This document shows, in pieces, positions 1 through 64,000 of a stretch of 64,000 bases of DNA. The stretch comes from a virus, in the IMG/VR virus record IMGVR_UViG_3300009678_000058. One strand, 5' to 3'. Both the position numbers and the translations under genes were made by a program. The notes beneath the pieces are model-generated. The model was not told the origin of the DNA. It saw only the letters and a list, made by a program, of their open reading frames with translations, and did not search any database. Numbering within the stretch: position 1 is the stretch's first letter; the number at the start of each line of letters is the position of its first letter.

Positions 1-1476
1 AGCCTTGTCAGATACTCCTTCAATTTCCATTACTGTCTCAATAAAATAATCTCTTTGTGACTCAAAGCGGGCTAATGCATTCTTTTGCTTGGTGACATGC
101 TGATCATAACCTTTTTCCCCCAGCACATCCACTAACTCTTTCCTGTGTGCTATAGCTTCAGCACTGGCAGCTCCTGATATTTCAGGAATAAGAGCAGGAT
201 TCATCATGATGGTATTCTGCCTCCTCCATCTCTTATGATCCTCAAAGGCTTTATTAACAGCTCTTGTTTTCTGTTTATAATCAAGATAGGTCAGGGCATC
301 CTTGAACTTATCATCAAATTTATTAGCTACTGTATCACTGGCATCAAAGAACTCTTTGACAAATCTTCTGACCAAGCCTCCTGTTTCATTACCATCCTTA
401 GTGATCTCTTTGTATAACTGAAAAGATGCTCCTTTAAGACCTATGATTCCAGATCCCCGCAGAGAGTGTCCTTTCTTAATAAGAGCCTTCTGTACTCTTG
501 GACTCATATCATCAATAGTAGTAGCTACACCTCTTGACCATGACAGCTTCTCTTCAAATGAATTGGCAAGATAAGTGAACATGGCCTGTGGGAGTAAACC
601 ATTAGTGGAGAAGATACCCTGAGTGATATCCATAGTCCACATATCAATGAAGTGTGTATCCTTCAAGCCTGATTGATTATAGACCAGTTCTTCAAAGCTG
701 AACTTCTTATTACCATAAGTCCTCTTTACAGAGTAATCATTATTAACAGCATTCTCCGTTATCTCCTGTTCTCTTTTATTAACAACACTCTGAAGGTCTT
801 CAGCTTCCAGTCTCCATGCTTTGAATTTATTCATTAACTCAGCAGACTGTACATAGACAGTAGTAAGTTTACCATCTGCATCTTTCACAAACATCTCTTC
901 TTCAGTGAAGAAAGGATTATCCTTACCCAGTTCAAATGTACCAGCCTTTGTATAGAAGTCAATTAATCTCTGTGCCTCATGTATATCATCAATATTGGAT
1001 GAATAGGCCAATGCTGTCAGTCTCTCCAAATCTCTTTCTACATAAAATCCTATAGCATCAATATCCCTTAGTTCCTCAAGGTCTTCAATCTCATCCATTA
1101 TTCCTTTCTTGTCCAGTTCATAGCTACCCTTTATCTGAAGCTCAAGTACTCTCTCCTGTTTATTCAATGCAGTTATCTGTTCCTTGGTAAGGTCTTGCTT
1201 TTTCTTATCACGCTTAACCACATCAAGCCTTCTGCGGTATTCCAGTAATTGAGTCCTCTTGAATTCCACAAAATTGGCAAATGCTCCCTGTTCAGGAGGA
1301 ACACTATTAGAGACAGGAAAGAAGCTGAGATTACTATTATGCAGTGTTCCTGTATTGTTCATGATATGCTCCTGCTCTATCCTGTTGGCAGCAAAGGGTC
1401 TGGTGAAATCAGGATGCTTCAGGAGTTCCTCTTCTGTATATTGTCTTCCCTTGTAGTTATATGAACATGCAGCCAT
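1..1476 (-). CDS. Large virion cargo/ejection protein, partial (runs off the left edge; absent from the ORF track)
   Basis: ATG at 1476-1474 directly follows the TAA of the RNAP gene. I hand-translated ~180 codons without a stop (MAACSYNYKGRQYTEEELLKHPDF...); the remainder was not translated. Helical and charged. Position matches the block of giant cargo genes in crAss-like phages. Confidence 0.75.
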   Translation of the reverse strand, partial: MAACSYNYKGRQYTEEELLKHPDFTRPFAANRIEQEHIMNNTGTLHNSNLSFFPVSNSVPPEQGAFANFVEFKRTQLLEYRRRLDVVKRDKKKQDLTKEQITALNKQERVLELQIKGSYELDKKGIMDEIEDLEELRDIDAIGFYVERDLERLTALAYSSNIDDIHEAQRLIDFYTKAGTFELGKDNPFFTEEEMFVKDADGKLTTVYVQSAELMNKFKAWRLEAEDLQSVVNKREQEITENAVNNDYSVKRTYGNKKFSFEELVYNQSGLKDTHFIDMWTMDITQGIFSTNGLLPQAMFTYLANSFEEKLSWSRGVATTIDDMSPRVQKALIKKGHSLRGSGIIGLKGASFQLYKEITKDGNETGGLVRRFVKEFFDASDTVANKFDDKFKDALTYLDYKQKTRAVNKAFEDHKRWRRQNTIMMNPALIPEISGAASAEAIAHRKELVDVLGEKGYDQHVTKQKNALARFESQRDYFIETVMEIEGVSDKA

Positions 1477-4400
1477 TTAACAAATTTTTTCTTGGTTACT
1501 TAATGAAGCTATGTAAGCACTGACTGATTCACTGGCACTGGGACTGAGATTATCACCTGTAGGCCACAGGTCATTTTCATTAAAATACCCACCTTCAGTG
1601 GTATCATTCATATCACCATACTGTGCCTGATAAGGATCAAAGCCATCCCTGATATTCTCAGCCTCAATCAATTCAAATATATTATTAAAAGCTGCCTCTG
1701 CTACACTCCCAGGTTTTATATCCACACCCATAGCAGTCAGTATTGCATTAATGATCTGTTTGAACTTGCTTAATGCACTTTGGTTTTCTCCTCCCATAGG
1801 AATATTAGAAAGATGAGCCTGAAACTTCTTATTGGTCATAGCCATAGTAATAAACTCCTTCAGGTTGATCATGCCATAGAACTGATCTATTTCTGCCTGA
1901 GTTATTTTCTGCTTATTAGCCATAGCAGCAGCTATCCTCTCCACCTCACCTTTTGGCATGCTATTCTTTACCCTGTTATACAACATGATAAGATTAGAGA
2001 CATAAGCAGGAGCATCACTGGTCTTCACCTGTGGATTAGCAGTATCCAGACCATCAATATAAGGCATAAGCTGCCTGACAGTAACACCATGCACTACTTC
2101 ATGCATAAAGGTATCTGCCAGCTTATCAGCATTGCTGAGTATTGACTCTTTTATATAAATGGTATTACCAGTGGCTTCATAAACACCAAGGGCTGTAGCA
2201 TGTGACTCTTCCCCTATCATGATACTATCCATAGTGACCACCTTGATACCATCAACAAAAGGAATTAATTCTTTAGCCAGTAAAGCAAAAGGAGTTGTAC
2301 TCTTACTGATATTAGTGACCATCTTTGTAACATCACCACCAGTCTTGATATCAAAGTTATTGGTCACTGTATCAGGATTCTCCTCTTCTATTATTGGTGC
2401 TGGTTTAGGTCTGAAGGCCATCCTTGTATTGATAGAAGATACTCCCATATCTACAGCAGGTTGGTATTCATCCATACCAAAAGCTCCCAGTATAGGAATC
2501 CTGACATACCTTCCAGTTGTTCCATCAAGCCAGTATAACTTGAACTTCTTATCCCCCTTCATTACAGTAGTGTCATAGACTGATACAAAGGTTGGCTTCC
2601 TGCCATCTATGAAAGTAAAAGTTCCATCAGGATGCATAAGAGCAGCAGCAGCCAGTTTCTTAGCATCATACTTGGCTTGTACTCTCTCAGGGTAGTGCTG
2701 GATATACTGCATGGTGAACCTGCTTACAAAATGCTTATCAGTACCATCATCCTTCTTCATTTTAAGACCCAACAGGGTGGAGTCATAATGAAACCTGTCA
2801 TTATTTTTCCTCATGGCAAGGGAATAGCCCATTGCATTGAGGTAAGCTACAGGGACATACTTGGTATATTGTATGGCTTCCTGTACTGCATTACCAAGAT
2901 AAGCTGCCAGTATCATGTCCTGTGCCAGTTCATCAAGAGTATACTCCTTGCCGTTAAAGGAAGGTAACTGTATCTTGCTTCCATCAGGATTTCTCTCTGT
3001 CAGCATCATTGACATAGAATCATAAAGGTACTGCTCATCAAACTCCTCTCCATCTGCATTGTTATACTTAACAAGTGAAGGCATACCATTCTTTTGGATA
3101 CCATCAAACTCAAACCTGTTAAGTAACTTGTTGGTCTTGATATATTCATCTATGGTCTTGTCACCTATTGTATTCTTTAGTCCCTTGATATAAGTAGCCA
3201 GTGACCTGTTTGTATCAGTATCAATATATAATCTTGCCCTCTCTGCATTGACCTCATCATTAGTCAGGCCATTGCCTTGTTCAGCAGCTAAAAACTTCTT
3301 GACATTCTGGAAGATGTGCTGTTTCTTTTCCACATTGCTTAATTCCAATCCTTTTTCTGTAGTAGTGACACCTAATATTTCCTTGAAGACCTCTTCCATA
3401 TTCTTGGTATCATAAGGAAAGAACCTGCTCCACAGGTTATAAGCCAGTGTGACTCCATTGATGCTGAAGCCTCCTGATAATGTTTCAGGTAGTACCATAT
3501 ACTGACCTATATCCATGTAACCCAGTTTTTGTAACTCCTGTAGCCTGCTGGCAGGTAAGCCTGCTTTGCGGATATAGTCCCCTATCAGGGCTGAAGCTCC
3601 CTGAATAGTGTCAGTATCCACTCCAAGTTTATTCAGCTTCTCCCTCTTATCAATGACATCAAAGAAGGACTTGCCCAATCCCTTGGAGTCTGTATTGATA
3701 CTGGTCTGTATTCCCCTGACAGCTATACCATACTTTCTCATATCCAAGAACCTGTTAAGCACAGCTCTCTGTATAAGAGCATCAGGCTTCAATGCTCTGA
3801 TACCTGTCCTGAAGTTATCATTATTCATCAGGTCAGAGGTCACCTCTTCATATTTAAGAGGATCAACATTCTCCCATGTCTTCTCAGGATCATACTTAGC
3901 AATCAGTTTATCTATTACAGCCTGTTCCTTATCTTCTGAAAACTCTGCCATGATAGAATTAATGTTCTTCATTTCCAGTACAAAGTCTCGTATAATAGGT
4001 TGAGATAAGAATAGAAATGGAATGGAGTCACCATCTGCTCCTTTATCAATACCTGTAAGCATGAACATCTTGAATACATCAAGGGTCATATCATTAAGGC
4101 CAACCCTGCCCATTACTTGCAGCTTTTCATTGTCCACTGCTATCTGCTGGGCTTCAGTTACTACCTCTGCTATATCCCTGCCCTTATCTCTTGTAGCAAA
4201 GCCACCCAGTTCAGGGTCAGAAGTAACTGTACCAAACCTCCATGTCTTGGGGATTTTTTTCTTTGCTCCTTCTTTTTCTGATGTAGGGTCATCTATCACT
4301 TCTATTAATGTGATAGGCTTACCAGATATTCTTGCCTGTTGAGCCATAGAATGGAATACCACATCCAAAGAGAAAGCACCAGTAGCTATTTTACCTGAAG

Positions 4401-7400
4401 CTCCTGATATCAGTTTGGCCTTCTGGTATTCATCACTTAAAGGAGTCCAGTAAGTACTATCCCTGTCAAGGTTAGTAAGCTCCTCAATCTTCATGGCTTG
4501 CTTCTCAGCAAACTTAGTATTCAGTACCCTTGCAATCTTAGCCTGTAATTTAGGATCAGGATTATTGAATACAGCATGGTTGATCTTAATAAGCTCATTC
4601 TGCATCAGCTTCTCATTGATCTTGGAGTTAAGCCTGCGGAGATACTTATTCTCTTCAAAGTCCTGTTCATCATAAGCTGCTGCTTCAAACAGGGTATTAA
4701 GAAGATGAGTTTCCCGTATCTTAGTCCTGACTTTATCCATTACATGCTTCTTGGCATTTGGGCCTTCAGCTTCCTCATACTCCTTTCTTAATTCAGCCAG
4801 GTCAGCCTTCTTCATTTCCCTGTCAGCATCAAAGAGTAATTCCCTTCTGTGCTTTTCCTGAAGCATTTCCAGCTTGCCTTCTTTAGTAGTATGTGTCCAG
4901 AACTGGTAGGAGTTCTCCTTATCCACATCAAAGTCCAAACCTTTTTGCTTAGTAAAGTTCTTGGGGACTATCATGAGGTCAGCACTCTGAGCAGGCAGGA
5001 AACCAGCTATCTCAATCTGTGAAGCTGATTGGTGACCTGATGTTGGAATTCTGAAGGACAGCATAGATAAGAGTTCCTTATCAAACATATCCTGCTTCAA
5101 GGTAAAACCCCCTCCTGCCTTTTGTTCAATGTAAATATACTTACCATCTACCTTCTTGAACAGGTCTATCAGATTACCATCAGCTCCTTTGAATTTAGAG
5201 GCCATGAATACCTGTGCCTTCTTCATGGTGCCACCTTCATCTACAGTAGAGGTCAGATGAGTACCATTCCATGCAGAGGTATAGATAATCTGTGATGTGT
5301 CAACTCCCTGTATGTTACTGGGGTATTCTTCATTTAAAATTTCTGCTAAAGCTCTTGCTTGAGAGACTTTACTGGAAGCAAACTTATCAGTAAGAGTTTT
5401 GTCTTTTGCTTTCTGAGCAAGGTCTTTTAATAATTCAGGATTTTCATTAAGATAAGTTTTCCATAGTTGTTTGTATTCTTCCCATTGCTGCTGTTCAGTT
5501 ATATCTCTTAGAGGTTTTTTACCTTTACCTAATCTCCAGTTATCACCCTGAGTTCTATAACCTTTTACATCAAGTTGATAAGCTTCTTCAATAGTTCTGC
5601 CATCATTTAATTTTGCATATAAAGCACTAAATCTTTTATCACCAGCAGAAGATACTTCATAACTATTATCCTGATATCTTGCCCAAGTGTAATTACCAGT
5701 CATCTCCAGTTTCTTTCTGATAAATCCTTCTTCACTACCTACTACAGAAGACACTCCTGGGAATTTCATCTTGATTATCCTGTTAGTAATGATAGCATTG
5801 AGCATGCTTTCATACCTGTTGGAATTAGAGGATGCCCACAGGGGAAGATTGAACTCTCCATCAATAAGAGTTAAGCCTTCAATATCCTGCAAGGGATAGC
5901 CTCTCTTGATAGCCTCATTCTTTAACAAGTCCTGAAGTTTAGCCATTGACCTGTTTGCATTCTTGGGAATGCCAAACTCATCAAGGCCAAGCTCATCAAA
6001 TAGCTGAGCTTTCTTTTCCTTGACCAGATTAAGAAACAGGTCATTGTACTCCTTATGTAATGAAGTTCCTGTTCTGGGTTCTCCATTGTAGCTGAAACCA
6101 TTGAAGTTCATGATCTCATCCCCAAAGAGCAGCTTCATTAATTGAGTTCCCAGTGAGATAGTATCTTCTCCCTGCTTACCACTCTTGAAAGGTACATCCT
6201 GCTGTATCCTGAAGTTCTTTCTGTCAAGAATTAATACAGGAGAACTTTCCATACCAGCAGGTATATCTGCATGATCATTTAAATGTTCAGTGATAGTACC
6301 ATCTTCATTCCATAAAGCAAGTGGAGTAGTTAAAGCACCAACCTTATTAGCTGATTGATATGAAGCTCTGACATTCATCTTGTTAGATTTTTGTATCTGC
6401 TCCATTTTAATTCTCAACTTATCAATCTCCATTCCCTTGGTGAGCTGAGGAATAAGAGGGAAAGATGAACACTTAATATATACCACTCTCATCATGTCCT
6501 GCTTCTCATCATGCATCCTTCCTGTATAAACAGGCTTCATAGGCTGCATGATCTTGGTGATAAGCTGTTGTTGTGTGGGAGTAATAGGTTCACCCTTCTC
6601 AAATATCTCAGCAGCCTCATTCAGTTGCTCTTGGGTAATATCCATTAAGCCATCACCATTTTTACCCAAGCGGGATAAGATATCAAGATGCTCCTTCCAT
6701 GTAGTATATTCCTGACCATCAGCAGCCTCAATGTCCCTGTAAGCTGCTGCTCCTTCTTTACCTAATATCTTCTCAAGATATTCAATGTTCTCAGCTACCA
6801 CACCTTTCCTGTCAGCAAGCATAAGCTGCAGGTATTGTTCCTTTGCTGAGTTAGCCAGTCCAGTTCCGGGAGCTATCTGGTTAGCCAGCCTCTTACCTAC
6901 ATTGGTGAAGACATCTTTGGCTACCTGTACATCATATTCAAGATCAGTCTTAAACTTAGCTCTTGTAGTAGTATCATCCACTTTATACATCTGTGCAGGG
7001 TCTCCAATGATTGCCATGAAAGAATTGGAATTAGCTACCAAACTATTGATAACATAGTCCATAGCTGCCATAGTAGCTCTTTGCCTATTATCTCCCCTGA
7101 ATTTATCCATGTACTTCTTATCAAAGAATTGCAAGGACACTTTACCATCAGCATCAGTCTTGGTTATACCATCTGTTTCCCATACTTTAAGCTTCTCTTT
7201 TACCAAACTCTCTACATAGCTCCTGATCTCATTATTAAAACCTTTCTTAACTTCTTCATTCTGCTCTAAGAATTGGAGGTTAAAGTCAGCAGGCTGATTG
7301 TATATCAGGTCAACTAACCTATCTCCATTCAACCTGATTTTATCATTGAGTGCTGGCATATTCAGAAACATCTTAGCTCCTGCATCATAGGACTTGACAT

Positions 7401-10400
7401 TAGTTTTATGATTTAATTCAGCATGTTTTATCATTCTTTTAAGCTCTGGCTTGACCACCTGTTCATAGATAACCTTAACAACTTCATCTGTTATACCACC
7501 ATCCCCGTTATTGAGATCAGCATTCTGAAAATGAAGAACAGCAGTGGTTATCAGTGTCATCACTTCCTTATCTGACATGGTGGGAGAGAACATGGTAGCC
7601 ATCCTCATGGCTATATCAGTGCCGGGATATTTATTCAGGACTGCTTTACTATCATCAGCCTGAAGCTCTACTTCTCCCTGTGTCATATCACAGAAGAATC
7701 CCAGTTTGTCAAGCTCATGGTCAGTGTCAGCCAGCTTGGTGATCCCAGTATCCTTATACAGCTTCTTCCCCTGCTGTTTAAAGGCAGTGAGACCTATATG
7801 AGAGACTTTGAACAGTGTCCTGAACTTAGGGCTGCTCTTCAGGCATTGCAGCCACAGGGAGGGACTTGAATAAGATGTGCTCATCAGGTTCTTAAGCAGG
7901 GCATGGTTATCAGGGTCTTTCAGCTCCATTACTGTATCAGTGATAGATTTACGGGCTGTAAGGGCAAAGATAGATTTACCAGCATCCCTGAAGGCAAAGG
8001 GAGAGATAGAAGTGTTATACTTGGCATCAACAACAGCCAGTGATCCTATTACAGAATCATCCAGCAGGTTATCACCTTCCTCTGTAAAATCATGAACTCC
8101 TTCCTTCTCTACCAGTAATTTTAACTTTAGATGCAGTATATGGAATAGTCCATTGCCACTGGTGAACAGGTCTGCTGTACTCCTCTTTCCATAGTTATGA
8201 TACATACCACTGGTCAATATCTCTGATAGTGTATCAGGATGAAGTTCTATCCCCAATTCTCTCAACCACTTATCTACACTCTCATTGCTCTTTATATCCT
8301 GCTTGTCAATACTGGCTATCTTAAATTCATTGTCACTTACTCTTGTCACCTGAAAATCCTGCCCCTTCATAGAGAACTGCACCCTTGTGGTTTGACCAGT
8401 CAGGTTTTGATTAAGCCATGCTAACAACTCACCTATAGGCTTTATGTTCATGGTCTTGGCAGGTCTTCCAGCAGCTTTATCTGTAGCAGCTACAGCAGGC
8501 TTAACCTGATCCACAGTTGGCCTGTAGCCTGACATATCAAGTGGAATCTTGGTAAGGCCAATACCCAACCATGATTCATATTGCTTTATCAGGTACTTTG
8601 CCCTCTCCTTATTGAAAACATAGTGACCAGTAACATCATCAACCATTACTATATCCTTTCCATTTTCAGTTAGATTACCCCTCCATTCTTTCTCTATTGC
8701 ATCAGCTACTCCACTTAAGTTAGTATCATATACTTTAGTAGTCCATGTTCCAGTCATCTTATTCTCAGTGATCATGACAAACTTCATCCTGAGACTGGAG
8801 TTATCCATTGCTGTTACAAACTGGCTCTTCTTCTGGTTTGTTGTGCTTTCAAGTCTCCTGATAACTTCAGCCATCCAAGGTACAGTCTTAACATGAGTCT
8901 TCAACTTGGCTATCATGGTATCAAAGTCAGCAGGTGTATCAGCCAAAGCTGTCATTAATCTTCTCACTACTTCATCTGAACCAACATAAGTATCCAATCC
9001 CAGGAACCCTTTCATTATCTTACCATCCTTGTCATACTCATTTATCTGCCCAAAGAATCTTCTCATAGAGTATGTCAGCTTCTGTTCAGGAGATTCTGTC
9101 AGTACATTAGTGGAGAAATCACCACCAAATAAAACCTCTTCTTCTGTTGAATTGGTTTCAGGGTTCTCTTCACTGGATTGCTGATCATTCTCTTTCTCAT
9201 TGGTAACCTTGTCCTCTGTTATTCCAGTGTACTTGGCTACCCTGTTATAAGCCTCTTCCTGTAATACATCAAAGCTCTCCCTGACAGCTTCTATCTGGGC
9301 AAGTCTCTTCTCATAAGTAGCTATGTTTGATGTCATCTTTGAATTAGCAAACTGGGGAAACTTGGCTATCAGTTCTTTGGCAATTCTAACTTCTTCTTTG
9401 TGATGTGTTTCAATAGGAGCTATAGTCTTATCAAAAGCTGCCTTCACCTCTCCATCCACCATAGTCCTGCTTACTGCCACACTATCCAAGTCCACCATTG
9501 CAACAATCTGGTTATATATGAAGTCCACTATATCAAATTGCTGGTCAGGAGTAAGACCTGCTATTCTTAATAGTGACTCTTTTACATATTCTATCTGTGC
9601 CTCTGTCATTGGAGTAGGTGCATAACTGGCTTGTGGAGCAAGATCAGGTAACTTCTCTCCCTCATTAAATTCCTTACCCAATCCTTTCTCAGCTCTGGCT
9701 AACCATTCTGCCATAGCCTTCTCAGCCATCTCTTCAGCACTTGGCCCTTCAAGTTTAGGTTCACCGGGAGGAGTTACTTCCTCTTCTTCTTCTACCACTG
9801 TCCCTTTTTTAGGTGTCTCCACTTCTCTTTCCTCCTCCATCTTCTTAGCCATCTCATCATTAGTAGGAGCATGTCTTTGCTTATCCAGATTTGATACCAG
9901 ATCAAAAGTGATCACAGGCTGTATATTGGTTACATAATTTGGCTCAGCAGCAGTACCAATATTATGAGACCTCACATTAGTCTTGATCCTGTCAAGCAGG
10001 TAATCCTTATAGCTGGGAGAAGTTTTATTAGTGGTATATTCAGCACCTATAGTGATGATGGGCTTATTAGCATTAAGATTGGGAAGATCAACATTCTGTT
10101 CAAAGTAATCAAGGATACCTGACTTTGCAAAATCTTCCACTACCTTGTCAATGATTTTAGGATCAGTGACATTAGGATTGATATACTGGGAACCCACTCC
10201 CTTACCTTTAGCATTGGTAAAGGAATTCTGTCCTGTTCTCCCAAATATAATATGTCCACCCTGCAAAGCAACAAAGGGAGTTCCCGGAGCAAGATTAGCT
10301 CTTGCTGCTCCTTCAACTACCTCTCCATAGGTCTGATTAACTCCAGCCTTTGTCTTTGAATTGAATATCAGCATGAAGTGATTGAGATAAGCTTCAATAC

Positions 10401-13400
10401 CTGCTGGGCTATAGATATCAATACCCATCTCTGTCCTGATAGTATCTACTACAGCCTGATGCTTGTCAGACTTCTTAGGATTACTTCTATGGGCATATAT
10501 ATAAATAGCCCTCAGTACAGAAGCTCTTGCATCCTTATCCAGTTTATCCCTGAAGGTTGGGAATCCCATATAGGTCTTCTTGCCATCACTGTTGGTTCCA
10601 TATCTTCTTACATCTATAATTGCCCCCTTCCTGAAGTGCTCAATGTTCATAAGTACATCAGTATCATTAGGGAACCTGACACCTAATTCTCCTCTTGCAG
10701 TATTAAGACTGGTTGCTGTCATAGCTATGGTCAGCTCAGTGTCAGGATTAGCTTCACGAAGAGTGATATTATTATATTCAGTACCCTTGTTGGTCTTTAG
10801 TCCTTCAAAGGTGGTTTGACGTTTTTCAGTGATCTCAATAGGAGTTGCTGCTCTCCTGTCAGCCAGCACAGCTTCCCTGATCTGTCTTGTATGAGCAATG
10901 GCATTAGCCATAGCCTGAGAAGAATCCTGATCAAACCTTTCAGGATGATACCAGCCAACATCATGTACAAAGGCAAGACCCTTCTGGCCTGAGAGACTTT
11001 TACCCTTATCATAAATGATCATAGGAATCTTGTCAAGGTACTCAGGTGAATCAGGAGTAATGTGAGGATTCTGTGCCAAGTACTGCCCAAAGGTGATAGC
11101 AGTTCCTTTAGTGCCATCTGGATTAAACATAGGAACTTTAATCTCAAGGTGATTAGCAGGAATCATGATCTCCATTGCAGTACCTGCCACATACCTGTCA
11201 GGGTCTAGCAATTGCAGGCTGTCAACATACTCTCCTACATTCAATTCATCAGCAGTATATTCAAAGGAAATCTCTATTCCCTCATCAGTCTGTGTCCTGA
11301 CAACAGTGGCAAACTTTGTAAGGAAAGCAAACTTGGGTGAAGACTCATTAGTAACATAAACTCTCTTACCCACTTTATCTTTATAGAAATACTTGGGTTG
11401 ACTATTAGGATCAAATTGAGTTTGCCCATTAGCTTTAGCCTCCACTGGTGCAATAGTGACATCAGTAGCATCACTTAATTTCTTGTTGGTATTAATCATT
11501 CCCCTTCCACTCTCCACAAAGTCATTCATAGGATCACCAAATATCTTGGTATAGATAGAAGCATAATCCTGTGGGGGCATATTGTTCTTCTCCCAACCAT
11601 AGACAGCAGCATTAAAAAGTTCATCAGCCACACCAATCCCCTGAACCTTTGCAATGTGTCTTATCAAATCTTCAAAGTTAGGCTCACCACCAAGTCTTGC
11701 TATCAGTCCTGCAACACTGGTAACTACTTTATCCTTTGTCTCCTGTGGTGAACCTTCAATATCAAGAGGCTCAGGGGCAAAGCTGGTAGAAGCTTCAGGA
11801 GACATGGAACCTAAATCCAGTTTAGTCCCTCCTGTATCTTCAGGATCACCAGTAGTCTTCTTACCCTTCATGCCATTGATGTAGTCATTGTCTGCACTGA
11901 ACATATCAAAGTTACTTGATACAGAAGAAGCATTCTGTTGTGCTACAACAGCCTGAGCAGCTTCAGCAGCAGCTATCTCACTCTCCTTCTTATTAGCAGC
12001 TTCCGTCTCCTCTGCTGTAGCACCCCCAGGTTTATTAGCTGCCGCATCCTTGGTATTCTGTACCTGTGCTCTTGTCCTAGCCTTATTAATTGATTCTTTA
12101 TTTCTTTGATCAAGGTATTTGGGATTATTCCACAAAGCAATATTTTTCCTCTGAAGTGCTATGGCATTCTCAAGATGAACGTTATCCTTATTTAATCTCT
12201 GGTAAGCAGGACTTGTAAGTGCTGACCTGATAATGTCACTGTCTTTCTCTTTTTCTTCAGCAGCATAAGTATCATCGGTTGCAATTTCCTGTAGCCTGTC
12301 ATTGATTTTAGTAAGTTTAAGTTCATTACTCTTGATCAGGGCATTTATATTATCTCTCTCCATCTGGTTCTCTGTAGCCCTGTGCTGTTCTGTGAGTCTT
12401 GCTCTTTCAAGATGAAGACTGAGTAAATCATACTCAGCTTCATATTGCTCCCTTCCATAACTTGATAACAGGTCATATTGTGTGAGTTTGGTTTTTGCTC
12501 CTGCCAGTTTAAGGTCATGCTGTGATTTCTCCTGTAATAATTTATTAAGCTGGAAGTGATCTGAAGTGACTTCAGGAACAAAGTTCTTATTGTATTTATC
12601 TTTAACTGAATCATAGATGGCTTTTAGTTCATGAGCATCATCAATACTATCCTGAAAGTTCTTCTTCACATATTCAATCTGCTCTGGTGTAGGACTTTCA
12701 AAACCTACATCCTGCAAGGCTTCAGCTTTTCCATTGGTCACATCATCCAGAGTTCCCTGCAGGTATGCTATGTGAGCATTAAAGGCAGTATCCTTATCTG
12801 TCATAGCATCATAGTGAATACCTCCCAGTGCTTTCTTATTCCTGAATTGCCTGCGAACTATATCAGCTTCCTTATGCTTGCCTTGTTGCTGCAATAGCAT
12901 TATCTCCATTCCTATTGCACTATCCATCTTGCCTACATTCTTTACATAGTCATTATGAAGTTCATTAAGCATCCTTGTTCTGCCTCCATCAATGGCCTTG
13001 TTAGTCAGCTTCATAAATCCTCCAATGATAGGAGAACCAATTACACCACCAGCAAAGTTGTTCCAGAATTCATCCTCTCCTACTGCTCCTCCCACTCTGC
13101 CAAGGAAAGTGGTAGCATCATCCATACCCCCCAGTACTCTTGCATAGTGCTTACCTTCACTGGAGGCTATATATTGCAGTCCCTCTTCAGTACCTTCTGT
13201 TAAACCTGTTACACCAAACTGGGTTGCTCCTCTTAAATATTTATTACCAATCTTAGCCAGTCCTCTTTCAATCAACCCTGTACTTGAACCACTGATAGGA
13301 TTAAATACCATTGTCCTGTAGCCAAGGATATCCAAGGGAAGAAGAGCCATGTTACCCATGTAAGTCCTGTCAGCACCAGCATTGGCATATTCTTCTACCT

Positions 13401-14187
13401 CCTGTGCAGTGTACTTGGCACTACCATCAGGATTCTTCATAGCTGTCATCTCATCAGTGATCTCCTTGTGAGACATCATAGCTTCCATCCTTGATTCATT
13501 GGTTCTGCTGAGAACACCATAAGTAGTGGCAGCACTCCTTAAATCCTTGACCCTGCTTGCCATCTTTGCTGCTGCTGCTACACCTTCAGTATCCCTGACC
13601 CTTTTAAACAGGCTTGCCAGCTTTCCTAAAGCTGCTCCTGTTCCCAGTCCCATTGTAGCTCCTTCTATAGCTGCTGTCTGAAGTAAAGCAAATGCACCCA
13701 TACCCAAGCCTGTACCTGCTGAAGCTGTCTGCTCCATAAGCCAAGCAAAGGAACCGGGTTCAAATTCTCCGGGATTAACTCTCTTGATTTCATTATTGCG
13801 GGCTACACCCATAGCCCATTCATGCATATCCTCAGTGGATATTCCAAACAGTTTACTCTGGTAGTTATCATTACCCCATGAAGCTACATCAACCATGTTA
13901 GCTACACCCTGACCAAAACCTGAAGCAAAGTTTGCTCCAAGTTGTGTAAGACCCCTGCCTAACTGTTCCATCTTACCCTGTTGCTGGGCATCCATTGTCC
14001 TTAGTGTCTTTGGATCATCATACACAGAAGGATTAACAAGATTGGGATAGTCTTCAGGATCAAACCTGCCCAGATTTCTTGAAGTCTCCTTTGCAGTGAC
14101 ATTTCCAAAAGTATTAGGAACACTGTCAGCACCACCTAAAAAATCTTTTGCCTGTAAAGGCTCCTTGCCATAGGTTTTTGTTGTCAT
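1477..14187 (-). CDS. Giant virion-packaged RNA polymerase polyprotein (crAss-like two-barrel RNAP), with N-terminal hydrophobic cargo region and C-terminal zincin-like domain
   Basis: 4236 aa. Catalytic-type motif GLDFDVDK (nt 4921-4935), preceded by SFRIPTSGHQS. HEVVH zincin motif near the C-terminus. Gly/Ala-rich hydrophobic stretches near the N-terminus. Syntenic with crAss-like RNAP/cargo genes. Confidence 0.9.
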   Translation of the reverse strand: MTTKTYGKEPLQAKDFLGGADSVPNTFGNVTAKETSRNLGRFDPEDYPNLVNPSVYDDPKTLRTMDAQQQGKMEQLGRGLTQLGANFASGFGQGVANMVDVASWGNDNYQSKLFGISTEDMHEWAMGVARNNEIKRVNPGEFEPGSFAWLMEQTASAGTGLGMGAFALLQTAAIEGATMGLGTGAALGKLASLFKRVRDTEGVAAAAKMASRVKDLRSAATTYGVLSRTNESRMEAMMSHKEITDEMTAMKNPDGSAKYTAQEVEEYANAGADRTYMGNMALLPLDILGYRTMVFNPISGSSTGLIERGLAKIGNKYLRGATQFGVTGLTEGTEEGLQYIASSEGKHYARVLGGMDDATTFLGRVGGAVGEDEFWNNFAGGVIGSPIIGGFMKLTNKAIDGGRTRMLNELHNDYVKNVGKMDSAIGMEIMLLQQQGKHKEADIVRRQFRNKKALGGIHYDAMTDKDTAFNAHIAYLQGTLDDVTNGKAEALQDVGFESPTPEQIEYVKKNFQDSIDDAHELKAIYDSVKDKYNKNFVPEVTSDHFQLNKLLQEKSQHDLKLAGAKTKLTQYDLLSSYGREQYEAEYDLLSLHLERARLTEQHRATENQMERDNINALIKSNELKLTKINDRLQEIATDDTYAAEEKEKDSDIIRSALTSPAYQRLNKDNVHLENAIALQRKNIALWNNPKYLDQRNKESINKARTRAQVQNTKDAAANKPGGATAEETEAANKKESEIAAAEAAQAVVAQQNASSVSSNFDMFSADNDYINGMKGKKTTGDPEDTGGTKLDLGSMSPEASTSFAPEPLDIEGSPQETKDKVVTSVAGLIARLGGEPNFEDLIRHIAKVQGIGVADELFNAAVYGWEKNNMPPQDYASIYTKIFGDPMNDFVESGRGMINTNKKLSDATDVTIAPVEAKANGQTQFDPNSQPKYFYKDKVGKRVYVTNESSPKFAFLTKFATVVRTQTDEGIEISFEYTADELNVGEYVDSLQLLDPDRYVAGTAMEIMIPANHLEIKVPMFNPDGTKGTAITFGQYLAQNPHITPDSPEYLDKIPMIIYDKGKSLSGQKGLAFVHDVGWYHPERFDQDSSQAMANAIAHTRQIREAVLADRRAATPIEITEKRQTTFEGLKTNKGTEYNNITLREANPDTELTIAMTATSLNTARGELGVRFPNDTDVLMNIEHFRKGAIIDVRRYGTNSDGKKTYMGFPTFRDKLDKDARASVLRAIYIYAHRSNPKKSDKHQAVVDTIRTEMGIDIYSPAGIEAYLNHFMLIFNSKTKAGVNQTYGEVVEGAARANLAPGTPFVALQGGHIIFGRTGQNSFTNAKGKGVGSQYINPNVTDPKIIDKVVEDFAKSGILDYFEQNVDLPNLNANKPIITIGAEYTTNKTSPSYKDYLLDRIKTNVRSHNIGTAAEPNYVTNIQPVITFDLVSNLDKQRHAPTNDEMAKKMEEEREVETPKKGTVVEEEEEVTPPGEPKLEGPSAEEMAEKAMAEWLARAEKGLGKEFNEGEKLPDLAPQASYAPTPMTEAQIEYVKESLLRIAGLTPDQQFDIVDFIYNQIVAMVDLDSVAVSRTMVDGEVKAAFDKTIAPIETHHKEEVRIAKELIAKFPQFANSKMTSNIATYEKRLAQIEAVRESFDVLQEEAYNRVAKYTGITEDKVTNEKENDQQSSEENPETNSTEEEVLFGGDFSTNVLTESPEQKLTYSMRRFFGQINEYDKDGKIMKGFLGLDTYVGSDEVVRRLMTALADTPADFDTMIAKLKTHVKTVPWMAEVIRRLESTTNQKKSQFVTAMDNSSLRMKFVMITENKMTGTWTTKVYDTNLSGVADAIEKEWRGNLTENGKDIVMVDDVTGHYVFNKERAKYLIKQYESWLGIGLTKIPLDMSGYRPTVDQVKPAVAATDKAAGRPAKTMNIKPIGELLAWLNQNLTGQTTRVQFSMKGQDFQVTRVSDNEFKIASIDKQDIKSNESVDKWLRELGIELHPDTLSEILTSGMYHNYGKRSTADLFTSGNGLFHILHLKLKLLVEKEGVHDFTEEGDNLLDDSVIGSLAVVDAKYNTSISPFAFRDAGKSIFALTARKSITDTVMELKDPDNHALLKNLMSTSYSSPSLWLQCLKSSPKFRTLFKVSHIGLTAFKQQGKKLYKDTGITKLADTDHELDKLGFFCDMTQGEVELQADDSKAVLNKYPGTDIAMRMATMFSPTMSDKEVMTLITTAVLHFQNADLNNGDGGITDEVVKVIYEQVVKPELKRMIKHAELNHKTNVKSYDAGAKMFLNMPALNDKIRLNGDRLVDLIYNQPADFNLQFLEQNEEVKKGFNNEIRSYVESLVKEKLKVWETDGITKTDADGKVSLQFFDKKYMDKFRGDNRQRATMAAMDYVINSLVANSNSFMAIIGDPAQMYKVDDTTTRAKFKTDLEYDVQVAKDVFTNVGKRLANQIAPGTGLANSAKEQYLQLMLADRKGVVAENIEYLEKILGKEGAAAYRDIEAADGQEYTTWKEHLDILSRLGKNGDGLMDITQEQLNEAAEIFEKGEPITPTQQQLITKIMQPMKPVYTGRMHDEKQDMMRVVYIKCSSFPLIPQLTKGMEIDKLRIKMEQIQKSNKMNVRASYQSANKVGALTTPLALWNEDGTITEHLNDHADIPAGMESSPVLILDRKNFRIQQDVPFKSGKQGEDTISLGTQLMKLLFGDEIMNFNGFSYNGEPRTGTSLHKEYNDLFLNLVKEKKAQLFDELGLDEFGIPKNANRSMAKLQDLLKNEAIKRGYPLQDIEGLTLIDGEFNLPLWASSNSNRYESMLNAIITNRIIKMKFPGVSSVVGSEEGFIRKKLEMTGNYTWARYQDNSYEVSSAGDKRFSALYAKLNDGRTIEEAYQLDVKGYRTQGDNWRLGKGKKPLRDITEQQQWEEYKQLWKTYLNENPELLKDLAQKAKDKTLTDKFASSKVSQARALAEILNEEYPSNIQGVDTSQIIYTSAWNGTHLTSTVDEGGTMKKAQVFMASKFKGADGNLIDLFKKVDGKYIYIEQKAGGGFTLKQDMFDKELLSMLSFRIPTSGHQSASQIEIAGFLPAQSADLMIVPKNFTKQKGLDFDVDKENSYQFWTHTTKEGKLEMLQEKHRRELLFDADREMKKADLAELRKEYEEAEGPNAKKHVMDKVRTKIRETHLLNTLFEAAAYDEQDFEENKYLRRLNSKINEKLMQNELIKINHAVFNNPDPKLQAKIARVLNTKFAEKQAMKIEELTNLDRDSTYWTPLSDEYQKAKLISGASGKIATGAFSLDVVFHSMAQQARISGKPITLIEVIDDPTSEKEGAKKKIPKTWRFGTVTSDPELGGFATRDKGRDIAEVVTEAQQIAVDNEKLQVMGRVGLNDMTLDVFKMFMLTGIDKGADGDSIPFLFLSQPIIRDFVLEMKNINSIMAEFSEDKEQAVIDKLIAKYDPEKTWENVDPLKYEEVTSDLMNNDNFRTGIRALKPDALIQRAVLNRFLDMRKYGIAVRGIQTSINTDSKGLGKSFFDVIDKREKLNKLGVDTDTIQGASALIGDYIRKAGLPASRLQELQKLGYMDIGQYMVLPETLSGGFSINGVTLAYNLWSRFFPYDTKNMEEVFKEILGVTTTEKGLELSNVEKKQHIFQNVKKFLAAEQGNGLTNDEVNAERARLYIDTDTNRSLATYIKGLKNTIGDKTIDEYIKTNKLLNRFEFDGIQKNGMPSLVKYNNADGEEFDEQYLYDSMSMMLTERNPDGSKIQLPSFNGKEYTLDELAQDMILAAYLGNAVQEAIQYTKYVPVAYLNAMGYSLAMRKNNDRFHYDSTLLGLKMKKDDGTDKHFVSRFTMQYIQHYPERVQAKYDAKKLAAAALMHPDGTFTFIDGRKPTFVSVYDTTVMKGDKKFKLYWLDGTTGRYVRIPILGAFGMDEYQPAVDMGVSSINTRMAFRPKPAPIIEEENPDTVTNNFDIKTGGDVTKMVTNISKSTTPFALLAKELIPFVDGIKVVTMDSIMIGEESHATALGVYEATGNTIYIKESILSNADKLADTFMHEVVHGVTVRQLMPYIDGLDTANPQVKTSDAPAYVSNLIMLYNRVKNSMPKGEVERIAAAMANKQKITQAEIDQFYGMINLKEFITMAMTNKKFQAHLSNIPMGGENQSALSKFKQIINAILTAMGVDIKPGSVAEAAFNNIFELIEAENIRDGFDPYQAQYGDMNDTTEGGYFNENDLWPTGDNLSPSASESVSAYIASLSNQEKIC

Positions 14188-16871
14188 CTCATTCTGGCTC
14201 TTTGTTGTTTTAAATACTCAATAAGGTCTTCCTTACCATTGAACACTCCCGGAATACCTGACTTAGGCATTGCATCTCTGTCTCTAAGCTGTCCTTTAGC
14301 AGGATCACCCAATGCAATTAACTCTCCTCCCAATGTTCTTCTTGCAATGATATGTTCCTGTCCATCTTCACCCCTGTAACTTGTTATGGTAAGTGGTATA
14401 TTCCTATCCCCATTCTTAATAGATATACCATACGTGTTAGAGTCCTTGGTTCCTGTAGTTTCCAATGTCTTCTGCATACTTGGTATCATCAACTGTCTTC
14501 TTATGTCATTACTTTCATCATCCATTAATGAACCAGCTATCTCTCTTACATCAGGAGATTTATCCATCATCATCCTTTGTCCCACTATCTTTTGAACTTC
14601 AGGAGTAAGCTCAATATAATAAGGACTGGTATTTAATTTTCCATTAGGGTCTTTGAAGGTAACCTTCACCATTGCACCACCAGTACCAATGTTAGTAGTA
14701 TTACCCACCATTTCAAACTTTGTTTCAACATTTTCATCTACTATATATTGTTGCAGGTTCTTACCACCTACATTATCCAGTGTTACATTGTAAGTACCAT
14801 TCTTACCCTTAAGCTCTGCTCCCCCAGGATTTATTCCCCTGTTGGTAAACAGTTTCATTCCCTGAGTATTAGCAAATACAATAGAACCTATGGCCTTGCT
14901 GTCCTCCTTACTAAGTAGAATAGACGGAGTATCTATGACCTGATATTTCATATCATTCATTACATTATCTCTTCTTTTATCCACCTTGTTCTTCACTGCC
15001 ATATACTCTGTAAGCTCATCTTTCTTCTTTCTGTGTTCAGGTGTACCTATTTTCTGCCAGTCAGCAAACCATTTGGTCATCTTATTAGCATAAGCACCAC
15101 CACTGGCAAATGGAGAATCCTGTGCTGTACCTGCAAGACTTTCAGAAAGAGCTATGGCATCCCTGTCATTCTCATACTTCTTATAAATATCTATCTCTCT
15201 CTGTGTTAAAGGCTTATCACCAGTTACCATTGTCTTCTCATTATTTGCCAATACAGCTTCAGTAGTTCTACCATACCATTGCCTTGTCCTGTCAAGATCA
15301 GATTGTATAGTGGGTAACTGTTGTTGCAGATCCTGCTTCCTGAGTTTCAGGTTATTATAAGTGTTCCTTTCATTTACATTAAGATCAGCTTCTCTCCTGT
15401 TACCCAATAGCATAGCTTCCTGTGCCTGAATATCCTTCAACTCTTTATTGATACCAGCTATCTGGTCTTTCTTATTCATGATATCAGAAGACAGACCAGC
15501 ATTAGAGAATGCATCAACCTGTAGACCTGTCTTTCTATCTGTAGTTTTCTTTTCTGCAAAAGAACCTGTAGCCAGCCTGCTTACAGATGATTGATCAGGT
15601 AATGCAACTTCGGGTCTTGTTCCACCTAATCTTACTTCTCTTGACCAGTTCAGTTCAAGATTATCATTGTGTATCTTCTCCCTTGCTGCTATATTAAGTT
15701 TGGCAATATCCATAGCATTCTGCAAGCCAGCACCAAATCTCTTATTCCTGCCATACTCCAAATACTTAGTTGAGCCAGCAGCATTGTTCCTTAATTCCTG
15801 AAGGTCTTCAGTTTCACTCCAGCTATACTGTCCAAGAAGACTCTGTACCATAGGTGCAAGAGAACTCTTCTCATTCCAGTTTACCTTAGTCCTTTCCTTC
15901 AGGTCAGCCTCATACTGGTCTAGTTTAGTTTGAAGCTCTGCTTTGATAGCCGGCTTCTTTTCTTTGGCTATCATTCCCTTCAGATTATCAATATTCTTCT
16001 TCTCTGTTGGTGATACATCCACAGCCCCATAACTATAAGGAGCAATATAATTACCCTGTTCATCAAATACTCCCTGCATAAGACCTACAGTTTGTCTTTC
16101 CCTCATGTAGTTTTGATACAGTGGATCAGTTAGTCTTCCAGCAGCTATAGCCAGTAACCTCTCAGGAGTGACTCCCTTCCATTTCTCTGTTTTATCATCA
16201 AAATAAAACTCCTCACCTGTTACTGCACTCCTTTTATACTTCTTACTATCAGCCTTGATCTTTTCCAGTTCCTTACTTATCTCCCCCCTGATATCAATCT
16301 TGGCCATAGGAGTAAATAAAGCACCAGCAGTACCAGTGTATTCTCCTGTGGCAGGATCATAACCAGTACCTACCCTGCCTCTTGCTGCTGCCTTCTCCCT
16401 GTACTTGTCCCTCATATATCCTTTATAAGCTCTTGCCTCATTGGGGTCAAGACCTTTACCTGTCTTTGCATATTCCTTTACCTGTTCATCAATGGCATCA
16501 TTCACTGCCTTGAATTCACCATGAGTCTGTATTATCTTTGAAATCTCACCTGTCTTGTAATCAGTTTGTATATCCCTTGATAATGCCCTGATAGGTTCTT
16601 GCTGCTTTCTCCAGTTGGCAGGATCAACTAACATGGCCTTAACAATATCATCAGCCTTCGTGGAATACTGATCAGCTATTCTTTTGGCATCCTGCTCATC
16701 ATCTATATCATGAGCAAATGTAGTTCCCAGTACCCTTTGCTGTTCAGTAGTAGCAAGCCTTTGATTAACAAATGTATCATTAGCCTTGATCACTCTTTCC
16801 ATAAGAGGGACATTCAGCTTGTACATATAATCCAGGGGAGTTGCACTAGCTGTCTTGTAAAATCTAGCCAT
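14184..16871 (-). CDS. Virion cargo/ejection protein
   Basis: 895 aa, mostly helical/coiled-coil. Lies between the muzzle/cargo-1 genes and the RNAP gene; ATGA overlap with the RNAP start. Confidence 0.65.
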   Translation of the reverse strand: MARFYKTASATPLDYMYKLNVPLMERVIKANDTFVNQRLATTEQQRVLGTTFAHDIDDEQDAKRIADQYSTKADDIVKAMLVDPANWRKQQEPIRALSRDIQTDYKTGEISKIIQTHGEFKAVNDAIDEQVKEYAKTGKGLDPNEARAYKGYMRDKYREKAAARGRVGTGYDPATGEYTGTAGALFTPMAKIDIRGEISKELEKIKADSKKYKRSAVTGEEFYFDDKTEKWKGVTPERLLAIAAGRLTDPLYQNYMRERQTVGLMQGVFDEQGNYIAPYSYGAVDVSPTEKKNIDNLKGMIAKEKKPAIKAELQTKLDQYEADLKERTKVNWNEKSSLAPMVQSLLGQYSWSETEDLQELRNNAAGSTKYLEYGRNKRFGAGLQNAMDIAKLNIAAREKIHNDNLELNWSREVRLGGTRPEVALPDQSSVSRLATGSFAEKKTTDRKTGLQVDAFSNAGLSSDIMNKKDQIAGINKELKDIQAQEAMLLGNRREADLNVNERNTYNNLKLRKQDLQQQLPTIQSDLDRTRQWYGRTTEAVLANNEKTMVTGDKPLTQREIDIYKKYENDRDAIALSESLAGTAQDSPFASGGAYANKMTKWFADWQKIGTPEHRKKKDELTEYMAVKNKVDKRRDNVMNDMKYQVIDTPSILLSKEDSKAIGSIVFANTQGMKLFTNRGINPGGAELKGKNGTYNVTLDNVGGKNLQQYIVDENVETKFEMVGNTTNIGTGGAMVKVTFKDPNGKLNTSPYYIELTPEVQKIVGQRMMMDKSPDVREIAGSLMDDESNDIRRQLMIPSMQKTLETTGTKDSNTYGISIKNGDRNIPLTITSYRGEDGQEHIIARRTLGGELIALGDPAKGQLRDRDAMPKSGIPGVFNGKEDLIEYLKQQRARMR

Positions 16872-16887
16872 AATATGTTAAAGGGAT

Positions 16888-19719
16888 TTATGTTCTGTTT
16901 CTCTTGTTGATCACCCTGCCTTCATTGTCATATTCAAAGTATTCAGATAATTGTCCCAGTAGAGTTGCATCAACCATATTGCTTCTTGAGATATTCAGGT
17001 TCCTTCCCATTGCCTGTCCAGTAGTGCTGATATCAGCAAGGTTTCTTGCCATGTTGCTATAGTAATTATCCCTGTCACCTTTATCTTCCAAGTCTCTTTT
17101 ATCTTCACCCATCATCACTCTTGTATCCTGAACATTCTCCAACTGGGCCTTTTGTCCAAGCAGGTTCATCATCTGTGTAGTGAAAGCATTAGTAGCTGCT
17201 CCCCTTGCTTTGCCTGCCCCTGACTCTGTGAGAGTATCCATAGCCCTGATAGTATTTACTGACTGTGCAGAGTTCCTTGCCCTATTCCTTGAAGCCTGTG
17301 CAGCAGTATCAATATCAGTTAAGGCTGATGTCCTTAACCCTGAAGCCACATCCTGCGCCTTCTCATTGGCTTCAATAGCTTCTCTTCCAAAGCCCTGCCA
17401 TCTATTAACATTTGGCCTGTTACCTCTTGCATTAGCTCTGGTGTTCATAATTCCTGATATAGCACCAAAGGCACTACTGCCCATGCCTACATAATCTCCA
17501 AGAGTAAGGTCTCCGGGTCTTGAAGGTTCTTTAGCGGGAGCTGTATATCTTATAGATGGAGTCCCGGCTCTCCCACTTATAGTAGGAGTGCCAACAGTGA
17601 AATCTTTTGTTGATGCTGGTACTCTTGTAGGTACACCTTGTGTTGCTATCTTATCCAATCTTCTTGGAATTCCAGTCCTGTTAAGCCAGTTACTTGCATA
17701 ACCTGCATAGTCACTATTGACAGGAGGAGTAACAACAGGAGCTATTGTTGGTGAGCCAGTCATATTAGGAACACCAAAATTATATGGAGCATTGGTAGTT
17801 GATGGCAAGCCTAACCTATTACTCATGTATGCAGCATAAGGATCATTGGGATCAACATACCCTCCAGTCTGATATTGTGGTCTTACTCTTCCACCATAAG
17901 CAAAGCCCTGTCCCATATCTTCTGCTTCTACCTCTTCAGCAGGAGGAGCAACATTTGCAGAAGCAATTTTCTGGATAGCCATATCCTTTTCCTCTTCCAT
18001 CTTGGCTACCTCAGTTGTCCTCTGTATTGTTCCCTGTAGTAATTTATCAAAAGGATTAGCCTTGGCCAGCTTACCCAGTTTATTCATCTGTCTTTCTCTT
18101 GACAGCTTCCTCTGAGCCATTGTCTTATTATCAATCTTTATCCTGTCAGAATAAATCTTTGTTCCATCTGGTACATCAAGGTCAACACCACCCTGAGCAT
18201 GAGATGGGCCTGATACCTCTCTTGCATTTCCTCCCGGAGGCTGTACCACTTCTTCACCTTCCACTTCAATTCCTGAAGTTGCCCTGCCTCCATAAGCTAA
18301 CTTAGGACTACCTGCTGCTATCCATTTATCATATCCACCACGTCCATATTTTTCAAAGAGCTTTATCCTTTCATTATTTGTCATGTTGATAATACCTGTT
18401 CTCTTGGCTTCATTGGCATCAGCAACTTTCTTACCTGCTATCTTCTCTGTAAGATAGTCCACTGAATTACTGACAGCTTTACCAGCAAAGGGTTGTAGCA
18501 TACCTACTGCTCCCCTACTTAGTTGTTCTTTATTTCCCCTATAAGCTCCCTGTGCCATATCCTTAGCATCCAAGTATTGTTCATATATAGGGAGGAACTG
18601 AGAAGCTGTACCCATGAAAGTCCTACCATTTGTTTTCTTTACAGGTGGCTCAACTTCAGTCTCACCACCATAAGCATGTTTCCACTTAGAAGCATTCCTT
18701 GCAAAGTTGGCTCTCTTCTTAAGAGTGCCTGAAGCATTGGGATCAGCCAATACCTTCCTTGCATAGGCTTGCACACCCATGCCTGCTCTTTTAGCAGCAG
18801 CAGTGAACTTACCCCTGTTCTCCTTCTTGATATGTATGCCTCCATATTTAAATAAACTTGCTACTGGCCCTTCTTCTTCAGGTTCCTCTTCCATGTCCAT
18901 TTGCTGTGCAGCCTGCTCATCACTCATTTCATCTTCTGCATATTGATCCTGCATAGCTGCTTCATCTGTACCCATATCTCCCATGTCTTCTGACTCTCCT
19001 TGTTCCTGTAGCATCTGGACAAGCTCTTCCACACTGATACCATTCTCATCTGCCATAGCCTGAAGCTGTGCCATTTGCTCTTCATCCATGCCTGACATAT
19101 CCATGCCCCCCACTTCACCACCCATAGCATAAGGGCTTACCATGCCTCTCATAGCTGCTGCATTGACTAAAGGCTCTTTGCCATATTTAGTTCCACCACC
19201 TTCAAATGCACCAATGAGAGCATCCAGTATTCCGGGAGCTTGTTGAGCTAAACCCAGTGTTGTTTGTTGACCTGCACTTAGCTCACCACCAAGTGCAAAA
19301 GCTCTGGGTACTCCAATGGGATTTACAGCAGCAGTGGCATTAGGATTAGTCCTGAACCTTGGTGTCCTCAGAACAGAAGGATCAACATCCACAGGATCAC
19401 CTGTAGTTGGGTCAGTGTACCAGAAGAGTCCCTGATCACTTTCAAGTTCAACTCCCTTTGGCACTTTGGTAGTCAGGGTCTTAGTGGGCAATGGCACATA
19501 AGGAGTACCATCAGGATTTACATACTGAACTCTTGGGTCACCTACCCTTCTGGCTGCTATTGTATCATCACCAGTAAGAAGTCCCTGCTTCTTGGCTATC
19601 CTTCTTGCCTCTGCATTAGCTGCTTCTACTTCAGCCTGAGTCTTATATGTACCACCTCCACCACCTGTAATTGGCTCTTTACCACCAAAGGCATATTTCT
19701 TTCTGGGTGCTTTTTTCAT
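16888..19719 (-). CDS. Virion cargo protein with repeated xAxGG-type motifs and low-complexity linkers
   Basis: 943 aa. Eight [YFHL]-x-x-GG motifs, an acidic Met-rich linker, a GGIHIKKENRGKFT module and a GPSHAQGGV module that I recognise from crAss-like structural proteins. Immediately downstream of the muzzle gene. Confidence 0.65.
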   Translation of the reverse strand: MKKAPRKKYAFGGKEPITGGGGGTYKTQAEVEAANAEARRIAKKQGLLTGDDTIAARRVGDPRVQYVNPDGTPYVPLPTKTLTTKVPKGVELESDQGLFWYTDPTTGDPVDVDPSVLRTPRFRTNPNATAAVNPIGVPRAFALGGELSAGQQTTLGLAQQAPGILDALIGAFEGGGTKYGKEPLVNAAAMRGMVSPYAMGGEVGGMDMSGMDEEQMAQLQAMADENGISVEELVQMLQEQGESEDMGDMGTDEAAMQDQYAEDEMSDEQAAQQMDMEEEPEEEGPVASLFKYGGIHIKKENRGKFTAAAKRAGMGVQAYARKVLADPNASGTLKKRANFARNASKWKHAYGGETEVEPPVKKTNGRTFMGTASQFLPIYEQYLDAKDMAQGAYRGNKEQLSRGAVGMLQPFAGKAVSNSVDYLTEKIAGKKVADANEAKRTGIINMTNNERIKLFEKYGRGGYDKWIAAGSPKLAYGGRATSGIEVEGEEVVQPPGGNAREVSGPSHAQGGVDLDVPDGTKIYSDRIKIDNKTMAQRKLSRERQMNKLGKLAKANPFDKLLQGTIQRTTEVAKMEEEKDMAIQKIASANVAPPAEEVEAEDMGQGFAYGGRVRPQYQTGGYVDPNDPYAAYMSNRLGLPSTTNAPYNFGVPNMTGSPTIAPVVTPPVNSDYAGYASNWLNRTGIPRRLDKIATQGVPTRVPASTKDFTVGTPTISGRAGTPSIRYTAPAKEPSRPGDLTLGDYVGMGSSAFGAISGIMNTRANARGNRPNVNRWQGFGREAIEANEKAQDVASGLRTSALTDIDTAAQASRNRARNSAQSVNTIRAMDTLTESGAGKARGAATNAFTTQMMNLLGQKAQLENVQDTRVMMGEDKRDLEDKGDRDNYYSNMARNLADISTTGQAMGRNLNISRSNMVDATLLGQLSEYFEYDNEGRVINKRNRT

Positions 19720-19739
19720 GTGGGAATAAGTTGAGTTAA

Positions 19740-22700
19740 TTATCTGGATGAATTCTGTTCAGTTTCAAGTGAATAATTCATAATCAAATTAACATAATCG
19801 AAGCTATCAAATTTTAATCTGATTACAACATATTTGTCCCTAAAGTTTTGTAAGTCCTGCCAAGGTTTTGCCAGACTGATAGAAGCAGGGTTTACTACTT
19901 TGTCAATAGGATAGGTAGATTTAATAGCATTCCATGAGGAATCAAACAGTGGTTTATCATAGTCTATCACATAGTCTCTCAGGTCATTAATATTCCAGTT
20001 CTTCTCTTTTTTAGTGATGAGAACAGTTCCCGGATTATTAATGATCTGTTGCTGTAGCCAGTTATAATTATCAGGCTGTGTGTCTTTGACAACCATGACC
20101 TGCTCTCCTGAACTCTGCCTTCCATTCCATGCCAGTATCTTATTGAAGGTAATATAGTCCTGCTCTACAAATTCATTCTTAGCTGCATCCCATGTGTAAG
20201 CTCTTGTCTGAAGAGTAAGGTCTTCAGTAATGGAAGTGCTTAAGGGATTATTATTATTGACATACTCAACAATAAAGGGGAAGTAATAAGTGTAGAAGGT
20301 CTGGAAATGATTCTCCCTGTTATGCTTCCAGATACCATCAGATGAAAAAATAAAGGAATACAGGTTACTCTTGCCATGCACATAGTAGTTAGGCAGGTAA
20401 GGATGCCAGCCTCTCCATTTATTCCTGTGGAATGAATAACTCATTGTCCATGATCTGTTCTCAAAGTAGTCCTGATTATCCAAGTGAATAACAGTACTGC
20501 CCTGATAGAATAATCCATCAGTGGAGTTATAGGCGAATACATTAGTGGAGGGTATGGCTTCAAGCAAAACCAGGGTAGCCAGTTTGTCTGGGACAACAAG
20601 GTAATCCTTCTTGGTCAGCAGTATTCTTTCATACCTTGAATCAAAGGCTGAAAGATATCCAGTGCCATCCCTGTTAGCAGGATTGTTCCTGTTAGCAAAA
20701 TCAACACCCAGTTTCACATAGAGTTGATTGGAGAGAAAGGACTTCAGGTTATTCTTGAACCAGTTCTTATTGCCTTTGGTAAGGTCATTGAGTTTATCAC
20801 TATGCAGGTAAATCTTACCCTCAATCTCGTCAATGAAGAATACTCCATACTTAGTCTTCACTGTTCCCCACTTATGCTGAGTACCACCTGAACCATTATC
20901 ATCATCCACTACTTTTCTTGGAGGCACACTAAAGAATTCACCAGTGCCTACAAAGGAGATGATCTCCCCTGTCACTCTCTCCTGATTGTTTTGAGGCAGA
21001 TGCCACAGGGCTTCCTTGGTGTGAATGAAGAGATTGTTACCCAACCTGTATGCTTCAGTGATCTCACCATGTTCCCCTTCAATGTCCCTGTAGTTGTTAG
21101 GGAGGAAGACCCTGTAGTTATCCACCCTCTCTTCCTGAAAGGATTGTTGAGAATACCAGACTCGCATAGGGAATGTCTCAATGTTATCAGAGCAGCAATC
21201 ATATTCAAGGGGGAGATGTATAAAGAGCTTTTCCTTATTGAACCTCATGTAGTCAAGGTTCATATCATAAAGCTCTGCTGTGGCATACCCTTTATACATT
21301 CTGCCAGACCCCTGATCTCTATCTATGGTAGTTAGTTTTTCAATGAGGTAAGTCCTGTAGCCAGCTTCATCATAGGCCACAGGAGCATCTATGAAGTCAG
21401 GAACTCCACAAGTTAGTCCTGACCTTAATCCCACTGGTACAGCAGATTCAATGAACAGGTTAGATACCCTGTCAGCAAACCACCTGATAGTATCATCTTC
21501 TCTTTGGATAGTGTCTCTTATGGTTTCCCATACTCCACCATCCACTACTGTTTCTTTAAGACCCTTCTCATAATCCACATCAATCATGGATTTCATCTGC
21601 TCAAACTTAATACCTGATACCGCCAGTGATACTCCATAGGAGATAGCAAGGGTAGCAAGTGCAGTAGTGACTAAGGCTATAGCAGCAGGAGTACCAGTCC
21701 CTACTGTAGCAACTGTTACTACCACAGCAGCTACTATCAGAACAGCTCCTACTATGATCTTCCATAGTTGTGACTTCTTGGCTCTTTCACCTACTACCAT
21801 ATCATAGAAGACAGTACTGACAAAGTTAAAGCCTGAGATACTGGCATCTCCATTGAATATCCTTACACCATTAAGGACTGTATGAGTTCCAAAGTAAATA
21901 GGGTTGTTATGCTCTTTGTAATATGGCCTTGTCATGAAGTTACTATAAGAGGTATCATTCTCTCTTATTAAAGAACCATACTTCAGACTGTTATTGAATC
22001 CATCAATGAATACACTTATATCAAAGTCAGCACCCATGACATACATACCTATCTTATTATCCACTGATACATTATAATAAGTATTCTCACCATAGTTCTG
22101 GTAAGAGGCTGCACTCAGGTATATCACCCTGTCCTTTGCAGGAAAGTCTATATCAGGAGGATTATAACCAACATTGGTATTCCTGTATCCTATGACTAAA
22201 TCAAATCCATCATCATCTTTATCCTTTCCTTTATGCACTTCAGGGTTATAGCTTGTACCAGCTTGTACATCCTGAACATAAACTCCCCTGCTTCCCTGAT
22301 CTCCGGGTTTGCTTCCCGGAGGGCCACCATTACAAGTACTCCCATCTGTATTGGAGATAGTAGGCATATCAACAGAAGTCTGATCATAGCTGGCCTCAAT
22401 ATGTACAGAGGAGAACTCTGTTTTCTTATTGAAGAACTGGAACTCAGGATTCCAGAACCACATACTTCTGTTAGTATATTGTAATGTCTTGGAGACAGCA
22501 GCAGGTCTTCCACAGTTATCTACAGCATAGTACTGCTTGGGAGTGATTAAACCAAATGACCTGTATTGCTCAAACTGTGTCATTGGCCCAAAGATGGCAT
22601 TGTCAATAATGAGCCTGTCATCTTCAGTTCTTTCATTTCTCATAATGTAGATGCCAATACAATCAGGGTGAGGCTTCTCAATATTAGAGAATTCAATTCC

Positions 22701-24572
22701 CAGTATGTCAGATGTATAATTATTGATAGAACTTGAAGCCGGATAAGTCTCATAGGTATATGCAATCAAAAATCTTTCATTGCCGGGAAGTTGATATAGT
22801 GTTGCCAGTTCACAGGCAGGGTCTAGCTCTGCATGTTCTCCGGGATTTATTTCATCTAAAGGTTCAAAGGAATCATAGAGAATAATATCAGAGCCTATCT
22901 CTGTATCAACTAAGTTGCCACTGATAGAATCCAGATTAGGAGAACCAGTAATCTGATAGTTAAATGTGAATGATATTACTGCTGGCTCTCCTCCCACTTC
23001 AGGATACTCATCAGGAGGAGTGGGGCCTGTCCATGCTGGATTCAGGGTAATGTTGATCTTCAACCTGAACTTATTAATGGTGGTTACATCATCAGATTTC
23101 TCATAGAGGGGTATGCCCAATTCAGTTCTGAAAGGGAATCTGTGATGTCTTACACGCTTACCAACTAAGCTGTTTCCATCTACATCAAGACCCCAATAGT
23201 TAGATGTACTGCAATTATGTGTATCAATGTAACGTGTATTTAACTCATGCAACTTCATGTCAGAAACTATGTTAGTGCTGCTCTTTCCCGGAATATGAAA
23301 ACCAGGGGAGATCAGGTTTCCCGGAAAAACATAGTGAACACTAAATGAATACACTTCTCCGGGCATATATCCTCCATACATGAATGTTGACTTGGCATTC
23401 TTAATGTTAGGCTCAGAGATAACATTGTTAAGGACTACCTCTTTCAGTGCTACTTTGCTACCAATCTTGGAGGCAAACTTCTGGAATTCACACCAGTTGT
23501 ATTCTGAACCCTTAGTATTATATAGCTGAAGCCTGTTCTCAAGTTGTGTGATATGCTGTGGAGCAAAGATCACTTCATTGTCTACAAGAATATCTGCCAG
23601 AGTACCTTCAGCCAAAGCAGAGTCATTACCTGAATAAATAAACCTGCTGTCAGTAGTAGTGTTGATATCTGATATCAGCACCTTATCAGGTGTGCCAATA
23701 TTACCAGCAGCCCTAATGATAGCTATCCTGTAATAAGGGAATGAGGTATCAAGATTGGTGAGGGTTAAGATGATTGACTTATTAGCTCTTGGAAATGATT
23801 GAGAGCTGGTATTCACATTCCTGCTACCTCTTATAGTATGGAATGGAGAGGTGAGCTGGTCATTGAATATCCTGACAATATTGGAAGTAGTTATCCACTC
23901 TGTAGGATTAAGGTCTTCATCCACTAACTGTATGGCAAAATTATAAGAGCCGGGAAGTATAGCACCTGTCTCAGATATTTCCACATTGCTGAAGAAGGGA
24001 ATGGAATCAGGGACTTTGATAAGATCAAAGGAAGAACCATCATATTTATCCAATGGGTAAGTGGCAGGATTACCACCTGACTTTAAATACTCCTGAAAGG
24101 CAACAGTATAGAAGTTATGTGGCCTGTCAAGATTATAGGTCTTGGCTACATTATGAGCATCCACCCAGTAGATGACCCTCTCCCTGCCTCTTCTTAACCT
24201 GTATTCAATTTCACATTGATGCCTGATATCAAAGCCTATGACTTGGGTGGAGACTAAGGTAGTGTACCTGTGGTCTTTGGTGATAATACCAATCTCATCA
24301 TAGCCAGTAACAGGATTGACTGAGAGGATAACACTCAGATCATCTTCTATGTACCTGTCTCCTATTGGCTTGTAGCCACTGGTAATATTGCCTACAAGAT
24401 AATTAGACCTTTCATTGGAGATACTGCCTTGCTTACCTGTAATAGATTCATCCACTCCACAGAAGGTATATCTTGAAGTCCCCCTTGGTTGATTCAATGG
24501 ATCATTATCAGTATGAATACCATCAGATATATCCTGTGGGATAACTTTATAATCAGGTTCTCTTGTAGGCAT
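19740..24572 (-). CDS. Tail stabilisation / muzzle protein (P22 gp10-like, crAss type)
   Basis: 1610 aa, beta-rich. C-terminal YSQQSFQEE...FLPNNYRDI...GEIT and WTMSYS...W segments resemble crAss-like stabilisation proteins. Synteny after the ring proteins. Confidence 0.75.
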   Translation of the reverse strand: MPTREPDYKVIPQDISDGIHTDNDPLNQPRGTSRYTFCGVDESITGKQGSISNERSNYLVGNITSGYKPIGDRYIEDDLSVILSVNPVTGYDEIGIITKDHRYTTLVSTQVIGFDIRHQCEIEYRLRRGRERVIYWVDAHNVAKTYNLDRPHNFYTVAFQEYLKSGGNPATYPLDKYDGSSFDLIKVPDSIPFFSNVEISETGAILPGSYNFAIQLVDEDLNPTEWITTSNIVRIFNDQLTSPFHTIRGSRNVNTSSQSFPRANKSIILTLTNLDTSFPYYRIAIIRAAGNIGTPDKVLISDINTTTDSRFIYSGNDSALAEGTLADILVDNEVIFAPQHITQLENRLQLYNTKGSEYNWCEFQKFASKIGSKVALKEVVLNNVISEPNIKNAKSTFMYGGYMPGEVYSFSVHYVFPGNLISPGFHIPGKSSTNIVSDMKLHELNTRYIDTHNCSTSNYWGLDVDGNSLVGKRVRHHRFPFRTELGIPLYEKSDDVTTINKFRLKINITLNPAWTGPTPPDEYPEVGGEPAVISFTFNYQITGSPNLDSISGNLVDTEIGSDIILYDSFEPLDEINPGEHAELDPACELATLYQLPGNERFLIAYTYETYPASSSINNYTSDILGIEFSNIEKPHPDCIGIYIMRNERTEDDRLIIDNAIFGPMTQFEQYRSFGLITPKQYYAVDNCGRPAAVSKTLQYTNRSMWFWNPEFQFFNKKTEFSSVHIEASYDQTSVDMPTISNTDGSTCNGGPPGSKPGDQGSRGVYVQDVQAGTSYNPEVHKGKDKDDDGFDLVIGYRNTNVGYNPPDIDFPAKDRVIYLSAASYQNYGENTYYNVSVDNKIGMYVMGADFDISVFIDGFNNSLKYGSLIRENDTSYSNFMTRPYYKEHNNPIYFGTHTVLNGVRIFNGDASISGFNFVSTVFYDMVVGERAKKSQLWKIIVGAVLIVAAVVVTVATVGTGTPAAIALVTTALATLAISYGVSLAVSGIKFEQMKSMIDVDYEKGLKETVVDGGVWETIRDTIQREDDTIRWFADRVSNLFIESAVPVGLRSGLTCGVPDFIDAPVAYDEAGYRTYLIEKLTTIDRDQGSGRMYKGYATAELYDMNLDYMRFNKEKLFIHLPLEYDCCSDNIETFPMRVWYSQQSFQEERVDNYRVFLPNNYRDIEGEHGEITEAYRLGNNLFIHTKEALWHLPQNNQERVTGEIISFVGTGEFFSVPPRKVVDDDNGSGGTQHKWGTVKTKYGVFFIDEIEGKIYLHSDKLNDLTKGNKNWFKNNLKSFLSNQLYVKLGVDFANRNNPANRDGTGYLSAFDSRYERILLTKKDYLVVPDKLATLVLLEAIPSTNVFAYNSTDGLFYQGSTVIHLDNQDYFENRSWTMSYSFHRNKWRGWHPYLPNYYVHGKSNLYSFIFSSDGIWKHNRENHFQTFYTYYFPFIVEYVNNNNPLSTSITEDLTLQTRAYTWDAAKNEFVEQDYITFNKILAWNGRQSSGEQVMVVKDTQPDNYNWLQQQIINNPGTVLITKKEKNWNINDLRDYVIDYDKPLFDSSWNAIKSTYPIDKVVNPASISLAKPWQDLQNFRDKYVVIRLKFDSFDYVNLIMNYSLETEQNSSR

Positions 24573-24577
24573 AGGTC

Positions 24578-25585
24578 TTAATTTCCAACAAAGTATCTTG
24601 CTTTATTATTTCTTGAATCAGGATCATTGAAAGCTCTTAATTCAGCCTTGTTCATATTGCCAAAGAAGCTATAGTAATGATTGAGAGGCAGCATATACCT
24701 GCGTTGTCTCAGGTAGTTCTCATGCTCATCCACACCATTAAGCATCAGGGCCTTATTGCCAGCCTGCTTACAATACCAATGCCAGTCAATGGCAGCTTTA
24801 TCAGCCTTGCCACAAGCTCCTTCCCTGCCACTGAAGCACTGCTTATCCAGTATCTTCATCTTGATGTATCTGGTAATAGCTTCAGTATAGCTGATGTCTT
24901 CAGGTATCATAGGATATCCTGTATCAAGGTCAACTATTTGACGGTTATAAGCAATAGCAATAGAACCTGTTTCAAAGCTGAACCTTAAAATCTTTTTCAG
25001 GATAACTGAGTATTCATCTGTGTTTGATTGATACAGAGGAGAACCTGTCTCAGGAGTTTTGCACACAAGGGAATTAAAGAAGCTATGGGTAGCAAGGCTC
25101 ACTGTGCTGTAGCTGTTCCTGTACATCTTGGAATTTCTCCAGTTGAAATACTCTGACTGCAAATCAAAGTAAGGTCTGTAATAAGCCACATCATAATCAT
25201 TGAGGGGCATGCCATTACAGTCAAGGATAATATAGTCCAGCTTTTGATCTGAGGGGCAATCAGCACAATCAGAGGGACTGGTACTGTCACTATCAACAGT
25301 ACAGAGTTCTTTGGCTACAGCAGCAGGACAGAACTTATCATCAGCAGGCCCACCCCAATCCCTGTTCCTTGCTATTTGAATGATATTATGCAAGCCATTG
25401 GGAACAGCACACTGGTGATTCTTCACCTCAATAAAGGCTACAGCTTCTTCAGAGGCTTTAATAGCTCCCACAGCTTCAAGAGCTTCACCACACCATTCTA
25501 TCACATCACCCTCATTGAAGTCACCAGTGACATCCCTGACCAGCTTGCTGAATATCCTGTCTACGGAAACATAACTAAAGTCCAT
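24578..25585 (-). CDS. Tail ring / tubular protein
   Basis: 335 aa. N-terminus SVDRIFSKL...DVIEWCGEALE and C-terminal GYPMIPEDISYTEAI...WHWYCKQA pattern of crAss ring proteins. Cys-rich insert. Confidence 0.65.
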   Translation of the reverse strand: MDFSYVSVDRIFSKLVRDVTGDFNEGDVIEWCGEALEAVGAIKASEEAVAFIEVKNHQCAVPNGLHNIIQIARNRDWGGPADDKFCPAAVAKELCTVDSDSTSPSDCADCPSDQKLDYIILDCNGMPLNDYDVAYYRPYFDLQSEYFNWRNSKMYRNSYSTVSLATHSFFNSLVCKTPETGSPLYQSNTDEYSVILKKILRFSFETGSIAIAYNRQIVDLDTGYPMIPEDISYTEAITRYIKMKILDKQCFSGREGACGKADKAAIDWHWYCKQAGNKALMLNGVDEHENYLRQRRYMLPLNHYYSFFGNMNKAELRAFNDPDSRNNKARYFVGN

Positions 25586-25600
25586 AGTAGTAATTGTTTA

Positions 25601-25903
25601 TTAGTCCTCACCTTCAAACTCATCTGCCAGAGCCTCATCATTTAACTTGATGGTGAGGGGATCTGTTTTTGAATACCACTTCTTGCTATAGTAAGCCCAT
25701 TCCTTCTCACCCTTATACTCATAGCTGATATCAAAGTTCTTACTTATCAGCCATCCATTCTCTATCTCTTCTGTCTCAGTTCTCACAGTCTTGCTTATGA
25801 TCTTGGCACCAGCAGGAGGCTCTCTCTTCTCTTTTACCTTATCAGTCACAGTGGTAGAAGTGCTTCTTAGCTTGGATGCCTCTTTGAGTTTTGATGTTGC
25901 CAT
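25601..25903 (-). CDS. Hypothetical protein
   Basis: 100-aa ORF tightly packed in the operon. Confidence 0.6.
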   Translation of the reverse strand: MATSKLKEASKLRSTSTTVTDKVKEKREPPAGAKIISKTVRTETEEIENGWLISKNFDISYEYKGEKEWAYYSKKWYSKTDPLTIKLNDEALADEFEGED

Positions 25904-25914
25904 GATAGTAGAAT

Positions 25915-26421
25915 TTATTTATACTGTGATTTATCTCTTTTAACTGATATAGCATACTCCTTACCCTGATTGATAAGCCTGTTCAAGGCTCTCTTATTAG
26001 CTCTGCTTAGTTTGAAATGATAATACTGTTTGTTATATAATCTTGACTTACCAGTGTACCATTTAACTGAATAAATATTACCATCACTGTGTTCATTAAA
26101 GCAATAAACCAACTGCCTGTTGGCTTTAGCTACAGGATCACTATCCCATAGCTTCTTGGTCTTTGACCATGATGGGGGTACTCCTTTTATCTCTCCATGC
26201 TCATTAATATAAGCCTTTGACTTATACCCCCTGACTCTTAAAGTTCCCAGACTCTCACCAACTCCCAGCTCTACATCATAACCCTGAAGCAGTTTGTTTA
26301 CCTGAAACTTCATAAAACCTTGTGTGATCTTCAGGTAGAGATTGATATCAATAGTGGTTTTGGGAGCAATCTCCGTCTTATAATATTTATAGCCTTGCCT
26401 TAAGTTCTTTACTTCAATCAT
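25915..26421 (-). CDS. IHF/HU-like DNA-binding protein (crAss type)
   Basis: 168 aa, basic. LLQGYDVELG...LGTLRVRG resembles the HU/IHF beta-arm. IHF-like genes occur in this module of crAss-like phages. Confidence 0.55.
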   Translation of the reverse strand: MIEVKNLRQGYKYYKTEIAPKTTIDINLYLKITQGFMKFQVNKLLQGYDVELGVGESLGTLRVRGYKSKAYINEHGEIKGVPPSWSKTKKLWDSDPVAKANRQLVYCFNEHSDGNIYSVKWYTGKSRLYNKQYYHFKLSRANKRALNRLINQGKEYAISVKRDKSQYK

Positions 26422-26423
26422 AA

Positions 26424-27149
26424 TTATCTCCTTGCAGGATTAGGCTGATGAACCATGCCTGTAGGCATATCATCATCCTGTGAATTGGATAGTCTGTCTT
26501 CAGTTAATTGTTTCATGATAATGATCAGTTCCTCATTGGCAAGCTGGATAAGAGGTCTTATAGAATCACCTTCAAGGGGAAACTCCATATCCAGTATATC
26601 TTCACAGCAATCAGGGCATTCATTGACACAGATAGAGGGAAATAGCTTAGCTGCTACAAAGTCATCATATAATCCCTTAATAGCTACAGCCTTTAACTGT
26701 TTTACTATAGTGATATACACCCTCTCATTGTGAGGAAACCATTTAGGAATCTTGGAAGTGAACTTATTGCCTTTGCTGTACTTCTCATCCTCATAAGTGG
26801 TCTCATCAAATGTGATTGAACCATCAATGGTCATCACTGTCTTTATCATGTGTGAATCAAGATTAGTGATAGGCTTGGGTATCTTATGCTTGGTTCTTAA
26901 TATTATACAGCCAGGAACAGGTACACAGGGACATTCATGCAAGGGAGCTTTCTCCAACTCTGCACAGGGTAATGTCTGGTAACTCCAATCACTGATGATC
27001 TGGCCCTTATCAGCCTTCTGTCTTAGCAGTACATTCCTTGCTGTAGTCACAGCAGAGTAGATATGCCTGTTGACAAGCCTTGTATCATCAGACTGTACTC
27101 CCTTGGAGTATAATGATTGAACACGCTGTAAAATATCACCAAGCAACAT
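26424..27149 (-). CDS. Tail ring / tubular protein
   Basis: 241 aa. N-terminal helices (ILQRVQSLYSKGVQSDD...RHIY) and C-terminal FPLEGDSIRPLIQL resemble crAss ring proteins. Confidence 0.65.
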   Translation of the reverse strand: MLLGDILQRVQSLYSKGVQSDDTRLVNRHIYSAVTTARNVLLRQKADKGQIISDWSYQTLPCAELEKAPLHECPCVPVPGCIILRTKHKIPKPITNLDSHMIKTVMTIDGSITFDETTYEDEKYSKGNKFTSKIPKWFPHNERVYITIVKQLKAVAIKGLYDDFVAAKLFPSICVNECPDCCEDILDMEFPLEGDSIRPLIQLANEELIIIMKQLTEDRLSNSQDDDMPTGMVHQPNPARR

Positions 27150-27870
27150 AATCAGGTATTAATTTACTTCTTTCAATAAGATGTGCTTTAAGCTGATCAA
27201 CAAAAGAATAACATTCATATATTTTATATGTAGCATCTGCTTTCAGATACGCTAATAATCTTTTGGTGATGGATAATCCAATTTCTTCCAGCATAATTTG
27301 ATAGTAAGAGAACTGTAGCTGATAGTGATTATAAGGATGATTCTCCAAGTAATTGAAAGGGAAGAGCAGCATGGCCCATCTCTTAAACAGGTCAGCATTG
27401 GTCTTGTAATCAGCCAGTGCCAGCTCCCCTGTCTTTCTATGCCTGAGCAGTAAATCTGCTGTGCCAGCATAGCCAAACTCCCTTGAATACATTCTTATTT
27501 CCCTTGCCACTATCTCATACTCCTTCAGGATAAAGGTCAGGAACTTAATGCCAGCCTGCTCCTGTGGGGTCATGGGAGTCTGAAGTCCAGAGTATCTTTC
27601 CATGAAAGCATGGGTCTCATGTCCCAGATCACAGGCTAATTGATTAATGGTCTGCCATCTATGCTCCAGTTCATGTTCAGATATATTCTCCTTCTTTGCA
27701 CATATAGGTAACCATTTGGTTTTATCAAAAGGAGGGACATGTTCTTCCACCAAGGCACTTACTGACCTCGGAACTCTGGCTCCCTCCCAACAGTAAATAT
27801 GCCTTTTCTCCTCAAAAGTGAGAGAGGAGAACTGCTTGGTTATATAGTTGTGAGTTTGTACTGCTGTCAT
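27136..27870 (-). CDS. PD-(D/E)xK family nuclease
   Basis: 244 aa. SVSALV, LGHETHAFME, YAGTADLL...LADYKT and YQLQFSYY motifs of Cas4/RecB-like phage exonucleases. Confidence 0.8.
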   Translation of the reverse strand: MTAVQTHNYITKQFSSLTFEEKRHIYCWEGARVPRSVSALVEEHVPPFDKTKWLPICAKKENISEHELEHRWQTINQLACDLGHETHAFMERYSGLQTPMTPQEQAGIKFLTFILKEYEIVAREIRMYSREFGYAGTADLLLRHRKTGELALADYKTNADLFKRWAMLLFPFNYLENHPYNHYQLQFSYYQIMLEEIGLSITKRLLAYLKADATYKIYECYSFVDQLKAHLIERSKLIPDYVAW

Positions 27871-28346
27871 GATTTAGGTTTATCATTGTGATTACCATTG
27901 GTATTGAACAACTCACAGAAATCAACTATGTTCTGGCTCATAAAAAGCCACTTGGTAGGCTTCACATATTCACCCAATTTATCAAACATCGCATCTTCAA
28001 GCTTTATTACTCCATCATAGTCTGATACCTTTAATGAGATATCTTTTTCTTCAGGTATCTCAGAATCATCATAGATCATATCAGGTTCAGCTTCAGCTAA
28101 AGCTTTTGCCTCTTGCTGTGCCTTAATTAACCTGTTTCTCTTTTCCTTTCTCTTAACTGCCTCATAGTCTTCAAGCACCTTACTTATCTTCAGCCTGTTC
28201 ATCATGTCTGTCACCTCAAATCCACCAGCAGGTGTATTCTTGATGGCAGTCTTAATGAGCAGAGCAGTGGTGAGTCTGAAGGGCATCTCTCTTCCAGTCT
28301 CATCAATGTATAGCTCATCAGTTGTCTTAATGGTAATACTTTTCAT
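27867..28346 (-). CDS. Hypothetical protein
   Basis: 159-aa ORF overlapping the nuclease start (ATGA). Confidence 0.6.
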   Translation of the reverse strand: MKSITIKTTDELYIDETGREMPFRLTTALLIKTAIKNTPAGGFEVTDMMNRLKISKVLEDYEAVKRKEKRNRLIKAQQEAKALAEAEPDMIYDDSEIPEEKDISLKVSDYDGVIKLEDAMFDKLGEYVKPTKWLFMSQNIVDFCELFNTNGNHNDKPKS

Positions 28347-28407
28347 AAATGTGTGTATTTTAAGTGATTACCTAAAGTTAAGCATAGGGCACGAATAATG
28401 AAAATAT

Positions 28408-30510
28408 TTAAGGGTGTACAGGTTTGGTTATTGTAACACCATTGCTAAGTCTAACCAATGCTGTAACTGATGTCACAGTTACATCTGAAGTTGGTGCTTT
28501 AACTACTATGTACATCTCATCACTTGCAGATGCTCCACTATTATCAGTTACAGTTAGCCTTACTACTGTAGTACCTTCTGTCAGGTCTTGAACCATTGTA
28601 AGATATGAGTTAGGATTAGTGATGCTACCACTACCAGAAACTATGCTCCATAGTGGGGTAATAATACCATCTGAACCTGTGGCTGCACCAGCTATGATAA
28701 CTCTGCTAATAGGTAATGTGATTTCCCTGTCTGAACCTGCATTAGCAACAGGGGGTTCACCCTCTGCCTCTTCTGCCACTGTAATATTCACTGTATCCAA
28801 TGCAGTAGCTCCACGATTATCTGTGACCTTAAGTTGAAAGGTATGTAGTCCCGGAACTAACCCTGTAACAGTAGTAATTGCTGTATCAGGAGAAGTGATA
28901 GTAGCAGCCAGTGTAGTTATCTTAGTCCATTGATATGATGTGATAGTTCCATCTCCATCTGTACCTGCACCTGTCAGTGTCACAGTATCTTCCTCAGTAT
29001 CCTGATTAGGCCCTGCATTGGCAGTTGGAGGCTGATTAGGAACTGTATCTGTGATATTGATAGTACCTATGATATAGCTGCCATCAGATTGCCTGTCCTC
29101 ATTGTACAGTGGCATTGGTTGCCTGTATCCTGTAGGATCAGTGATAACAACAGCCAGTTTATATGCTCCCTGTGGCAGGCTGAAGGCTAAGCTGTCAGTA
29201 ACAGCAACAGGAGTGGTAGTAGGAAGGAAGAACTTTACTTCATGGCTGGATTTCTTGGCATATTCAACCTGACCACTTTCAGAGTATAGTCTTAATTCTA
29301 CATCCCAGTTCATATACACAGGGCATACACCACCATTTTTCCAGTTCAGGGTAACAGAGGCAGAGGTATTGGTGAAGCTGAAGCTACCACCAGATATCTG
29401 TATCTTGCTTCCAAGCAGGGCAAATCCTGCCCTGATGTTCTCCCTTGATTCAAGAGCTGAAGGATAACCACCATAGTTACCATTACCAATACTTGTTCCA
29501 TGATATAGCTCCACCTGTCTTACTAAGTCATAGAAATTACCAGTATTCCAGCCCGGAGGCTCACCAGTGATAGGCCCTGTCTTGTATTTATTTCTTGCTA
29601 GTTCCCCAAAGGTGGGAGAACCATCAAAGGTATAAGGATTGTTTTCAAGCACTGAAGAGAGATACTGATCATCAGCACTCCACTGATCTTTCCTGAAGCC
29701 TACCTGACCCCATGCATTCCTTGCATAGTGGGCATAGTGTCCCACTTCAGGATAAGGATGGAAGGCATCAATGAATGAAGCTCCACTGTCATAAGCTGCC
29801 ACCATGATGACCAGAGGCCATTTATCAAACACTTCAGTGTGAGTATCAATGATGGCTTTCAGAGCATTGATAGTAGGCTGTCTGCCAGCAGGGAAAGTAC
29901 TCCATGTACATACACCTGACACATGCCACTCACCCCAGCTACCAAAACCCCTGATGTCAATGAACTGTATGGCATCTGCAAACAGTACTTCCTTGCCTGC
30001 ATTTGGCCCATCATTAGGAGTATAGCTTGTCTCTAAAAGGTGATCTCTCATTTCCTGATGCAATGCCCTCAGACCTTCAATGTAGTTCTCACTATTCCAG
30101 TTTGGCATCCAGATACCATTTTTCTGCCAGTCCTTGTTGTTATCACTTTCATTCTGCATCTGCCTGTGCAGCCACAGTGGGTAATTGGCAGAGCTTCCAT
30201 CAGGATACTCATTCTCTCCCCTGTCAGCATTATAGGTCATGATACCAAATGAAAGCCTTTGGCCATTGTCAATAGCACTCCTGACAAGGCCATCAAAGTA
30301 ACCCCAGTCATAATTGGGTTCATTTGCTCCATCATCTATTTGTGTCCATGCAAACCTGTAATAGACATCAAGGGAATTTTCCTGGTTGACTGGTTGTGCT
30401 TCATTGGGGTAGCCAATTCTCTCAGTACTGTTATGCCATTGTTCAGGGCCAGATTCAGGTCTGATTATAGCAGTAGAGAATAATAGTGGTTTAAGAGATG
30501 ATGTTGCCAT
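28408..30510 (-). CDS. Glycoside-hydrolase-like (GH42/DUF4832-type) protein with two C-terminal PKD domains
   Basis: 700 aa. VYYRFAWTQI...YDWGYFD and IDIRGFGSWGEWH TIM-barrel-like motifs; NWKNGGVCPVY...GAYKLAVVITD beta-sandwich; two PPTANAGP..../PPVANAGSD PKD repeats. Confidence 0.65.
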   Translation of the reverse strand: MATSSLKPLLFSTAIIRPESGPEQWHNSTERIGYPNEAQPVNQENSLDVYYRFAWTQIDDGANEPNYDWGYFDGLVRSAIDNGQRLSFGIMTYNADRGENEYPDGSSANYPLWLHRQMQNESDNNKDWQKNGIWMPNWNSENYIEGLRALHQEMRDHLLETSYTPNDGPNAGKEVLFADAIQFIDIRGFGSWGEWHVSGVCTWSTFPAGRQPTINALKAIIDTHTEVFDKWPLVIMVAAYDSGASFIDAFHPYPEVGHYAHYARNAWGQVGFRKDQWSADDQYLSSVLENNPYTFDGSPTFGELARNKYKTGPITGEPPGWNTGNFYDLVRQVELYHGTSIGNGNYGGYPSALESRENIRAGFALLGSKIQISGGSFSFTNTSASVTLNWKNGGVCPVYMNWDVELRLYSESGQVEYAKKSSHEVKFFLPTTTPVAVTDSLAFSLPQGAYKLAVVITDPTGYRQPMPLYNEDRQSDGSYIIGTINITDTVPNQPPTANAGPNQDTEEDTVTLTGAGTDGDGTITSYQWTKITTLAATITSPDTAITTVTGLVPGLHTFQLKVTDNRGATALDTVNITVAEEAEGEPPVANAGSDREITLPISRVIIAGAATGSDGIITPLWSIVSGSGSITNPNSYLTMVQDLTEGTTVVRLTVTDNSGASASDEMYIVVKAPTSDVTVTSVTALVRLSNGVTITKPVHP

Positions 30511-30538
30511 AAATATTTGTTTTACTGGTTTATAATTA

Positions 30539-31504
30539 CTAAGGTCTTGAAGTTGTAAGTCTTTGCCATGATTTTATGTAATCTATATACATGCCTCTTA
30601 AAGTTGTTCCCACTGATTTTATTATCTGGAAGCATGGTTGAGCAACATTATTAAATACTACCAATGCTACTGAGCCTGCCAGTACATTATTGATATAATA
30701 ATCTGCCTGTGTTGCTAATTCATTTACAAATATCTCAAATAGATGAGAACCCGGTGCTACTGGAATAGTAGTAACAAATGAAGTCCTCACACCATTCTTT
30801 GCTGTCTTTAATTGCCAATTAGGTGAAATTAACCTGTCATACTCAAAATAAACTCCATTGTCTGTATCAACAGGGGCAGATGCACCCATTAGTCCAAACC
30901 TAAGAGTAAATTCTTCCAATGCTGTTGAGATATTATCAAATCTTGGTGCAAACATCTTAAAATATACTGCTCCTGTTTGAAAAATAAATCCTGATCCTGC
31001 ATTATTTAATGAACCCTGATACAGGATAACTCTACCTGTTGCACTGACTCCTGTATTTGCATGTAGTACTGTACCTGATATTGGAGCAACATATGATGGT
31101 GTAGCAACTCCACCTGTTACACCATAGTAGAATTCCCATACAAAACCAGCAGCACCTATCCTATGAAAATCATCAAAGACCATGATAAACTGCTCCCTGT
31201 CTGGTGGGATCATATTCCACCTGCCATTTAAGTAATAGTACTTAGCAGCAGGTGCATCTCTTGCATCATCAGTCTGAAAGAACTCATCTCCATTAACAGG
31301 AGTAGCATTCACCTTATCAGCATAAGTTCCTGTAACACCTCCTGATAACTGTCTTGATAACTGCTCTGCATTAACAGTTCTTATCAGCTTATTCTCTATT
31401 ACCATATAGCCTTCAGGGATAGCTTTAGCTGGTGGAGGATTTTCAATAGCATCCACCCTCCTGTCAAGCTGATTAAGTTTAGAAAGTTCTTGAGGTAATA
31501 TCAT
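30539..31504 (-). CDS. Tail fibre / receptor-binding protein
   Basis: 321 aa. Short N-terminal coiled coil shared with the 209-aa neighbour; QTDDARDAPAAKYYY module and C-terminal lectin-like domain shared with the 456-aa protein. Confidence 0.6.
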   Translation of the reverse strand: MILPQELSKLNQLDRRVDAIENPPPAKAIPEGYMVIENKLIRTVNAEQLSRQLSGGVTGTYADKVNATPVNGDEFFQTDDARDAPAAKYYYLNGRWNMIPPDREQFIMVFDDFHRIGAAGFVWEFYYGVTGGVATPSYVAPISGTVLHANTGVSATGRVILYQGSLNNAGSGFIFQTGAVYFKMFAPRFDNISTALEEFTLRFGLMGASAPVDTDNGVYFEYDRLISPNWQLKTAKNGVRTSFVTTIPVAPGSHLFEIFVNELATQADYYINNVLAGSVALVVFNNVAQPCFQIIKSVGTTLRGMYIDYIKSWQRLTTSRP

Positions 31505-32130
31505 AAGCTTGGCTTATTTACTTTAGGTTTTTGTATCTGAACCTGACCACCCTGACCCTGAATTATTTCATCTTTAAGTGTTTTTAATAACTCCACTAAT
31601 GACTGAGAATACACTCTCACTTCAACAAAGGTATTACTTAAGTGATCATTAGCTGGAAGACCTGTGACAAGATCAGTAGTAACTATCTCTATGGTACTGG
31701 TATCAAGCCAAACTCCTGTAACCTTAGTGCTGGTCATGTTATCTATAGGAATGATAGCAGTTCTTCCTACTGGAAATACACTAACAGCAGTCAGGATATA
31801 CCTGCCAACAGCTTCATAGACCCATGTTGGATTTTTCTTTAATGAGTTGTCCAATAGCACAGCTACAGGAGCAGTAGTTCCTGTCTGGGAAAGTAAGGCT
31901 GCATAAGCATTATAAGAAAGACCAGCATTAGGATTACCGGGAATAGTATCAGGTCTGCCACCACTGTTAAGTACTTCCAGAGCCTTTGCCATAGGTACAG
32001 CAGATAGTTTCATATTTGACATTACCATAAGACTTTCAGGGCCTATGTTGGAAGGTGGAGGATTCTCTATCTCTGTAATCCTTCTCTCAAGATTATTAAG
32101 TCGTGATATTAAGTTACCTATATTGCTCAT
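31501..32130 (-). CDS. Tail fibre-associated protein
   Basis: 209 aa. N-terminus LNNLERRITEIENPPP is paralogous to the 321-aa gene. YAALLSQTGTTAP...YEAVGRY domain typical of small fibre proteins. Confidence 0.5.
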   Translation of the reverse strand: MSNIGNLISRLNNLERRITEIENPPPSNIGPESLMVMSNMKLSAVPMAKALEVLNSGGRPDTIPGNPNAGLSYNAYAALLSQTGTTAPVAVLLDNSLKKNPTWVYEAVGRYILTAVSVFPVGRTAIIPIDNMTSTKVTGVWLDTSTIEIVTTDLVTGLPANDHLSNTFVEVRVYSQSLVELLKTLKDEIIQGQGGQVQIQKPKVNKPSL

Positions 32131-32149
32131 AAGGATAATAATTTAATGA

Positions 32150-33520
32150 TTAAGGTCTTATTACTGTTAATCTCTGCCATGCTTTTATATAATCCAAAGT
32201 TATAGTTCTGGGAGTAGTTCCTGCTGATTTCATTAACTGGAATATTGGAGAGCCAAATACAACAAAAGGAAAAGCTAAAGGTGTAACACTACCAACTAAT
32301 ACATCATTAATATAGTAATCAGCTTGTGTAGCTGCTGCATTCACAAATATCTCAAATAAGATAGTACCTGTAGCAACAGGTACAAGACTGTCAAGAGTTG
32401 TCCTGACTGCATTCTTTGCTGTTCTTAATAACCAGTTAGCAGAGGTGAGCCTGTTATATTCAAAATAAACTCCTCCATCCAGATCAGCACTTAAACCTCC
32501 TGCACCAAAAAAGCCAAGACCCACCCTGATAGTAAATTCTTCTCCTACTGTTGAAAGGATAGGAAAGTCTATAGTACTGCACTTAAAGTAACATGCACCA
32601 CCTGTGAAGTATAAACCTCCTGAAGAGTTGTTAAGAGAACCTGCATATAATGTTACCCTGCCTGTATTGATAGCAGCAGTACTGAATACCACTGCTCCTG
32701 GCCTGTTTGCATATAAGCCAGTAGGAGTGGCTGAACCTGTTATGGCATAAAAGAACCTGTTAGTGCTGACACCATTGCCACCTACTAAGAGAAAGTCCTC
32801 AAATGCATAGACTAATTGCTCTGGATTGAGGAGAAGATAATTCCACCTGCCATTAGCATAGTAATACTTGCCAGCAGGTGCATCCCTGACATCATCAGTC
32901 TGTATAAACTCCATTCCGGGAACAGGAGTAGCAATAGCTACCCTGTTAGCAGCAGTTCCTATATTGCTGACTTCAACCAAAGCACAGGAGAGAAATAGCT
33001 GTGTGGCAGTGTTAAGTGGAGCCAATGCAGGATTATTGGAAGGTGCACCTGCAAGCACTACTGTCAAGCCTAAGTTATTAAGTACAAAGCTGTCAAGCCT
33101 GTTATAGAGTGGACTGGGTGCAGTAAGTACAAAGTCAAAGCCAGCAGGATTAGTGATGGTCTGATCAAATTTGACCTTATTGATATAATAGATAGCAGGA
33201 GAGACATGATAACCATAACCACCAGTCCATGTAACCTCACCTCCACTGACAACTCCATATTTCACCAAGCCTGAAGTGTATAAGCCATCTGGAAGCACTG
33301 CAATATCATTATCAGGTTGAGGGGATATAAGTGCAACAGCTTTCAGGGGAGTGGCTGACTTGCCAGTTCCCTGAAGGTCTATACTTGCTGTATCCTCTAC
33401 TTTGATTTCAGCATCAGTAAGAGCTTCAGCCATAGCAATATCTATAAGAGATTTGATATAACAATCAAGGCTCTTGATGTCACTGAAGTTTGAAGATAGT
33501 ATTTGATGTGTCTTACTCAT
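32150..33520 (-). CDS. Tail fibre protein
   Basis: 456 aa. N-terminal DTASIDLQGTG...DNDIAVLPDGLY fibre adaptor motif; C-terminal half paralogous to the 321-aa protein. Confidence 0.65.
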   Translation of the reverse strand: MSKTHQILSSNFSDIKSLDCYIKSLIDIAMAEALTDAEIKVEDTASIDLQGTGKSATPLKAVALISPQPDNDIAVLPDGLYTSGLVKYGVVSGGEVTWTGGYGYHVSPAIYYINKVKFDQTITNPAGFDFVLTAPSPLYNRLDSFVLNNLGLTVVLAGAPSNNPALAPLNTATQLFLSCALVEVSNIGTAANRVAIATPVPGMEFIQTDDVRDAPAGKYYYANGRWNYLLLNPEQLVYAFEDFLLVGGNGVSTNRFFYAITGSATPTGLYANRPGAVVFSTAAINTGRVTLYAGSLNNSSGGLYFTGGACYFKCSTIDFPILSTVGEEFTIRVGLGFFGAGGLSADLDGGVYFEYNRLTSANWLLRTAKNAVRTTLDSLVPVATGTILFEIFVNAAATQADYYINDVLVGSVTPLAFPFVVFGSPIFQLMKSAGTTPRTITLDYIKAWQRLTVIRP

Positions 33521-33529
33521 TGATTATAA

Positions 33530-35674
33530 TTACAAGGTACAAGTATTGAGAATAGCATCAGCAGCCCCCAAGAACCTTACCTGAATGGTGTAATTCACTC
33601 CACCAAGACCACCAAAGCTGCCTGCATAATAAAATAATGTTGGATCATTTATTGTCACTGGACTACCTTCCACTGATGCAGTGCCAATGTTATAGGCATA
33701 TATCTGCATCTTCAATACAGCAGGATTATTAATAACTGAAGCTGCCACAGCAACTTCATAGTTGAGAGTTGCTCCTGAGAATGTAGTTACCACATCAGTG
33801 GGACAAGCTGTATTCAGTGTCAGTGGACAGGTAACAAGATCAGTGGAATCAGGTATATAGTTAGGGTTAGGATTGCCATCACCGTCAAGCACAGTATTAT
33901 TTGCAGTTTCTCCTGTTGGAGCATTGCCATCATTAGCATCCACTTCCTGTAATGTCACTACAATCTTCTTTCCTGTATTCTGACTACCAGTAGTAGTGCT
34001 GACAAGAGTAATAACACCATCAGTTGCAGATGCAGGCATACCACTCCATGCACCCAAGCCAGGAGATGTGCCAACCACATTAGTAGTTCCCGGAATACCA
34101 GCACCATTGATGTAATATTGGTTCTCAAACATATTGCTGAAGACAAAACCAGTCCTGTTCATCAGGTACATTCTCTTAATGGGGCTTGCATCAACACTAT
34201 TATTTATCCCTGTATAGCCTATATACAAGTCACCATTGACAGGGTTAATCATGCCATTGTAGCCTGCATTAGCCTTACCCTGCCTGTTCACTGCATCTAT
34301 TGTTTGTACCACAGTATGAGTGACTACATCTATGATGAACAGCTTGCTTGAGCCTATATCTGTGATAAACATCCTCTGTGAAACAGGATCATAGAAGCCA
34401 CCCTGCCAGTACTTGCTTCCACCACCAGTCCATGTAGCAGCTCCCGGAAGTGTTATCACAGCAATTGATGTATCCAAAGCTGTATTATATACTCCTACTG
34501 TACCTGTTGTACCATTACTGGTTATTGCATATAGTTCATTTGTAGCTGTAGCTTCAATTAACTGGATTACTCCACCTAAGAAGTTTCCATTGAGAGGTAT
34601 CCCTGCAATAGGCACTGTGCTGAGTATGGTTTGTGTCTCCCTGTTGATGATGATAATACTGATAGCAGCATCATTACAGTATATCCTGTTACTGGTAACT
34701 GTCAGTAATGTTCTATTAAAAGCTCCATTAGTACCAAAAGCAGCAGGAGTAGTGACTGTATCAGTGATGATATTATAGACCAGCATTCCTCCTGTATTTG
34801 CACCTACAAAATAGATCTTCTTGTTTGGGCCATCTATGTAAGTATTGTATAATGCAGGATCAATGATCTGTGTGGAGTGAGTCATGTGTGCAGGAAGGGT
34901 AGCTGTATCAGGATTGAACCAGTATACATTACCTGCTGCATCATCCTGATCAGCAATATAGACAAGATTGGAAGCAACATCATACCATGCAGTATAAGGA
35001 GAGGAGAGACCAGATATAGTCTTCACCACACCAAATCCACCTTCTTTCTCACACTGTACAGCAAGAGGAATCCAGATAAGGTCTTCCACTATTACTGGTG
35101 CATCAGTGGTGAGATTATAAGGCCCGCATACTGTATTGAGATAGGAGGACTGTGAAGAGTTGACCTCTACTCCATTGATGGTAGTATAGAGGACAGTTTG
35201 CCAGTAATAAGCAGTGCTGCCTGTTAGTCCTGTGGCTGTAGCTATAGCCTGATTTGCCACACTGGTTATGATAGTAGGGCCAAAGACAATGGTATTATCA
35301 CTGGCCTTGCGCAGAGTAAACCTTACTTTAGTGATAGCAGTGCCAACCAAGCTGACCACAGCCTGTGCAGTAACATCAGTATTGGAGAGAACTGGCTCAA
35401 TGCAGACAAAGGCTATCTGCTCCCTTGTGCCATTATTATTGGAAACAGGGCCATTCTCTGTACATTCACTCTCCACTTTAAACTCTACTATCCTGTTGGC
35501 ATCAAGGCTACATATATCAATTACATTTTGAGATGTAGGCATAGGATTGGCATCATCAAAACCTGTGTTAAGCCAAGGAACATCACCTTTATACCTCCAA
35601 TAAGCTGTCTGTGTAGTATTATTGGGGTTGGCCAGAACCTCTGTGTTATCCCATGCAAGTGAAAAACATGCCAT
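33530..35674 (-). CDS. Virion appendage protein: FN3/Ig-like domains plus beta-propeller
   Basis: 714 aa. N-terminal beta-sandwich repeats (GLTGSTAYYWQ); central YVTN-like blade repeats (YDVASNLVYIAD, YIDGPNKKIYF, YDPVSQRMFITD). Confidence 0.55.
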   Translation of the reverse strand: MACFSLAWDNTEVLANPNNTTQTAYWRYKGDVPWLNTGFDDANPMPTSQNVIDICSLDANRIVEFKVESECTENGPVSNNNGTREQIAFVCIEPVLSNTDVTAQAVVSLVGTAITKVRFTLRKASDNTIVFGPTIITSVANQAIATATGLTGSTAYYWQTVLYTTINGVEVNSSQSSYLNTVCGPYNLTTDAPVIVEDLIWIPLAVQCEKEGGFGVVKTISGLSSPYTAWYDVASNLVYIADQDDAAGNVYWFNPDTATLPAHMTHSTQIIDPALYNTYIDGPNKKIYFVGANTGGMLVYNIITDTVTTPAAFGTNGAFNRTLLTVTSNRIYCNDAAISIIIINRETQTILSTVPIAGIPLNGNFLGGVIQLIEATATNELYAITSNGTTGTVGVYNTALDTSIAVITLPGAATWTGGGSKYWQGGFYDPVSQRMFITDIGSSKLFIIDVVTHTVVQTIDAVNRQGKANAGYNGMINPVNGDLYIGYTGINNSVDASPIKRMYLMNRTGFVFSNMFENQYYINGAGIPGTTNVVGTSPGLGAWSGMPASATDGVITLVSTTTGSQNTGKKIVVTLQEVDANDGNAPTGETANNTVLDGDGNPNPNYIPDSTDLVTCPLTLNTACPTDVVTTFSGATLNYEVAVAASVINNPAVLKMQIYAYNIGTASVEGSPVTINDPTLFYYAGSFGGLGGVNYTIQVRFLGAADAILNTCTL

Positions 35675-35688
35675 TGTTGAATAGTTTA

Positions 35689-36312
35689 TTATGGTTCAAA
35701 ATAAGAGGCCACTATCATTCCCATAGGTCTTGAGCATACAACAGGAAGAAGAGCTGTCACTACTAAGCCTTCAGGCCCAAAACAAGGCTGGTAAGCAAAT
35801 CCACACTGCATACCATCAGGAGTAAGATAACAGCTTATATCATCCTCACAATCATTGGCATCCACTATAGTCACTCCTATCAGTGATGTCATGGTTTCCA
35901 ATACCTGACCCTCTTTCAGTTTCAATTTTACTTCAGGGAGACCATTAGCACCTACCAGTTCAAAATCATCACTCTCAAAAGTCCAGAGATAAGACTTGAA
36001 GGGCAATGTTCCTCCCACATAGTTCAGGACTTTAATATCAAAGATAATATCAGCTTCAGGGTTAGCAGGTGGATTTAAAGTAGCTGATATACTGAGCAGA
36101 TTAAAGTTACAAGTGAAATTAACTGCCTGATCTTTTTCACAAGGTGGGGCAGGATAACAAATATGATGATAAATGTCAGCACAGTTCAGGTATTCAAGAT
36201 AGTTTTCAATGAAAATCTTAGTGTTGTCACTGGGACAGGTAAAGCCATATTGCAGCTCTGCCAAGTCTTTCAATACCACATCTACTATATTACATTTAGC
36301 AACCACAGTCAT
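35689..36312 (-). CDS. Putative tail hub protein
   Basis: 207 aa, Cys-rich; synteny after the auxiliary capsid and hub genes. Confidence 0.4.
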   Translation of the reverse strand: MTVVAKCNIVDVVLKDLAELQYGFTCPSDNTKIFIENYLEYLNCADIYHHICYPAPPCEKDQAVNFTCNFNLLSISATLNPPANPEADIIFDIKVLNYVGGTLPFKSYLWTFESDDFELVGANGLPEVKLKLKEGQVLETMTSLIGVTIVDANDCEDDISCYLTPDGMQCGFAYQPCFGPEGLVVTALLPVVCSRPMGMIVASYFEP

Positions 36313-37219
36313 TAATTAAGTTAGGGTCAGCAGTATCCAATATGTTAATTAAACCTTTGAAAGCTTCACAGAGTCCATCACAATTACAGGCACAGTTTGA
36401 GCCATTGACAAGACCATAATGAAGCATAATAGCAGTGCTGCCCATCTTCTCAAGATTCACATCCTCAGTCTCCTTCAAGGCACTGTCAAGTAGTCCAGCT
36501 ACCCTGCACTTGGTAGTCATATCAATGAAGGCACAGTTTTCCTCATAAATATAACCTTCTCCTCCCTCTTTTATCCATTTGATAGAAAACTTATATATAC
36601 CATCAACAAACTCAGTAGCTCCATTAAAGAACTCAGGCTTGACATAGATGGCCTCTTCCTCTGTATTGAAGTAGTAAATATTGCTGGCAGGGAGAGTCTG
36701 GCCAAAGGGAATGGGGGTGTAGGGAAAAACTGTACCATACATGGCATCAGTAATAACATAGTTGTCAGGAATGCCCTCCACATTCATGATATTGCCACCA
36801 GTGAAAGTAATGATAACATCAGTGACAATGGACAGGTTAGTTAAGAACCACTGATCAATAGCAGTCTTCATGGAAGAAGGATCAAAGCCAACACTCTCCA
36901 AAGTACAGTTATTGGTGCCACATGTGCCCAAGACAGGAGACAGGTCAACATCAACAATAATAGCTTGGCGATTAACACTAAAGATGGACTGGATACCTAT
37001 CTCAGATAATGTTTCCTGCTTATTTACAGCTTCAGATAAATCTGCTGACCAAGTAGCTTCCGCAGTGAGATCAAATGAAAAAGTACTGACCTGATCAGTA
37101 CAATTTTCCTTACAGCAATTGATGTTGCCAGTCAGGATAAAGCTCTCTATGGTGAAGTCTTCTAGTTCATCTGCAAAGTCAGTCAGTTTAATATAGTTAT
37201 GATACTTTAATATGACCAT
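36296..37219 (-). CDS. Putative tail hub protein
   Basis: 307 aa. C-terminal FVDGIYKFSIKW...CAFID..TKCRV...CACNCD resembles crAss hub proteins; synteny. Confidence 0.5.
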   Translation of the reverse strand: MVILKYHNYIKLTDFADELEDFTIESFILTGNINCCKENCTDQVSTFSFDLTAEATWSADLSEAVNKQETLSEIGIQSIFSVNRQAIIVDVDLSPVLGTCGTNNCTLESVGFDPSSMKTAIDQWFLTNLSIVTDVIITFTGGNIMNVEGIPDNYVITDAMYGTVFPYTPIPFGQTLPASNIYYFNTEEEAIYVKPEFFNGATEFVDGIYKFSIKWIKEGGEGYIYEENCAFIDMTTKCRVAGLLDSALKETEDVNLEKMGSTAIMLHYGLVNGSNCACNCDGLCEAFKGLINILDTADPNLINDCGC

Positions 37220-37244
37220 GAGAATAGAAGTTTAAAAATGTCAG

Positions 37245-37272
37245 ATAAAAGTAAGGGCAGTGGAAACTGCCC
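37245..37272 (-). terminator. Rho-independent terminator after the auxiliary capsid gene
   Basis: 7-bp stem GGGCAGT/ACTGCCC with a 4-nt loop, followed on the minus strand by TACTTTT. Confidence 0.65.
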
Positions 37273-37301
37273 CTCTCAGATCAATTAAGATATACACATT
37301 A

Positions 37302-38759
37302 TTAAGACAAACTTTCTATTCCATCTGTAGCAGCAACCAGTGTTGTAGTAGCCACATTTGTACAACCATCATTAGCAGCAATGTCATCAGCAAATGTCCC
37401 AAATTGTGTGAAGATCAGGGCAAAGAATGCTCCTATTGAAGTTGTTGTGACTGTATCAGCACAAGGCACAGCTATGATAGTTTCAAGATTATTCAGGTAT
37501 TCAAGCCATCCTCCCACACTTGCCTGATCATAGGCAAGGATCACAGTGTTGTAATTGGCACCCGGAGTAGCATAATAAATTGTACCACCATTTCTTTCAA
37601 GACCATGCACTGCAGAAGTCCTGTAAGGGCCAGGTTGACCATTTGTGCCTCCTGACATGTATTCCAATTGGCGGATATCATAGCCACTGCCTTCACTGTT
37701 TGCAGCTTCAGTTACTACTGTAACTGTACCACTGCATTCAAAACCAACAGGCAGGGAAACAATAAAGTCAATATTGCGATTCTTTACATATTTCAGGTTG
37801 ATAGAGCCATTATAGCCATTGATAGCCATTGGCACACCTGTAATCCTGATGCCGGCACCTGCTCCCACATAAGTGGACTGGAAGGTATCAAAGGCAGCAC
37901 CAGCAGCAATAGAGGTCTTGGTAGCTGCAACAATGGGAGTAATGGTCATACCAGTTACAGGAGTGGTGTAAACCAAGGTTTCAGTTGAACCTGAAACAGA
38001 GGTCACAGGATAGATGCTGATCACACCTGCTGCATTGGTAGCCCTGTAAGGAGAACCAGTCTGTGTGTTGATCTTGGTGACAATCTTGCCAGCAGCTATT
38101 GTCACAGTATCACCAGTGGTCACTGGCACTGTGTAGGCAGTAGTACCTATGGTAATCACTGCATCTGCTGTGGCAGTAGGGCCTGCTGCTACTGTAGCAG
38201 TTATCTTGTTGACAACATAACTGGCAGTAAGCATACCATCAGGATCAGCATTGATCTGGTTGACAATTTGTTCTGCAATCTCATTAGGATCACCAGTACC
38301 ACAATCCTCACAGGCATCTGCACAACAACCTGTTCTTGCATTGTAAGACTTGGTGAACTGGTTGAAGCCACTTTCAACATATACCTGACCATTGCGGATT
38401 TCAATTTTTACCACATAGTCCTCCTCACATCTTGCAGTGATACCCATGATATCCACCACTTTGGCAATGTCAGCTACAGTACCCCTGTAGGTGAGGGCTT
38501 TCACATTGCGGTTCTGGATTACCTGACCTGCTGATGTCTTGATGTCCTGTATAGAACCTACAGCACCGGGATCAACACCTACAGCAAGGTATATGTCTCT
38601 GCAATCAGTGGCCACAGAACCATCAACTGATAATCCTGTATGAAAATTAAATACTCCAAGCTGACCTACTGCTAGTGTATTAGGTCTTGCACCAGCAGCT
38701 AATAGTGCAGCATTACCAGAAGTAACTAATACTTGTGAAACAGGGTTTGTTGTTGCCAT
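37302..38759 (-). CDS. Auxiliary capsid / capsid decoration protein
   Basis: 485 aa, Thr/Ala/Gly-rich and beta-rich with an Ig-like insert. Followed by a terminator. Position after the ring gene matches crAss auxiliary capsid proteins. Confidence 0.6.
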   Translation of the reverse strand: MATTNPVSQVLVTSGNAALLAAGARPNTLAVGQLGVFNFHTGLSVDGSVATDCRDIYLAVGVDPGAVGSIQDIKTSAGQVIQNRNVKALTYRGTVADIAKVVDIMGITARCEEDYVVKIEIRNGQVYVESGFNQFTKSYNARTGCCADACEDCGTGDPNEIAEQIVNQINADPDGMLTASYVVNKITATVAAGPTATADAVITIGTTAYTVPVTTGDTVTIAAGKIVTKINTQTGSPYRATNAAGVISIYPVTSVSGSTETLVYTTPVTGMTITPIVAATKTSIAAGAAFDTFQSTYVGAGAGIRITGVPMAINGYNGSINLKYVKNRNIDFIVSLPVGFECSGTVTVVTEAANSEGSGYDIRQLEYMSGGTNGQPGPYRTSAVHGLERNGGTIYYATPGANYNTVILAYDQASVGGWLEYLNNLETIIAVPCADTVTTTSIGAFFALIFTQFGTFADDIAANDGCTNVATTTLVAATDGIESLS

Positions 38760-38789
38760 TTTTTTGAATATTTAAGATATAAATTATTA

Positions 38790-39509
38790 TTACTGTGTCA
38801 ATTCTACTCCTTCTTTCTTAGCCTGTCTGTCAGGCATATTCAGGTTTCCGGATATGATCAGTACAGCTAAGTCAACTATTTCCCTGTGTACTGGCTTTGG
38901 TAATATACAATCCTGTGTACCTGTGAGGACTACACCATCTAATGTAGTATAAGTACCTCCTGGCCAATCAGCAGCATTGTGTATCCTTCTTGGTTCTTTG
39001 AGGTATTCAAGTATGACCTTAGTGATGCTGTAAGTACCATCAGTAAAGACCCTGATACCTTGGTCATTGAACCTCATATTTGAGACCCGCCATATAAAAG
39101 AACTTCTGTCAAATGGAGAGAGTTCATGTTCATCATCATGCTGAACCTCTCTAAGCTTGAGGACTTTATCCACACATGTTCCTTTAGTCCCCAGTGCATA
39201 AGCCTTTGCCAAGAACCAAAAATCTGCTGGCAATGTTGCCATGTAAGAAGTGCTGTCAAAGACTGTTGGAACTATTCCAGTAGCAGGTATCTGGTCTACT
39301 ACTATTGTTCTTATGTCATTAATAGTTCTCTGGTTCAGTTCAAAGCCTATCTGTTTTCCATATCTGGGTTGTGCTATGATCTTTACAAATACCTCCTGTG
39401 CCTCATTCAATTTCCAGTCTATTTCAGGTACATATAAGTTCCTGTATTTCTGACTATCAATCTTATTGAGTTTCTGCTTGAGATCATAATGCATTTCCTT
39501 TGATGTCAT
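38790..39509 (-). CDS. Ring protein (head-tail adaptor, crAss 'gene 74'-like)
   Basis: 239 aa. EMHYDLKQKLNKIDSQ...PEIDWKLNEAQ and YLKEPRRI...CILPKPVHREIVDLAV motifs. Confidence 0.75.
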   Translation of the reverse strand: MTSKEMHYDLKQKLNKIDSQKYRNLYVPEIDWKLNEAQEVFVKIIAQPRYGKQIGFELNQRTINDIRTIVVDQIPATGIVPTVFDSTSYMATLPADFWFLAKAYALGTKGTCVDKVLKLREVQHDDEHELSPFDRSSFIWRVSNMRFNDQGIRVFTDGTYSITKVILEYLKEPRRIHNAADWPGGTYTTLDGVVLTGTQDCILPKPVHREIVDLAVLIISGNLNMPDRQAKKEGVELTQ

Positions 39510-39515
39510 GCCAGC

Positions 39516-40436
39516 TTATTTATTTCCTCTTTCAAGGATAGCCACTTTCAATTTTGCATTACTGGGACTCTTGAACCATTCCACTGCTGCCTCATAATCA
39601 ATTCCTATCAGTTCTCCCATGTAATAGATACTTCCTGCCTCCTTGGTCAATATATCTCTTTGAAGCAGGTTAAGTACTGATGCCCTTACTGCCACTTCTT
39701 CCCTGCCCATGCTCACCAGTTCTGTAAATTCAAGTATTCCGGGCTGGTTAGGTTCATTGTTCTGGATGATGGCATCAATTTCCACATCAATGAAATTACC
39801 ACTTCTGCCCTTTACTGATTTCTTGGATAGTATCTGGATGATATTAGCCTTGGAATCATCACTCATTTCAAGGAGCATGGCACTTGCTTTTCTGCGAAGC
39901 TGGACTTTATTAGCCTTGGATGATACTTCTTCTTCCTCATCAAAGATCACATGGGTAGCATCAGGCCATTTACCTTCTTCATACTCCTTCATGGAGTTTG
40001 CCACCAGCTTGTTAGCCTTCATCAGCTTCACCTTCACATACTCAGCAGGTTTGCTTATGTCAAAGATCATTGTGTGATTCTGCAACATCACTGTTCCCGG
40101 CTTAGTGCTGTAGTAAGGATGAGGTTCACTTGGATTAAAGGTATCAGATAAATCTGCTCCTATTAATTTTCCATATTTGATGGCCTCGTCTTCAGTTAAG
40201 CCTGTGGCATATTTACCAGTTGTATGTTCATAAAGAGCTTCAACTGCTTTTGGCTGTGCAAAGGACTCTTTCCCTTTCTTGCCATGCCATGATTTCCTGT
40301 CCAGTGGTCTTACTTCAACTTTTATTGCTGCGGGATCAGGTATCTGTGCAGGCATTGTTGTTGAAATAATCTGTGATTGTCTTGGTCTCGCTTCAGCTAC
40401 CTGATCAAAATCTGTGATCTCATCTGCTAGTGCCAT
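39516..40436 (-). CDS. Conserved crAss-like capsid-module protein ('gene 75'-like)
   Basis: 306 aa; immediately downstream of the MCP, as in crAss-like genomes. Confidence 0.6.
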   Translation of the reverse strand: MALADEITDFDQVAEARPRQSQIISTTMPAQIPDPAAIKVEVRPLDRKSWHGKKGKESFAQPKAVEALYEHTTGKYATGLTEDEAIKYGKLIGADLSDTFNPSEPHPYYSTKPGTVMLQNHTMIFDISKPAEYVKVKLMKANKLVANSMKEYEEGKWPDATHVIFDEEEEVSSKANKVQLRRKASAMLLEMSDDSKANIIQILSKKSVKGRSGNFIDVEIDAIIQNNEPNQPGILEFTELVSMGREEVAVRASVLNLLQRDILTKEAGSIYYMGELIGIDYEAAVEWFKSPSNAKLKVAILERGNK

Positions 40437-40481
40437 AATAATTCAGTTTTTGTCGTTAATAAATGTGTTGATCTTAGTCTT

Positions 40482-40512
40482 AAAAAGAAGGTGGAGGCTA
40501 GTCTCCTCCACC
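40482..40512 (-). terminator. Rho-independent terminator after the major capsid gene
   Basis: 8-bp stem GGTGGAGG/CCTCCACC with a 7-nt loop, followed by TTCTTTTT on the minus strand. Confidence 0.75.
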
Positions 40513-40549
40513 CCTCGGAGGATATATCAAAGCAATGAAAACATAAACT

Positions 40550-42007
40550 TTAGTTACGGGACAGGATGAGTTCACCACATCTTGTCACATCTTCAATGTG
40601 GACACCACACTGTTTTTGCACATGCATTTCATAATAGTCACCGCTATGTGCCATAGAACCTTTGTTCACAGGCCCATAAGGAGTATGCAAACCATGTACA
40701 TAGCCAAGCTTGAAGCTATTTGCCCTGTCAACAAGCTGGACATTGGTGCCCATTTCACCCTTGCCATTGAAATCAAGGAAGGTGATTCTTTGAGATTCAA
40801 CAGGATAACCTGTTACAGGATCAATCTCAAAATTGATTTCCCTGTCATCATAAAGAGGGTTGTGAACCAGTTCCAGTTCAGCACCATTAGCCATGCGATA
40901 TCTTACAAATTGGAAGCCGGCAACAAGGGCATTCTCATGGTAGGCTGATGTTGTCTTGTCAATGAGAACTTTATCAACCACTTGTATAAAGCCCCTTCTC
41001 TTTTCAGACCATGATTGTATAGCCCTGTGGAATTGGATCATTCCATACTCACCACTGAAGCCTTTAATTTTTCTTGTAGCTCCGGGTTTTACCCTGCTGT
41101 AGAAGATATCCATCAGGTATTCTTCTATTAAGGGGGCAGACAGGTGAGAATAAAAGTGTTGGTGGGAGTCTTCCAGTTGTTCCTGAACACCGGGGCCAGA
41201 ATAGATTGGTCTGCCATTGGCACCAAGCACAGTGTCAGTGCTGCGGGAATACCAGTAGCCTCTTTCAATCTCCCTGTACCACTGTTCCCAGTATTCAACT
41301 TCAGCATATTTTACCCATGAATCATGCCACCTGCCTTTGCTATCCTGTATCTTGATAGCCAGCACTTCATTGGCAGCATCACCAGTTACCCTGTATTTCT
41401 TCCTGAAACGAGACATCCTGTTTTGCAAAGCAATAGGCAGGCTGTACTGAGTAGAACCAGATTGTTCAGCAGCTTCCTCATATTGAGAGTAAAGCTTGGC
41501 CCATTGCTGATTGGGAGACAGGTACTTGATTGGTAAGGAAACTGTAGGATCATCCCACATACCTCTTACTTCATAAATGAAGCCCTTACCATGTTTGAAG
41601 GATTGTGTTGTTACACGTACCTGCCACTTTTTATTACTTGACCCAGGATGGAGAATATCACCGGGAACATACCAGTCTTCATCAAGCTTCAGCTTGAAGG
41701 TCTGTTTAAATCTTCCGGGAGTTAAATTGGCAGATGGTTCAACATTCTCAATCACTATCAATGGTCTGGTGTTTGCACCCTTCATTGTCCACTCCCAGAC
41801 AGTAGTATTGATTGTCTTTTGTTGTTTGCCAGCCAGCATAGTTGTCAGGGGGTTATCTGAGTATCTCTCAGATGTGAACAACTGTGTCATCTTGGGTTCA
41901 AACACTGTTGGCTTAATGAGTAAAGCTGCACCAAGGTGGTTCAGCTCCGTCATATTAGCATGCCAAGGCATTTGCTTAGTGATTAATCTGTTTAATAGTC
42001 TTGCCAT
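40550..42007 (-). CDS. Major capsid protein (HK97 fold, crAss type)
   Basis: 485 aa. EYWEQWYREIERGYWY, GPGVQEQLE, GFQFVRY..NG.ELELVHNPLYDD and DYYEMHV.KQCGV motifs. Follows portal and scaffold; followed by a terminator. Confidence 0.9.
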   Translation of the reverse strand: MARLLNRLITKQMPWHANMTELNHLGAALLIKPTVFEPKMTQLFTSERYSDNPLTTMLAGKQQKTINTTVWEWTMKGANTRPLIVIENVEPSANLTPGRFKQTFKLKLDEDWYVPGDILHPGSSNKKWQVRVTTQSFKHGKGFIYEVRGMWDDPTVSLPIKYLSPNQQWAKLYSQYEEAAEQSGSTQYSLPIALQNRMSRFRKKYRVTGDAANEVLAIKIQDSKGRWHDSWVKYAEVEYWEQWYREIERGYWYSRSTDTVLGANGRPIYSGPGVQEQLEDSHQHFYSHLSAPLIEEYLMDIFYSRVKPGATRKIKGFSGEYGMIQFHRAIQSWSEKRRGFIQVVDKVLIDKTTSAYHENALVAGFQFVRYRMANGAELELVHNPLYDDREINFEIDPVTGYPVESQRITFLDFNGKGEMGTNVQLVDRANSFKLGYVHGLHTPYGPVNKGSMAHSGDYYEMHVQKQCGVHIEDVTRCGELILSRN

Positions 42008-42038
42008 TGTAACAAGTTTTTGTTTTATTTTAAATTAC

Positions 42039-43439
42039 TTAACCTTCTTCAAAGTAGTCTGCCATTGATCTCTTAGTATATGATCCTGAAGAGGATGGCT
42101 TCACTCCTTTTTTAGCTTCCTGTAATTTAGACTTTGTTCTCTTGACAACTTTGGTTTCAATCTCAGTTATCAGTTCATCGTCTATCTTAAAGTTATTTTT
42201 GAGGAGCTTTGCAAGGATGATTAAATCCTGCTTATCCTTTTCTGTTTCTGCTCTTAGTATCCTTGAAAGTTCTGCATTTACAGGAGGAACATACCTGTTA
42301 GGCCCTACCTTCACTGTTGCCCTGTTGATGTAACTGTTAAGCTCTTTTCTTTCAGCTTTACCAATGGGAAACATACCTACTGCCTCAGTTTTATCCAGCA
42401 CCTTAGAGAAGTCATCTTCAAAATCCCTTGCATCAATCTCTCTCTGCTTACTGGCTTTCTCCTGTGCCTTCATCAGGGCATCTTTGTTCTTATCTTCAGC
42501 AGTCTTGATCTTATCATACCATGCTTCAGCTTTGATCTTCTCCTGTCCTTTGTCCTTGATGAATTCCTTCCTGTCTTCCAAGTCTTCACCAGTTACTTTT
42601 TCATACTTGGTAAGATAGTGATTGATAACAGCATCAACCTGTTCAGGCTTGCTACTATCAAATTTATCAAGGCCAAGAGTACCAGTGACATAGACAGCAA
42701 CAAAATCTGAGGTTCTGCCACCATCCTTTTTAAATTTCAGGAAATCCTTACCATCTTGGTCAAGGTCTTTGGCATAGCCTTCAAGAGCTTCCTGAAATCT
42801 TTCATCAACTTCCATTGCTTGTAATTCAAAGAACTGGTCTTCAGTGAGCTTTGTACCCTTCTTTATCTCAATGTGTTCAAGTATTCCTTTTTCTTTCAGC
42901 TCCAGTGCCAATGTAGTGTAGAACTCCTTATCCTTCTCAATCTGCTCTTCATCTTCCTCCTCTTCCTGCTCATCAGTTTTAGCTGGTTTCTTCTTCTTCA
43001 CTACTGGAGCATCCTCATCATCATCATCTGGATCAGGTTCCTCCTCTTCTTCCTCATCCTTTTTTTTACCTCCCTTCTTAGGAGTTTTCTTTGGAGTGAC
43101 CTCTTCTTCCTCTTCTTCATCATCCTGAGCTTTTACTGATTTCTTCTTAGGAGGTGCAGGCTTGTCAGTGAAAAACTCCATGTTCTCAGGGTCTAAATCA
43201 TCCTCTTCCTCATCTGACCCCTTTGATTTCTTTTTGGGCTTTGCATCATCGAAGTTTGTAGAATCTCCAAGGTCATCATCAGGATCATCTTCTAATTCTG
43301 CGGGAGATTTCTTTACTTCTTTGATTGTCTTACTTGTCTGAGATTCAAGTTTTTCTGAGGTAATTCCGAAGAAGTCTTCAGAATCTCCATCAAATCCAAA
43401 ACCTGCCAAAGGATTTGATGCTGTGTTTGTCTTTGCCAT
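42039..43439 (-). CDS. Acidic scaffold-like protein (crAss 'gene 77'-like)
   Basis: 466 aa. D/E/K low-complexity N-half and helical C-half; between portal and MCP. Confidence 0.65.
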   Translation of the reverse strand: MAKTNTASNPLAGFGFDGDSEDFFGITSEKLESQTSKTIKEVKKSPAELEDDPDDDLGDSTNFDDAKPKKKSKGSDEEEDDLDPENMEFFTDKPAPPKKKSVKAQDDEEEEEEVTPKKTPKKGGKKKDEEEEEEPDPDDDDEDAPVVKKKKPAKTDEQEEEEDEEQIEKDKEFYTTLALELKEKGILEHIEIKKGTKLTEDQFFELQAMEVDERFQEALEGYAKDLDQDGKDFLKFKKDGGRTSDFVAVYVTGTLGLDKFDSSKPEQVDAVINHYLTKYEKVTGEDLEDRKEFIKDKGQEKIKAEAWYDKIKTAEDKNKDALMKAQEKASKQREIDARDFEDDFSKVLDKTEAVGMFPIGKAERKELNSYINRATVKVGPNRYVPPVNAELSRILRAETEKDKQDLIILAKLLKNNFKIDDELITEIETKVVKRTKSKLQEAKKGVKPSSSGSYTKRSMADYFEEG

Positions 43440-43522
43440 AATCCTGTGTAAATTTAAAGTTTGAAAGTTGAATTTATTACAGTTTAAAACTGAACTTTTA
43501 AGAAAGTTGCTTAATAGCTTTT

Positions 43523-45931
43523 TTATTTGGCTGGTGCTAACTGTTTAGAAGCCTTTTTATCTTCAATCTTAAGTTTCTCTTTATCCACATTCTTCTGATG
43601 CCTGAATTGTTCTTCCTTAAGACTCTGCTCTCTTTGCCTGATCTCAGCATCAACCCCATATTTAGCAACTTCCAGTACATCAGGTACAGTATCCTGATCC
43701 ATATCTTTATCTTCATTGAAGCCCATTGAAAGAATAGCCTGCTGTTGAATGACAGTCTTTCTTCTTTCTTTCTCCTTGGTAATGATGACATTGATCTCAT
43801 GTTCCCTGTCTATTTGTTTCTCTGCTGAGATAGCCTGCCTTGCCTGTTGTTCAGCTTCAATCCTTCTTTGTTCAGAAGCTTGGGCTTCTTCAGATTTACG
43901 AATTTGTGCAACTTCCAGTAAGTCTTCAGCCTCAGTAACAGATTCAGACCTGATAACCTTGATGATATCAGCAAGGTCAGCCTGCTGATTCTGCATAGCA
44001 GCTTGGGCTAAGCCTTCCACTGCTCTTTTGGCATCAGCAGCCTTGGAAGAATTGGATATGAACAGACCATAAGTGGAGGAATCCAGTAGTTCAGGATCAA
44101 TAGTGATCATCTTATAGGTCATATCATCAAGGATATAGACCAGCTTGCGTGGCTTGGAACCAGCATAAGCTACTTTGGCTGTCTCTACTAATCTCTCAAG
44201 GACATTGCCTTTGACAGAGTTGTGCAGCTCAAAGTAAGGCTGAATGATATGAGAGGACTGAACCAAGTTCTGCCTTGTATTTGACACTGCTTCATTAGGG
44301 CCAATCTGTGCCTCCATCTGTGGAGTGACCCCAATGCTTGTTCCACATTTATGTTCAATATATTCTGCAAATTTGATATACTGGTCAATGGATGAGGCAA
44401 GGGACATGTCAATTTCTTTCACCATGTTGGTAACATCTCCTCCTCCCCTGTTGCCTTCCTCATTGGGATTAAGCCATGCAATAGAGTTTGCCTCAAAGAA
44501 GTAAGTCCACTTATTGATATCAATACCAGCAGATTTGGGAATAGAGTTTAGGTTCATGGCCAGCTTCTTTCCTTTGTCTGAAGCCATCATCAATTCAACC
44601 CTATAGAGAATAACATCATAGAAGTACTGATATCCCTTCATCCTGTCCATTGCAGAGGTGACAGGAGAATTGAGGTTATCAGTGGTTGCACCACAGTAGG
44701 GAAGTTTGCAGACATAGAGATTGTCCAAGTCCTTATGCTGACCTGGGATGGCTCTTGCATAAACAAAGATGTCACTCATAATCTTATAGCACTCATGAGC
44801 TTCAGGTAGCCATTCCCATTCAAGGGTGATATCCCCTGCCATTTCATTGAACTTGTAATTCTCATCCACCAGCTTCATTTGCTCCCTGTTGTTCTTATCA
44901 AGATAGGTCAGGAATCCAGTTTTGCGCAGAGACTTCCATGTAGCATGGACTACCCTTATAGTATAAGGATCATTGTAATCTTCATTGAAAGTGAATTCAG
45001 CATCCCTGAGAGCAGCTCCGGGATTATGATGATAGGTGTAGATTTTATCAATATCATCTTCAGAAAGTTCAGAACCAAAGCTGGCTACTACTTCTGAAGG
45101 AGAGAGCCTGTATTCATATACTGCCCACTCTCCATCTTCAATATAATCAAGGTCAGGAGATTTATCATAGTCAAAGAATAAGGGATTAATGACTTTAAGA
45201 CAGGGTTCACCATTGAGAATACCTACCCAATATATTTCTTCTCCGGCTATCAGGGAGTGTTTACAGCCCTTATTAAACTTTTCTGCCACTTTCTCCTTGA
45301 GGATGAGGTACTCCAGAATTTGATGAGTCATGGCTTCAGCAGGGTCTTGATGATCCCTTACCATGTACTTTCTTACTTCTTCAGGAGTTTGTGCTTTGGT
45401 CTCTTCTTCTATCTGCTGTTTAAGTTGTTGTTCTTCTTCAGGGGTGAGCTTCCTTCCCTTGGTCTGAGCCATGACCTGTGCTTCAATCTGCTCTCTTATG
45501 GGTCTCATCACCTGTGATGTCACAAACTCTTTCAGCAGTTCAGTCTCCTTCTGCTCCCTTCTGGTAGTAGCATCTTCATTGACAGCTACTACCTTCCATG
45601 AGAAAGGCATCTTCATCTCCATGCCCATGAGAACTTTTATCTTTCCTGAAACTATATCCCTGTTGGTGAAATTTGCGGGGAGGTCTCCTACCTCTGAACC
45701 AAAGGGCTGACATACATAAGTGAAATCCTGTATGTCTATGATGTTATTGAATAAGTCATAGTTGACTTTCTTGCGCTTATATTCTGAGAGGCCACTAAAG
45801 GCCATGAAATTTGTACCATTAAAGGATTTAGTATCTAACAGGTTTGCCTGATCCTTATACCACTGTTTATCATTTGCATCTTTCTTTCTCTGACTTATCC
45901 TCTGTTTATTGTTAAGATACTTGGTGTTCAT
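43523..45931 (-). CDS. Portal protein
   Basis: 802 aa. NYDLFNNII, IKVLMGME, LYVCKLPYCG and MDRMKGYQYFY motifs with a coiled-coil C-terminus; directly after TerL. Confidence 0.9.
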   Translation of the reverse strand: MNTKYLNNKQRISQRKKDANDKQWYKDQANLLDTKSFNGTNFMAFSGLSEYKRKKVNYDLFNNIIDIQDFTYVCQPFGSEVGDLPANFTNRDIVSGKIKVLMGMEMKMPFSWKVVAVNEDATTRREQKETELLKEFVTSQVMRPIREQIEAQVMAQTKGRKLTPEEEQQLKQQIEEETKAQTPEEVRKYMVRDHQDPAEAMTHQILEYLILKEKVAEKFNKGCKHSLIAGEEIYWVGILNGEPCLKVINPLFFDYDKSPDLDYIEDGEWAVYEYRLSPSEVVASFGSELSEDDIDKIYTYHHNPGAALRDAEFTFNEDYNDPYTIRVVHATWKSLRKTGFLTYLDKNNREQMKLVDENYKFNEMAGDITLEWEWLPEAHECYKIMSDIFVYARAIPGQHKDLDNLYVCKLPYCGATTDNLNSPVTSAMDRMKGYQYFYDVILYRVELMMASDKGKKLAMNLNSIPKSAGIDINKWTYFFEANSIAWLNPNEEGNRGGGDVTNMVKEIDMSLASSIDQYIKFAEYIEHKCGTSIGVTPQMEAQIGPNEAVSNTRQNLVQSSHIIQPYFELHNSVKGNVLERLVETAKVAYAGSKPRKLVYILDDMTYKMITIDPELLDSSTYGLFISNSSKAADAKRAVEGLAQAAMQNQQADLADIIKVIRSESVTEAEDLLEVAQIRKSEEAQASEQRRIEAEQQARQAISAEKQIDREHEINVIITKEKERRKTVIQQQAILSMGFNEDKDMDQDTVPDVLEVAKYGVDAEIRQREQSLKEEQFRHQKNVDKEKLKIEDKKASKQLAPAK

Positions 45932-48246
45932 CAGGCTGAATGTTTAAATTGTTTCTTCATCATTTCAAGTAAGTCACTGGCATTGGATGAGCCATTATTC
46001 TCACCATGTACCTTGTTCTCTTCTTCTTCTGCTATCTGGAACATGACCATCATGAAGGACATCACCCTATCAAAGTTACCTTGTCTGTTGTAGAAGATCA
46101 ACTCTTCAAGCAATGCAGGATCATAAATAGTTTCAAGGTTAAGAACTGCATATCCATTTTCGTCATAATCACGTATATCTAATAACCACTGCTTAATGTA
46201 TTTCTCTCCTGCATCTTTAAGTTTCTCTGCCATGTGAACACCATAGACTCTTGCTACCTTGGAATTGTTGATAGCTTTAGAGATAACACCATCAGGCTGA
46301 GCAGCAAGCAAATGTAACTTTTTTCTACGTTCAAAGTATTTTTTAACATGAGTGACCTCATTCTCATGCATGATCTCTGCTCCATAAAGCTCTGCTAACA
46401 TTTCACATATCCTGTTCACATCATCAGGATCATAAGGTCTGCCTATGTACTGTGCTACTATCCTGTTGGAGCTATAACTGAACTTATGATTTGCTTTGTA
46501 AACATAGATGCTGCCTAAAGAAGGGAGGACAGAGGTTGACTGATCCTGTCTGTAAGGGTCAAAGCCCATCTTGTAGAGACCACGAGGGGCATTGGGAATT
46601 GGGTATTCATAGATGACAACAGAGCCTTTAAGGTCTTTGGTCTTTGGTTTGTAATCCCAGAGTGGCTGCAGGTATCCATCCAGATCAGGTGTTGCCTTGA
46701 TGATGTATTTCTTACCGGGGATTTTATGTCCATCATCTGTATAGGTATCTGGTTGATTGACTTCCCTTCTTTCAAGAAAGCATGCCTGCCCATATTTGAG
46801 ATGCAGGTTCTCTCTCATCACCCTGTTGTATTGATTACGCAGTTCAATTACAGGGAAGTCATTCATGGAGACCATTAAGAATGCCTCCATTGGATTGAAA
46901 GGATGCTCCTGTACTCTTTGCTGGATAGAGCCAGAGTCAGATGCATTGGCAATGATCTTTGCTCTTACTGTTTTCTCTTCCTTGGTTGCTCCTATGATAT
47001 CACTGTTTCCCTGTTCATCATAGTAGCCTTCCATGTTCCATGTAACAGGATGGAAGAAGCCACAACAGGAATTCTCTGCATCCTCATCCCATACATTGAC
47101 AAATGGCATGAGGTTATCTTCCTTGGGATGATAGAACATATCTGCATAGTCAGCAGTGCCAGATTCCATATCACCACCTGTACCAAAGATGATGATCTGT
47201 CCTGTAATATATTTACCTGCTGACAGGCTTGGTGAGGTTTTCCTGAAGCTCTCCTTAAGATTAGGGAAAGCTCCTGACTCTTCAAACAGAACTACCTTGG
47301 GGTCTTTACCTCTGGCTGCTTCAGGATTATCTGCAAATGTTATTGCCATTATCTCTGACATATAGCCTGCTTCCACTGGCATACCCTGTGCATTCATTTC
47401 CCTGAAGGAGGCCCTCTTATGTTCTGCCTTATCAACATATTCCCTTGCCTTTCCCCAAGCTGTTTTGTCATTGAGGAAGGATAGATATTCAGAAGCCATA
47501 CCCATTGTACCAGCAGGGTAGAGATATTTCTTGTCAAAAGCCCCAATGATAGTCTGAGACTTGCGAATAGTGTTGTAGACATTGGCACAGATAGCTCCGT
47601 TTTTATATGAGTAACCTTTTCTACGGGATTTACCAATGATAATGTGATGTCCTCCATCCCTCCAATCAACTTCAATGGTAAAAGGAAGAGCAAGACTTTT
47701 AAGAACTTTCTCCTCAAGGATAGTTCTGAGATCAGAGTTCTTTTTAAGTACACCATCAGGGTCAACATACTGGAAATTGGTTGTATCATTTATTTCAAGA
47801 GCATTACTAATTCTCACCCTCTCAGCTTCAAGTCTCCAGTACTCAGCTCTCTGTTCCTTAGTGGAAGGAGCTAAAGCCTCATCAGTGAACAGGCCATTTT
47901 TTGCTATCTCAATGGCCCAGAAAAATGCAAAGTCCCCATCCCAGAAATCAGGAGCTTTCACCTCCTTGATTGCTATCTTACCTCCCTTCTCCTCTGCTAT
48001 CTTGATCTGTGTGAAGTTCAAATAAAAATAGTGGTGTTGTGTTATCTTCACCCCACCACTACTGTATCCATTGATGCACCTGTCCAGCATAGTATCCCAG
48101 TACTCTGTGTACTGGTGTGAGCCTTCAGGGTCAGTACAATAGTATCCATTCTTCCTGAAGCCAATGGCCTCCTCCCTGAATACCTGTGTGTTTAACCATA
48201 CTCCCTGTTCATTCCTGACCTGATTGGTTATAAACCTTGTGCTCAC
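45931..48246 (-). CDS. terL: Terminase large subunit
   Basis: 771 aa, GTG start. Walker A region IIGKSRRKGYS, Walker B VLFEESG, coupling motif FGTGG, nuclease MGFDPY and C-terminal NFDRVMS. Confidence 0.93.
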   Translation of the reverse strand: MSTRFITNQVRNEQGVWLNTQVFREEAIGFRKNGYYCTDPEGSHQYTEYWDTMLDRCINGYSSGGVKITQHHYFYLNFTQIKIAEEKGGKIAIKEVKAPDFWDGDFAFFWAIEIAKNGLFTDEALAPSTKEQRAEYWRLEAERVRISNALEINDTTNFQYVDPDGVLKKNSDLRTILEEKVLKSLALPFTIEVDWRDGGHHIIIGKSRRKGYSYKNGAICANVYNTIRKSQTIIGAFDKKYLYPAGTMGMASEYLSFLNDKTAWGKAREYVDKAEHKRASFREMNAQGMPVEAGYMSEIMAITFADNPEAARGKDPKVVLFEESGAFPNLKESFRKTSPSLSAGKYITGQIIIFGTGGDMESGTADYADMFYHPKEDNLMPFVNVWDEDAENSCCGFFHPVTWNMEGYYDEQGNSDIIGATKEEKTVRAKIIANASDSGSIQQRVQEHPFNPMEAFLMVSMNDFPVIELRNQYNRVMRENLHLKYGQACFLERREVNQPDTYTDDGHKIPGKKYIIKATPDLDGYLQPLWDYKPKTKDLKGSVVIYEYPIPNAPRGLYKMGFDPYRQDQSTSVLPSLGSIYVYKANHKFSYSSNRIVAQYIGRPYDPDDVNRICEMLAELYGAEIMHENEVTHVKKYFERRKKLHLLAAQPDGVISKAINNSKVARVYGVHMAEKLKDAGEKYIKQWLLDIRDYDENGYAVLNLETIYDPALLEELIFYNRQGNFDRVMSFMMVMFQIAEEEENKVHGENNGSSNASDLLEMMKKQFKHSA

Positions 48247-48249
48247 TGG

Positions 48250-48654
48250 CTACCTGTTTTTAAAGCTGTCATAAAATAAAGTATTAATTTCTCTGTCTGG
48301 TGTCAATTCAATATGTTCATCAAAGACACTCTCATACTCAAGCAGCCTGTTAAGCCTTACTATGAGATTGAGGTGGATCTGTTTTGCTACTTTAGCATCA
48401 CTGCTTATGTACTCTTCCTTTGAGGTGTAGGTGCTGATGATATCATCACAGTCCCTTACCACTCTTGTTGAGTTAATGATCATCCTCCTGATCTCATCTC
48501 TCATGAAGAGAAGCTGTATCTCAAAGATGTTTAATTTAGTCCTTACCTTCTTCTCAGAAGGAGTGACATACTTACTGCTTATCAACTTTTCATAATTGGC
48601 AATGTTCTCCCACATTTGCCTGCCTTCATCTGTTAGTTCTTCTGTGTGTGACAT
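48250..48654 (-). CDS. Hypothetical protein (in frame with terL, ends in TAG)
   Basis: 134-aa helical ORF; TAG-CCA-GTG junction with terL. Confidence 0.6.
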   Translation of the reverse strand: MSHTEELTDEGRQMWENIANYEKLISSKYVTPSEKKVRTKLNIFEIQLLFMRDEIRRMIINSTRVVRDCDDIISTYTSKEEYISSDAKVAKQIHLNLIVRLNRLLEYESVFDEHIELTPDREINTLFYDSFKNR

Positions 48655-48671
48655 AGTATATGTTTTTAGGT

Positions 48672-48746
48672 TGGAGTCCAGTACTGGATTTGAACCAGTG
48701 TCCCAGGTTTTGCAGACCTGTGCTTTAGCCCCTCAGCCAACTGGAC
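48672..48746 (-). tRNA. trnC: tRNA-Cys (GCA)
   Basis: Minus strand: acceptor GTCCAGT/ACTGGAC, anticodon arm CAGGT-CTGCAAA-ACCTG, T-arm ACTGG-TTCAAAT-CCAGT, U discriminator, encoded CCA. Confidence 0.93.
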
Positions 48747-48757
48747 ATGTTAGGTGA

Positions 48758-49306
48758 TTATCTCTCATACTGACCTATCTTCCTTGAGTTACGAGTCCTT
48801 GACTCTTCCACCAGTTCAAAGTTGACCTTACTTCTTGCTATTTCCACTCCTTTAGCCACATCAGGCAGTTCTTTCAGAGCTGCTGCCACTTCTTTAGGCT
48901 TGATGATCATCATTCCTGTCCTTGTTCTCTCACTGAAGTTAAAGGTATTGAAATAGTTCTTCAGTTTCTCAGAGGCTACAAGACCAGAGGTAAGTAAGCC
49001 ATAGGAAGGAGAGTAGTCATCCAGCAACTCCTTGTACTTATCAATGCACTGGATCATGAAGTCAGTATCAGGATAGTGTTCGTCTTTATAAACCTCCTTC
49101 TTTACTTTAGCTGGCCTGTCCTCTTCACTATATCCAAAGTAAGGATTGGATTTCTTAGGTGAGCATACCAGTTCCACATATTTGAATAACTGCCTTGCCC
49201 TTGAATGACCTTCACTCTTATCAGCTTCCCAAATGGAAGAGAAGGGTTCTATCATCAGAGCATGTTCACTGACTATGAGCACTCCATTAACTATTTCCCA
49301 AAGCAT
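48758..49306 (-). CDS. Conserved crAss-like protein (possible terminase small subunit)
   Basis: 182 aa, helical, upstream of terL. IEPFSSIWEADKS...LFKYV pattern. The TerS role is only a positional guess. Confidence 0.4.
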   Translation of the reverse strand: MLWEIVNGVLIVSEHALMIEPFSSIWEADKSEGHSRARQLFKYVELVCSPKKSNPYFGYSEEDRPAKVKKEVYKDEHYPDTDFMIQCIDKYKELLDDYSPSYGLLTSGLVASEKLKNYFNTFNFSERTRTGMMIIKPKEVAAALKELPDVAKGVEIARSKVNFELVEESRTRNSRKIGQYER

Positions 49307-49842
49307 CCTGTAGTCTGTTTAATTGTGTTATCTAATCCATCTGTATAAGGTACAGTAGTGTTAGGTTGGGCTGGTGGCAGCATCTTATTCTCAAGCAAAT
49401 CCACATCATCTGCCAATAACTCTTCATGAGTGGCTTCCTTGAACTTCTGTTCTTCATGATACTTTTCAATAGTGAGAAGACCATCTGTATCACCATAATC
49501 AACATAGAGCTTCTGCATTTTCATCTCACTGATTGTATCAGCCATAAGCATATATCCCTTGTACTCCTCTTTTATAAGTGAACCAAGTAAGGGCTGGTTA
49601 TTAATAATGCTTCCATCAGCCTGTAACCATCCTATGATCTGTGGGTTCTCAAAGTTAGCAGAGTAGACAGGAGTAGGAATGTAAGCAAACTCCTCAACTA
49701 AGTTGTTCTTCCTGATAAAGAAGTTAGTCTCCATCACTTTGGCCTGCAGAGTTTCCAGCTCAGGTTCCTTGGTAGTGGTAGTGAGGGTGTTAATGGGAGC
49801 TGCTGCCCTGAACAAAGACTTAATGATCCTGAGTATTTTCAT
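49291..49842 (-). CDS. Hypothetical protein
   Basis: 183-aa ORF overlapping its neighbours in the operon. Confidence 0.55.
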   Translation of the reverse strand: MKILRIIKSLFRAAAPINTLTTTTKEPELETLQAKVMETNFFIRKNNLVEEFAYIPTPVYSANFENPQIIGWLQADGSIINNQPLLGSLIKEEYKGYMLMADTISEMKMQKLYVDYGDTDGLLTIEKYHEEQKFKEATHEELLADDVDLLENKMLPPAQPNTTVPYTDGLDNTIKQTTGCFGK

Positions 49843-49852
49843 GTGTATATGT

Positions 49853-50155
49853 TTATCTTCCTACCCTTGCTGTGAACTTCAGTTCCTCTGTCACTGTTGT
49901 TCCATCCTGAGAAGTGTACTGGATAGTGACAGTCTTATTAGCCTTGTACCAGCCCTGAACCATTAACTGCTTGGGTACAGAGTTGGGCTTGTAAGTGATA
50001 ACAATTTCATGACTGGCTGTATCATTGTAAACAGTGGCACAATCACAGGTGCTCTTTACATCAAGGATTTCACCCATGTAGTCATAGGGAAATTTCACAT
50101 GGATAGTCTGCCCTGCTCTTACATGGCCAAGATCAATAGAATTTCTCAGTAACAT
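49853..50155 (-). CDS. DUF1573-like Ig-fold protein
   Basis: 100 aa. ILDVKSTCDCAT resembles the V.tsCgCt signature of Bacteroidota DUF1573 domains. Confidence 0.5.
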   Translation of the reverse strand: MLLRNSIDLGHVRAGQTIHVKFPYDYMGEILDVKSTCDCATVYNDTASHEIVITYKPNSVPKQLMVQGWYKANKTVTIQYTSQDGTTVTEELKFTARVGR

Positions 50156-50552
50156 GCACCTTAGATTTATCGTTTAATAATTTAGGTTTTCCAAACTGCT
50201 GATATTCCTGCTCCCAACACTGTTCATTGATGCACACCACTGACTGATTGACACTGAATCTTCTCCACTGGTCAGCATTCATCATAGGAGGATAACAGGG
50301 TTTATCACAGGATTTGTTTGCCATCTGTAAAGCTGTGGTAGCACAGCCACATAACTTACAGGAACCTTCAGAATAGCAATCAACATCCATCCATCTTATC
50401 CTGTACTGTATCTGCTCATGTATGTGATTTCTCATCATCCACCTGAGTTTATTATTATAGAATATCCAGTATCTATAGTAACCAAGGAAGTAATGCCAGA
50501 TGTCAACCAGATTCCTGCTCTTCGTTAATCTCTTTTTTGTCATACTCATCAA
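50133..50552 (-). CDS. Cys-rich (putative Zn-binding) hypothetical protein
   Basis: 139 aa. CYSEGSCKLCGC...SCDKPCYP cluster. Confidence 0.55.
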   Translation of the reverse strand: MMSMTKKRLTKSRNLVDIWHYFLGYYRYWIFYNNKLRWMMRNHIHEQIQYRIRWMDVDCYSEGSCKLCGCATTALQMANKSCDKPCYPPMMNADQWRRFSVNQSVVCINEQCWEQEYQQFGKPKLLNDKSKVHVTEKFY

Positions 50553-50865
50553 GGTGTTTCATGTACCTGCGTAAATAATCAATAGTATCTATGTAAGCCT
50601 GTCTTATTTCCGGAGTATCCTTATTGAGTGCTACCCTTTTTGTATATATGTATATGATCCTTTTAAGCCTTGTCCTGTAAGTCCTTATCTTACCAAGGTA
50701 CTTGACATGAATGATAGGAATATTATCCTGTCTTATGCAGTGTTTAATAAACTCTGAAGGAGTTCTGCAAATGTCAGAGAAGGTGAGAAAGTCCATGTCA
50801 GGGTACTGATCTTTTACTGATTCATAGTACTGTTCAATAGCCTGATCCTGTGTTAAGATGGGCAT
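50503..50865 (-). CDS. Possible second IHF/HU-like protein
   Basis: 120 aa. Helix-helix followed by IIHVKYLGKIR beta-arm-like segment. Confidence 0.4.
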   Translation of the reverse strand: MPILTQDQAIEQYYESVKDQYPDMDFLTFSDICRTPSEFIKHCIRQDNIPIIHVKYLGKIRTYRTRLKRIIYIYTKRVALNKDTPEIRQAYIDTIDYLRRYMKHLDEYDKKEINEEQESG

Positions 50866-50866
50866 A

Positions 50867-51103
50867 TTACCTGTATTTTTTGGTGAGGATTTCCATAGCC
50901 TTATTGAAATCAGCTTCTATCTTATCCAATCCCTCAACAAAAGCAGCCTCTTTATGGAGGCCGGCATTAAACTCAGCTTCAGTAATAACTGGTTGTCCTT
51001 CCTGTCTTACATGCAGGTTATAATATTCATGAGGCTTCATGGGTCTTGGATGAGTGATGTCTACGGGATTATGCTGTGTGTCATTTAACTGTGTCTTACT
51101 CAT
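50867..51103 (-). CDS. Hypothetical protein
   Basis: 78-aa ORF packed between neighbours. Confidence 0.5.
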   Translation of the reverse strand: MSKTQLNDTQHNPVDITHPRPMKPHEYYNLHVRQEGQPVITEAEFNAGLHKEAAFVEGLDKIEADFNKAMEILTKKYR

Positions 51104-51485
51104 GGTTATTATTGTTTTGTGAGACAGTGATAGTACTGAGATTCACTAATTTAAACAGATATTTCTGTTCATCTACATTAGGAATAAGCAAGGGGTATAT
51201 TTTTATCATATCCCCTTGCCTTTCCAACACTCCTTTGTCAAATAAGAACTTCATAAAGTTAGATAATCCTGCCGGAGAAAGATGAAGTTTAGCCATTACA
51301 ATTTTCCTGGCTGAAGGCCCAAACCTGTAAGTGGCTATGTCTCCTTCCAGAGCCATGAAAGCAGCAATGACCTCTATCTCCCTTGGGGTCATCTTAATGG
51401 GGAGAATACAATTAATAAGATTGAGATGAATCTCATAGTATTTGTCAGTAGAGAGTCTTAATGTTTTTCTAATGTATTGATCCAT
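51096..51485 (-). CDS. Winged-helix DNA-binding protein
   Basis: 129 aa. MTPREIEVIAAF...ARKIVMAKLHLSPAGLSNFMKFLFDKGVL, a MarR/wHTH-like pattern. Confidence 0.6.
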   Translation of the reverse strand: MDQYIRKTLRLSTDKYYEIHLNLINCILPIKMTPREIEVIAAFMALEGDIATYRFGPSARKIVMAKLHLSPAGLSNFMKFLFDKGVLERQGDMIKIYPLLIPNVDEQKYLFKLVNLSTITVSQNNNNHE

Positions 51486-51503
51486 TGGTAGTATATGATT
51501 GGT

Positions 51504-51788
51504 CTAGGATAAGGTGAGGGGAATGAGTGCCTTGAGATGTTTCTCTATCCTGTTGATTAGCTGGTGCTGTGGCATAATACTGATGAACTTCTTACCACTG
51601 CTGTATATCTCCCCATAGTCCCTGTTCCCATCATTGATGTCAACGAATATTCCCACTGCATCTATCTGGTAGAACATCAGCTCCCTGACATCACACATCT
51701 GTAAAGAGTATCCCTCATGGTTGGCAGTCATGGACATAGTAATCTCATTATCATGGAAGATGGGAATATTCAATCCTTTTGGCATCAT
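51504..51788 (-). CDS. Hypothetical protein
   Basis: 94-aa ORF in the operon. Confidence 0.5.
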   Translation of the reverse strand: MMPKGLNIPIFHDNEITMSMTANHEGYSLQMCDVRELMFYQIDAVGIFVDINDGNRDYGEIYSSGKKFISIMPQHQLINRIEKHLKALIPLTLS

Positions 51789-52006
51789 GGCATTACTGGC
51801 TTATTGTCTAGTGGTAAGAAGACCTTATGAAAAAATCTGAATTCATGTTTGGATAAGGACAGGTCAAGGTCAATGGTGAATTCAATAGCTGATCCATCCT
51901 TTAGAAAACAAAAGCAGGACTGGTTATCGAAGACCATCCTGCTAATTCCAATCCTATTGGTTATTTCTACTGCTTGCTCCCCTGTAAGTTCTGTCTCAAT
52001 AGGCAT
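51785..52006 (-). CDS. Hypothetical protein
   Basis: 73-aa ORF overlapping the next gene. Confidence 0.45.
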   Translation of the reverse strand: MPIETELTGEQAVEITNRIGISRMVFDNQSCFCFLKDGSAIEFTIDLDLSLSKHEFRFFHKVFLPLDNKPVMP

Positions 52007-52240
52007 AATGTGTGTTACTTTAATGTCGAGAGGGGAAGAGTTTGGGGGAATATCAGCACTTAAGCACTTGTAACTTCTTTGCTTAGTCTCATTGCTAAGT
52101 GCTGAAACTCACCTCATCCAACTTAAACATACTCATAGTTTTAATTTTAGTATGTAAAAATCTTACTTAAGTCTGATGCAAAATTACATACTAAAATGTA
52201 ATTTCCAAATAAATTTATGTATTGTCAGATTTATAATAGG

Positions 52241-52271
52241 AATCCCTGATAATGACTCTTTATCAGGGATT
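52241..52271. repeat. Perfect 12-bp inverted repeat (hairpin/operator)
   Basis: AATCCCTGATAA-7 nt-TTATCAGGGATT in intergenic DNA. Confidence 0.7.
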
Positions 52272-52307
52272 ATTAGGAGATGGGTACAAAAGAAAAAGTT
52301 ACTATGC

Positions 52308-52487
52308 CTAAGTCTTGAAGTTCACCCCTGTATTCACTCCCATGATATGAAGCAGGTATAATATCCCTATAATGATCAACAGGATATTGATTGCTATTCT
52401 TGGGATTCCGGGGGTTACATAAGTATTATTGGCCCAGAACAAAACAGCGAATAATACCACAATCAGAAACAATAGGATTATACTCAT
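52308..52487 (-). CDS. Small two-TM membrane protein (below the ORF-track cutoff; possible holin-like)
   Basis: Hand translation gives 59 aa, MSIILLFLIVVLFAVLFWANNTYVTPGIPRIAINILLIIIGILYLLHIMGVNTGVNFKT, ending in TAG. Confidence 0.6.
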   Translation of the reverse strand: MSIILLFLIVVLFAVLFWANNTYVTPGIPRIAINILLIIIGILYLLHIMGVNTGVNFKT

Positions 52488-52557
52488 GTTGGTTTCATTT
52501 GATGACGTTTCTTAAGTGAAAAGGATGGTACTGTGAAGAAATCAATTTATGTACCAT

Positions 52558-52588
52558 AAAAAAACCCTATTAGGAATAACAGGGTTTT
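52558..52588 (-). terminator. Terminator-like hairpin downstream of the appendage cassette
   Basis: AAAACCCT...AGGGTTTT stem with a T-run on the minus strand. Confidence 0.5.
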
Positions 52589-52693
52589 CATTTCAATCAA
52601 AGACAAAGCCGTAATACAAAAAACAAAAAAAATATGCAAAAGTTTCTACAACCTGGGGTACACACTACCCAAGTGCATATTAAAGATAGCTCA

Positions 52694-53857
52694 TTAGGTC
52701 TTTACAACCAAAACATCAATATCCTGCCACGCTACTCCATTCCAGAATTTCATCTTAGCTGGTGGACTGGAGTAATCCTGAAGATTCATGGCTTCAAGCA
52801 AAACAATAGTGTATGAACCTGTACCTGATTGGGTAGTGGTTAAGGCGAGGGCTTCATTAATGGAAGCAATGATAGCAGACTGGGAGGATATCAGATCTGA
52901 GAGTGTAAGAGCTTCAATGATAGTACTGAGAAATGACATAGAAGAAGAAGGACTATCACTAAGAGTAAGAGCTTCTGCAAGAGGAGCTAAGTAAGTCATC
53001 CTGCTGGTTTGCTGAGTAGCAAGGGTCATAGTCTCAGCTATCACCATCAGGTAAGCAGAAGAAGAGAGATAGCTATCATTGAGAGTCAGAGGTTCAGTGA
53101 TATTGACTAAGTAAACATTAGTGGAAATGATAGTATCAGTGAGACCCATCAGCTCTGATATAATGGCTGAGAATGCTCCTGAAGCTGATGGAGCATCTGA
53201 TAGGGAGAGAGCTTCATTGATAGCTCTGTTACTAATGAGAGAACTGAAGGGAGCATCTGCCAGAGCAAGTGCTTCTGTAATTGAGGCTGAAGTGATAAGA
53301 GATGAGCTGAGAAGATCAGCCAGAGTCATGGTCTCATCTATTATGGCAGGTACACTTCCAGTGAGTCCAACTATTTCATCAATGAGGGCCATAGCCTCAA
53401 GAACAGATGAAGACATTACCTGTGTAGGAGTAATAGCATCAGTCAGGGAGAGAGCTTCAGTAATTGAAACAGTGGCAATAGTGATGGTAACAGAAGGAGT
53501 ATCACTAAGAGCCATAGCTTCACTAACAGATACAGTGACAAAAATGATAGTGGCAGAAGGAGAATCAGCAAGAGACAGAACTTCAGACACAGATACATTA
53601 TATGTACTGCCACCAACAGGGGCAGCAGGAGCATCAGTAAGCGCAATGGTTTCTGTAATGACATTGGTAATGATAGTGATGGTGACTGAAGAGATATCAG
53701 TAAGAGCTAATGCTTCAGTGATAGTGAGAGTAGCAATGATAATAGTAGTGGAAGGAGAATCACTGAGGGCAAGAGCTTCAGTAATGGCTTCATTATAAGT
53801 AGTGCCACCAGCAACAGGAGGAATATTACCGAAGAATATCTTGAAGGTTGCTGGCAT
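52694..53857 (-). CDS. Repeat-rich fibre/appendage protein (~17 E-x-[LMI]-x-L-x-D repeats)
   Basis: 387 aa with ~21-aa periodic TEALALSDSPS-type repeats; ends in KMKFWNGVAWQD. Confidence 0.65.
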   Translation of the reverse strand: MPATFKIFFGNIPPVAGGTTYNEAITEALALSDSPSTTIIIATLTITEALALTDISSVTITIITNVITETIALTDAPAAPVGGSTYNVSVSEVLSLADSPSATIIFVTVSVSEAMALSDTPSVTITIATVSITEALSLTDAITPTQVMSSSVLEAMALIDEIVGLTGSVPAIIDETMTLADLLSSSLITSASITEALALADAPFSSLISNRAINEALSLSDAPSASGAFSAIISELMGLTDTIISTNVYLVNITEPLTLNDSYLSSSAYLMVIAETMTLATQQTSRMTYLAPLAEALTLSDSPSSSMSFLSTIIEALTLSDLISSQSAIIASINEALALTTTQSGTGSYTIVLLEAMNLQDYSSPPAKMKFWNGVAWQDIDVLVVKT

Positions 53858-53863
53858 TTATGA

Positions 53864-54178
53864 TTATGTTGTAGTAGGAATGCTAAGAACAAAATCAGCC
53901 CATTCTTTGGGAGAGGTCTGGTCTATAGCTACCACTGTAATTACATCACCATTCATTTCAGAGGCAGATAAGGTGAGCAGGACTAATATGGAAGCTGCAG
54001 GTGATACTGTAGGCAGGGTAGCAAGATCAGTAAGAGCACCACCATCTATAGAGACCTTGAAATCACCAGCAGCAATAGTAGGACTGGATTTAAAGTCTCC
54101 TGCACTAGCATAGTCTTCCAGCGAAATCCTGATCAGGAAATCTTCATTCTTTTTTGGTGGATTATAAGGGGCCGCCAT
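53864..54178 (-). CDS. Small virion structural protein (putative)
   Basis: 104 aa, beta-rich (DFKVSIDGGALTDLATLP...LTLSASEMNGD), within the appendage cassette. Confidence 0.45.
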   Translation of the reverse strand: MAAPYNPPKKNEDFLIRISLEDYASAGDFKSSPTIAAGDFKVSIDGGALTDLATLPTVSPAASILVLLTLSASEMNGDVITVVAIDQTSPKEWADFVLSIPTTT

Positions 54179-54199
54179 AGTAAGTGGAGGGGGGTTTAA

Positions 54200-55387
54200 T
54201 TAAATTCCTAATTGCAATCTTGCTCTTGGTTTAGTTATGTCCACTGATATCCTGTATTCATCAGCATTTGCATCTATTGAAAGTATGATGGGATTAGGCT
54301 TAATGTACAATCTTGGAACAGTATATATCCCTGTAAGGTTATATTGCTGGTTTGTCATAAGAGTCTCAGCTCCCCAGGTTGTTCCTGCATCTGTTGAAAT
54401 CTTATAATACATATTCATTGATGTAGGCCATGTCTCAGAGCCATCAGATTTACCAGCATAGAAGACATACCAGTAGTTAGTGACAAGGTCAAGGGTGATA
54501 GCACATAATCCCTGATCATCCACTGAGTTGTTGACAACATTAGTGAGGGCAGTGATAGCTGTTTCAGTAATTATCCATGCCTGTAAGTCAGCATTGAGAG
54601 TATCAACCCCATTCCATGCTGTTAGAATAATACGGGAATTGGTAAGGTCTGGTACTGCTGAAAAGTTAGAGAAGGCTATGGATGCAGGACTATCAGCCAT
54701 TGAAGCAGAAATTAAAGTTTCAGCCCAAGTGTTAGCTGAGTCATCATAAAGCTGTCTGCTAACTTCATTAGTCGAGATATCCCAGAATATGCCGATAATG
54801 TCATTGTTATCAGTGGCAAAACCCGGCATAAGAATCATCATATCTGTGGTTGCAGCAGCTTCATTGATTGTTCTGGTATCCCATACACCATTTGGGACAT
54901 TGGCATTAGTAAGCCTGAAGAAACCTCCTTCAGTGCCATTATCTATTTGAGTCCTGCAATATACATTTCCTCCCCTGCTACGGGTAATGCTCATGAAGCT
55001 TCCTGCCAGTACTGCTGAAGCTCCTGCAAAGATAACAGTAGAAGTAGTTGAGAGAGTATCTGAAGAGTCAGTGTCTATAGTGCGATAAAGACAATCATGC
55101 CCTACTGTTTCCACGAAAGAACAATGAATAAGACCAGAGGACAGTCCTGACCACTTATCATACCAGACAGACAGGTTAAAAGCTGTACCTGTATAAACAA
55201 CTGTACCCACTGACCATGTAAATCCTCCATCCAGTGACTTTTTAAAGCTTATATCCGCAGCAGCATCAATGTAGACATAGTACAGTACACCAGTAGGAGT
55301 CTGGATAAGATAATAAGTGCATGCTCCCTGATTTCTTCCGGTAGCTGCTCCATTCTGTGATATAACCATCTCTAATCTTCTGGGCAT
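54200..55387 (-). CDS. BNR/Asp-box (sialidase-like) beta-propeller protein
   Basis: 395 aa. Asp-box motifs KKSLDGGFTW and KISTDAGTTW, plus YDDSANTW. Confidence 0.6.
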   Translation of the reverse strand: MPRRLEMVISQNGAATGRNQGACTYYLIQTPTGVLYYVYIDAAADISFKKSLDGGFTWSVGTVVYTGTAFNLSVWYDKWSGLSSGLIHCSFVETVGHDCLYRTIDTDSSDTLSTTSTVIFAGASAVLAGSFMSITRSRGGNVYCRTQIDNGTEGGFFRLTNANVPNGVWDTRTINEAAATTDMMILMPGFATDNNDIIGIFWDISTNEVSRQLYDDSANTWAETLISASMADSPASIAFSNFSAVPDLTNSRIILTAWNGVDTLNADLQAWIITETAITALTNVVNNSVDDQGLCAITLDLVTNYWYVFYAGKSDGSETWPTSMNMYYKISTDAGTTWGAETLMTNQQYNLTGIYTVPRLYIKPNPIILSIDANADEYRISVDITKPRARLQLGI

Positions 55388-55404
55388 GGCAGGAGGAGGG
55401 GGGT

Positions 55405-55992
55405 TTAAGCTGAAACTGTATAGGCTACATTAAGAGTATCTGTGTTCACCACTGGCCTGTCACCACCAGTAAAGAGACCAGAACTGAAGAGAACTCCAGC
55501 AGTGTTGTCAATGGTAGAGACTGCACCTGTTCCAAGGACAATAAAAGCTCCTTTTACAGTGCCGGCACCAGTAATGGCAAAAGACAGGGCTGCAGTTGTG
55601 GTTTTTGAGCCTGCTGAGGCTGCATTAAAGACTACAGTTTTGCGTGGGGCTGTGTAAGTTGGGGCATTAGCCAGTCCAGCTTCAGTCCAACCAGCATGTG
55701 AAGCCATTGTATCACCTGCAACTATAGCAGAATAGCCAACTGAGGAGACCAAACCCATGAAAGGGCCTGTTACAGTGTATGCTGCACCTGCCATGATTGT
55801 ATCAAGGGTGAGATTCTTTCCAACATTGACAACGAGGTTATCAATAGTGTCCTCCCATTTGAGATTTCCATGACAATCAAAGCACTGGAAGTGATATTTT
55901 CCCTTAAGATCAAGGTGATCAATGGGGAGAGTGGGAGATTTGATGGTATTAGCGTTGAAGCTGTCATTGATATTAAGTTTTTCTGAGTTCAT
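55405..55992 (-). CDS. Virion structural / fibre-associated protein
   Basis: 195 aa. WEDTIDNLVVNVGKN and TVKGAFIV...GVLFS...DTLNVAYTV pattern of phage tail-associated proteins. Confidence 0.55.
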   Translation of the reverse strand: MNSEKLNINDSFNANTIKSPTLPIDHLDLKGKYHFQCFDCHGNLKWEDTIDNLVVNVGKNLTLDTIMAGAAYTVTGPFMGLVSSVGYSAIVAGDTMASHAGWTEAGLANAPTYTAPRKTVVFNAASAGSKTTTAALSFAITGAGTVKGAFIVLGTGAVSTIDNTAGVLFSSGLFTGGDRPVVNTDTLNVAYTVSA

Positions 55993-56082
55993 GAGAGATT
56001 ATTTAAGTATTAGTAGATGAGTGGTAATTGTAACTAAGCCACTTCAGGGTAAACCTGAGTAGGGGTGAGGAGGAGGTGAGAC

Positions 56083-56334
56083 TTAAGAGGTATCAATCCA
56101 GATATCTCCGGGTTCAGGGCTGGAGGGAGGAGAGGAAGACATGGTAATTTTCTTAACTCCGTCACCTAAGATGTAGTAAAGAGGGCTGGCTGCTGCCTGA
56201 ATGTTATCATTGGTCAAGGGAGGGGTGAGGTTAGAGCCTATGATCTGGTTGGAGTCAGGATTTTTGATGAACTGATCCCACATCCTGTAGACCATTGTAT
56301 TAATCGTGTTCCAATTTCTGAAATCATCAGGCAT
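56083..56334 (-). CDS. Small fibre-like protein (likely start MPDD at 56334)
   Basis: 83 aa; ends in SPPSSPEPGDIWIDTS, the first half of a common fibre motif. Confidence 0.55.
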   Translation of the reverse strand: MPDDFRNWNTINTMVYRMWDQFIKNPDSNQIIGSNLTPPLTNDNIQAAASPLYYILGDGVKKITMSSSPPSSPEPGDIWIDTS

Positions 56335-56872
56335 AGTAGATGAAATAAGGTTAAAGATAGTCAAAAAGGAAACCCCCTGTAGAAACAGAGGGTGAACCAA
56401 TTTTAAAAAAAACATATACTACGAAAAATGAAAACTTTATCACCAACCAGATGATAAGAGAGACAAAGGTAAGGTCAATGAGACACTTAAAATTTTTTTT
56501 GGTATTAAGATGAGTATAAAAAAATTTTAGAGTAGGAGTGTGAAGGTGATCCACCCTACACGAGCAGCCCCCATTAATCCTTGGACAAAGACTCCCCCGC
56601 CATCATAGGCAGAGGCACTTTTCCGTGGCTGCTAATATATCATGAGTGTTCCTGTGGCTACACACACCTAGTGTAGTGATAGCTCATGACAGGTAGGGTG
56701 CAGAACATCCTACCAGCACCCACTAATCTTAGATCAATCATTCATCACTGTGTGGTACAGACTGAACAGTTGTACAATGTATGTACATCTTAACTGTATA
56801 CACACAATACCCTATCAGCCCCCATTAATTCTTGGTATTACATATTTCCTTCACAATTTAAATGTCATTATT

Positions 56873-57154
56873 ATGAACATTTCTCAGATCAAACTCGCTA
56901 TTGGTATCCCAGTTCTTAACATTTCACGTCAGGTTGATGAGCAGAATCTGCCTCAACCTTGGGTGTCTCATTGGGACGATACCAATAGGGTCAGGGTCAC
57001 CATGCATGATGATGTGTATAACATCATTGTGGCTGACAAGTCCTTCGATAAGCTGGCTTACAAAACATCTACGGTTACTCCTACAGATGCTAGTAAGCTG
57101 CCTTACACCAGGATTGTGATCATCACGCCTAAGGAACTTTTGGGTACACTCTAA
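56873..57154 (+). CDS. Hypothetical early protein (start MNISQ)
   Basis: 93 aa; A/T-rich leader; followed by a terminator. Confidence 0.65.
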   Translation: MNISQIKLAIGIPVLNISRQVDEQNLPQPWVSHWDDTNRVRVTMHDDVYNIIVADKSFDKLAYKTSTVTPTDASKLPYTRIVIITPKELLGTL

Positions 57155-57167
57155 GAGTGGCCCTTCA

Positions 57168-57198
57168 CGAAGGGGGGAATTTCTCCCCTTCGTTTTTT
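57168..57198 (+). terminator. Rho-independent terminator
   Basis: CGAAGGGG...CCCCTTCG stem followed by TTTTTT. Confidence 0.8.
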
Positions 57199-57552
57199 AA
57201 TCTTTTCTGCTTCTGGTTTCATATCCGAGCAACCCCCACTAATTCTTGGCTGCAACAGCAGTCCTTTTTTTTAAATTAGTTTGATGGTGAAAGGTTGAAG
57301 CACATGAACAATGTAGCAGATACACCTGTACCTGTCAAGCTATTTTTTTAAATTAGTCATAGATAGAACCAGACCATTTAGTTGGTGCAGTCCCTATCAG
57401 GCTACAGTTTACTGTAGTAACAAGTATCTTGGTAAAACTCAGACAGCAATGATTTGAGGCAATGCAGTTTACTGTCCTTATGGGATGAGTAGGCTATCAA
57501 GATACTTTCACTTTTAATTTCACCATTCTTTAATTCTATAAATTAGTCTTTT

Positions 57553-57873
57553 ATGCAATTACAATTTCTTCCTATGTCAAGCTGGACTCCTGAGATGTAT
57601 GCCTTCTCTGATTACCTGTCTACTCTAGATGCATTTAGCACTCCTGTTATTCCTGCTACTCTTGAACATTATCCATTCATTGTAAGATGGGAAGAGTGTG
57701 ATTGCAGGAATGGAGAGTGGGTAGTGACATTCTTCATGCCTATCACAGCAGCAGGTCATACCCAACTGATTTCAGATAAGCTGAAGAATCTCACTGAGCA
57801 GGTCATCAAGGCAGTTGGTAAGAGGAATAGGAATACTCCTCCTACTCCTTGGGATGAATTCCTTGGGAAATGA
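57553..57873 (+). CDS. Hypothetical early protein
   Basis: 106-aa ORF with an A/T-rich leader. Confidence 0.55.
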   Translation: MQLQFLPMSSWTPEMYAFSDYLSTLDAFSTPVIPATLEHYPFIVRWEECDCRNGEWVVTFFMPITAAGHTQLISDKLKNLTEQVIKAVGKRNRNTPPTPWDEFLGK

Positions 57874-58539
57874 GTTAAGAATGGTACACCTATAAGAGGT
57901 GTATCCTTCTTTTTTTATTGCCTTCATAGAAAAGGGAGATAGGTTATTGTGAATAAATATATTTGGAAATGTCAGAAAAATACCATAACTTACAGTCATT
58001 CACCCTCTCCCTCACCACTTATACCCTCTCCCCACCACACAACAAATCATCTTCCTAATCATCTTCCCCTATTCTATATAAAAAAAGGGGGTGCAGGGGG
58101 GAAATCGTTTTCCGCAAAGTTAATAGATTGATAATCAAAGGATTAATGAAAAAAGTTGCACCGTATTTTTACTATTTTGGCATGGAAAAATACGGTAAAA
58201 AGTGAGTATTTGTACTTGATGGCTTACAAATGTTAGTAAGTAGGAGAGAGAGTGGAGGTCAAGAAGATTAGAGAGACTGGAGTTATTGTTAATGAAATGT
58301 TAAAGTATATTGGGTAGGAATAAGGTTAAATTGGGTATATAATTCCATACCCTAACAACCCCCACTAATCTCCGATGCCATTACCAGAATGCTATGTTAA
58401 TGCTAACTATTAGGTTAAACTCGGAGCACTTTGAGGCTTAAAAGCATAGCTAACTTGCTCAGTACCTGGTGATTAGTTATTTGTGCATCTAAAAAACATG
58501 CAAATCTTGCCTTAACTATAATTTTAATAGCCTTTAATT

Positions 58540-58680
58540 ATGAAAGATGGACTCTATCAGGTAACTAATACCTATCTGTGTGCAGGATTTGTTATCCAAA
58601 ATGGTATTATCACCCATTGTGCACCTATACTACGCAGAAAGATTGGCTATTGGATGACAGTTGCCAAGTTTATCTCATAG
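58540..58680 (+). CDS. Small hypothetical protein (below cutoff)
   Basis: Hand translation gives 46 aa, MKDGLYQVTNTYLCAGFVIQNGIITHCAPILRRKIGYWMTVAKFIS. Confidence 0.5.
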   Translation: MKDGLYQVTNTYLCAGFVIQNGIITHCAPILRRKIGYWMTVAKFIS

Positions 58681-58708
58681 TTTCTCAATCACCTATAATT
58701 TTAATCAA

Positions 58709-58948
58709 ATGACAAAGCTAAAACAGCTCTATTCCAGCAACACACTCAATCCTGTCCTCTATCACATCACAAACTGGGTAAATTCCCATCATGATGAGAC
58801 TCAGGAACCCATTCTTTCTGATTACATTGACTATGAAGAGATGATTGTCAAACCAGCTCATTATCTAATGAAGTTCAATGAGGAAGACTGGCAGTGGGAA
58901 GTCCTATTTTTTGATACCTATGAAACTATTGAAGAATTACCATTTTAA
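58709..58948 (+). CDS. Hypothetical acidic protein (start MTKLK)
   Basis: 79 aa; TTTTAATCAA leader before the ATG. Confidence 0.55.
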   Translation: MTKLKQLYSSNTLNPVLYHITNWVNSHHDETQEPILSDYIDYEEMIVKPAHYLMKFNEEDWQWEVLFFDTYETIEELPF

Positions 58949-58975
58949 TCATACTCTAAACCCAACTCATTACTC

Positions 58976-59380
58976 ATGAAAAAGACATCTAAATCATCAA
59001 ACCCAGAAGCAAGCTATACAATTCATACTATCTTGTTCTGCTTAGCTTTAGCAGTACTCATCTCCTTAGTTTCCTGTGATTCTAAATCTGGTCACATGAA
59101 ACCTAAAGCCAAATTAAGGATTGCAGCATTTGCTCAACCTCCAACTGGCCACATCTGCAAAGATCTAAATCACATCAAATGTGATGGTGAATGTACATGT
59201 GATGGAATGGAGTGTCCAAGCCCTATGCCACAGATTGTCATCAAGCAGATCAATGTAACTCCTGGTGGTTATATCTCTTGCAGATACATTTCTACAGATG
59301 GAGAAGAATATGCTTATGATCACATGACATCAGAGCAATTTCACAATATCTTTGGTTTCTTAGTCTCTACAGAGGAATAA
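58976..59380 (+). CDS. Putative lipoprotein
   Basis: 134 aa. Hydrophobic segment ending in lipobox-like LVSC, then a Cys-rich segment. Confidence 0.6.
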   Translation: MKKTSKSSNPEASYTIHTILFCLALAVLISLVSCDSKSGHMKPKAKLRIAAFAQPPTGHICKDLNHIKCDGECTCDGMECPSPMPQIVIKQINVTPGGYISCRYISTDGEEYAYDHMTSEQFHNIFGFLVSTEE

Positions 59381-59901
59381 AATATTAAAATACTGCTGTG
59401 GTACACACACTTAAGTGCACAAGGTGTAGTGAATAATCCTACTGTCACTGGATGACAGCATTAGAAACACCCTAAAAAAGGCAGGGGCCATGCAGTATTT
59501 TAAACTTCTTTAAACATAGTGTCCAAATCCCAAAAGAAGGTGGTGAGAGAAACATGATAAGAAGTAATCATGGAGTATCAAAAACTGGACTGTAATCCTG
59601 AGTAGAATTAAAATAAATTCCAAAAGGAGAAAAAGTGGGAGAACCAGCACTATATTTAATTTCATTTCATTTAAGAACAAAACCGAGGGATAAAATAAAG
59701 CAGTCTTGTTGTATGATTGCTGGAAAATAAACCCTCCATTCAGGTAAGTGGGCCAATACTGCCTGAGTGTACATACAACTTTCACCTGTGGGGTGGCCCT
59801 CATGGGATACAGCAATAAGACAGGAGTTCTGGTGTAATAAAGCACCGTAGCCTGTCTTTCTTTTTAAATTATTGCTCTGACAAAACAGGGCATCCTTGTT
59901 T

Positions 59902-60078
59902 ATGACCATTTACCGTTATTACTGGGAAGAGACTCATTCATGTGTCATCCATCCCTTAACAAGCTGGCATACCACCAAAGAAGGTGCTTATGCAGACCTG
60001 CTTAAAGGCCATCCTGAGGCCACTGACCCTGATGAGTGGGAGATGAATCTTGAGCAAGCCACTCTTATTCAGGATTGA
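59902..60078 (+). CDS. Small hypothetical protein
   Basis: 58 aa from the first ATG. Confidence 0.5.
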   Translation: MTIYRYYWEETHSCVIHPLTSWHTTKEGAYADLLKGHPEATDPDEWEMNLEQATLIQD

Positions 60079-60445
60079 TTTTTCAAGGTGCTATAAAGTG
60101 CTATATGTTCAGAGTTGACAGCAATGCAACACTAATACATGGATCAGCAGCCTTGTTTTCATTTTCATTTTCATTAATTTGATTATAACCCATAAGGGTT
60201 CATATATTAATAAACCAAAAGGGCTGAATGTAAGGAACTGGAAGATATACCCAGTACCGGAATATAGGCTCTTATTCAATGGCAGGCAGTGAGTGTCCTT
60301 GGACAGACACTACTGGTGTAACCATTGGATTATTTAATAACAATCTTATAGTATCCAAGTACTATTGTATATCAAAAGCCCTGCATTCAGGCCACAGGCC
60401 AGGAGAGTGCAGGCTATATTTTTAAATCACCAAAACACCAGATAT

Positions 60446-60673
60446 ATGGAGCATCAAATCAGTTATGATATGCTATTTCCAACAGTCAACACACTCAACA
60501 ATGATTTTCCTGATGTTGATATTCAGAGAAGATTAGTAAATGAAGAAGTGTGCTATTTCATGATCATACCTGACCAGTACACATCACAGCAATTAATAAT
60601 GCTGGGAATGCTGTTGGGTAAGGCTTACATGAAATTATGGACTATTGAGCAAATTCAGGAACTCCCTTGCTGA
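60446..60673 (+). CDS. Hypothetical protein (start MEHQI)
   Basis: 75 aa; TTTAAATCA leader. Confidence 0.55.
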   Translation: MEHQISYDMLFPTVNTLNNDFPDVDIQRRLVNEEVCYFMIIPDQYTSQQLIMLGMLLGKAYMKLWTIEQIQELPC

Positions 60674-60820
60674 TATAAACTAGCGCAACTTGTAGGTAGT
60701 AGGGATAAACCTTCACATAGCTCCGGCATTATCTCCAGTAATACTTATAACTAAGTATGAAAAAGGATAATGTCCGGGGTTACTTTTATTATTTAAATCA
60801 TCAATCAAATCAAAGTACAA

Positions 60821-61216
60821 ATGAAAAAGTTAAGTATGGTTGCAGGATTCCTAATCCTGTTTGTAATAGTCAGCAGGGCACAGGAACCCAAAGTCATCTA
60901 CACTAAACATGTAACCATTGGTTACTGGAGTGAGGTGACAAATCAATATGAATATGATAATCGCGAAGAAGAAAGGATGAAGATTATTATGGAACCCGGA
61001 AGGCTTTATATTCTAAATGAAGCCCAGTCCTCATTCAGGTATATCAAAAAACTTGAGCTGCCAAAAAGCAAGACTGAACAGGTCAATGAGTATGTATGCA
61101 GGGATAAAGATGGAAAATCCTGCCAAGTAAGGCTTGTTCTTGATTACACTGATAAAAGTTTTTGGATTTTTGTCAAGTATGATAACTACGCAGTATGCTA
61201 TGAAATGGAAGATTAA
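60821..61216 (+). CDS. Secreted protein (Sec signal peptide)
   Basis: MKKLSMVAGFLILFVIVSRA|QEPK, an SPI-like cleavage typical of Bacteroidota; beta-rich mature part. Confidence 0.65.
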   Translation: MKKLSMVAGFLILFVIVSRAQEPKVIYTKHVTIGYWSEVTNQYEYDNREEERMKIIMEPGRLYILNEAQSSFRYIKKLELPKSKTEQVNEYVCRDKDGKSCQVRLVLDYTDKSFWIFVKYDNYAVCYEMED

Positions 61217-61256
61217 CTACTAATAAAAATTAAATAATTATTAATCCCTACCTACC

Positions 61257-61595
61257 ATGACCACACACAGATTCAAGGTGTTCCACCCAAGAGGTGGACA
61301 CCTCAACTACCAGTGCAAACCCAATTTCTATGAGTATGAAGAGATTTGTGAAATTGATGTCCCTGATCTCCATGATGTATTCAGAATGACCCAGAATGAT
61401 TTAAATCCCACCTATGCATTAGGTGGACACAGATCAACTTCTGTTGGAGATATCATTGTGGACATCAGTGATGGAGATACTTACCTCATTGAGGGCTTTG
61501 GCTTCAGGCAAATTGATCAGAGCTGGTTAATGTTCAGGAAGAACTCTTACATTACATACTCTTATTTAAAAATCTTTGGCAAACATGGAATTTAA
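61257..61595 (+). CDS. YodL-like domain protein
   Basis: VFRMTQN...GHRSTSVGDIIV...YLIEGFGF matches the YodL-like F..N.....RS.SVGD.V....Y.....GF pattern. Confidence 0.65.
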   Translation: MTTHRFKVFHPRGGHLNYQCKPNFYEYEEICEIDVPDLHDVFRMTQNDLNPTYALGGHRSTSVGDIIVDISDGDTYLIEGFGFRQIDQSWLMFRKNSYITYSYLKIFGKHGI

Positions 61596-61923
61596 ATTAT
61601 TTCCCACCGTCCCAAATACCCAGCTTACTCTACAAAAAAAGAGTGAGCTGGATCAGTATTTGAAGCAGCTAATCAATACCATCATTCATGACCTGAGAGC
61701 AAGAGGTGGTAACACCACTGACATGATTGATTTACTGGATTTGGCTCATTTTAAAATGACTCATCATTCCTTTTACAGAAGCCTGATTACAGAGGAGATT
61801 AATGATAAGCATTATACAGTGACAGTCATTGGAAGATTAACTGCTTATGTGGATATGTTTCATTTCTTTATGACACATGATCTTCCTCCAGTAAGGACTA
61901 AACCCAGACCTAAAATTTATTAA
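61576..61923 (+). CDS. Hypothetical protein
   Basis: 115-aa ORF overlapping the previous gene. Confidence 0.55.
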   Translation: MANMEFKLFPTVPNTQLTLQKKSELDQYLKQLINTIIHDLRARGGNTTDMIDLLDLAHFKMTHHSFYRSLITEEINDKHYTVTVIGRLTAYVDMFHFFMTHDLPPVRTKPRPKIY

Positions 61924-61932
61924 AATAAACTC

Positions 61933-62181
61933 ATGATCCGTAAACTCCCGCTTTTACTTGCTATACTATTAATTAGTATAGCCAGCTTTGCCAAAGACCC
62001 ATGCAAAGGCACAACAACTAAAGGTCAGCCCTGTAAATCAACCATGACATTAGCAGATGGATTTTGCAAACATCATTCACCACTAACTCCCAGATGTGGT
62101 GTAATGACTTCAAAGAAGATCCCCTGTAAAATGACAGTAAAAGTTGCCGGTGATAAATGCCAGCATCATGCCCCGAAATAA
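61933..62181 (+). CDS. Secreted small protein with two C-x3-T-x2-[G/K]-x2-CK...C-x2-H repeats (DUF5763-like)
   Basis: Signal peptide MIRKLPLLLAILLISIASFA, then CKGTTTKGQPCK...FCKHH and CGVMTSKKIPCK...KCQHH. Confidence 0.6.
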   Translation: MIRKLPLLLAILLISIASFAKDPCKGTTTKGQPCKSTMTLADGFCKHHSPLTPRCGVMTSKKIPCKMTVKVAGDKCQHHAPK

Positions 62182-62335
62182 TTCAACTTATTAGGTATAA
62201 TCTTACCATAGCATCCAAGAAGGCTTAAACCCTTGCAATGTGAGTCTTCCCCTGCAAGGATGAGAATTGCAAGTCTCATCCTATGGTGGACTTGGATTAT
62301 ACCTATTTTTTTTTAATCAATCAATTTTTAAGTTA

Positions 62336-62752
62336 ATGAAAAAGTTATTAATCTGCCTATTTGTATTAGGCACTATCACTATGAGCTGCAACAAAGGCAA
62401 TAATTCCACTGACCAGAATGTTTTATCAAAAGATGTTGTGGGAACTTACAAGCAATTTGTTTACAGAGTTGGCTCTAATTCATTTATCACTACTGTCACA
62501 GCTAATGCAGATGGTACACTCAGGATGAGATTTAAGGATTGCTGCAACCCGGAATATATTTTTACCAAGATAAAGCTGGCACCAGATTTAACCTTCACCC
62601 TGAATGAGGTCTTTGCAAGAAAGAATTACAATGGTTCAGCAGGAACTCCAAACCAGTGGGTAGGAAAGGGTTATTTTGGCCACAATACCATCTATCTTGA
62701 TTTCAAGTGTACAACCTGTTATGACAGGCTTCTAATTGATGGTGTCAAATAA
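62336..62752 (+). CDS. Lipoprotein (start MKKLL)
   Basis: MKKLLICLFVLGTITMS|C lipobox, then a beta-rich domain. Confidence 0.7.
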   Translation: MKKLLICLFVLGTITMSCNKGNNSTDQNVLSKDVVGTYKQFVYRVGSNSFITTVTANADGTLRMRFKDCCNPEYIFTKIKLAPDLTFTLNEVFARKNYNGSAGTPNQWVGKGYFGHNTIYLDFKCTTCYDRLLIDGVK

Positions 62753-63104
62753 AAGTATTTTTTAAATCAATTCAATAATTAATCATGTCATCACATTTTG
62801 ATACATCAATAGAAGACCTTGATCTCAGTGTCAGGTGTTACAATATACTAAGACACCATCTTAAGATCAACATATTAGGTGATCTTACCAAACTCACTGA
62901 AAAGGAGGTTATGCAGCATAGGCACATGGGATTTAAATCACTTGAAGAAATAAGAACACTAATGTCTGAAGCAGGATTATCCTTCAAAGAAATTCCACCT
63001 GTAGATAAAATAGGCCAATTGATATCCTCTGGATACATCACCATTGATGAACTCAGAGACTATCTAAACCGCAATACAAGTATTCTTTAAATCAATTCAA
63101 TAAT
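62753..63104 (+). repeat. 27-nt direct repeat at 62753-62779 and 63078-63104 (one mismatch)
   Basis: AAGTATT[T/C]TTTAAATCAATTCAATAAT precedes two consecutive start codons. Confidence 0.7.
62785..63090 (+). CDS. Stand-alone RNA polymerase alpha subunit C-terminal domain (alpha-CTD) homologue
   Basis: SIEDLDLSVRCYNIL...INILGDL...RHMGFKSLEEIRTLMSEAGLSF follows the RNA_pol_A_CTD consensus; no alpha-NTD. Confidence 0.85.
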   Translation: MSSHFDTSIEDLDLSVRCYNILRHHLKINILGDLTKLTEKEVMQHRHMGFKSLEEIRTLMSEAGLSFKEIPPVDKIGQLISSGYITIDELRDYLNRNTSIL

Positions 63105-63121
63105 CAATCAATTTTAATTTT

Positions 63122-63520
63122 ATGCAATCAGTTAAAAAGCCTGCACAAGCAAAAGCATCTGTTATGTCACCAGAGACATTAGCATCAATCAAGAAACAAA
63201 TTCGTAAATTTCACAGGGTATATGAGAAACTCTCAGGATACTGGAATGGCCCATACAAGGTGTTCCCTCATATTGTTGCCAGTTCTGTCCTGTTACAGAA
63301 TGCCAGCTTTGATGGATCATTCAACAGTGACTACTCTCATGAGAATGAAGTACACACCCTTTATCAAATCCTTGACCTGCTGACCACTATGAGAGATTAT
63401 CATGGCAATGAAGACTACATGATCACTTATGCCCATAATGAACTCAGTGACATTATCAATTATGCAGAGATGGCAGATATTTGTGCAGATGAACCAAAAG
63501 ATTTAGTAGGAATACTATAA
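63122..63520 (+). CDS. Hypothetical protein
   Basis: 132-aa ORF after the repeated leader. Confidence 0.6.
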   Translation: MQSVKKPAQAKASVMSPETLASIKKQIRKFHRVYEKLSGYWNGPYKVFPHIVASSVLLQNASFDGSFNSDYSHENEVHTLYQILDLLTTMRDYHGNEDYMITYAHNELSDIINYAEMADICADEPKDLVGIL

Positions 63521-63625
63521 AAAAGTTGGAGTGCCAACAATTAGAGTGTTTAGAAGAATAAGGAAGAGTATTTCTATACTCTTCCTATATTTAATCAGTC
63601 ATTCATTACTAAATCAATTAACATC

Positions 63626-63787
63626 ATGATCATGAAAACAATTCTCATCATATTGGCCATACTCTGTCTGTGCTTTGTTGACTCCTATATTATTATGGGA
63701 GGAATTGGTGTATTATTATTAGCAATGGTAGTAGTCCTTGATGCAATTAACACAAGACACAGAGAAGATAATAACAAAAAGCCTTAA
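63626..63787 (+). CDS. Small membrane protein (below cutoff)
   Basis: Hand translation gives 53 aa with two hydrophobic stretches and a charged tail (MIMKTILIILAILCLCF...REDNNKKP). Confidence 0.55.
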   Translation: MIMKTILIILAILCLCFVDSYIIMGGIGVLLLAMVVVLDAINTRHREDNNKKP

Positions 63788-63832
63788 ACTTACTTTACTG
63801 GCATAGTAAAGATTAAAATTGGTGATTTAAAT

Positions 63833-63862
63833 AAGCGGGATATCTCTATATCCTGCTTTTTT
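63833..63862 (+). terminator. Rho-independent terminator
   Basis: AAGCGGGATAT-CTCT-ATATCCTGCTT followed by a T-run. Confidence 0.75.
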
Positions 63863-64000
63863 CATTATTTTCTATCTTTATGCCTAAATTAACCAGCCAT
63901 GATGAAGCACATCTGCAAAAATTGCTGTATCAAATTTGACAGCTACAAGTTCAATAAATGTCCTGATTGCAATGAGCCTGTATTTCAAGAGTGGGGAGCA

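Follow-up and report, generated by a model that had tools for sequence, protein, structure and literature searches.

Two layers of selection on short DNA words probably collide at the Pro-Gly codon pairs of a crAss-like phage

In the phage genome described here, selection on short words appears to act in two separate layers, a purge of the dinucleotide CG and the avoidance of about ten palindromic sites, which collide at the Pro-Gly codon pairs; one of the palindromes, CCWGG, is thinned in the way expected for an enzyme that needs two sites. We put the probability of this reading at about three in four; that the agents are restriction enzymes, with the one reading CCWGG being of the two-site type, is what we infer from the pattern. 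Pro-Gly (CCN-GGN) is the only dipeptide that carries either CCWGG or CG in every spelling, and hence the two layers meet there. The additions to knowledge are this conflict and the spacing rule for CCWGG, both new here; we found no description of such a rule for phage genomes in the literature searched. The phage belongs to the FpV4-like group of crAss-like phages, is uncultured and appears to be lytic. The window, that is, the whole stretch of DNA analysed, comprises 64 kb of a 73.8-kb contig with a completeness of only ~75%, and holds the late-gene half (Table 1). A scan of host genomes with the host-like GH-PKD tail glycosidase as query found no relatives in genome contigs.

Table 1. Coordinates of the genes, codon pairs and CCWGG sites discussed (positions are those of the window)
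Feature	Position	Strand	Remarks
CG-purged phage DNA	1-64000		rho(CG) 0.08
Late-gene block: virion RNAP and cargo genes, muzzle, tail, MCP, portal, TerL	1477-48246	-	Part covered by the preliminary description
Pro-Gly as CCC-GGA in the 4236-aa virion RNAP gene	6865-6870	-	Example of a forced CG
Muzzle gene, virion structural, 1610 aa	19740-24572	-	9/10 Pro-Gly as CCS-GG
Muzzle cluster, four Pro-Gly within 78 bp	23286-23363	-	CCWGG only at 23301-23306; CG in the other three
Major capsid gene (MCP)	40550-42007	-	4/5 Pro-Gly as CCC-GG
MCP Pro-Gly site keeping CCTGG	41642-41647	-	Neighbours at 41660 and 41714 carry CG
CCWGG sites within 1-48246 (17)	1709-44746		12 are Pro-Gly; gaps 959-3738 bp; starts at 1709, 4797, 5756, 9000, 12026, 14824, 16832, 20570, 23302, 26911, 30381, 32697, 34059, 37630, 38959, 41643, 44742
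CCWGG sites in the remainder of the window (8)	48703-60403		3 intergenic, 4 NCC-WGG, 1 Pro-Gly; starts at 48703, 51306, 52652, 54374, 57108, 58465, 59261, 60399

The window contains 207 CG dinucleotides, with rho(CG) ranging from 0.02 to 0.17 over all 4-kb bins, and the contig contains 256, as opposed to ~1429 expected when synonymous codons are freely shuffled. Contig-wide, rho is 0.064 in the late-gene block versus 0.142 in the early and other regions. The preliminary description had called CG very rare in the late genes and had placed many of the remaining ones in CCGG; counting bears out both impressions, with 124 CG in the late-gene block, 43 of them within CCGG. Overall, CCGG houses 27% of the surviving CGs. 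TG/CA is over-represented (rho 1.29). The purge is graded by context, TCG being purged most and CCG least, and is symmetric on both strands; per-site selection against CG is weak and roughly additive, with a scaled S of ~3.8. CGY arginine codons are marginally enriched in the capsid gene (P = 0.035). Nearly the whole FpV4-like clade and crAss001 share the purge (clade rho 0.00-0.27), whereas Flavobacterium and Bacteroides phages outside the crAss-like group have retained their CG (11b, rho 0.72; B40-8, rho 1.19), which argues against taking it for a lineage- or host-specific restriction signal. A literature search on CpG or dinucleotide bias in crAss-like phages returned nothing relevant, and a large phage CpG survey covered only four Bacteroidota phages.

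Comparison with a 96.6%-identical relative allows for a distinction between selection and mutation. Synonymous C/T differences amount to 7 of 695 before G and to 112 of 1586 elsewhere. Before G, 31.2 differences would be expected under mutation bias and 8.1 under selection, and the observed 7 reject the former (Poisson P = 1.7e-7). An elevated turnover of CG to TG/CA is thus not found between these close relatives, and CG loss is maintained by selection, not mutation. The idea that the phage modifies its cytosines, in a T4-like manner or by methylation, finds no support either, as searches for methyltransferases in the contig and five relatives and for the ThyA family in five relatives came back empty. 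PF00145 (C5 methyltransferase) and PF01555 (N4/N6) have no match in the ~75% complete contig or in five relatives at least 93% complete; PF02086 (D12) is absent from the same five relatives, and PF00303 (thymidylate-synthase family) from five near-complete ones. The heavy avoidance of sites argues for unprotected phage DNA.

Under a null of 300 shuffles that leave the proteins, the codon usage and every dinucleotide count unchanged (CG fixed at 256), CCWGG is found 32 times on the contig versus 151.7 expected (z = -14.3, O/E 0.21). In contrast, CCGG (69 versus 40.6, z = +10.7) and CCSGG (49 versus 18.1, z = +8.7) are in excess, while ACGT, GCGC, TCGA and CGCG lie at or below expectation. The shortage of CCWGG and the surplus of CCGG over other CG 4-mers therefore persist in a codon-shuffled null. 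With CCWGG depleted and CCSGG enriched, the specificity is for CCWGG, not for CCNGG or CCGG. The earlier reading of a fingerprint of just two host systems proved too narrow, since at least nine further palindromes are avoided, among them GGWCC (0 observed versus 57 expected), CAGCTG (0 versus 36), CATATG (1 versus 22), CCATGG (0 versus 21), AGGCCT (0 versus 17), GRGCYC (0 versus 21), CTAG (O/E 0.17) and RGATCY (O/E 0.13). The Bacteroides phage B40-8 displays a clear avoidance of CTAG (3 versus 81), and its CCWGG count (7 versus 13) lends weak support to avoidance of that site.

The 48 Pro-Gly pairs of the late-gene block are spelled with CCC (22), CCG (14), CCT (8) and CCA (4), that is, with C or G in 36 of 48 (75%), which makes an earlier hand tally of about 48 pairs and three-quarters CCC-GG or CCG-GG exact; its figure of about nine in ten for the muzzle gene was also recovered. 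The window holds 52 Pro-Gly positions and the whole contig 56 pairs, 42 of them with C or G. Ahead of other codons starting with G, proline ends in C or G in 15 of 297 control cases. Similarly, CCGG is purged where a CG-free spelling exists: as NCC-GGN it occurs in 9 of 124 Ala-Gly, 2 of 138 Thr-Gly and 1 of 64 Ser-Gly pairs, in sum 12 of 326, which is ~8-fold below the 28% baseline usage of C. At Pro-Gly, C is used in 65% of cases versus a baseline of 25% for proline, pointing at a positive push rather than mere tolerance. The forced CCGG sites at Pro-Gly make up 42 of the 69 CCGG on the contig (61%) and 16% of all its CGs, and the dipeptide itself is undepleted at the amino-acid level (O/E 0.90).

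Across ~100 related phage loci, Pro-Gly is spelled CCS-GG only in lineages that avoid CCWGG. Among the 69 scorable relatives, the 15 CCWGG-avoiders, which include crAss001, coincide one to one with the 15 in which CCSGG is in the majority, and the MCP tree shows nine changes, all concordant, with three on well-supported branches. Non-avoiders spell Pro-Gly 100% with CCW and hold 0 CCGG despite 15-80 CGs each. In orthologous Pro-Gly columns of the MCP, C or G is present in 60 of 70 cases for the avoiders versus 23 of 365 for the others, and an extra lineage (L139) has 0 CCWGG versus 18.6 expected and nine Pro-Gly with S and 0 with W. Avoidance of CCWGG, GGWCC and CTAG comes and goes among neighbours on the MCP tree. 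As CCGG is purged where a spelling free of both CG and CCWGG exists, and as only CCWGG-avoiding relatives switch, CCWGG avoidance is the main cause of the CCGG surplus. Hence the earlier proposal that avoidance of CCWGG outweighs that of CG holds at Pro-Gly.

The surviving CCWGG sites are evenly spaced. Contig-wide, the gap CV of the 32 sites is 0.45 versus 0.98 for draws from the pool of candidate positions (0 of 20,000), and only three gaps are shorter than 1 kb versus 11.3 expected (P = 1.5e-4). In the late block, for which the spacing test used 19 sites, two of them at contig positions left of the window, the smallest gap is 959 bp (P = 5.5e-4) and the CV 0.31. Thinning with a single parameter (d = 1.0-1.25 kb) leaves 30-36 survivors at a CV of 0.37-0.39, the largest gap measuring 4.4-4.9 kb, as compared to the 32 sites, CV of 0.45 and maximum gap of 4.2 kb observed. 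Ten of the 11 other motifs with enough sites are not over-dispersed, RGATCY (nine sites) being borderline (P = 0.04). Twelve CCSGG sites lie 1.0-2.0 kb away from any CCWGG, indicating that the spacing rule is imperfectly saturated or reaches beyond 1 kb. A single lineage underlies the rule, the CCWGG sites of G000 being shared by the 96.6%-identical relative (all six conserved), and a metagenome scan for further strains of this lineage yielded nothing beyond the strain already represented by L001 (99.9% identity). The rule is not reproduced in the relatives G001-G005: over-dispersion is absent from G001, where two pairs are separated by 19 and 327 bp, and the others have too few sites. Other CCWGG-avoiders in the clade retain 2-8 sites per 90-100 kb.

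An isolated CCWGG thus appears to be tolerated, and a second one within ~1 kb appears to outweigh a CG. The cost of CCWGG depends on its neighbours: all six NCC-WGG sites fall outside the late block, and S(CCWGG) estimated from NCC-WGG is 1.8 contig-wide, at odds with the Pro-Gly result, so that additive strengths are inconsistent across frames and do not lend themselves to a comparison by a single number. The even spacing fits an EcoRII-type enzyme needing two sites, and the earlier mention of EcoRII-like recognition thereby gains specific support. Sparse EcoRII sites in T3 and T7 DNA are refractory to cleavage. EcoRII, an endonuclease of Type IIE specific for CCWGG, requires two or three sites (PMC2770665, PMC4081073, PMC1474071), leaves single sites uncut (PMC2770665) and has no reported activity at site separations above 1000 bp (PMC1474071).

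The CCGG surplus is mainly a by-product of the conflict between CCWGG and CG, helped by CCG being the least penalised context, and is not evidence of CCGG-specific protection. Part of it is a context effect beyond Pro-Gly: with Pro-Gly excluded, CCGG among the surviving CGs still exceeds the flank expectation 2.4-fold, and the purge is weaker for NCC-GGN than for NCC-GHN (odds ratio 5.1, P = 4e-4), the former being 5 times commoner. Both observations could also be expected if CCGG were exempt from the purge, for instance when marked by a host HpaII/MspI-type methylase. However, a multiplicative effect of the CCG context would account for the residual surplus (1.43 squared = 2.0, versus 2.4 observed), and an exemption agrees neither with the scarcity of NCC-GGN relative to baseline C usage, nor with the missing CCGG of the non-avoiders, nor with the push toward C at Pro-Gly, so that we regard it as unlikely. 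A translational preference for CCC or CCG before GGN is barely credible; codon-pair biases do exist in bacteria, but here the preference flips between close relatives with the same proteins, tracks CCWGG avoidance in all frames, and is replaced by exclusive use of CCW-GG in non-avoiders.

Combined CpG and Dcm-type host methylation, followed by deamination of 5-methylcytosine, might instead have eroded CG and CCWGG and left CCS-GG as the remainder. The TG/CA surplus would agree with such decay, and PMC11282364 cites M.MpeI-type CpG methylases as accompanying CpG loss in some bacteria, e.g. Mycoplasma penetrans. It is nonetheless highly improbable, as the turnover test rejects it for CG, decay can neither lift CCS-GG above baseline proline codon use nor space the surviving CCWGG evenly, the conserved CCWGG sites show no such loss, and GGWCC, CAGCTG, CCATGG and AGGCCT at 0 copies would be left unexplained. 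The regular gaps of the late block and the conservation of all sites in the nearest relative could also hint at CCWGG being retained to serve the phage, for instance in periodic protein binding or as a packaging mark. This seems very unlikely, since pure thinning yields the number, CV and maximum gap without positive selection, the few sites of other avoiders indicate that CCWGG is dispensable, and the sites stand in unrelated codon contexts.

We hypothesize that two distinct layers of selection have shaped this presumably unmodified phage DNA. The first would be a clade-wide purge of CG, weak and roughly additive per site, and the second, which is lineage-specific, would keep out some ten palindromic Type II restriction sites. 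Where the presumed agents are single-site cutters, the sites would have been eliminated (GGWCC, CAGCTG, CCATGG, AGGCCT and GRGCYC, all at 0 copies), whereas CCWGG would have been thinned until no two remained within ~1 kb, as a host enzyme of the two-site kind (Type IIE, EcoRII-like) would require. At Pro-Gly, CCW-GG would then be kept where the site stands alone and CCC-GG or CCG-GG used elsewhere, leading to 42 forced CGs.

The site avoidance described for non-temperate phages (Rusinov et al. 2018, PMC6286503) shares with our case the strong or complete lack of palindromic Type II-like sites in lytic-type dsDNA phages without methyltransferases, and an avoided set that varies between related phages. 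Our case differs in that the clade also purges a two-letter word, in that the meeting of two avoidances at a single dipeptide reveals their hierarchy, and in that one site persists at a minimum spacing instead of being eliminated. EcoRII has the matching specificity, and the tolerance of a lone CCWGG with a limit of ~1 kb matches its reported loss of activity beyond 1000 bp (PMC1474071). In other CCWGG-avoiding relatives hardly any sites are left, which is what single-site isoschizomers would bring about. With methylation-linked CpG depletion, as in vertebrates and, as cited in PMC11282364, Mycoplasma penetrans with M.MpeI, the phage shares an extreme CG deficit and a TG/CA surplus. In contrast, turnover here favours selection over hypermutation, no CpG methylase was found in the phage or five relatives, the deficit of the clade is deeper than in classic cases, and co-occurring unrelated phages have no such deficit.

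It is possible, though we hold it tentatively and at somewhat less than even odds, that crAss-like phages, when infecting Bacteroidota, meet a still undescribed DNA-level activity reading bare CG, either a bacterial equivalent of CpG sensing or a nuclease encoded by the phage itself that would oblige it to stay poor in CG, and that this activity would act symmetrically on both strands, most harshly on TCG and most mildly on CCG, at a small additive cost per site. If so, the Pro-Gly conflict would serve as a built-in ruler, ranking CG as weaker than an EcoRII-type site pair and stronger than a lone site, and the rough per-site strength narrows the kind of CG-reading agent to seek. The results provide an independent test, in a new genome, of the selection behind the CG purge in an abundant phage group, and correct a tempting misreading of CCGG as protected or methylated. 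The spacing test is applicable to any pair of phage and motif, so that two-site restriction enzymes could be predicted from sequence alone. A phage genome can thus record the words read by host defences, their relative weight and even the mode of action of an enzyme, with a two-site requirement showing up as a minimum spacing.

Apart from one base, the window corresponds to the reverse complement of positions 2376-66375 in the 73,845-bp record, and its late genes are of crAss type. The capsid protein shares 64% identity with that of Flavobacterium psychrophilum phage FpV4, and searches with it also match crAss-like Bacteroides phages. The late genes are tightly packed, with overlaps of 4-14 bp (e.g., window 14184-14187, 27136-27149 and 27867-27870). 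No replication module was found on the contig, but since the record is only ~75% complete (CheckV), absence of a gene from it is weak evidence; the module seems to lie on the part of the genome absent from the contig.

Genes and Pro-Gly clusters discussed in the text (window coordinates)
Feature	Coordinates	Strand	Remark
TerL	45931-48246	-	crAss-type late gene
Portal	43523-45931	-	crAss-type late gene
Major capsid	40550-42007	-	crAss-type late gene
Virion structural (muzzle) protein	19740-24572	-	1610 aa; late block
4236-aa ORF	1477-14187	-	among giant cargo/RNAP genes; late block
Pro-Gly cluster	23286-23363		four pairs within 78 bp; CCTGG in only one
Pro-Gly cluster	41642-41719		same one-CCWGG pattern
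Pro-Gly cluster	34058-34093		same one-CCWGG pattern

The dinucleotide CG is very rare, as the preliminary description had noted by eye. The observed/expected ratio, rho(CG), amounts to 0.08 for the window and lies at 0.02-0.17 across all 4-kb bins, and the contig holds 256 CGs against ~1429 expected upon free synonymous codon shuffling. The remaining CGs often reside inside CCGG (57 of 207 in the window, 69 of 256 in the contig), a share five times that expected from flanking bases. The earlier hand tally of Pro-Gly codons proved exact, with CCC-GG or CCG-GG in 36 of 48 pairs (75%) in 1477-48246 and in 9 of 10 pairs in the muzzle gene. Proline codons before other G-starting codons carry C or G at the third position in 15 of 297 cases, and Ala, Thr and Ser codons before Gly in 12 of 326. 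Pro-Gly (CCN-GGN) is the sole dipeptide in which every spelling contains either CCWGG (W = A/T) or a CG.

For a codon-controlled null, third codon bases were permuted within groups of equal amino acid, first two bases and following base, which preserves proteins, codon usage and all dinucleotide counts (CG fixed at 256). In 300 shuffles of the contig, CCWGG is strongly under-represented (32 vs 151.7 expected, z -14.3), while CCSGG (S = C/G; 49 vs 18.1, z +8.7) and CCGG (69 vs 40.6, z +10.7) are over-represented. Both deviations, in CCWGG and in CCGG, are those that the preliminary description had anticipated. Under the same null, none of ACGT, GCGC, TCGA and CGCG exceeds its expected count.

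The surplus of CCGG could also arise if this word were simply exempt from the CG purge. Such an exemption would leave NCC-GGN at its baseline of 28% of pairs, whereas the actual usage is 3.7%, indicating that CCGG is purged wherever a spelling free of both CG and CCWGG is available. Pro-Gly accounts for 42 of the 69 CCGG copies in the contig. A second, smaller contributor to CCGG survival is the context of the surviving CGs, which follow a gradient (CCG 1.43; ACG and GCG ~1.0; TCG 0.64). The effect is approximately multiplicative over the two strands, and CCGG outside Pro-Gly is still 2.4-fold over-represented. On the sense strand the leniency extends to CCG and CGG alike, which points to a strand-symmetric reading at the DNA level.

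The CGs are unevenly distributed along the contig. CG density in the early/other regions (window 48247-64000 and the contig left of the window, -7470 to -3108) is about twice that in the late block (rho 0.142 vs 0.064), and all six CCWGG sites of the NCC-WGG type lie there; hence, the purge is less strict in these regions or their DNA was acquired more recently. The most enriched words of the contig are CAGG/CCTG (z +14) and ACAGG/CCTGT (O/E 1.62), probably a side effect of AGG replacing CGN Arg codons together with a preference for CCT Pro and CTG Leu.

Depletion of CG could reflect hypermutation or selection, and these predict different turnover between close relatives. The contig and its nearest relative share 96.6% identity over 14.7 kb. 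Synonymous third-position C/T differences occur at 112 of 1586 sites where the next base is not G, and at 7 of 695 sites where it is G (Pro-Gly excluded). With a two-state model fitted on the non-G sites, hypermutation predicts 31.2 differences at the latter (Poisson P = 1.7e-7) and is rejected, while selection with a scaled S of ~3.8 predicts 8.1 (P = 0.14). A shorter comparison with a second relative agrees. Phages that infect the same host genera but lie outside the crAss group retain CG (rho 0.72 in Flavobacterium phage 11b, 1.19 in Bacteroides phage B40-8). Taken together, these results indicate that selection upholds the purge and that it is a specific feature of this phage group.

We compared 80 IMG/VR relatives collected via the capsid protein, along with FpV4, crAss001 and Cellulophaga phage phi14:2. 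Nearly the whole clade shares the CG purge, with rho of 0.00-0.27 in all but a few loci (FpV4 0.06, crAss001 0.03); the exceptions are L052 (0.38), L054 (0.60), L063 (0.81) and phi14:2 (0.49). Five loci (L068, L069, L071-L073) hold 0-10 CGs in 13-21 kb (rho 0.00-0.02), well under this phage, and L054 and L063 have largely lost the purge within the same capsid clade. These two sets offer natural contrasts toward the responsible gene or host factor.

Avoidance of CCWGG, on the other hand, is patchy, with O/E < 0.45 in 15 of 69 scorable loci. These are exactly the 15 loci in which CCSGG exceeds CCWGG, while clear non-avoiders spell Pro-Gly 100% as CCW-GG and have zero CCGG, without exception. On the capsid tree both traits switch nine times, always jointly, three times on well-supported branches; crAss001 is one of the lineages with a joint switch. 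Orthologous capsid Pro-Gly columns carry C/G in 60 of 70 cases among avoiders and in 23 of 365 among the rest. An extra lineage from a metagenome scan has no CCWGG (18.6 expected), and its Pro-Gly pairs are 0 W and 9 S. The joint switches, the capsid columns and this lineage support the core of the preliminary description, that avoidance of CCWGG overrides that of CG at Pro-Gly.

The 32 surviving CCWGG sites are spaced more evenly than chance, with a coefficient of variation (CV) of gaps of 0.45 vs 0.98; none of 20,000 draws from the pool of positions able to carry CCWGG matches this value. Gaps below 1 kb number 3 vs 11.3 expected (P = 1.5e-4), and the smallest gap among the 19 late-block sites is 959 bp (P = 5.5e-4). 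A one-parameter thinning model, in which 152 expected sites are deleted until no pair lies within a distance d, yields 30-36 survivors with a CV of 0.37-0.39 and gaps of up to 4.4-4.9 kb at d = 1.0-1.25 kb; the observed largest gap is 4.2 kb. Locally, the spacing shows up in the tight Pro-Gly clusters of the table. The same test gave no over-dispersion for CTAG, CCGG, CCSGG, CG, GGCC, CCNGG, CTGCAG, CTGGAG, GCATGC or GAATTC, and a borderline result for RGATCY (9 sites, P = 0.04). The spacing result represents one lineage, as the nearest relative has the same sites; CCWGG is not over-dispersed in one near-complete relative (G001), and sites in three others (G002-G004) are too few for the test.

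EcoRII recognizes CCWGG and leaves a lone site uncut, because cleavage requires one or two additional copies that act as allosteric effectors (PMC2770665, PMC4081073). At separations > 1000 bp, no activity is reported in the statement of PMC1474071 citing Reuter et al. This limit in cis resembles the ~1 kb minimum spacing of CCWGG in this one lineage. Given the two-site requirement and the distance limit, the partial depletion of CCWGG (O/E 0.21) looks like lone, harmless sites packed almost as densely as possible. The order of costs would then be a CCWGG pair within ~1 kb, followed by CG, followed by a lone CCWGG.

The preliminary description had offered two origins for the pattern, a fingerprint of two host systems or phage cytosine modification. 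The former is too narrow, as many more palindromes are avoided: under the dinucleotide-preserving null, the contig has GGWCC 0 vs 57, CTAG 19 vs 113, RGATCY 9 vs 69, CAGCTG 0 vs 36, CATATG 1 vs 22, CTGCAG 8 vs 42, CCATGG 0 vs 21, AGGCCT 0 vs 17 and GRGCYC 0 vs 21, and 21% of 307 palindromic motifs tested have z < -4. As for the latter, PF00145 and PF01555 have zero matches in the ~75% complete contig, and PF00145, PF01555, PF02086 and PF00303 have zero matches in five relatives (93-100% complete). These negative results and the heavy avoidance of sites both speak against cytosine modification encoded by the phage through these four families.

In the five near-complete relatives (G001-G005; L086-L112; 89-101 kb, five lineages), RGATCY occurs in 0-7, AGGCCT in 0-1, GRGCYC in 0-2 and CAGCTG in 0-9 copies, which suggests a core of avoided palindromes in the FpV4-like clade beside variable CCWGG, GGWCC, CTAG, CATATG and GGCC. 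CTAG is nearly missing in two mutually unrelated Bacteroides phages, B40-8 (L085; 3 vs 81), which is otherwise CG-rich, and crAss001 (L082; 2 vs 170), which would fit a CTAG-cutting system that is widespread in Bacteroides. The 92.7-kb G001 (L086-L090), which avoids GGWCC (0 copies) and GGCC (28 copies), has only six Gly-Pro dipeptides (O/E 0.12; 0.33-0.52 in other relatives), a case in which restriction avoidance may extend to the choice of amino acids.

Full-text literature searches yielded nothing on CpG or dinucleotide bias of crAss-like phages; the nearest framework is the avoidance of restriction sites by non-temperate phages (PMC6286503). Overall, the preliminary observation was exact and its core interpretation right, while its framing was too narrow; what is added here is that Pro-Gly codon choice and CCWGG spacing serve as a readout of the relative weight, and the probable mechanism, of two different pressures acting on the DNA of this phage.

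Follow-up and report, generated by a model that had tools for sequence, protein, structure and literature searches.

An environmental crAss-like phage was found to encode a free-standing copy of the C-terminal domain of the RNA polymerase alpha subunit (alpha-CTD). Residues 1-69 of the 101-aa protein are a genuine, structurally intact and divergent alpha-CTD, and its gene is a real, maintained accessory gene specific to this phage lineage. Judged by sequence comparison, the protein adds a new, minimal example to the recurrent, uncharacterised class of phage-borne free alpha-CTDs. As a tentative interpretation, the free domain may compete with the alpha-CTDs tethered to the host polymerase and so steer this enzyme off alpha-CTD-dependent host promoters. 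All positions refer to the window, the 64,000-nt stretch of DNA that was analysed, which is part of a 73.8-kb IMG/VR virus record (IMGVR_UViG_3300009678_000058) that is about 75% complete.

Structure and residues of the detached alpha-CTD

The gene runs from ATG to TAA over 101 codons (Table 1). The encoded protein matches the Pfam family PF03118 (RNA_pol_A_CTD) with 57.5 bits (E 1.1e-15; residues 3-61 on model positions 9-66/67), compared with a curated gathering cut-off of 23.8 bits, and a genome-level profile search returned the same PF03118 result for the gene. Among solved structures, the significant sequence matches (E <0.001) are RpoA alpha-CTDs only. The best of these is the Bacillus subtilis domain 1z3e_B (E 1.5e-10), with about 40% identity between the B. 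subtilis and phage domains. AlphaFold2 modelling from an alignment of 26 rows gave a mean pLDDT of 81 for the whole protein and values of 85-90 across the alpha-CTD domain. Foldseek superimposes the model on 1z3e_B with an rmsd of 1.0 Å over 65 columns (TM 0.90 by target), and an exhaustive VIA-align search with model residues 1-68 aligns 67/67 residues to the same structure at Z 13.2 and an rmsd of 1.2 Å. The model matches the four-helix, double helix-hairpin-helix (HhH) fold of solved alpha-CTDs, which is also common to RAD51, Y-family polymerase and other HhH DNA-binding modules according to VIA-align. The first-pass annotation, made from the letters and their open reading frames, had described the protein as an alpha-CTD plus a short helical tail and had named a HMMER search against RNA_pol_A_CTD as a check. 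That search is the one reported above, and the ORF, the Pfam match and the superposition all agree with the description, the tail being represented by two predicted helices.

Table 1 Features of the alpha-CTD locus and its direct neighbours (positions in the window)
Feature	Position	Strand	Basis or extent
Free-standing alpha-CTD protein, complete ORF, 101 aa + stop	62785..63090	+	ORF, Pfam, structure-sequence matches
Alpha-CTD domain proper, residues 1-69	62785..62991	+	Pfam, E. coli residue map, model superposition
C-terminal tail, residues 70-101, two predicted helices	62992..63087	+	AlphaFold2; without homologue or fold match
Upstream neighbour, ORFan with lipoprotein-type signal peptide, 32 nt away	62336..62752	+	ORF list, profile searches
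Downstream neighbour, 132-aa ORFan, 31 nt away	63122..63520	+	ORF list, profile searches
38-nt direct repeat, left copy	62748..62785	+	covers upstream gene end, A/T-rich leader and first base of ATG
38-nt direct repeat, right copy	63073..63110	+	covers last five codons and stop, and leader of next gene

The phage protein was aligned to residues 236-329 of E. coli K-12 RpoA. R17, N20, G49, K51 and S52 are identical to R265, N268, G296, K298 and S299, respectively, and three positions are altered, with H47 for N294, F50 for K297 and I21 for C269. The first-pass annotation had listed the same five residues as kept and had placed His at N294 and Phe at K297; since the alignment reproduces this list call by call, it is correct. 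Five of the six residues of the '265 determinant' (R265, N268, C269, G296, K298, S299) are identical in the phage protein, C269 being replaced by Ile; His stands at the peripheral N294 and Phe at K297. In an alignment of 26 alpha-CTDs, R17 and N20 never vary, and G49 and S52 are almost invariant. In the '261 determinant', D11 aligns with D259 and D13 with E261, the latter a conservative change; the D259/E261 acidic patch touches sigma region 4 in E. coli. Cellular RpoA and the phage protein share the fold, the DNA-contact equivalents and the acidic 259/261 positions. The phage protein differs from RpoA by C269I, N294H and K297F, by a one-residue loop insertion after helix 1 and by the extra two-helix tail.

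The start of the phage ORF coincides with the domain boundary, M1 lying about four residues ahead of E. coli F249. No match to PF01000 of the alpha N-terminal domain (alpha-NTD) was obtained anywhere in the 73.8-kb record, and a profile search of the record revealed no sigma region 4. As the protein has neither the linker nor an alpha-NTD (PF01193 / PF01000), it cannot be a polymerase subunit.

The tail helices are predicted at residues 73-81 and 87-98, with pLDDT values of about 64-78. The tail is acidic (pI 4.7) and the whole protein mildly acidic (pI 5.9). A VIA-align search of the model gave no structural match for residues 70-101. MAFFT sets the tail against repeat 2 of tandem alpha-CTD proteins, which suggests a degenerate second alpha-CTD repeat; Pfam/HMM searches recognised one repeat only, and no fold match covers the tail. 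A further candidate, an EF-hand, was rejected, as the Pfam matches are sub-threshold (E 0.07) and the calcium-loop residues are absent.

The phage, the gene neighbourhood and conservation of the locus

The record contains crAss-type major head, portal and large-terminase genes, and among cultured phages it is closest to the FpV4 group of Flavobacterium psychrophilum phages (capsid identity 64.5%). A 4236-aa ORF (1477-14187, minus strand) matches PHROG 16227 at 999 bits and contains a single DFDVD at residue 3085. The DFDVD region matches an FpV4 virion protein and, weakly by tblastn, a Bacteroides crAss-like 'RNAP catalytic subunit'. Its assignment as an RNA polymerase (RNAP) is based on the motif, the PHROG and this tblastn match; phmmer against PDB sequences gave no match for the giant ORF. 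The crAss-type capsid, portal and terminase genes of this IMG/VR virus record, together with the giant DFDVD virion protein, bear out the earlier statement that the alpha-CTD is phage-encoded, and the window is from an environmental crAss-like phage. Host contamination or a broken rpoA is excluded by the lack of an alpha-NTD, by phage DNA all round and by conservation in strain variants.

Residues ~2833-2955 of the giant ORF (window 5325-5700 region), which lie just upstream of the DFDVD region, match phrog_9995. This segment of ~120 aa shares about 50% identity with free-standing proteins of phiKZ-like jumbo and N4-like Achromobacter phages and, on this sequence likeness, looks like an inserted module in the giant virion protein.

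Up to about 56.4 kb, the minus strand encodes all structural and virion genes, and the alpha-CTD gene is located on the opposite arm. Two further observations concern the minus strand: a 387-aa ORF (52694-53857) consists mostly of diverged 63-nt (21-aa) repeats, and the C-rich leader TTAAACCCCCCTCC (minus-strand reading) occurs at 54176-54199 and 55385-55408, directly before two consecutive minus-strand genes. In L271, one of three strain-variant metagenome contigs (L271, L272 and L273), the strand of the alpha-CTD gene runs about 4.4 kb further downstream, into an SF1 helicase, and the arm is therefore regarded as the replication arm. In the crAss-like phage phi14:2, the early class comprises the whole replication arm, which is read by an injected virion RNAP resistant to rifampicin. 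For its middle and late genes this phage relies on host RNAP, which acts at extended, tripartite sigma-70-like promoters; no early-promoter motif was found in that study (10.1101/2020.03.07.982082). By analogy, and as inferred from the position of the gene, synthesis of the alpha-CTD protein would occur early, ahead of the need for host polymerase on phage DNA.

The alpha-CTD gene is surrounded by small ORFans with little space between them, and three of these have N-termini of the signal or lipoprotein type. PHROGs and Pfam searches of ten neighbouring ORFs yielded a weak DUF5763 match only. The signal-peptide/lipoprotein-type ORFs of the presumed early arm start at 60821, 61933 and 62336 (plus strand), and one of them carries the weak DUF5763 match; from their sequences, they could encode superinfection-exclusion or envelope-modifying proteins. 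No promoter-like (sigma-70-type) or terminator-like site lies between the alpha-CTD gene and either neighbour, and the upstream neighbour is probably co-transcribed with it. A scan for sigma-70-type promoters between 56 and 64 kb found 28 sites, compared with 30 in shuffles, and none is placed to drive the alpha-CTD gene. Rfam gave no match between 51 and 64 kb. The stretch 56000-64000 contains 20 terminator-like hairpins, about fourfold the 4.9 of shuffled sequence, e.g. at 57167-57193, 63561-63586 and 63833-63858 (plus strand).

A separate element of ~30 nt with the core CCCCCAYTAATYYTNG occurs in five same-strand copies (56568, 56717, 56819, 57233 and 58359, plus strand; spanning 56568-58374). 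The copies occupy extended non-coding stretches right where the presumed early arm begins. Five copies were reached in 0/100 shuffles. The element, which has no Rfam match, may be an early promoter for the virion RNAP or an ncRNA element. The leaders in the block of the alpha-CTD gene have a looser TTAAATCAATCAAT-like motif in common.

The two copies of the 38-nt direct repeat are 92% identical, are spaced 325 nt apart and bracket the alpha-CTD gene, which therefore looks like an exchangeable cassette. Comparison with G001, the closest complete relative (78% capsid identity), shows a syntenic structural arm. A block of ~14 kb (~51500-65570), which spans the strand switch and holds the alpha-CTD gene, has no tblastn homologues in G001, where the equivalent place is occupied by only ~4.6 kb. 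Conservation resumes at a 254-aa ORF just past the window (record C1:38-802). PF03118 is matched in none of 20 related crAss-like records (capsid identity 68-99%), nine of which are at least 90% complete, and the gene is therefore dispensable for the crAss-like transcription programme.

An identical protein is found on 68 contigs from three sources (JGI/IMG, Logan and ENA), one of these contigs being 101 kb long. Apart from the phage protein itself, none of 1.84 billion representative proteins exceeds 50% identity. Direct searches of viral contigs for relatives of the alpha-CTD protein and of both flanking genes gave no match, nor did an exact junction search in viral contigs, although near-identical records may lie outside the set covered by these searches. 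The alpha-CTD gene is kept in all three strain-variant contigs (91-99% identity), with 0, 0 and 2 nucleotide changes. Both changes are synonymous and the protein is identical, compared with 3-19 substitutions in the flanking genes. These few, exclusively synonymous changes argue against a decaying passenger, although the counts are small. The same three contigs lack the 115-aa ORF at 61576-61923, with about 40 nt instead of about 370 nt (61585-61955), and differ from the window in content from 56.5 to 61.2 kb, which indicates cassette turnover within the species.

Relatives and origin of the domain

The best database matches of the phage protein reuse the alpha-CTD domain in tandem arrays (up to 11 repeats) and in fusions to sigma region 4, TPR and RRM; outside RpoA, alpha-CTDs are also fused to zinc ribbons and unknown domains. 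When IMG/VR was scanned with a profile, 22 viral alpha-CTD loci were identified, none of which encodes a full RpoA. The viral architectures comprise a sigma-region-4-like helix-turn-helix (HTH) followed by an alpha-CTD, a zinc ribbon followed by an alpha-CTD, an alpha-CTD followed by an unknown C-terminal domain, and a transmembrane segment followed by an alpha-CTD. No counterpart of the phage tail is present among the 22 loci. The ESM Atlas holds several clusters of free alpha-CTD proteins of 90-110 aa, some of them half viral, and its cluster combining PF03118 and PF04545 is 50% viral.

Fusions of sigma region 4 and alpha-CTD are located on the IMG/VR contigs L243, L252, L254, L256, L259, L260, L263 and L264. 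Like the phage protein, the viral fusions are virus-encoded and detached from RpoA and keep the DNA-contact arginine. In contrast to them, the phage protein has no sigma-like HTH and carries its alpha-CTD at the N-terminus, followed by 32 residues only; there is no close sequence kinship between the two. Another relative is Goe8_c00050 of Bacillus phage vB_BmeM-Goe8 (QDP42789.1), a 210-aa protein annotated as 'RNA polymerase subunit alpha'. It also contains a single alpha-CTD (78 bits) without an alpha-NTD and is encoded among small hypothetical genes at the genome end. Unlike in the phage protein studied here, its alpha-CTD is C-terminal and follows a 140-aa unknown region. Goe8 belongs to the Herelleviridae, its host phylum differs, and the identity to the phage protein is about 41% over 56 residues.

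A PF03118 match is present in 149 of 151 Bacteroidota genomes gathered by a 16S probe scan. Their RpoA CTDs score 80-95 bits on this model, compared with 57 bits for the phage domain. When the phage domain was compared by phmmer with 35 Bacteroidota RpoA CTD loci (23 distinct sequences), scores of 26-41 bits were obtained; Flavobacterium reached 27-28 bits, equal to E. coli (27.9) and below B. subtilis (about 44). A maximum-likelihood tree calculated from 85 alpha-CTD segments places the phage domain on a long branch outside the Bacteroidota RpoA clade, which unites 20 of 21 Bacteroidota RpoA CTDs (support 86/80; 67 columns, with low resolution). The first-pass annotation had suggested a phylogeny versus Bacteroidota RpoA. 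The phage domain does not nest among these CTDs and gives no sign of recent capture; a recent capture from a Bacteroidota host is rejected on the low phmmer scores and the tree position. Among non-RpoA alpha-CTD proteins, no clear donor emerged; single-domain scores peaked at about 46 bits, which is no better than the score of B. subtilis RpoA.

A different case is provided by the IMG/VR contig L257, on which an ORF (2429-2746) encodes a protein of 106 aa that begins with a transmembrane segment and continues into an alpha-CTD. In contrast to the phage domain described above, this alpha-CTD nests within the Bacteroidota RpoA clade (support 96/96) and is, on its sequence, an apparent recent host-derived capture.

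Possible roles in infection

The proposed mechanism would begin early, when the injected virion RNA polymerase transcribes the alpha-CTD gene as part of the replication arm, as the position of the gene suggests. The free domain would then rival the alpha-CTDs tethered to host polymerase in binding A/T-rich UP-type DNA, partners such as activators and sigma region 4, or both. Such competition would damp alpha-CTD-dependent host promoters, e.g. those of rRNA and activator-dependent genes, and host polymerase would thereby be freed for the middle and late promoters of the phage. A free alpha-CTD binds DNA weakly, and competition would therefore need high expression or extra affinity. The tail may give a second contact, through dimerisation or a host partner, and so offset the weak affinity of the untethered domain.

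That the free alpha-CTD competes with the tethered ones in this way is plausible and is put forward with reserve. The intact fold, the retained DNA-contact and 259/261 residues and the lack of an alpha-NTD and of sigma region 4 in the record are consistent with it, as are the maintenance of the gene and its placement on the replication arm, the early class in phi14:2. On the other hand, three DNA-facing positions are changed (C269I, N294H, K297F), the protein is mildly acidic, the early timing is taken from analogy with a relative, and none of the 20 related phages has the gene. The more specific version, in which a tail-augmented, detached copy of the domain that docks host polymerase to promoters and activators serves as an early takeover factor ('subunit-domain mimicry'), outcompetes the tethered alpha-CTDs at UP elements, activators or sigma region 4, shuts down the host transcription that depends on them and hands host polymerase to the middle and late phage promoters, is somewhat unlikely on present sequence evidence.

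There is precedent for the end that competition would serve. T4 Alt and ModA ADP-ribosylate R265 of the alpha-CTD, Rac of the phiKMV type cleaves alpha by proteolysis, and gp67 of phage G1 binds sigma. Their effect would be the one proposed here for the free domain, namely the early loss of alpha-CTD-dependent host transcription, although their proteins and mechanisms are unrelated to the phage alpha-CTD protein. Phage attack on the alpha-CTD/UP axis is described for T4 Alt/ModA (PMC2988021), G1 gp67 (PMC3694059) and phiKMV Rac (PMC7552054). In addition, a takeover role has been proposed for a cystovirus fusion of sigma-CTD and alpha-CTD (Neri et al. 2022, 10.1101/2022.02.15.480533).

The first-pass annotation had proposed that the protein titrates UP elements or host activators or serves phage transcription. 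The intact DNA-contact residues, the position on the arm that is early in phi14:2 and the dependence of crAss-like relatives on host RNAP for middle and late genes are compatible with this proposal, but these features do not tell a decoy from a positive co-factor or a generic HhH DNA binder. As a generic HhH DNA-binding accessory protein, it would be a minor-groove module for replication start, recombination or genome compaction/protection that has no link to RNAP. Alpha-CTD domains are widely reused outside RpoA, their fold is common to RAD51, Y-family polymerase and other HhH modules, the gene is on the replication arm, and the conserved residues are the DNA-contact ones. However, the acidic 259/261 patch and the overall likeness to RpoA CTDs are kept as well, the neighbours are ORFans, some with signal peptides, and not replication genes, and no DNA target can be named for such a protein. 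A role of this kind is considered unlikely.

The retained equivalents of D259/E261, the sigma region 4 contact in E. coli, would also suit a positive co-factor that binds upstream of phage promoters and contacts sigma region 4 or the virion RNAP, as an activator module supplied in trans for middle/late or early promoters. The extended, tripartite sigma-70-like promoters at which host RNAP transcribes phi14:2's middle and late genes fit this role, and the fusions of alpha-CTD to a sigma region-4-like HTH, present on many phage contigs, suggest joint action on promoter DNA. Yet the host RNAP already carries two alpha-CTDs, the virion RNAP of crAss phages has neither an alpha homologue nor a known docking site, the gene is missing from nine near-complete relatives, and a non-systematic look upstream of the minus-strand genes revealed no matching motif. 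A co-factor is quite improbable.

The protein could, with very low probability, act as a protective or anti-defence decoy that soaks up an alpha-CTD-targeting factor and shields the host polymerase that is needed later. The absorbed factor would be, for example, a host abortive-infection effector, the ADP-ribosyltransferase of a rival phage or a host regulator that senses infection via the alpha-CTD. To our knowledge, no defence system targets the alpha-CTD; none was found in our searches either, and the idea is derived purely from location. It draws on the placement of the gene where the early arm begins, within a block that is hypervariable and cassette-like, a typical place of counter-defence genes, and on the retention of the target arginine, R265 being a known target of phage enzymes (T4 review, PMC2988021).

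Least probable is a passenger without function, in which a domain fragment acquired by illegitimate recombination decays between the repeats. The flanking 38-nt direct repeats, the absence from all related phages examined and the divergence of the domain (57 bits vs 80-95 for cellular RpoA CTDs) would fit, but the reading frame is uninterrupted, the fold prediction is confident, the key residues are retained, and the protein, identical in 68 contigs and in three diverged variants with synonymous changes only, is less variable than its neighbours.

The means by which phages are known to act on the alpha-CTD/UP axis are chemical modification, cleavage and sigma-bound blockers; free copies of the domain are, as far as we found, unstudied. 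Literature searches (phage-encoded free alpha-CTD; PF03118) returned no functional study of a free phage alpha-CTD, and no description of host-takeover mimicry by a free alpha-CTD copy was found. With its domain and 32 further residues, the phage protein is the minimal form of the class. As it is encoded in a phage group with a partly understood transcription programme, it offers a clean test case for distinguishing a competitor, an activator and a plain DNA binder. If the protein is not a mimic, its gene is one more orphan accessory gene. If it is one, it would represent a new class of host-takeover factor and would provide a reading for a large set of unstudied alpha-CTD proteins, including those of phages.
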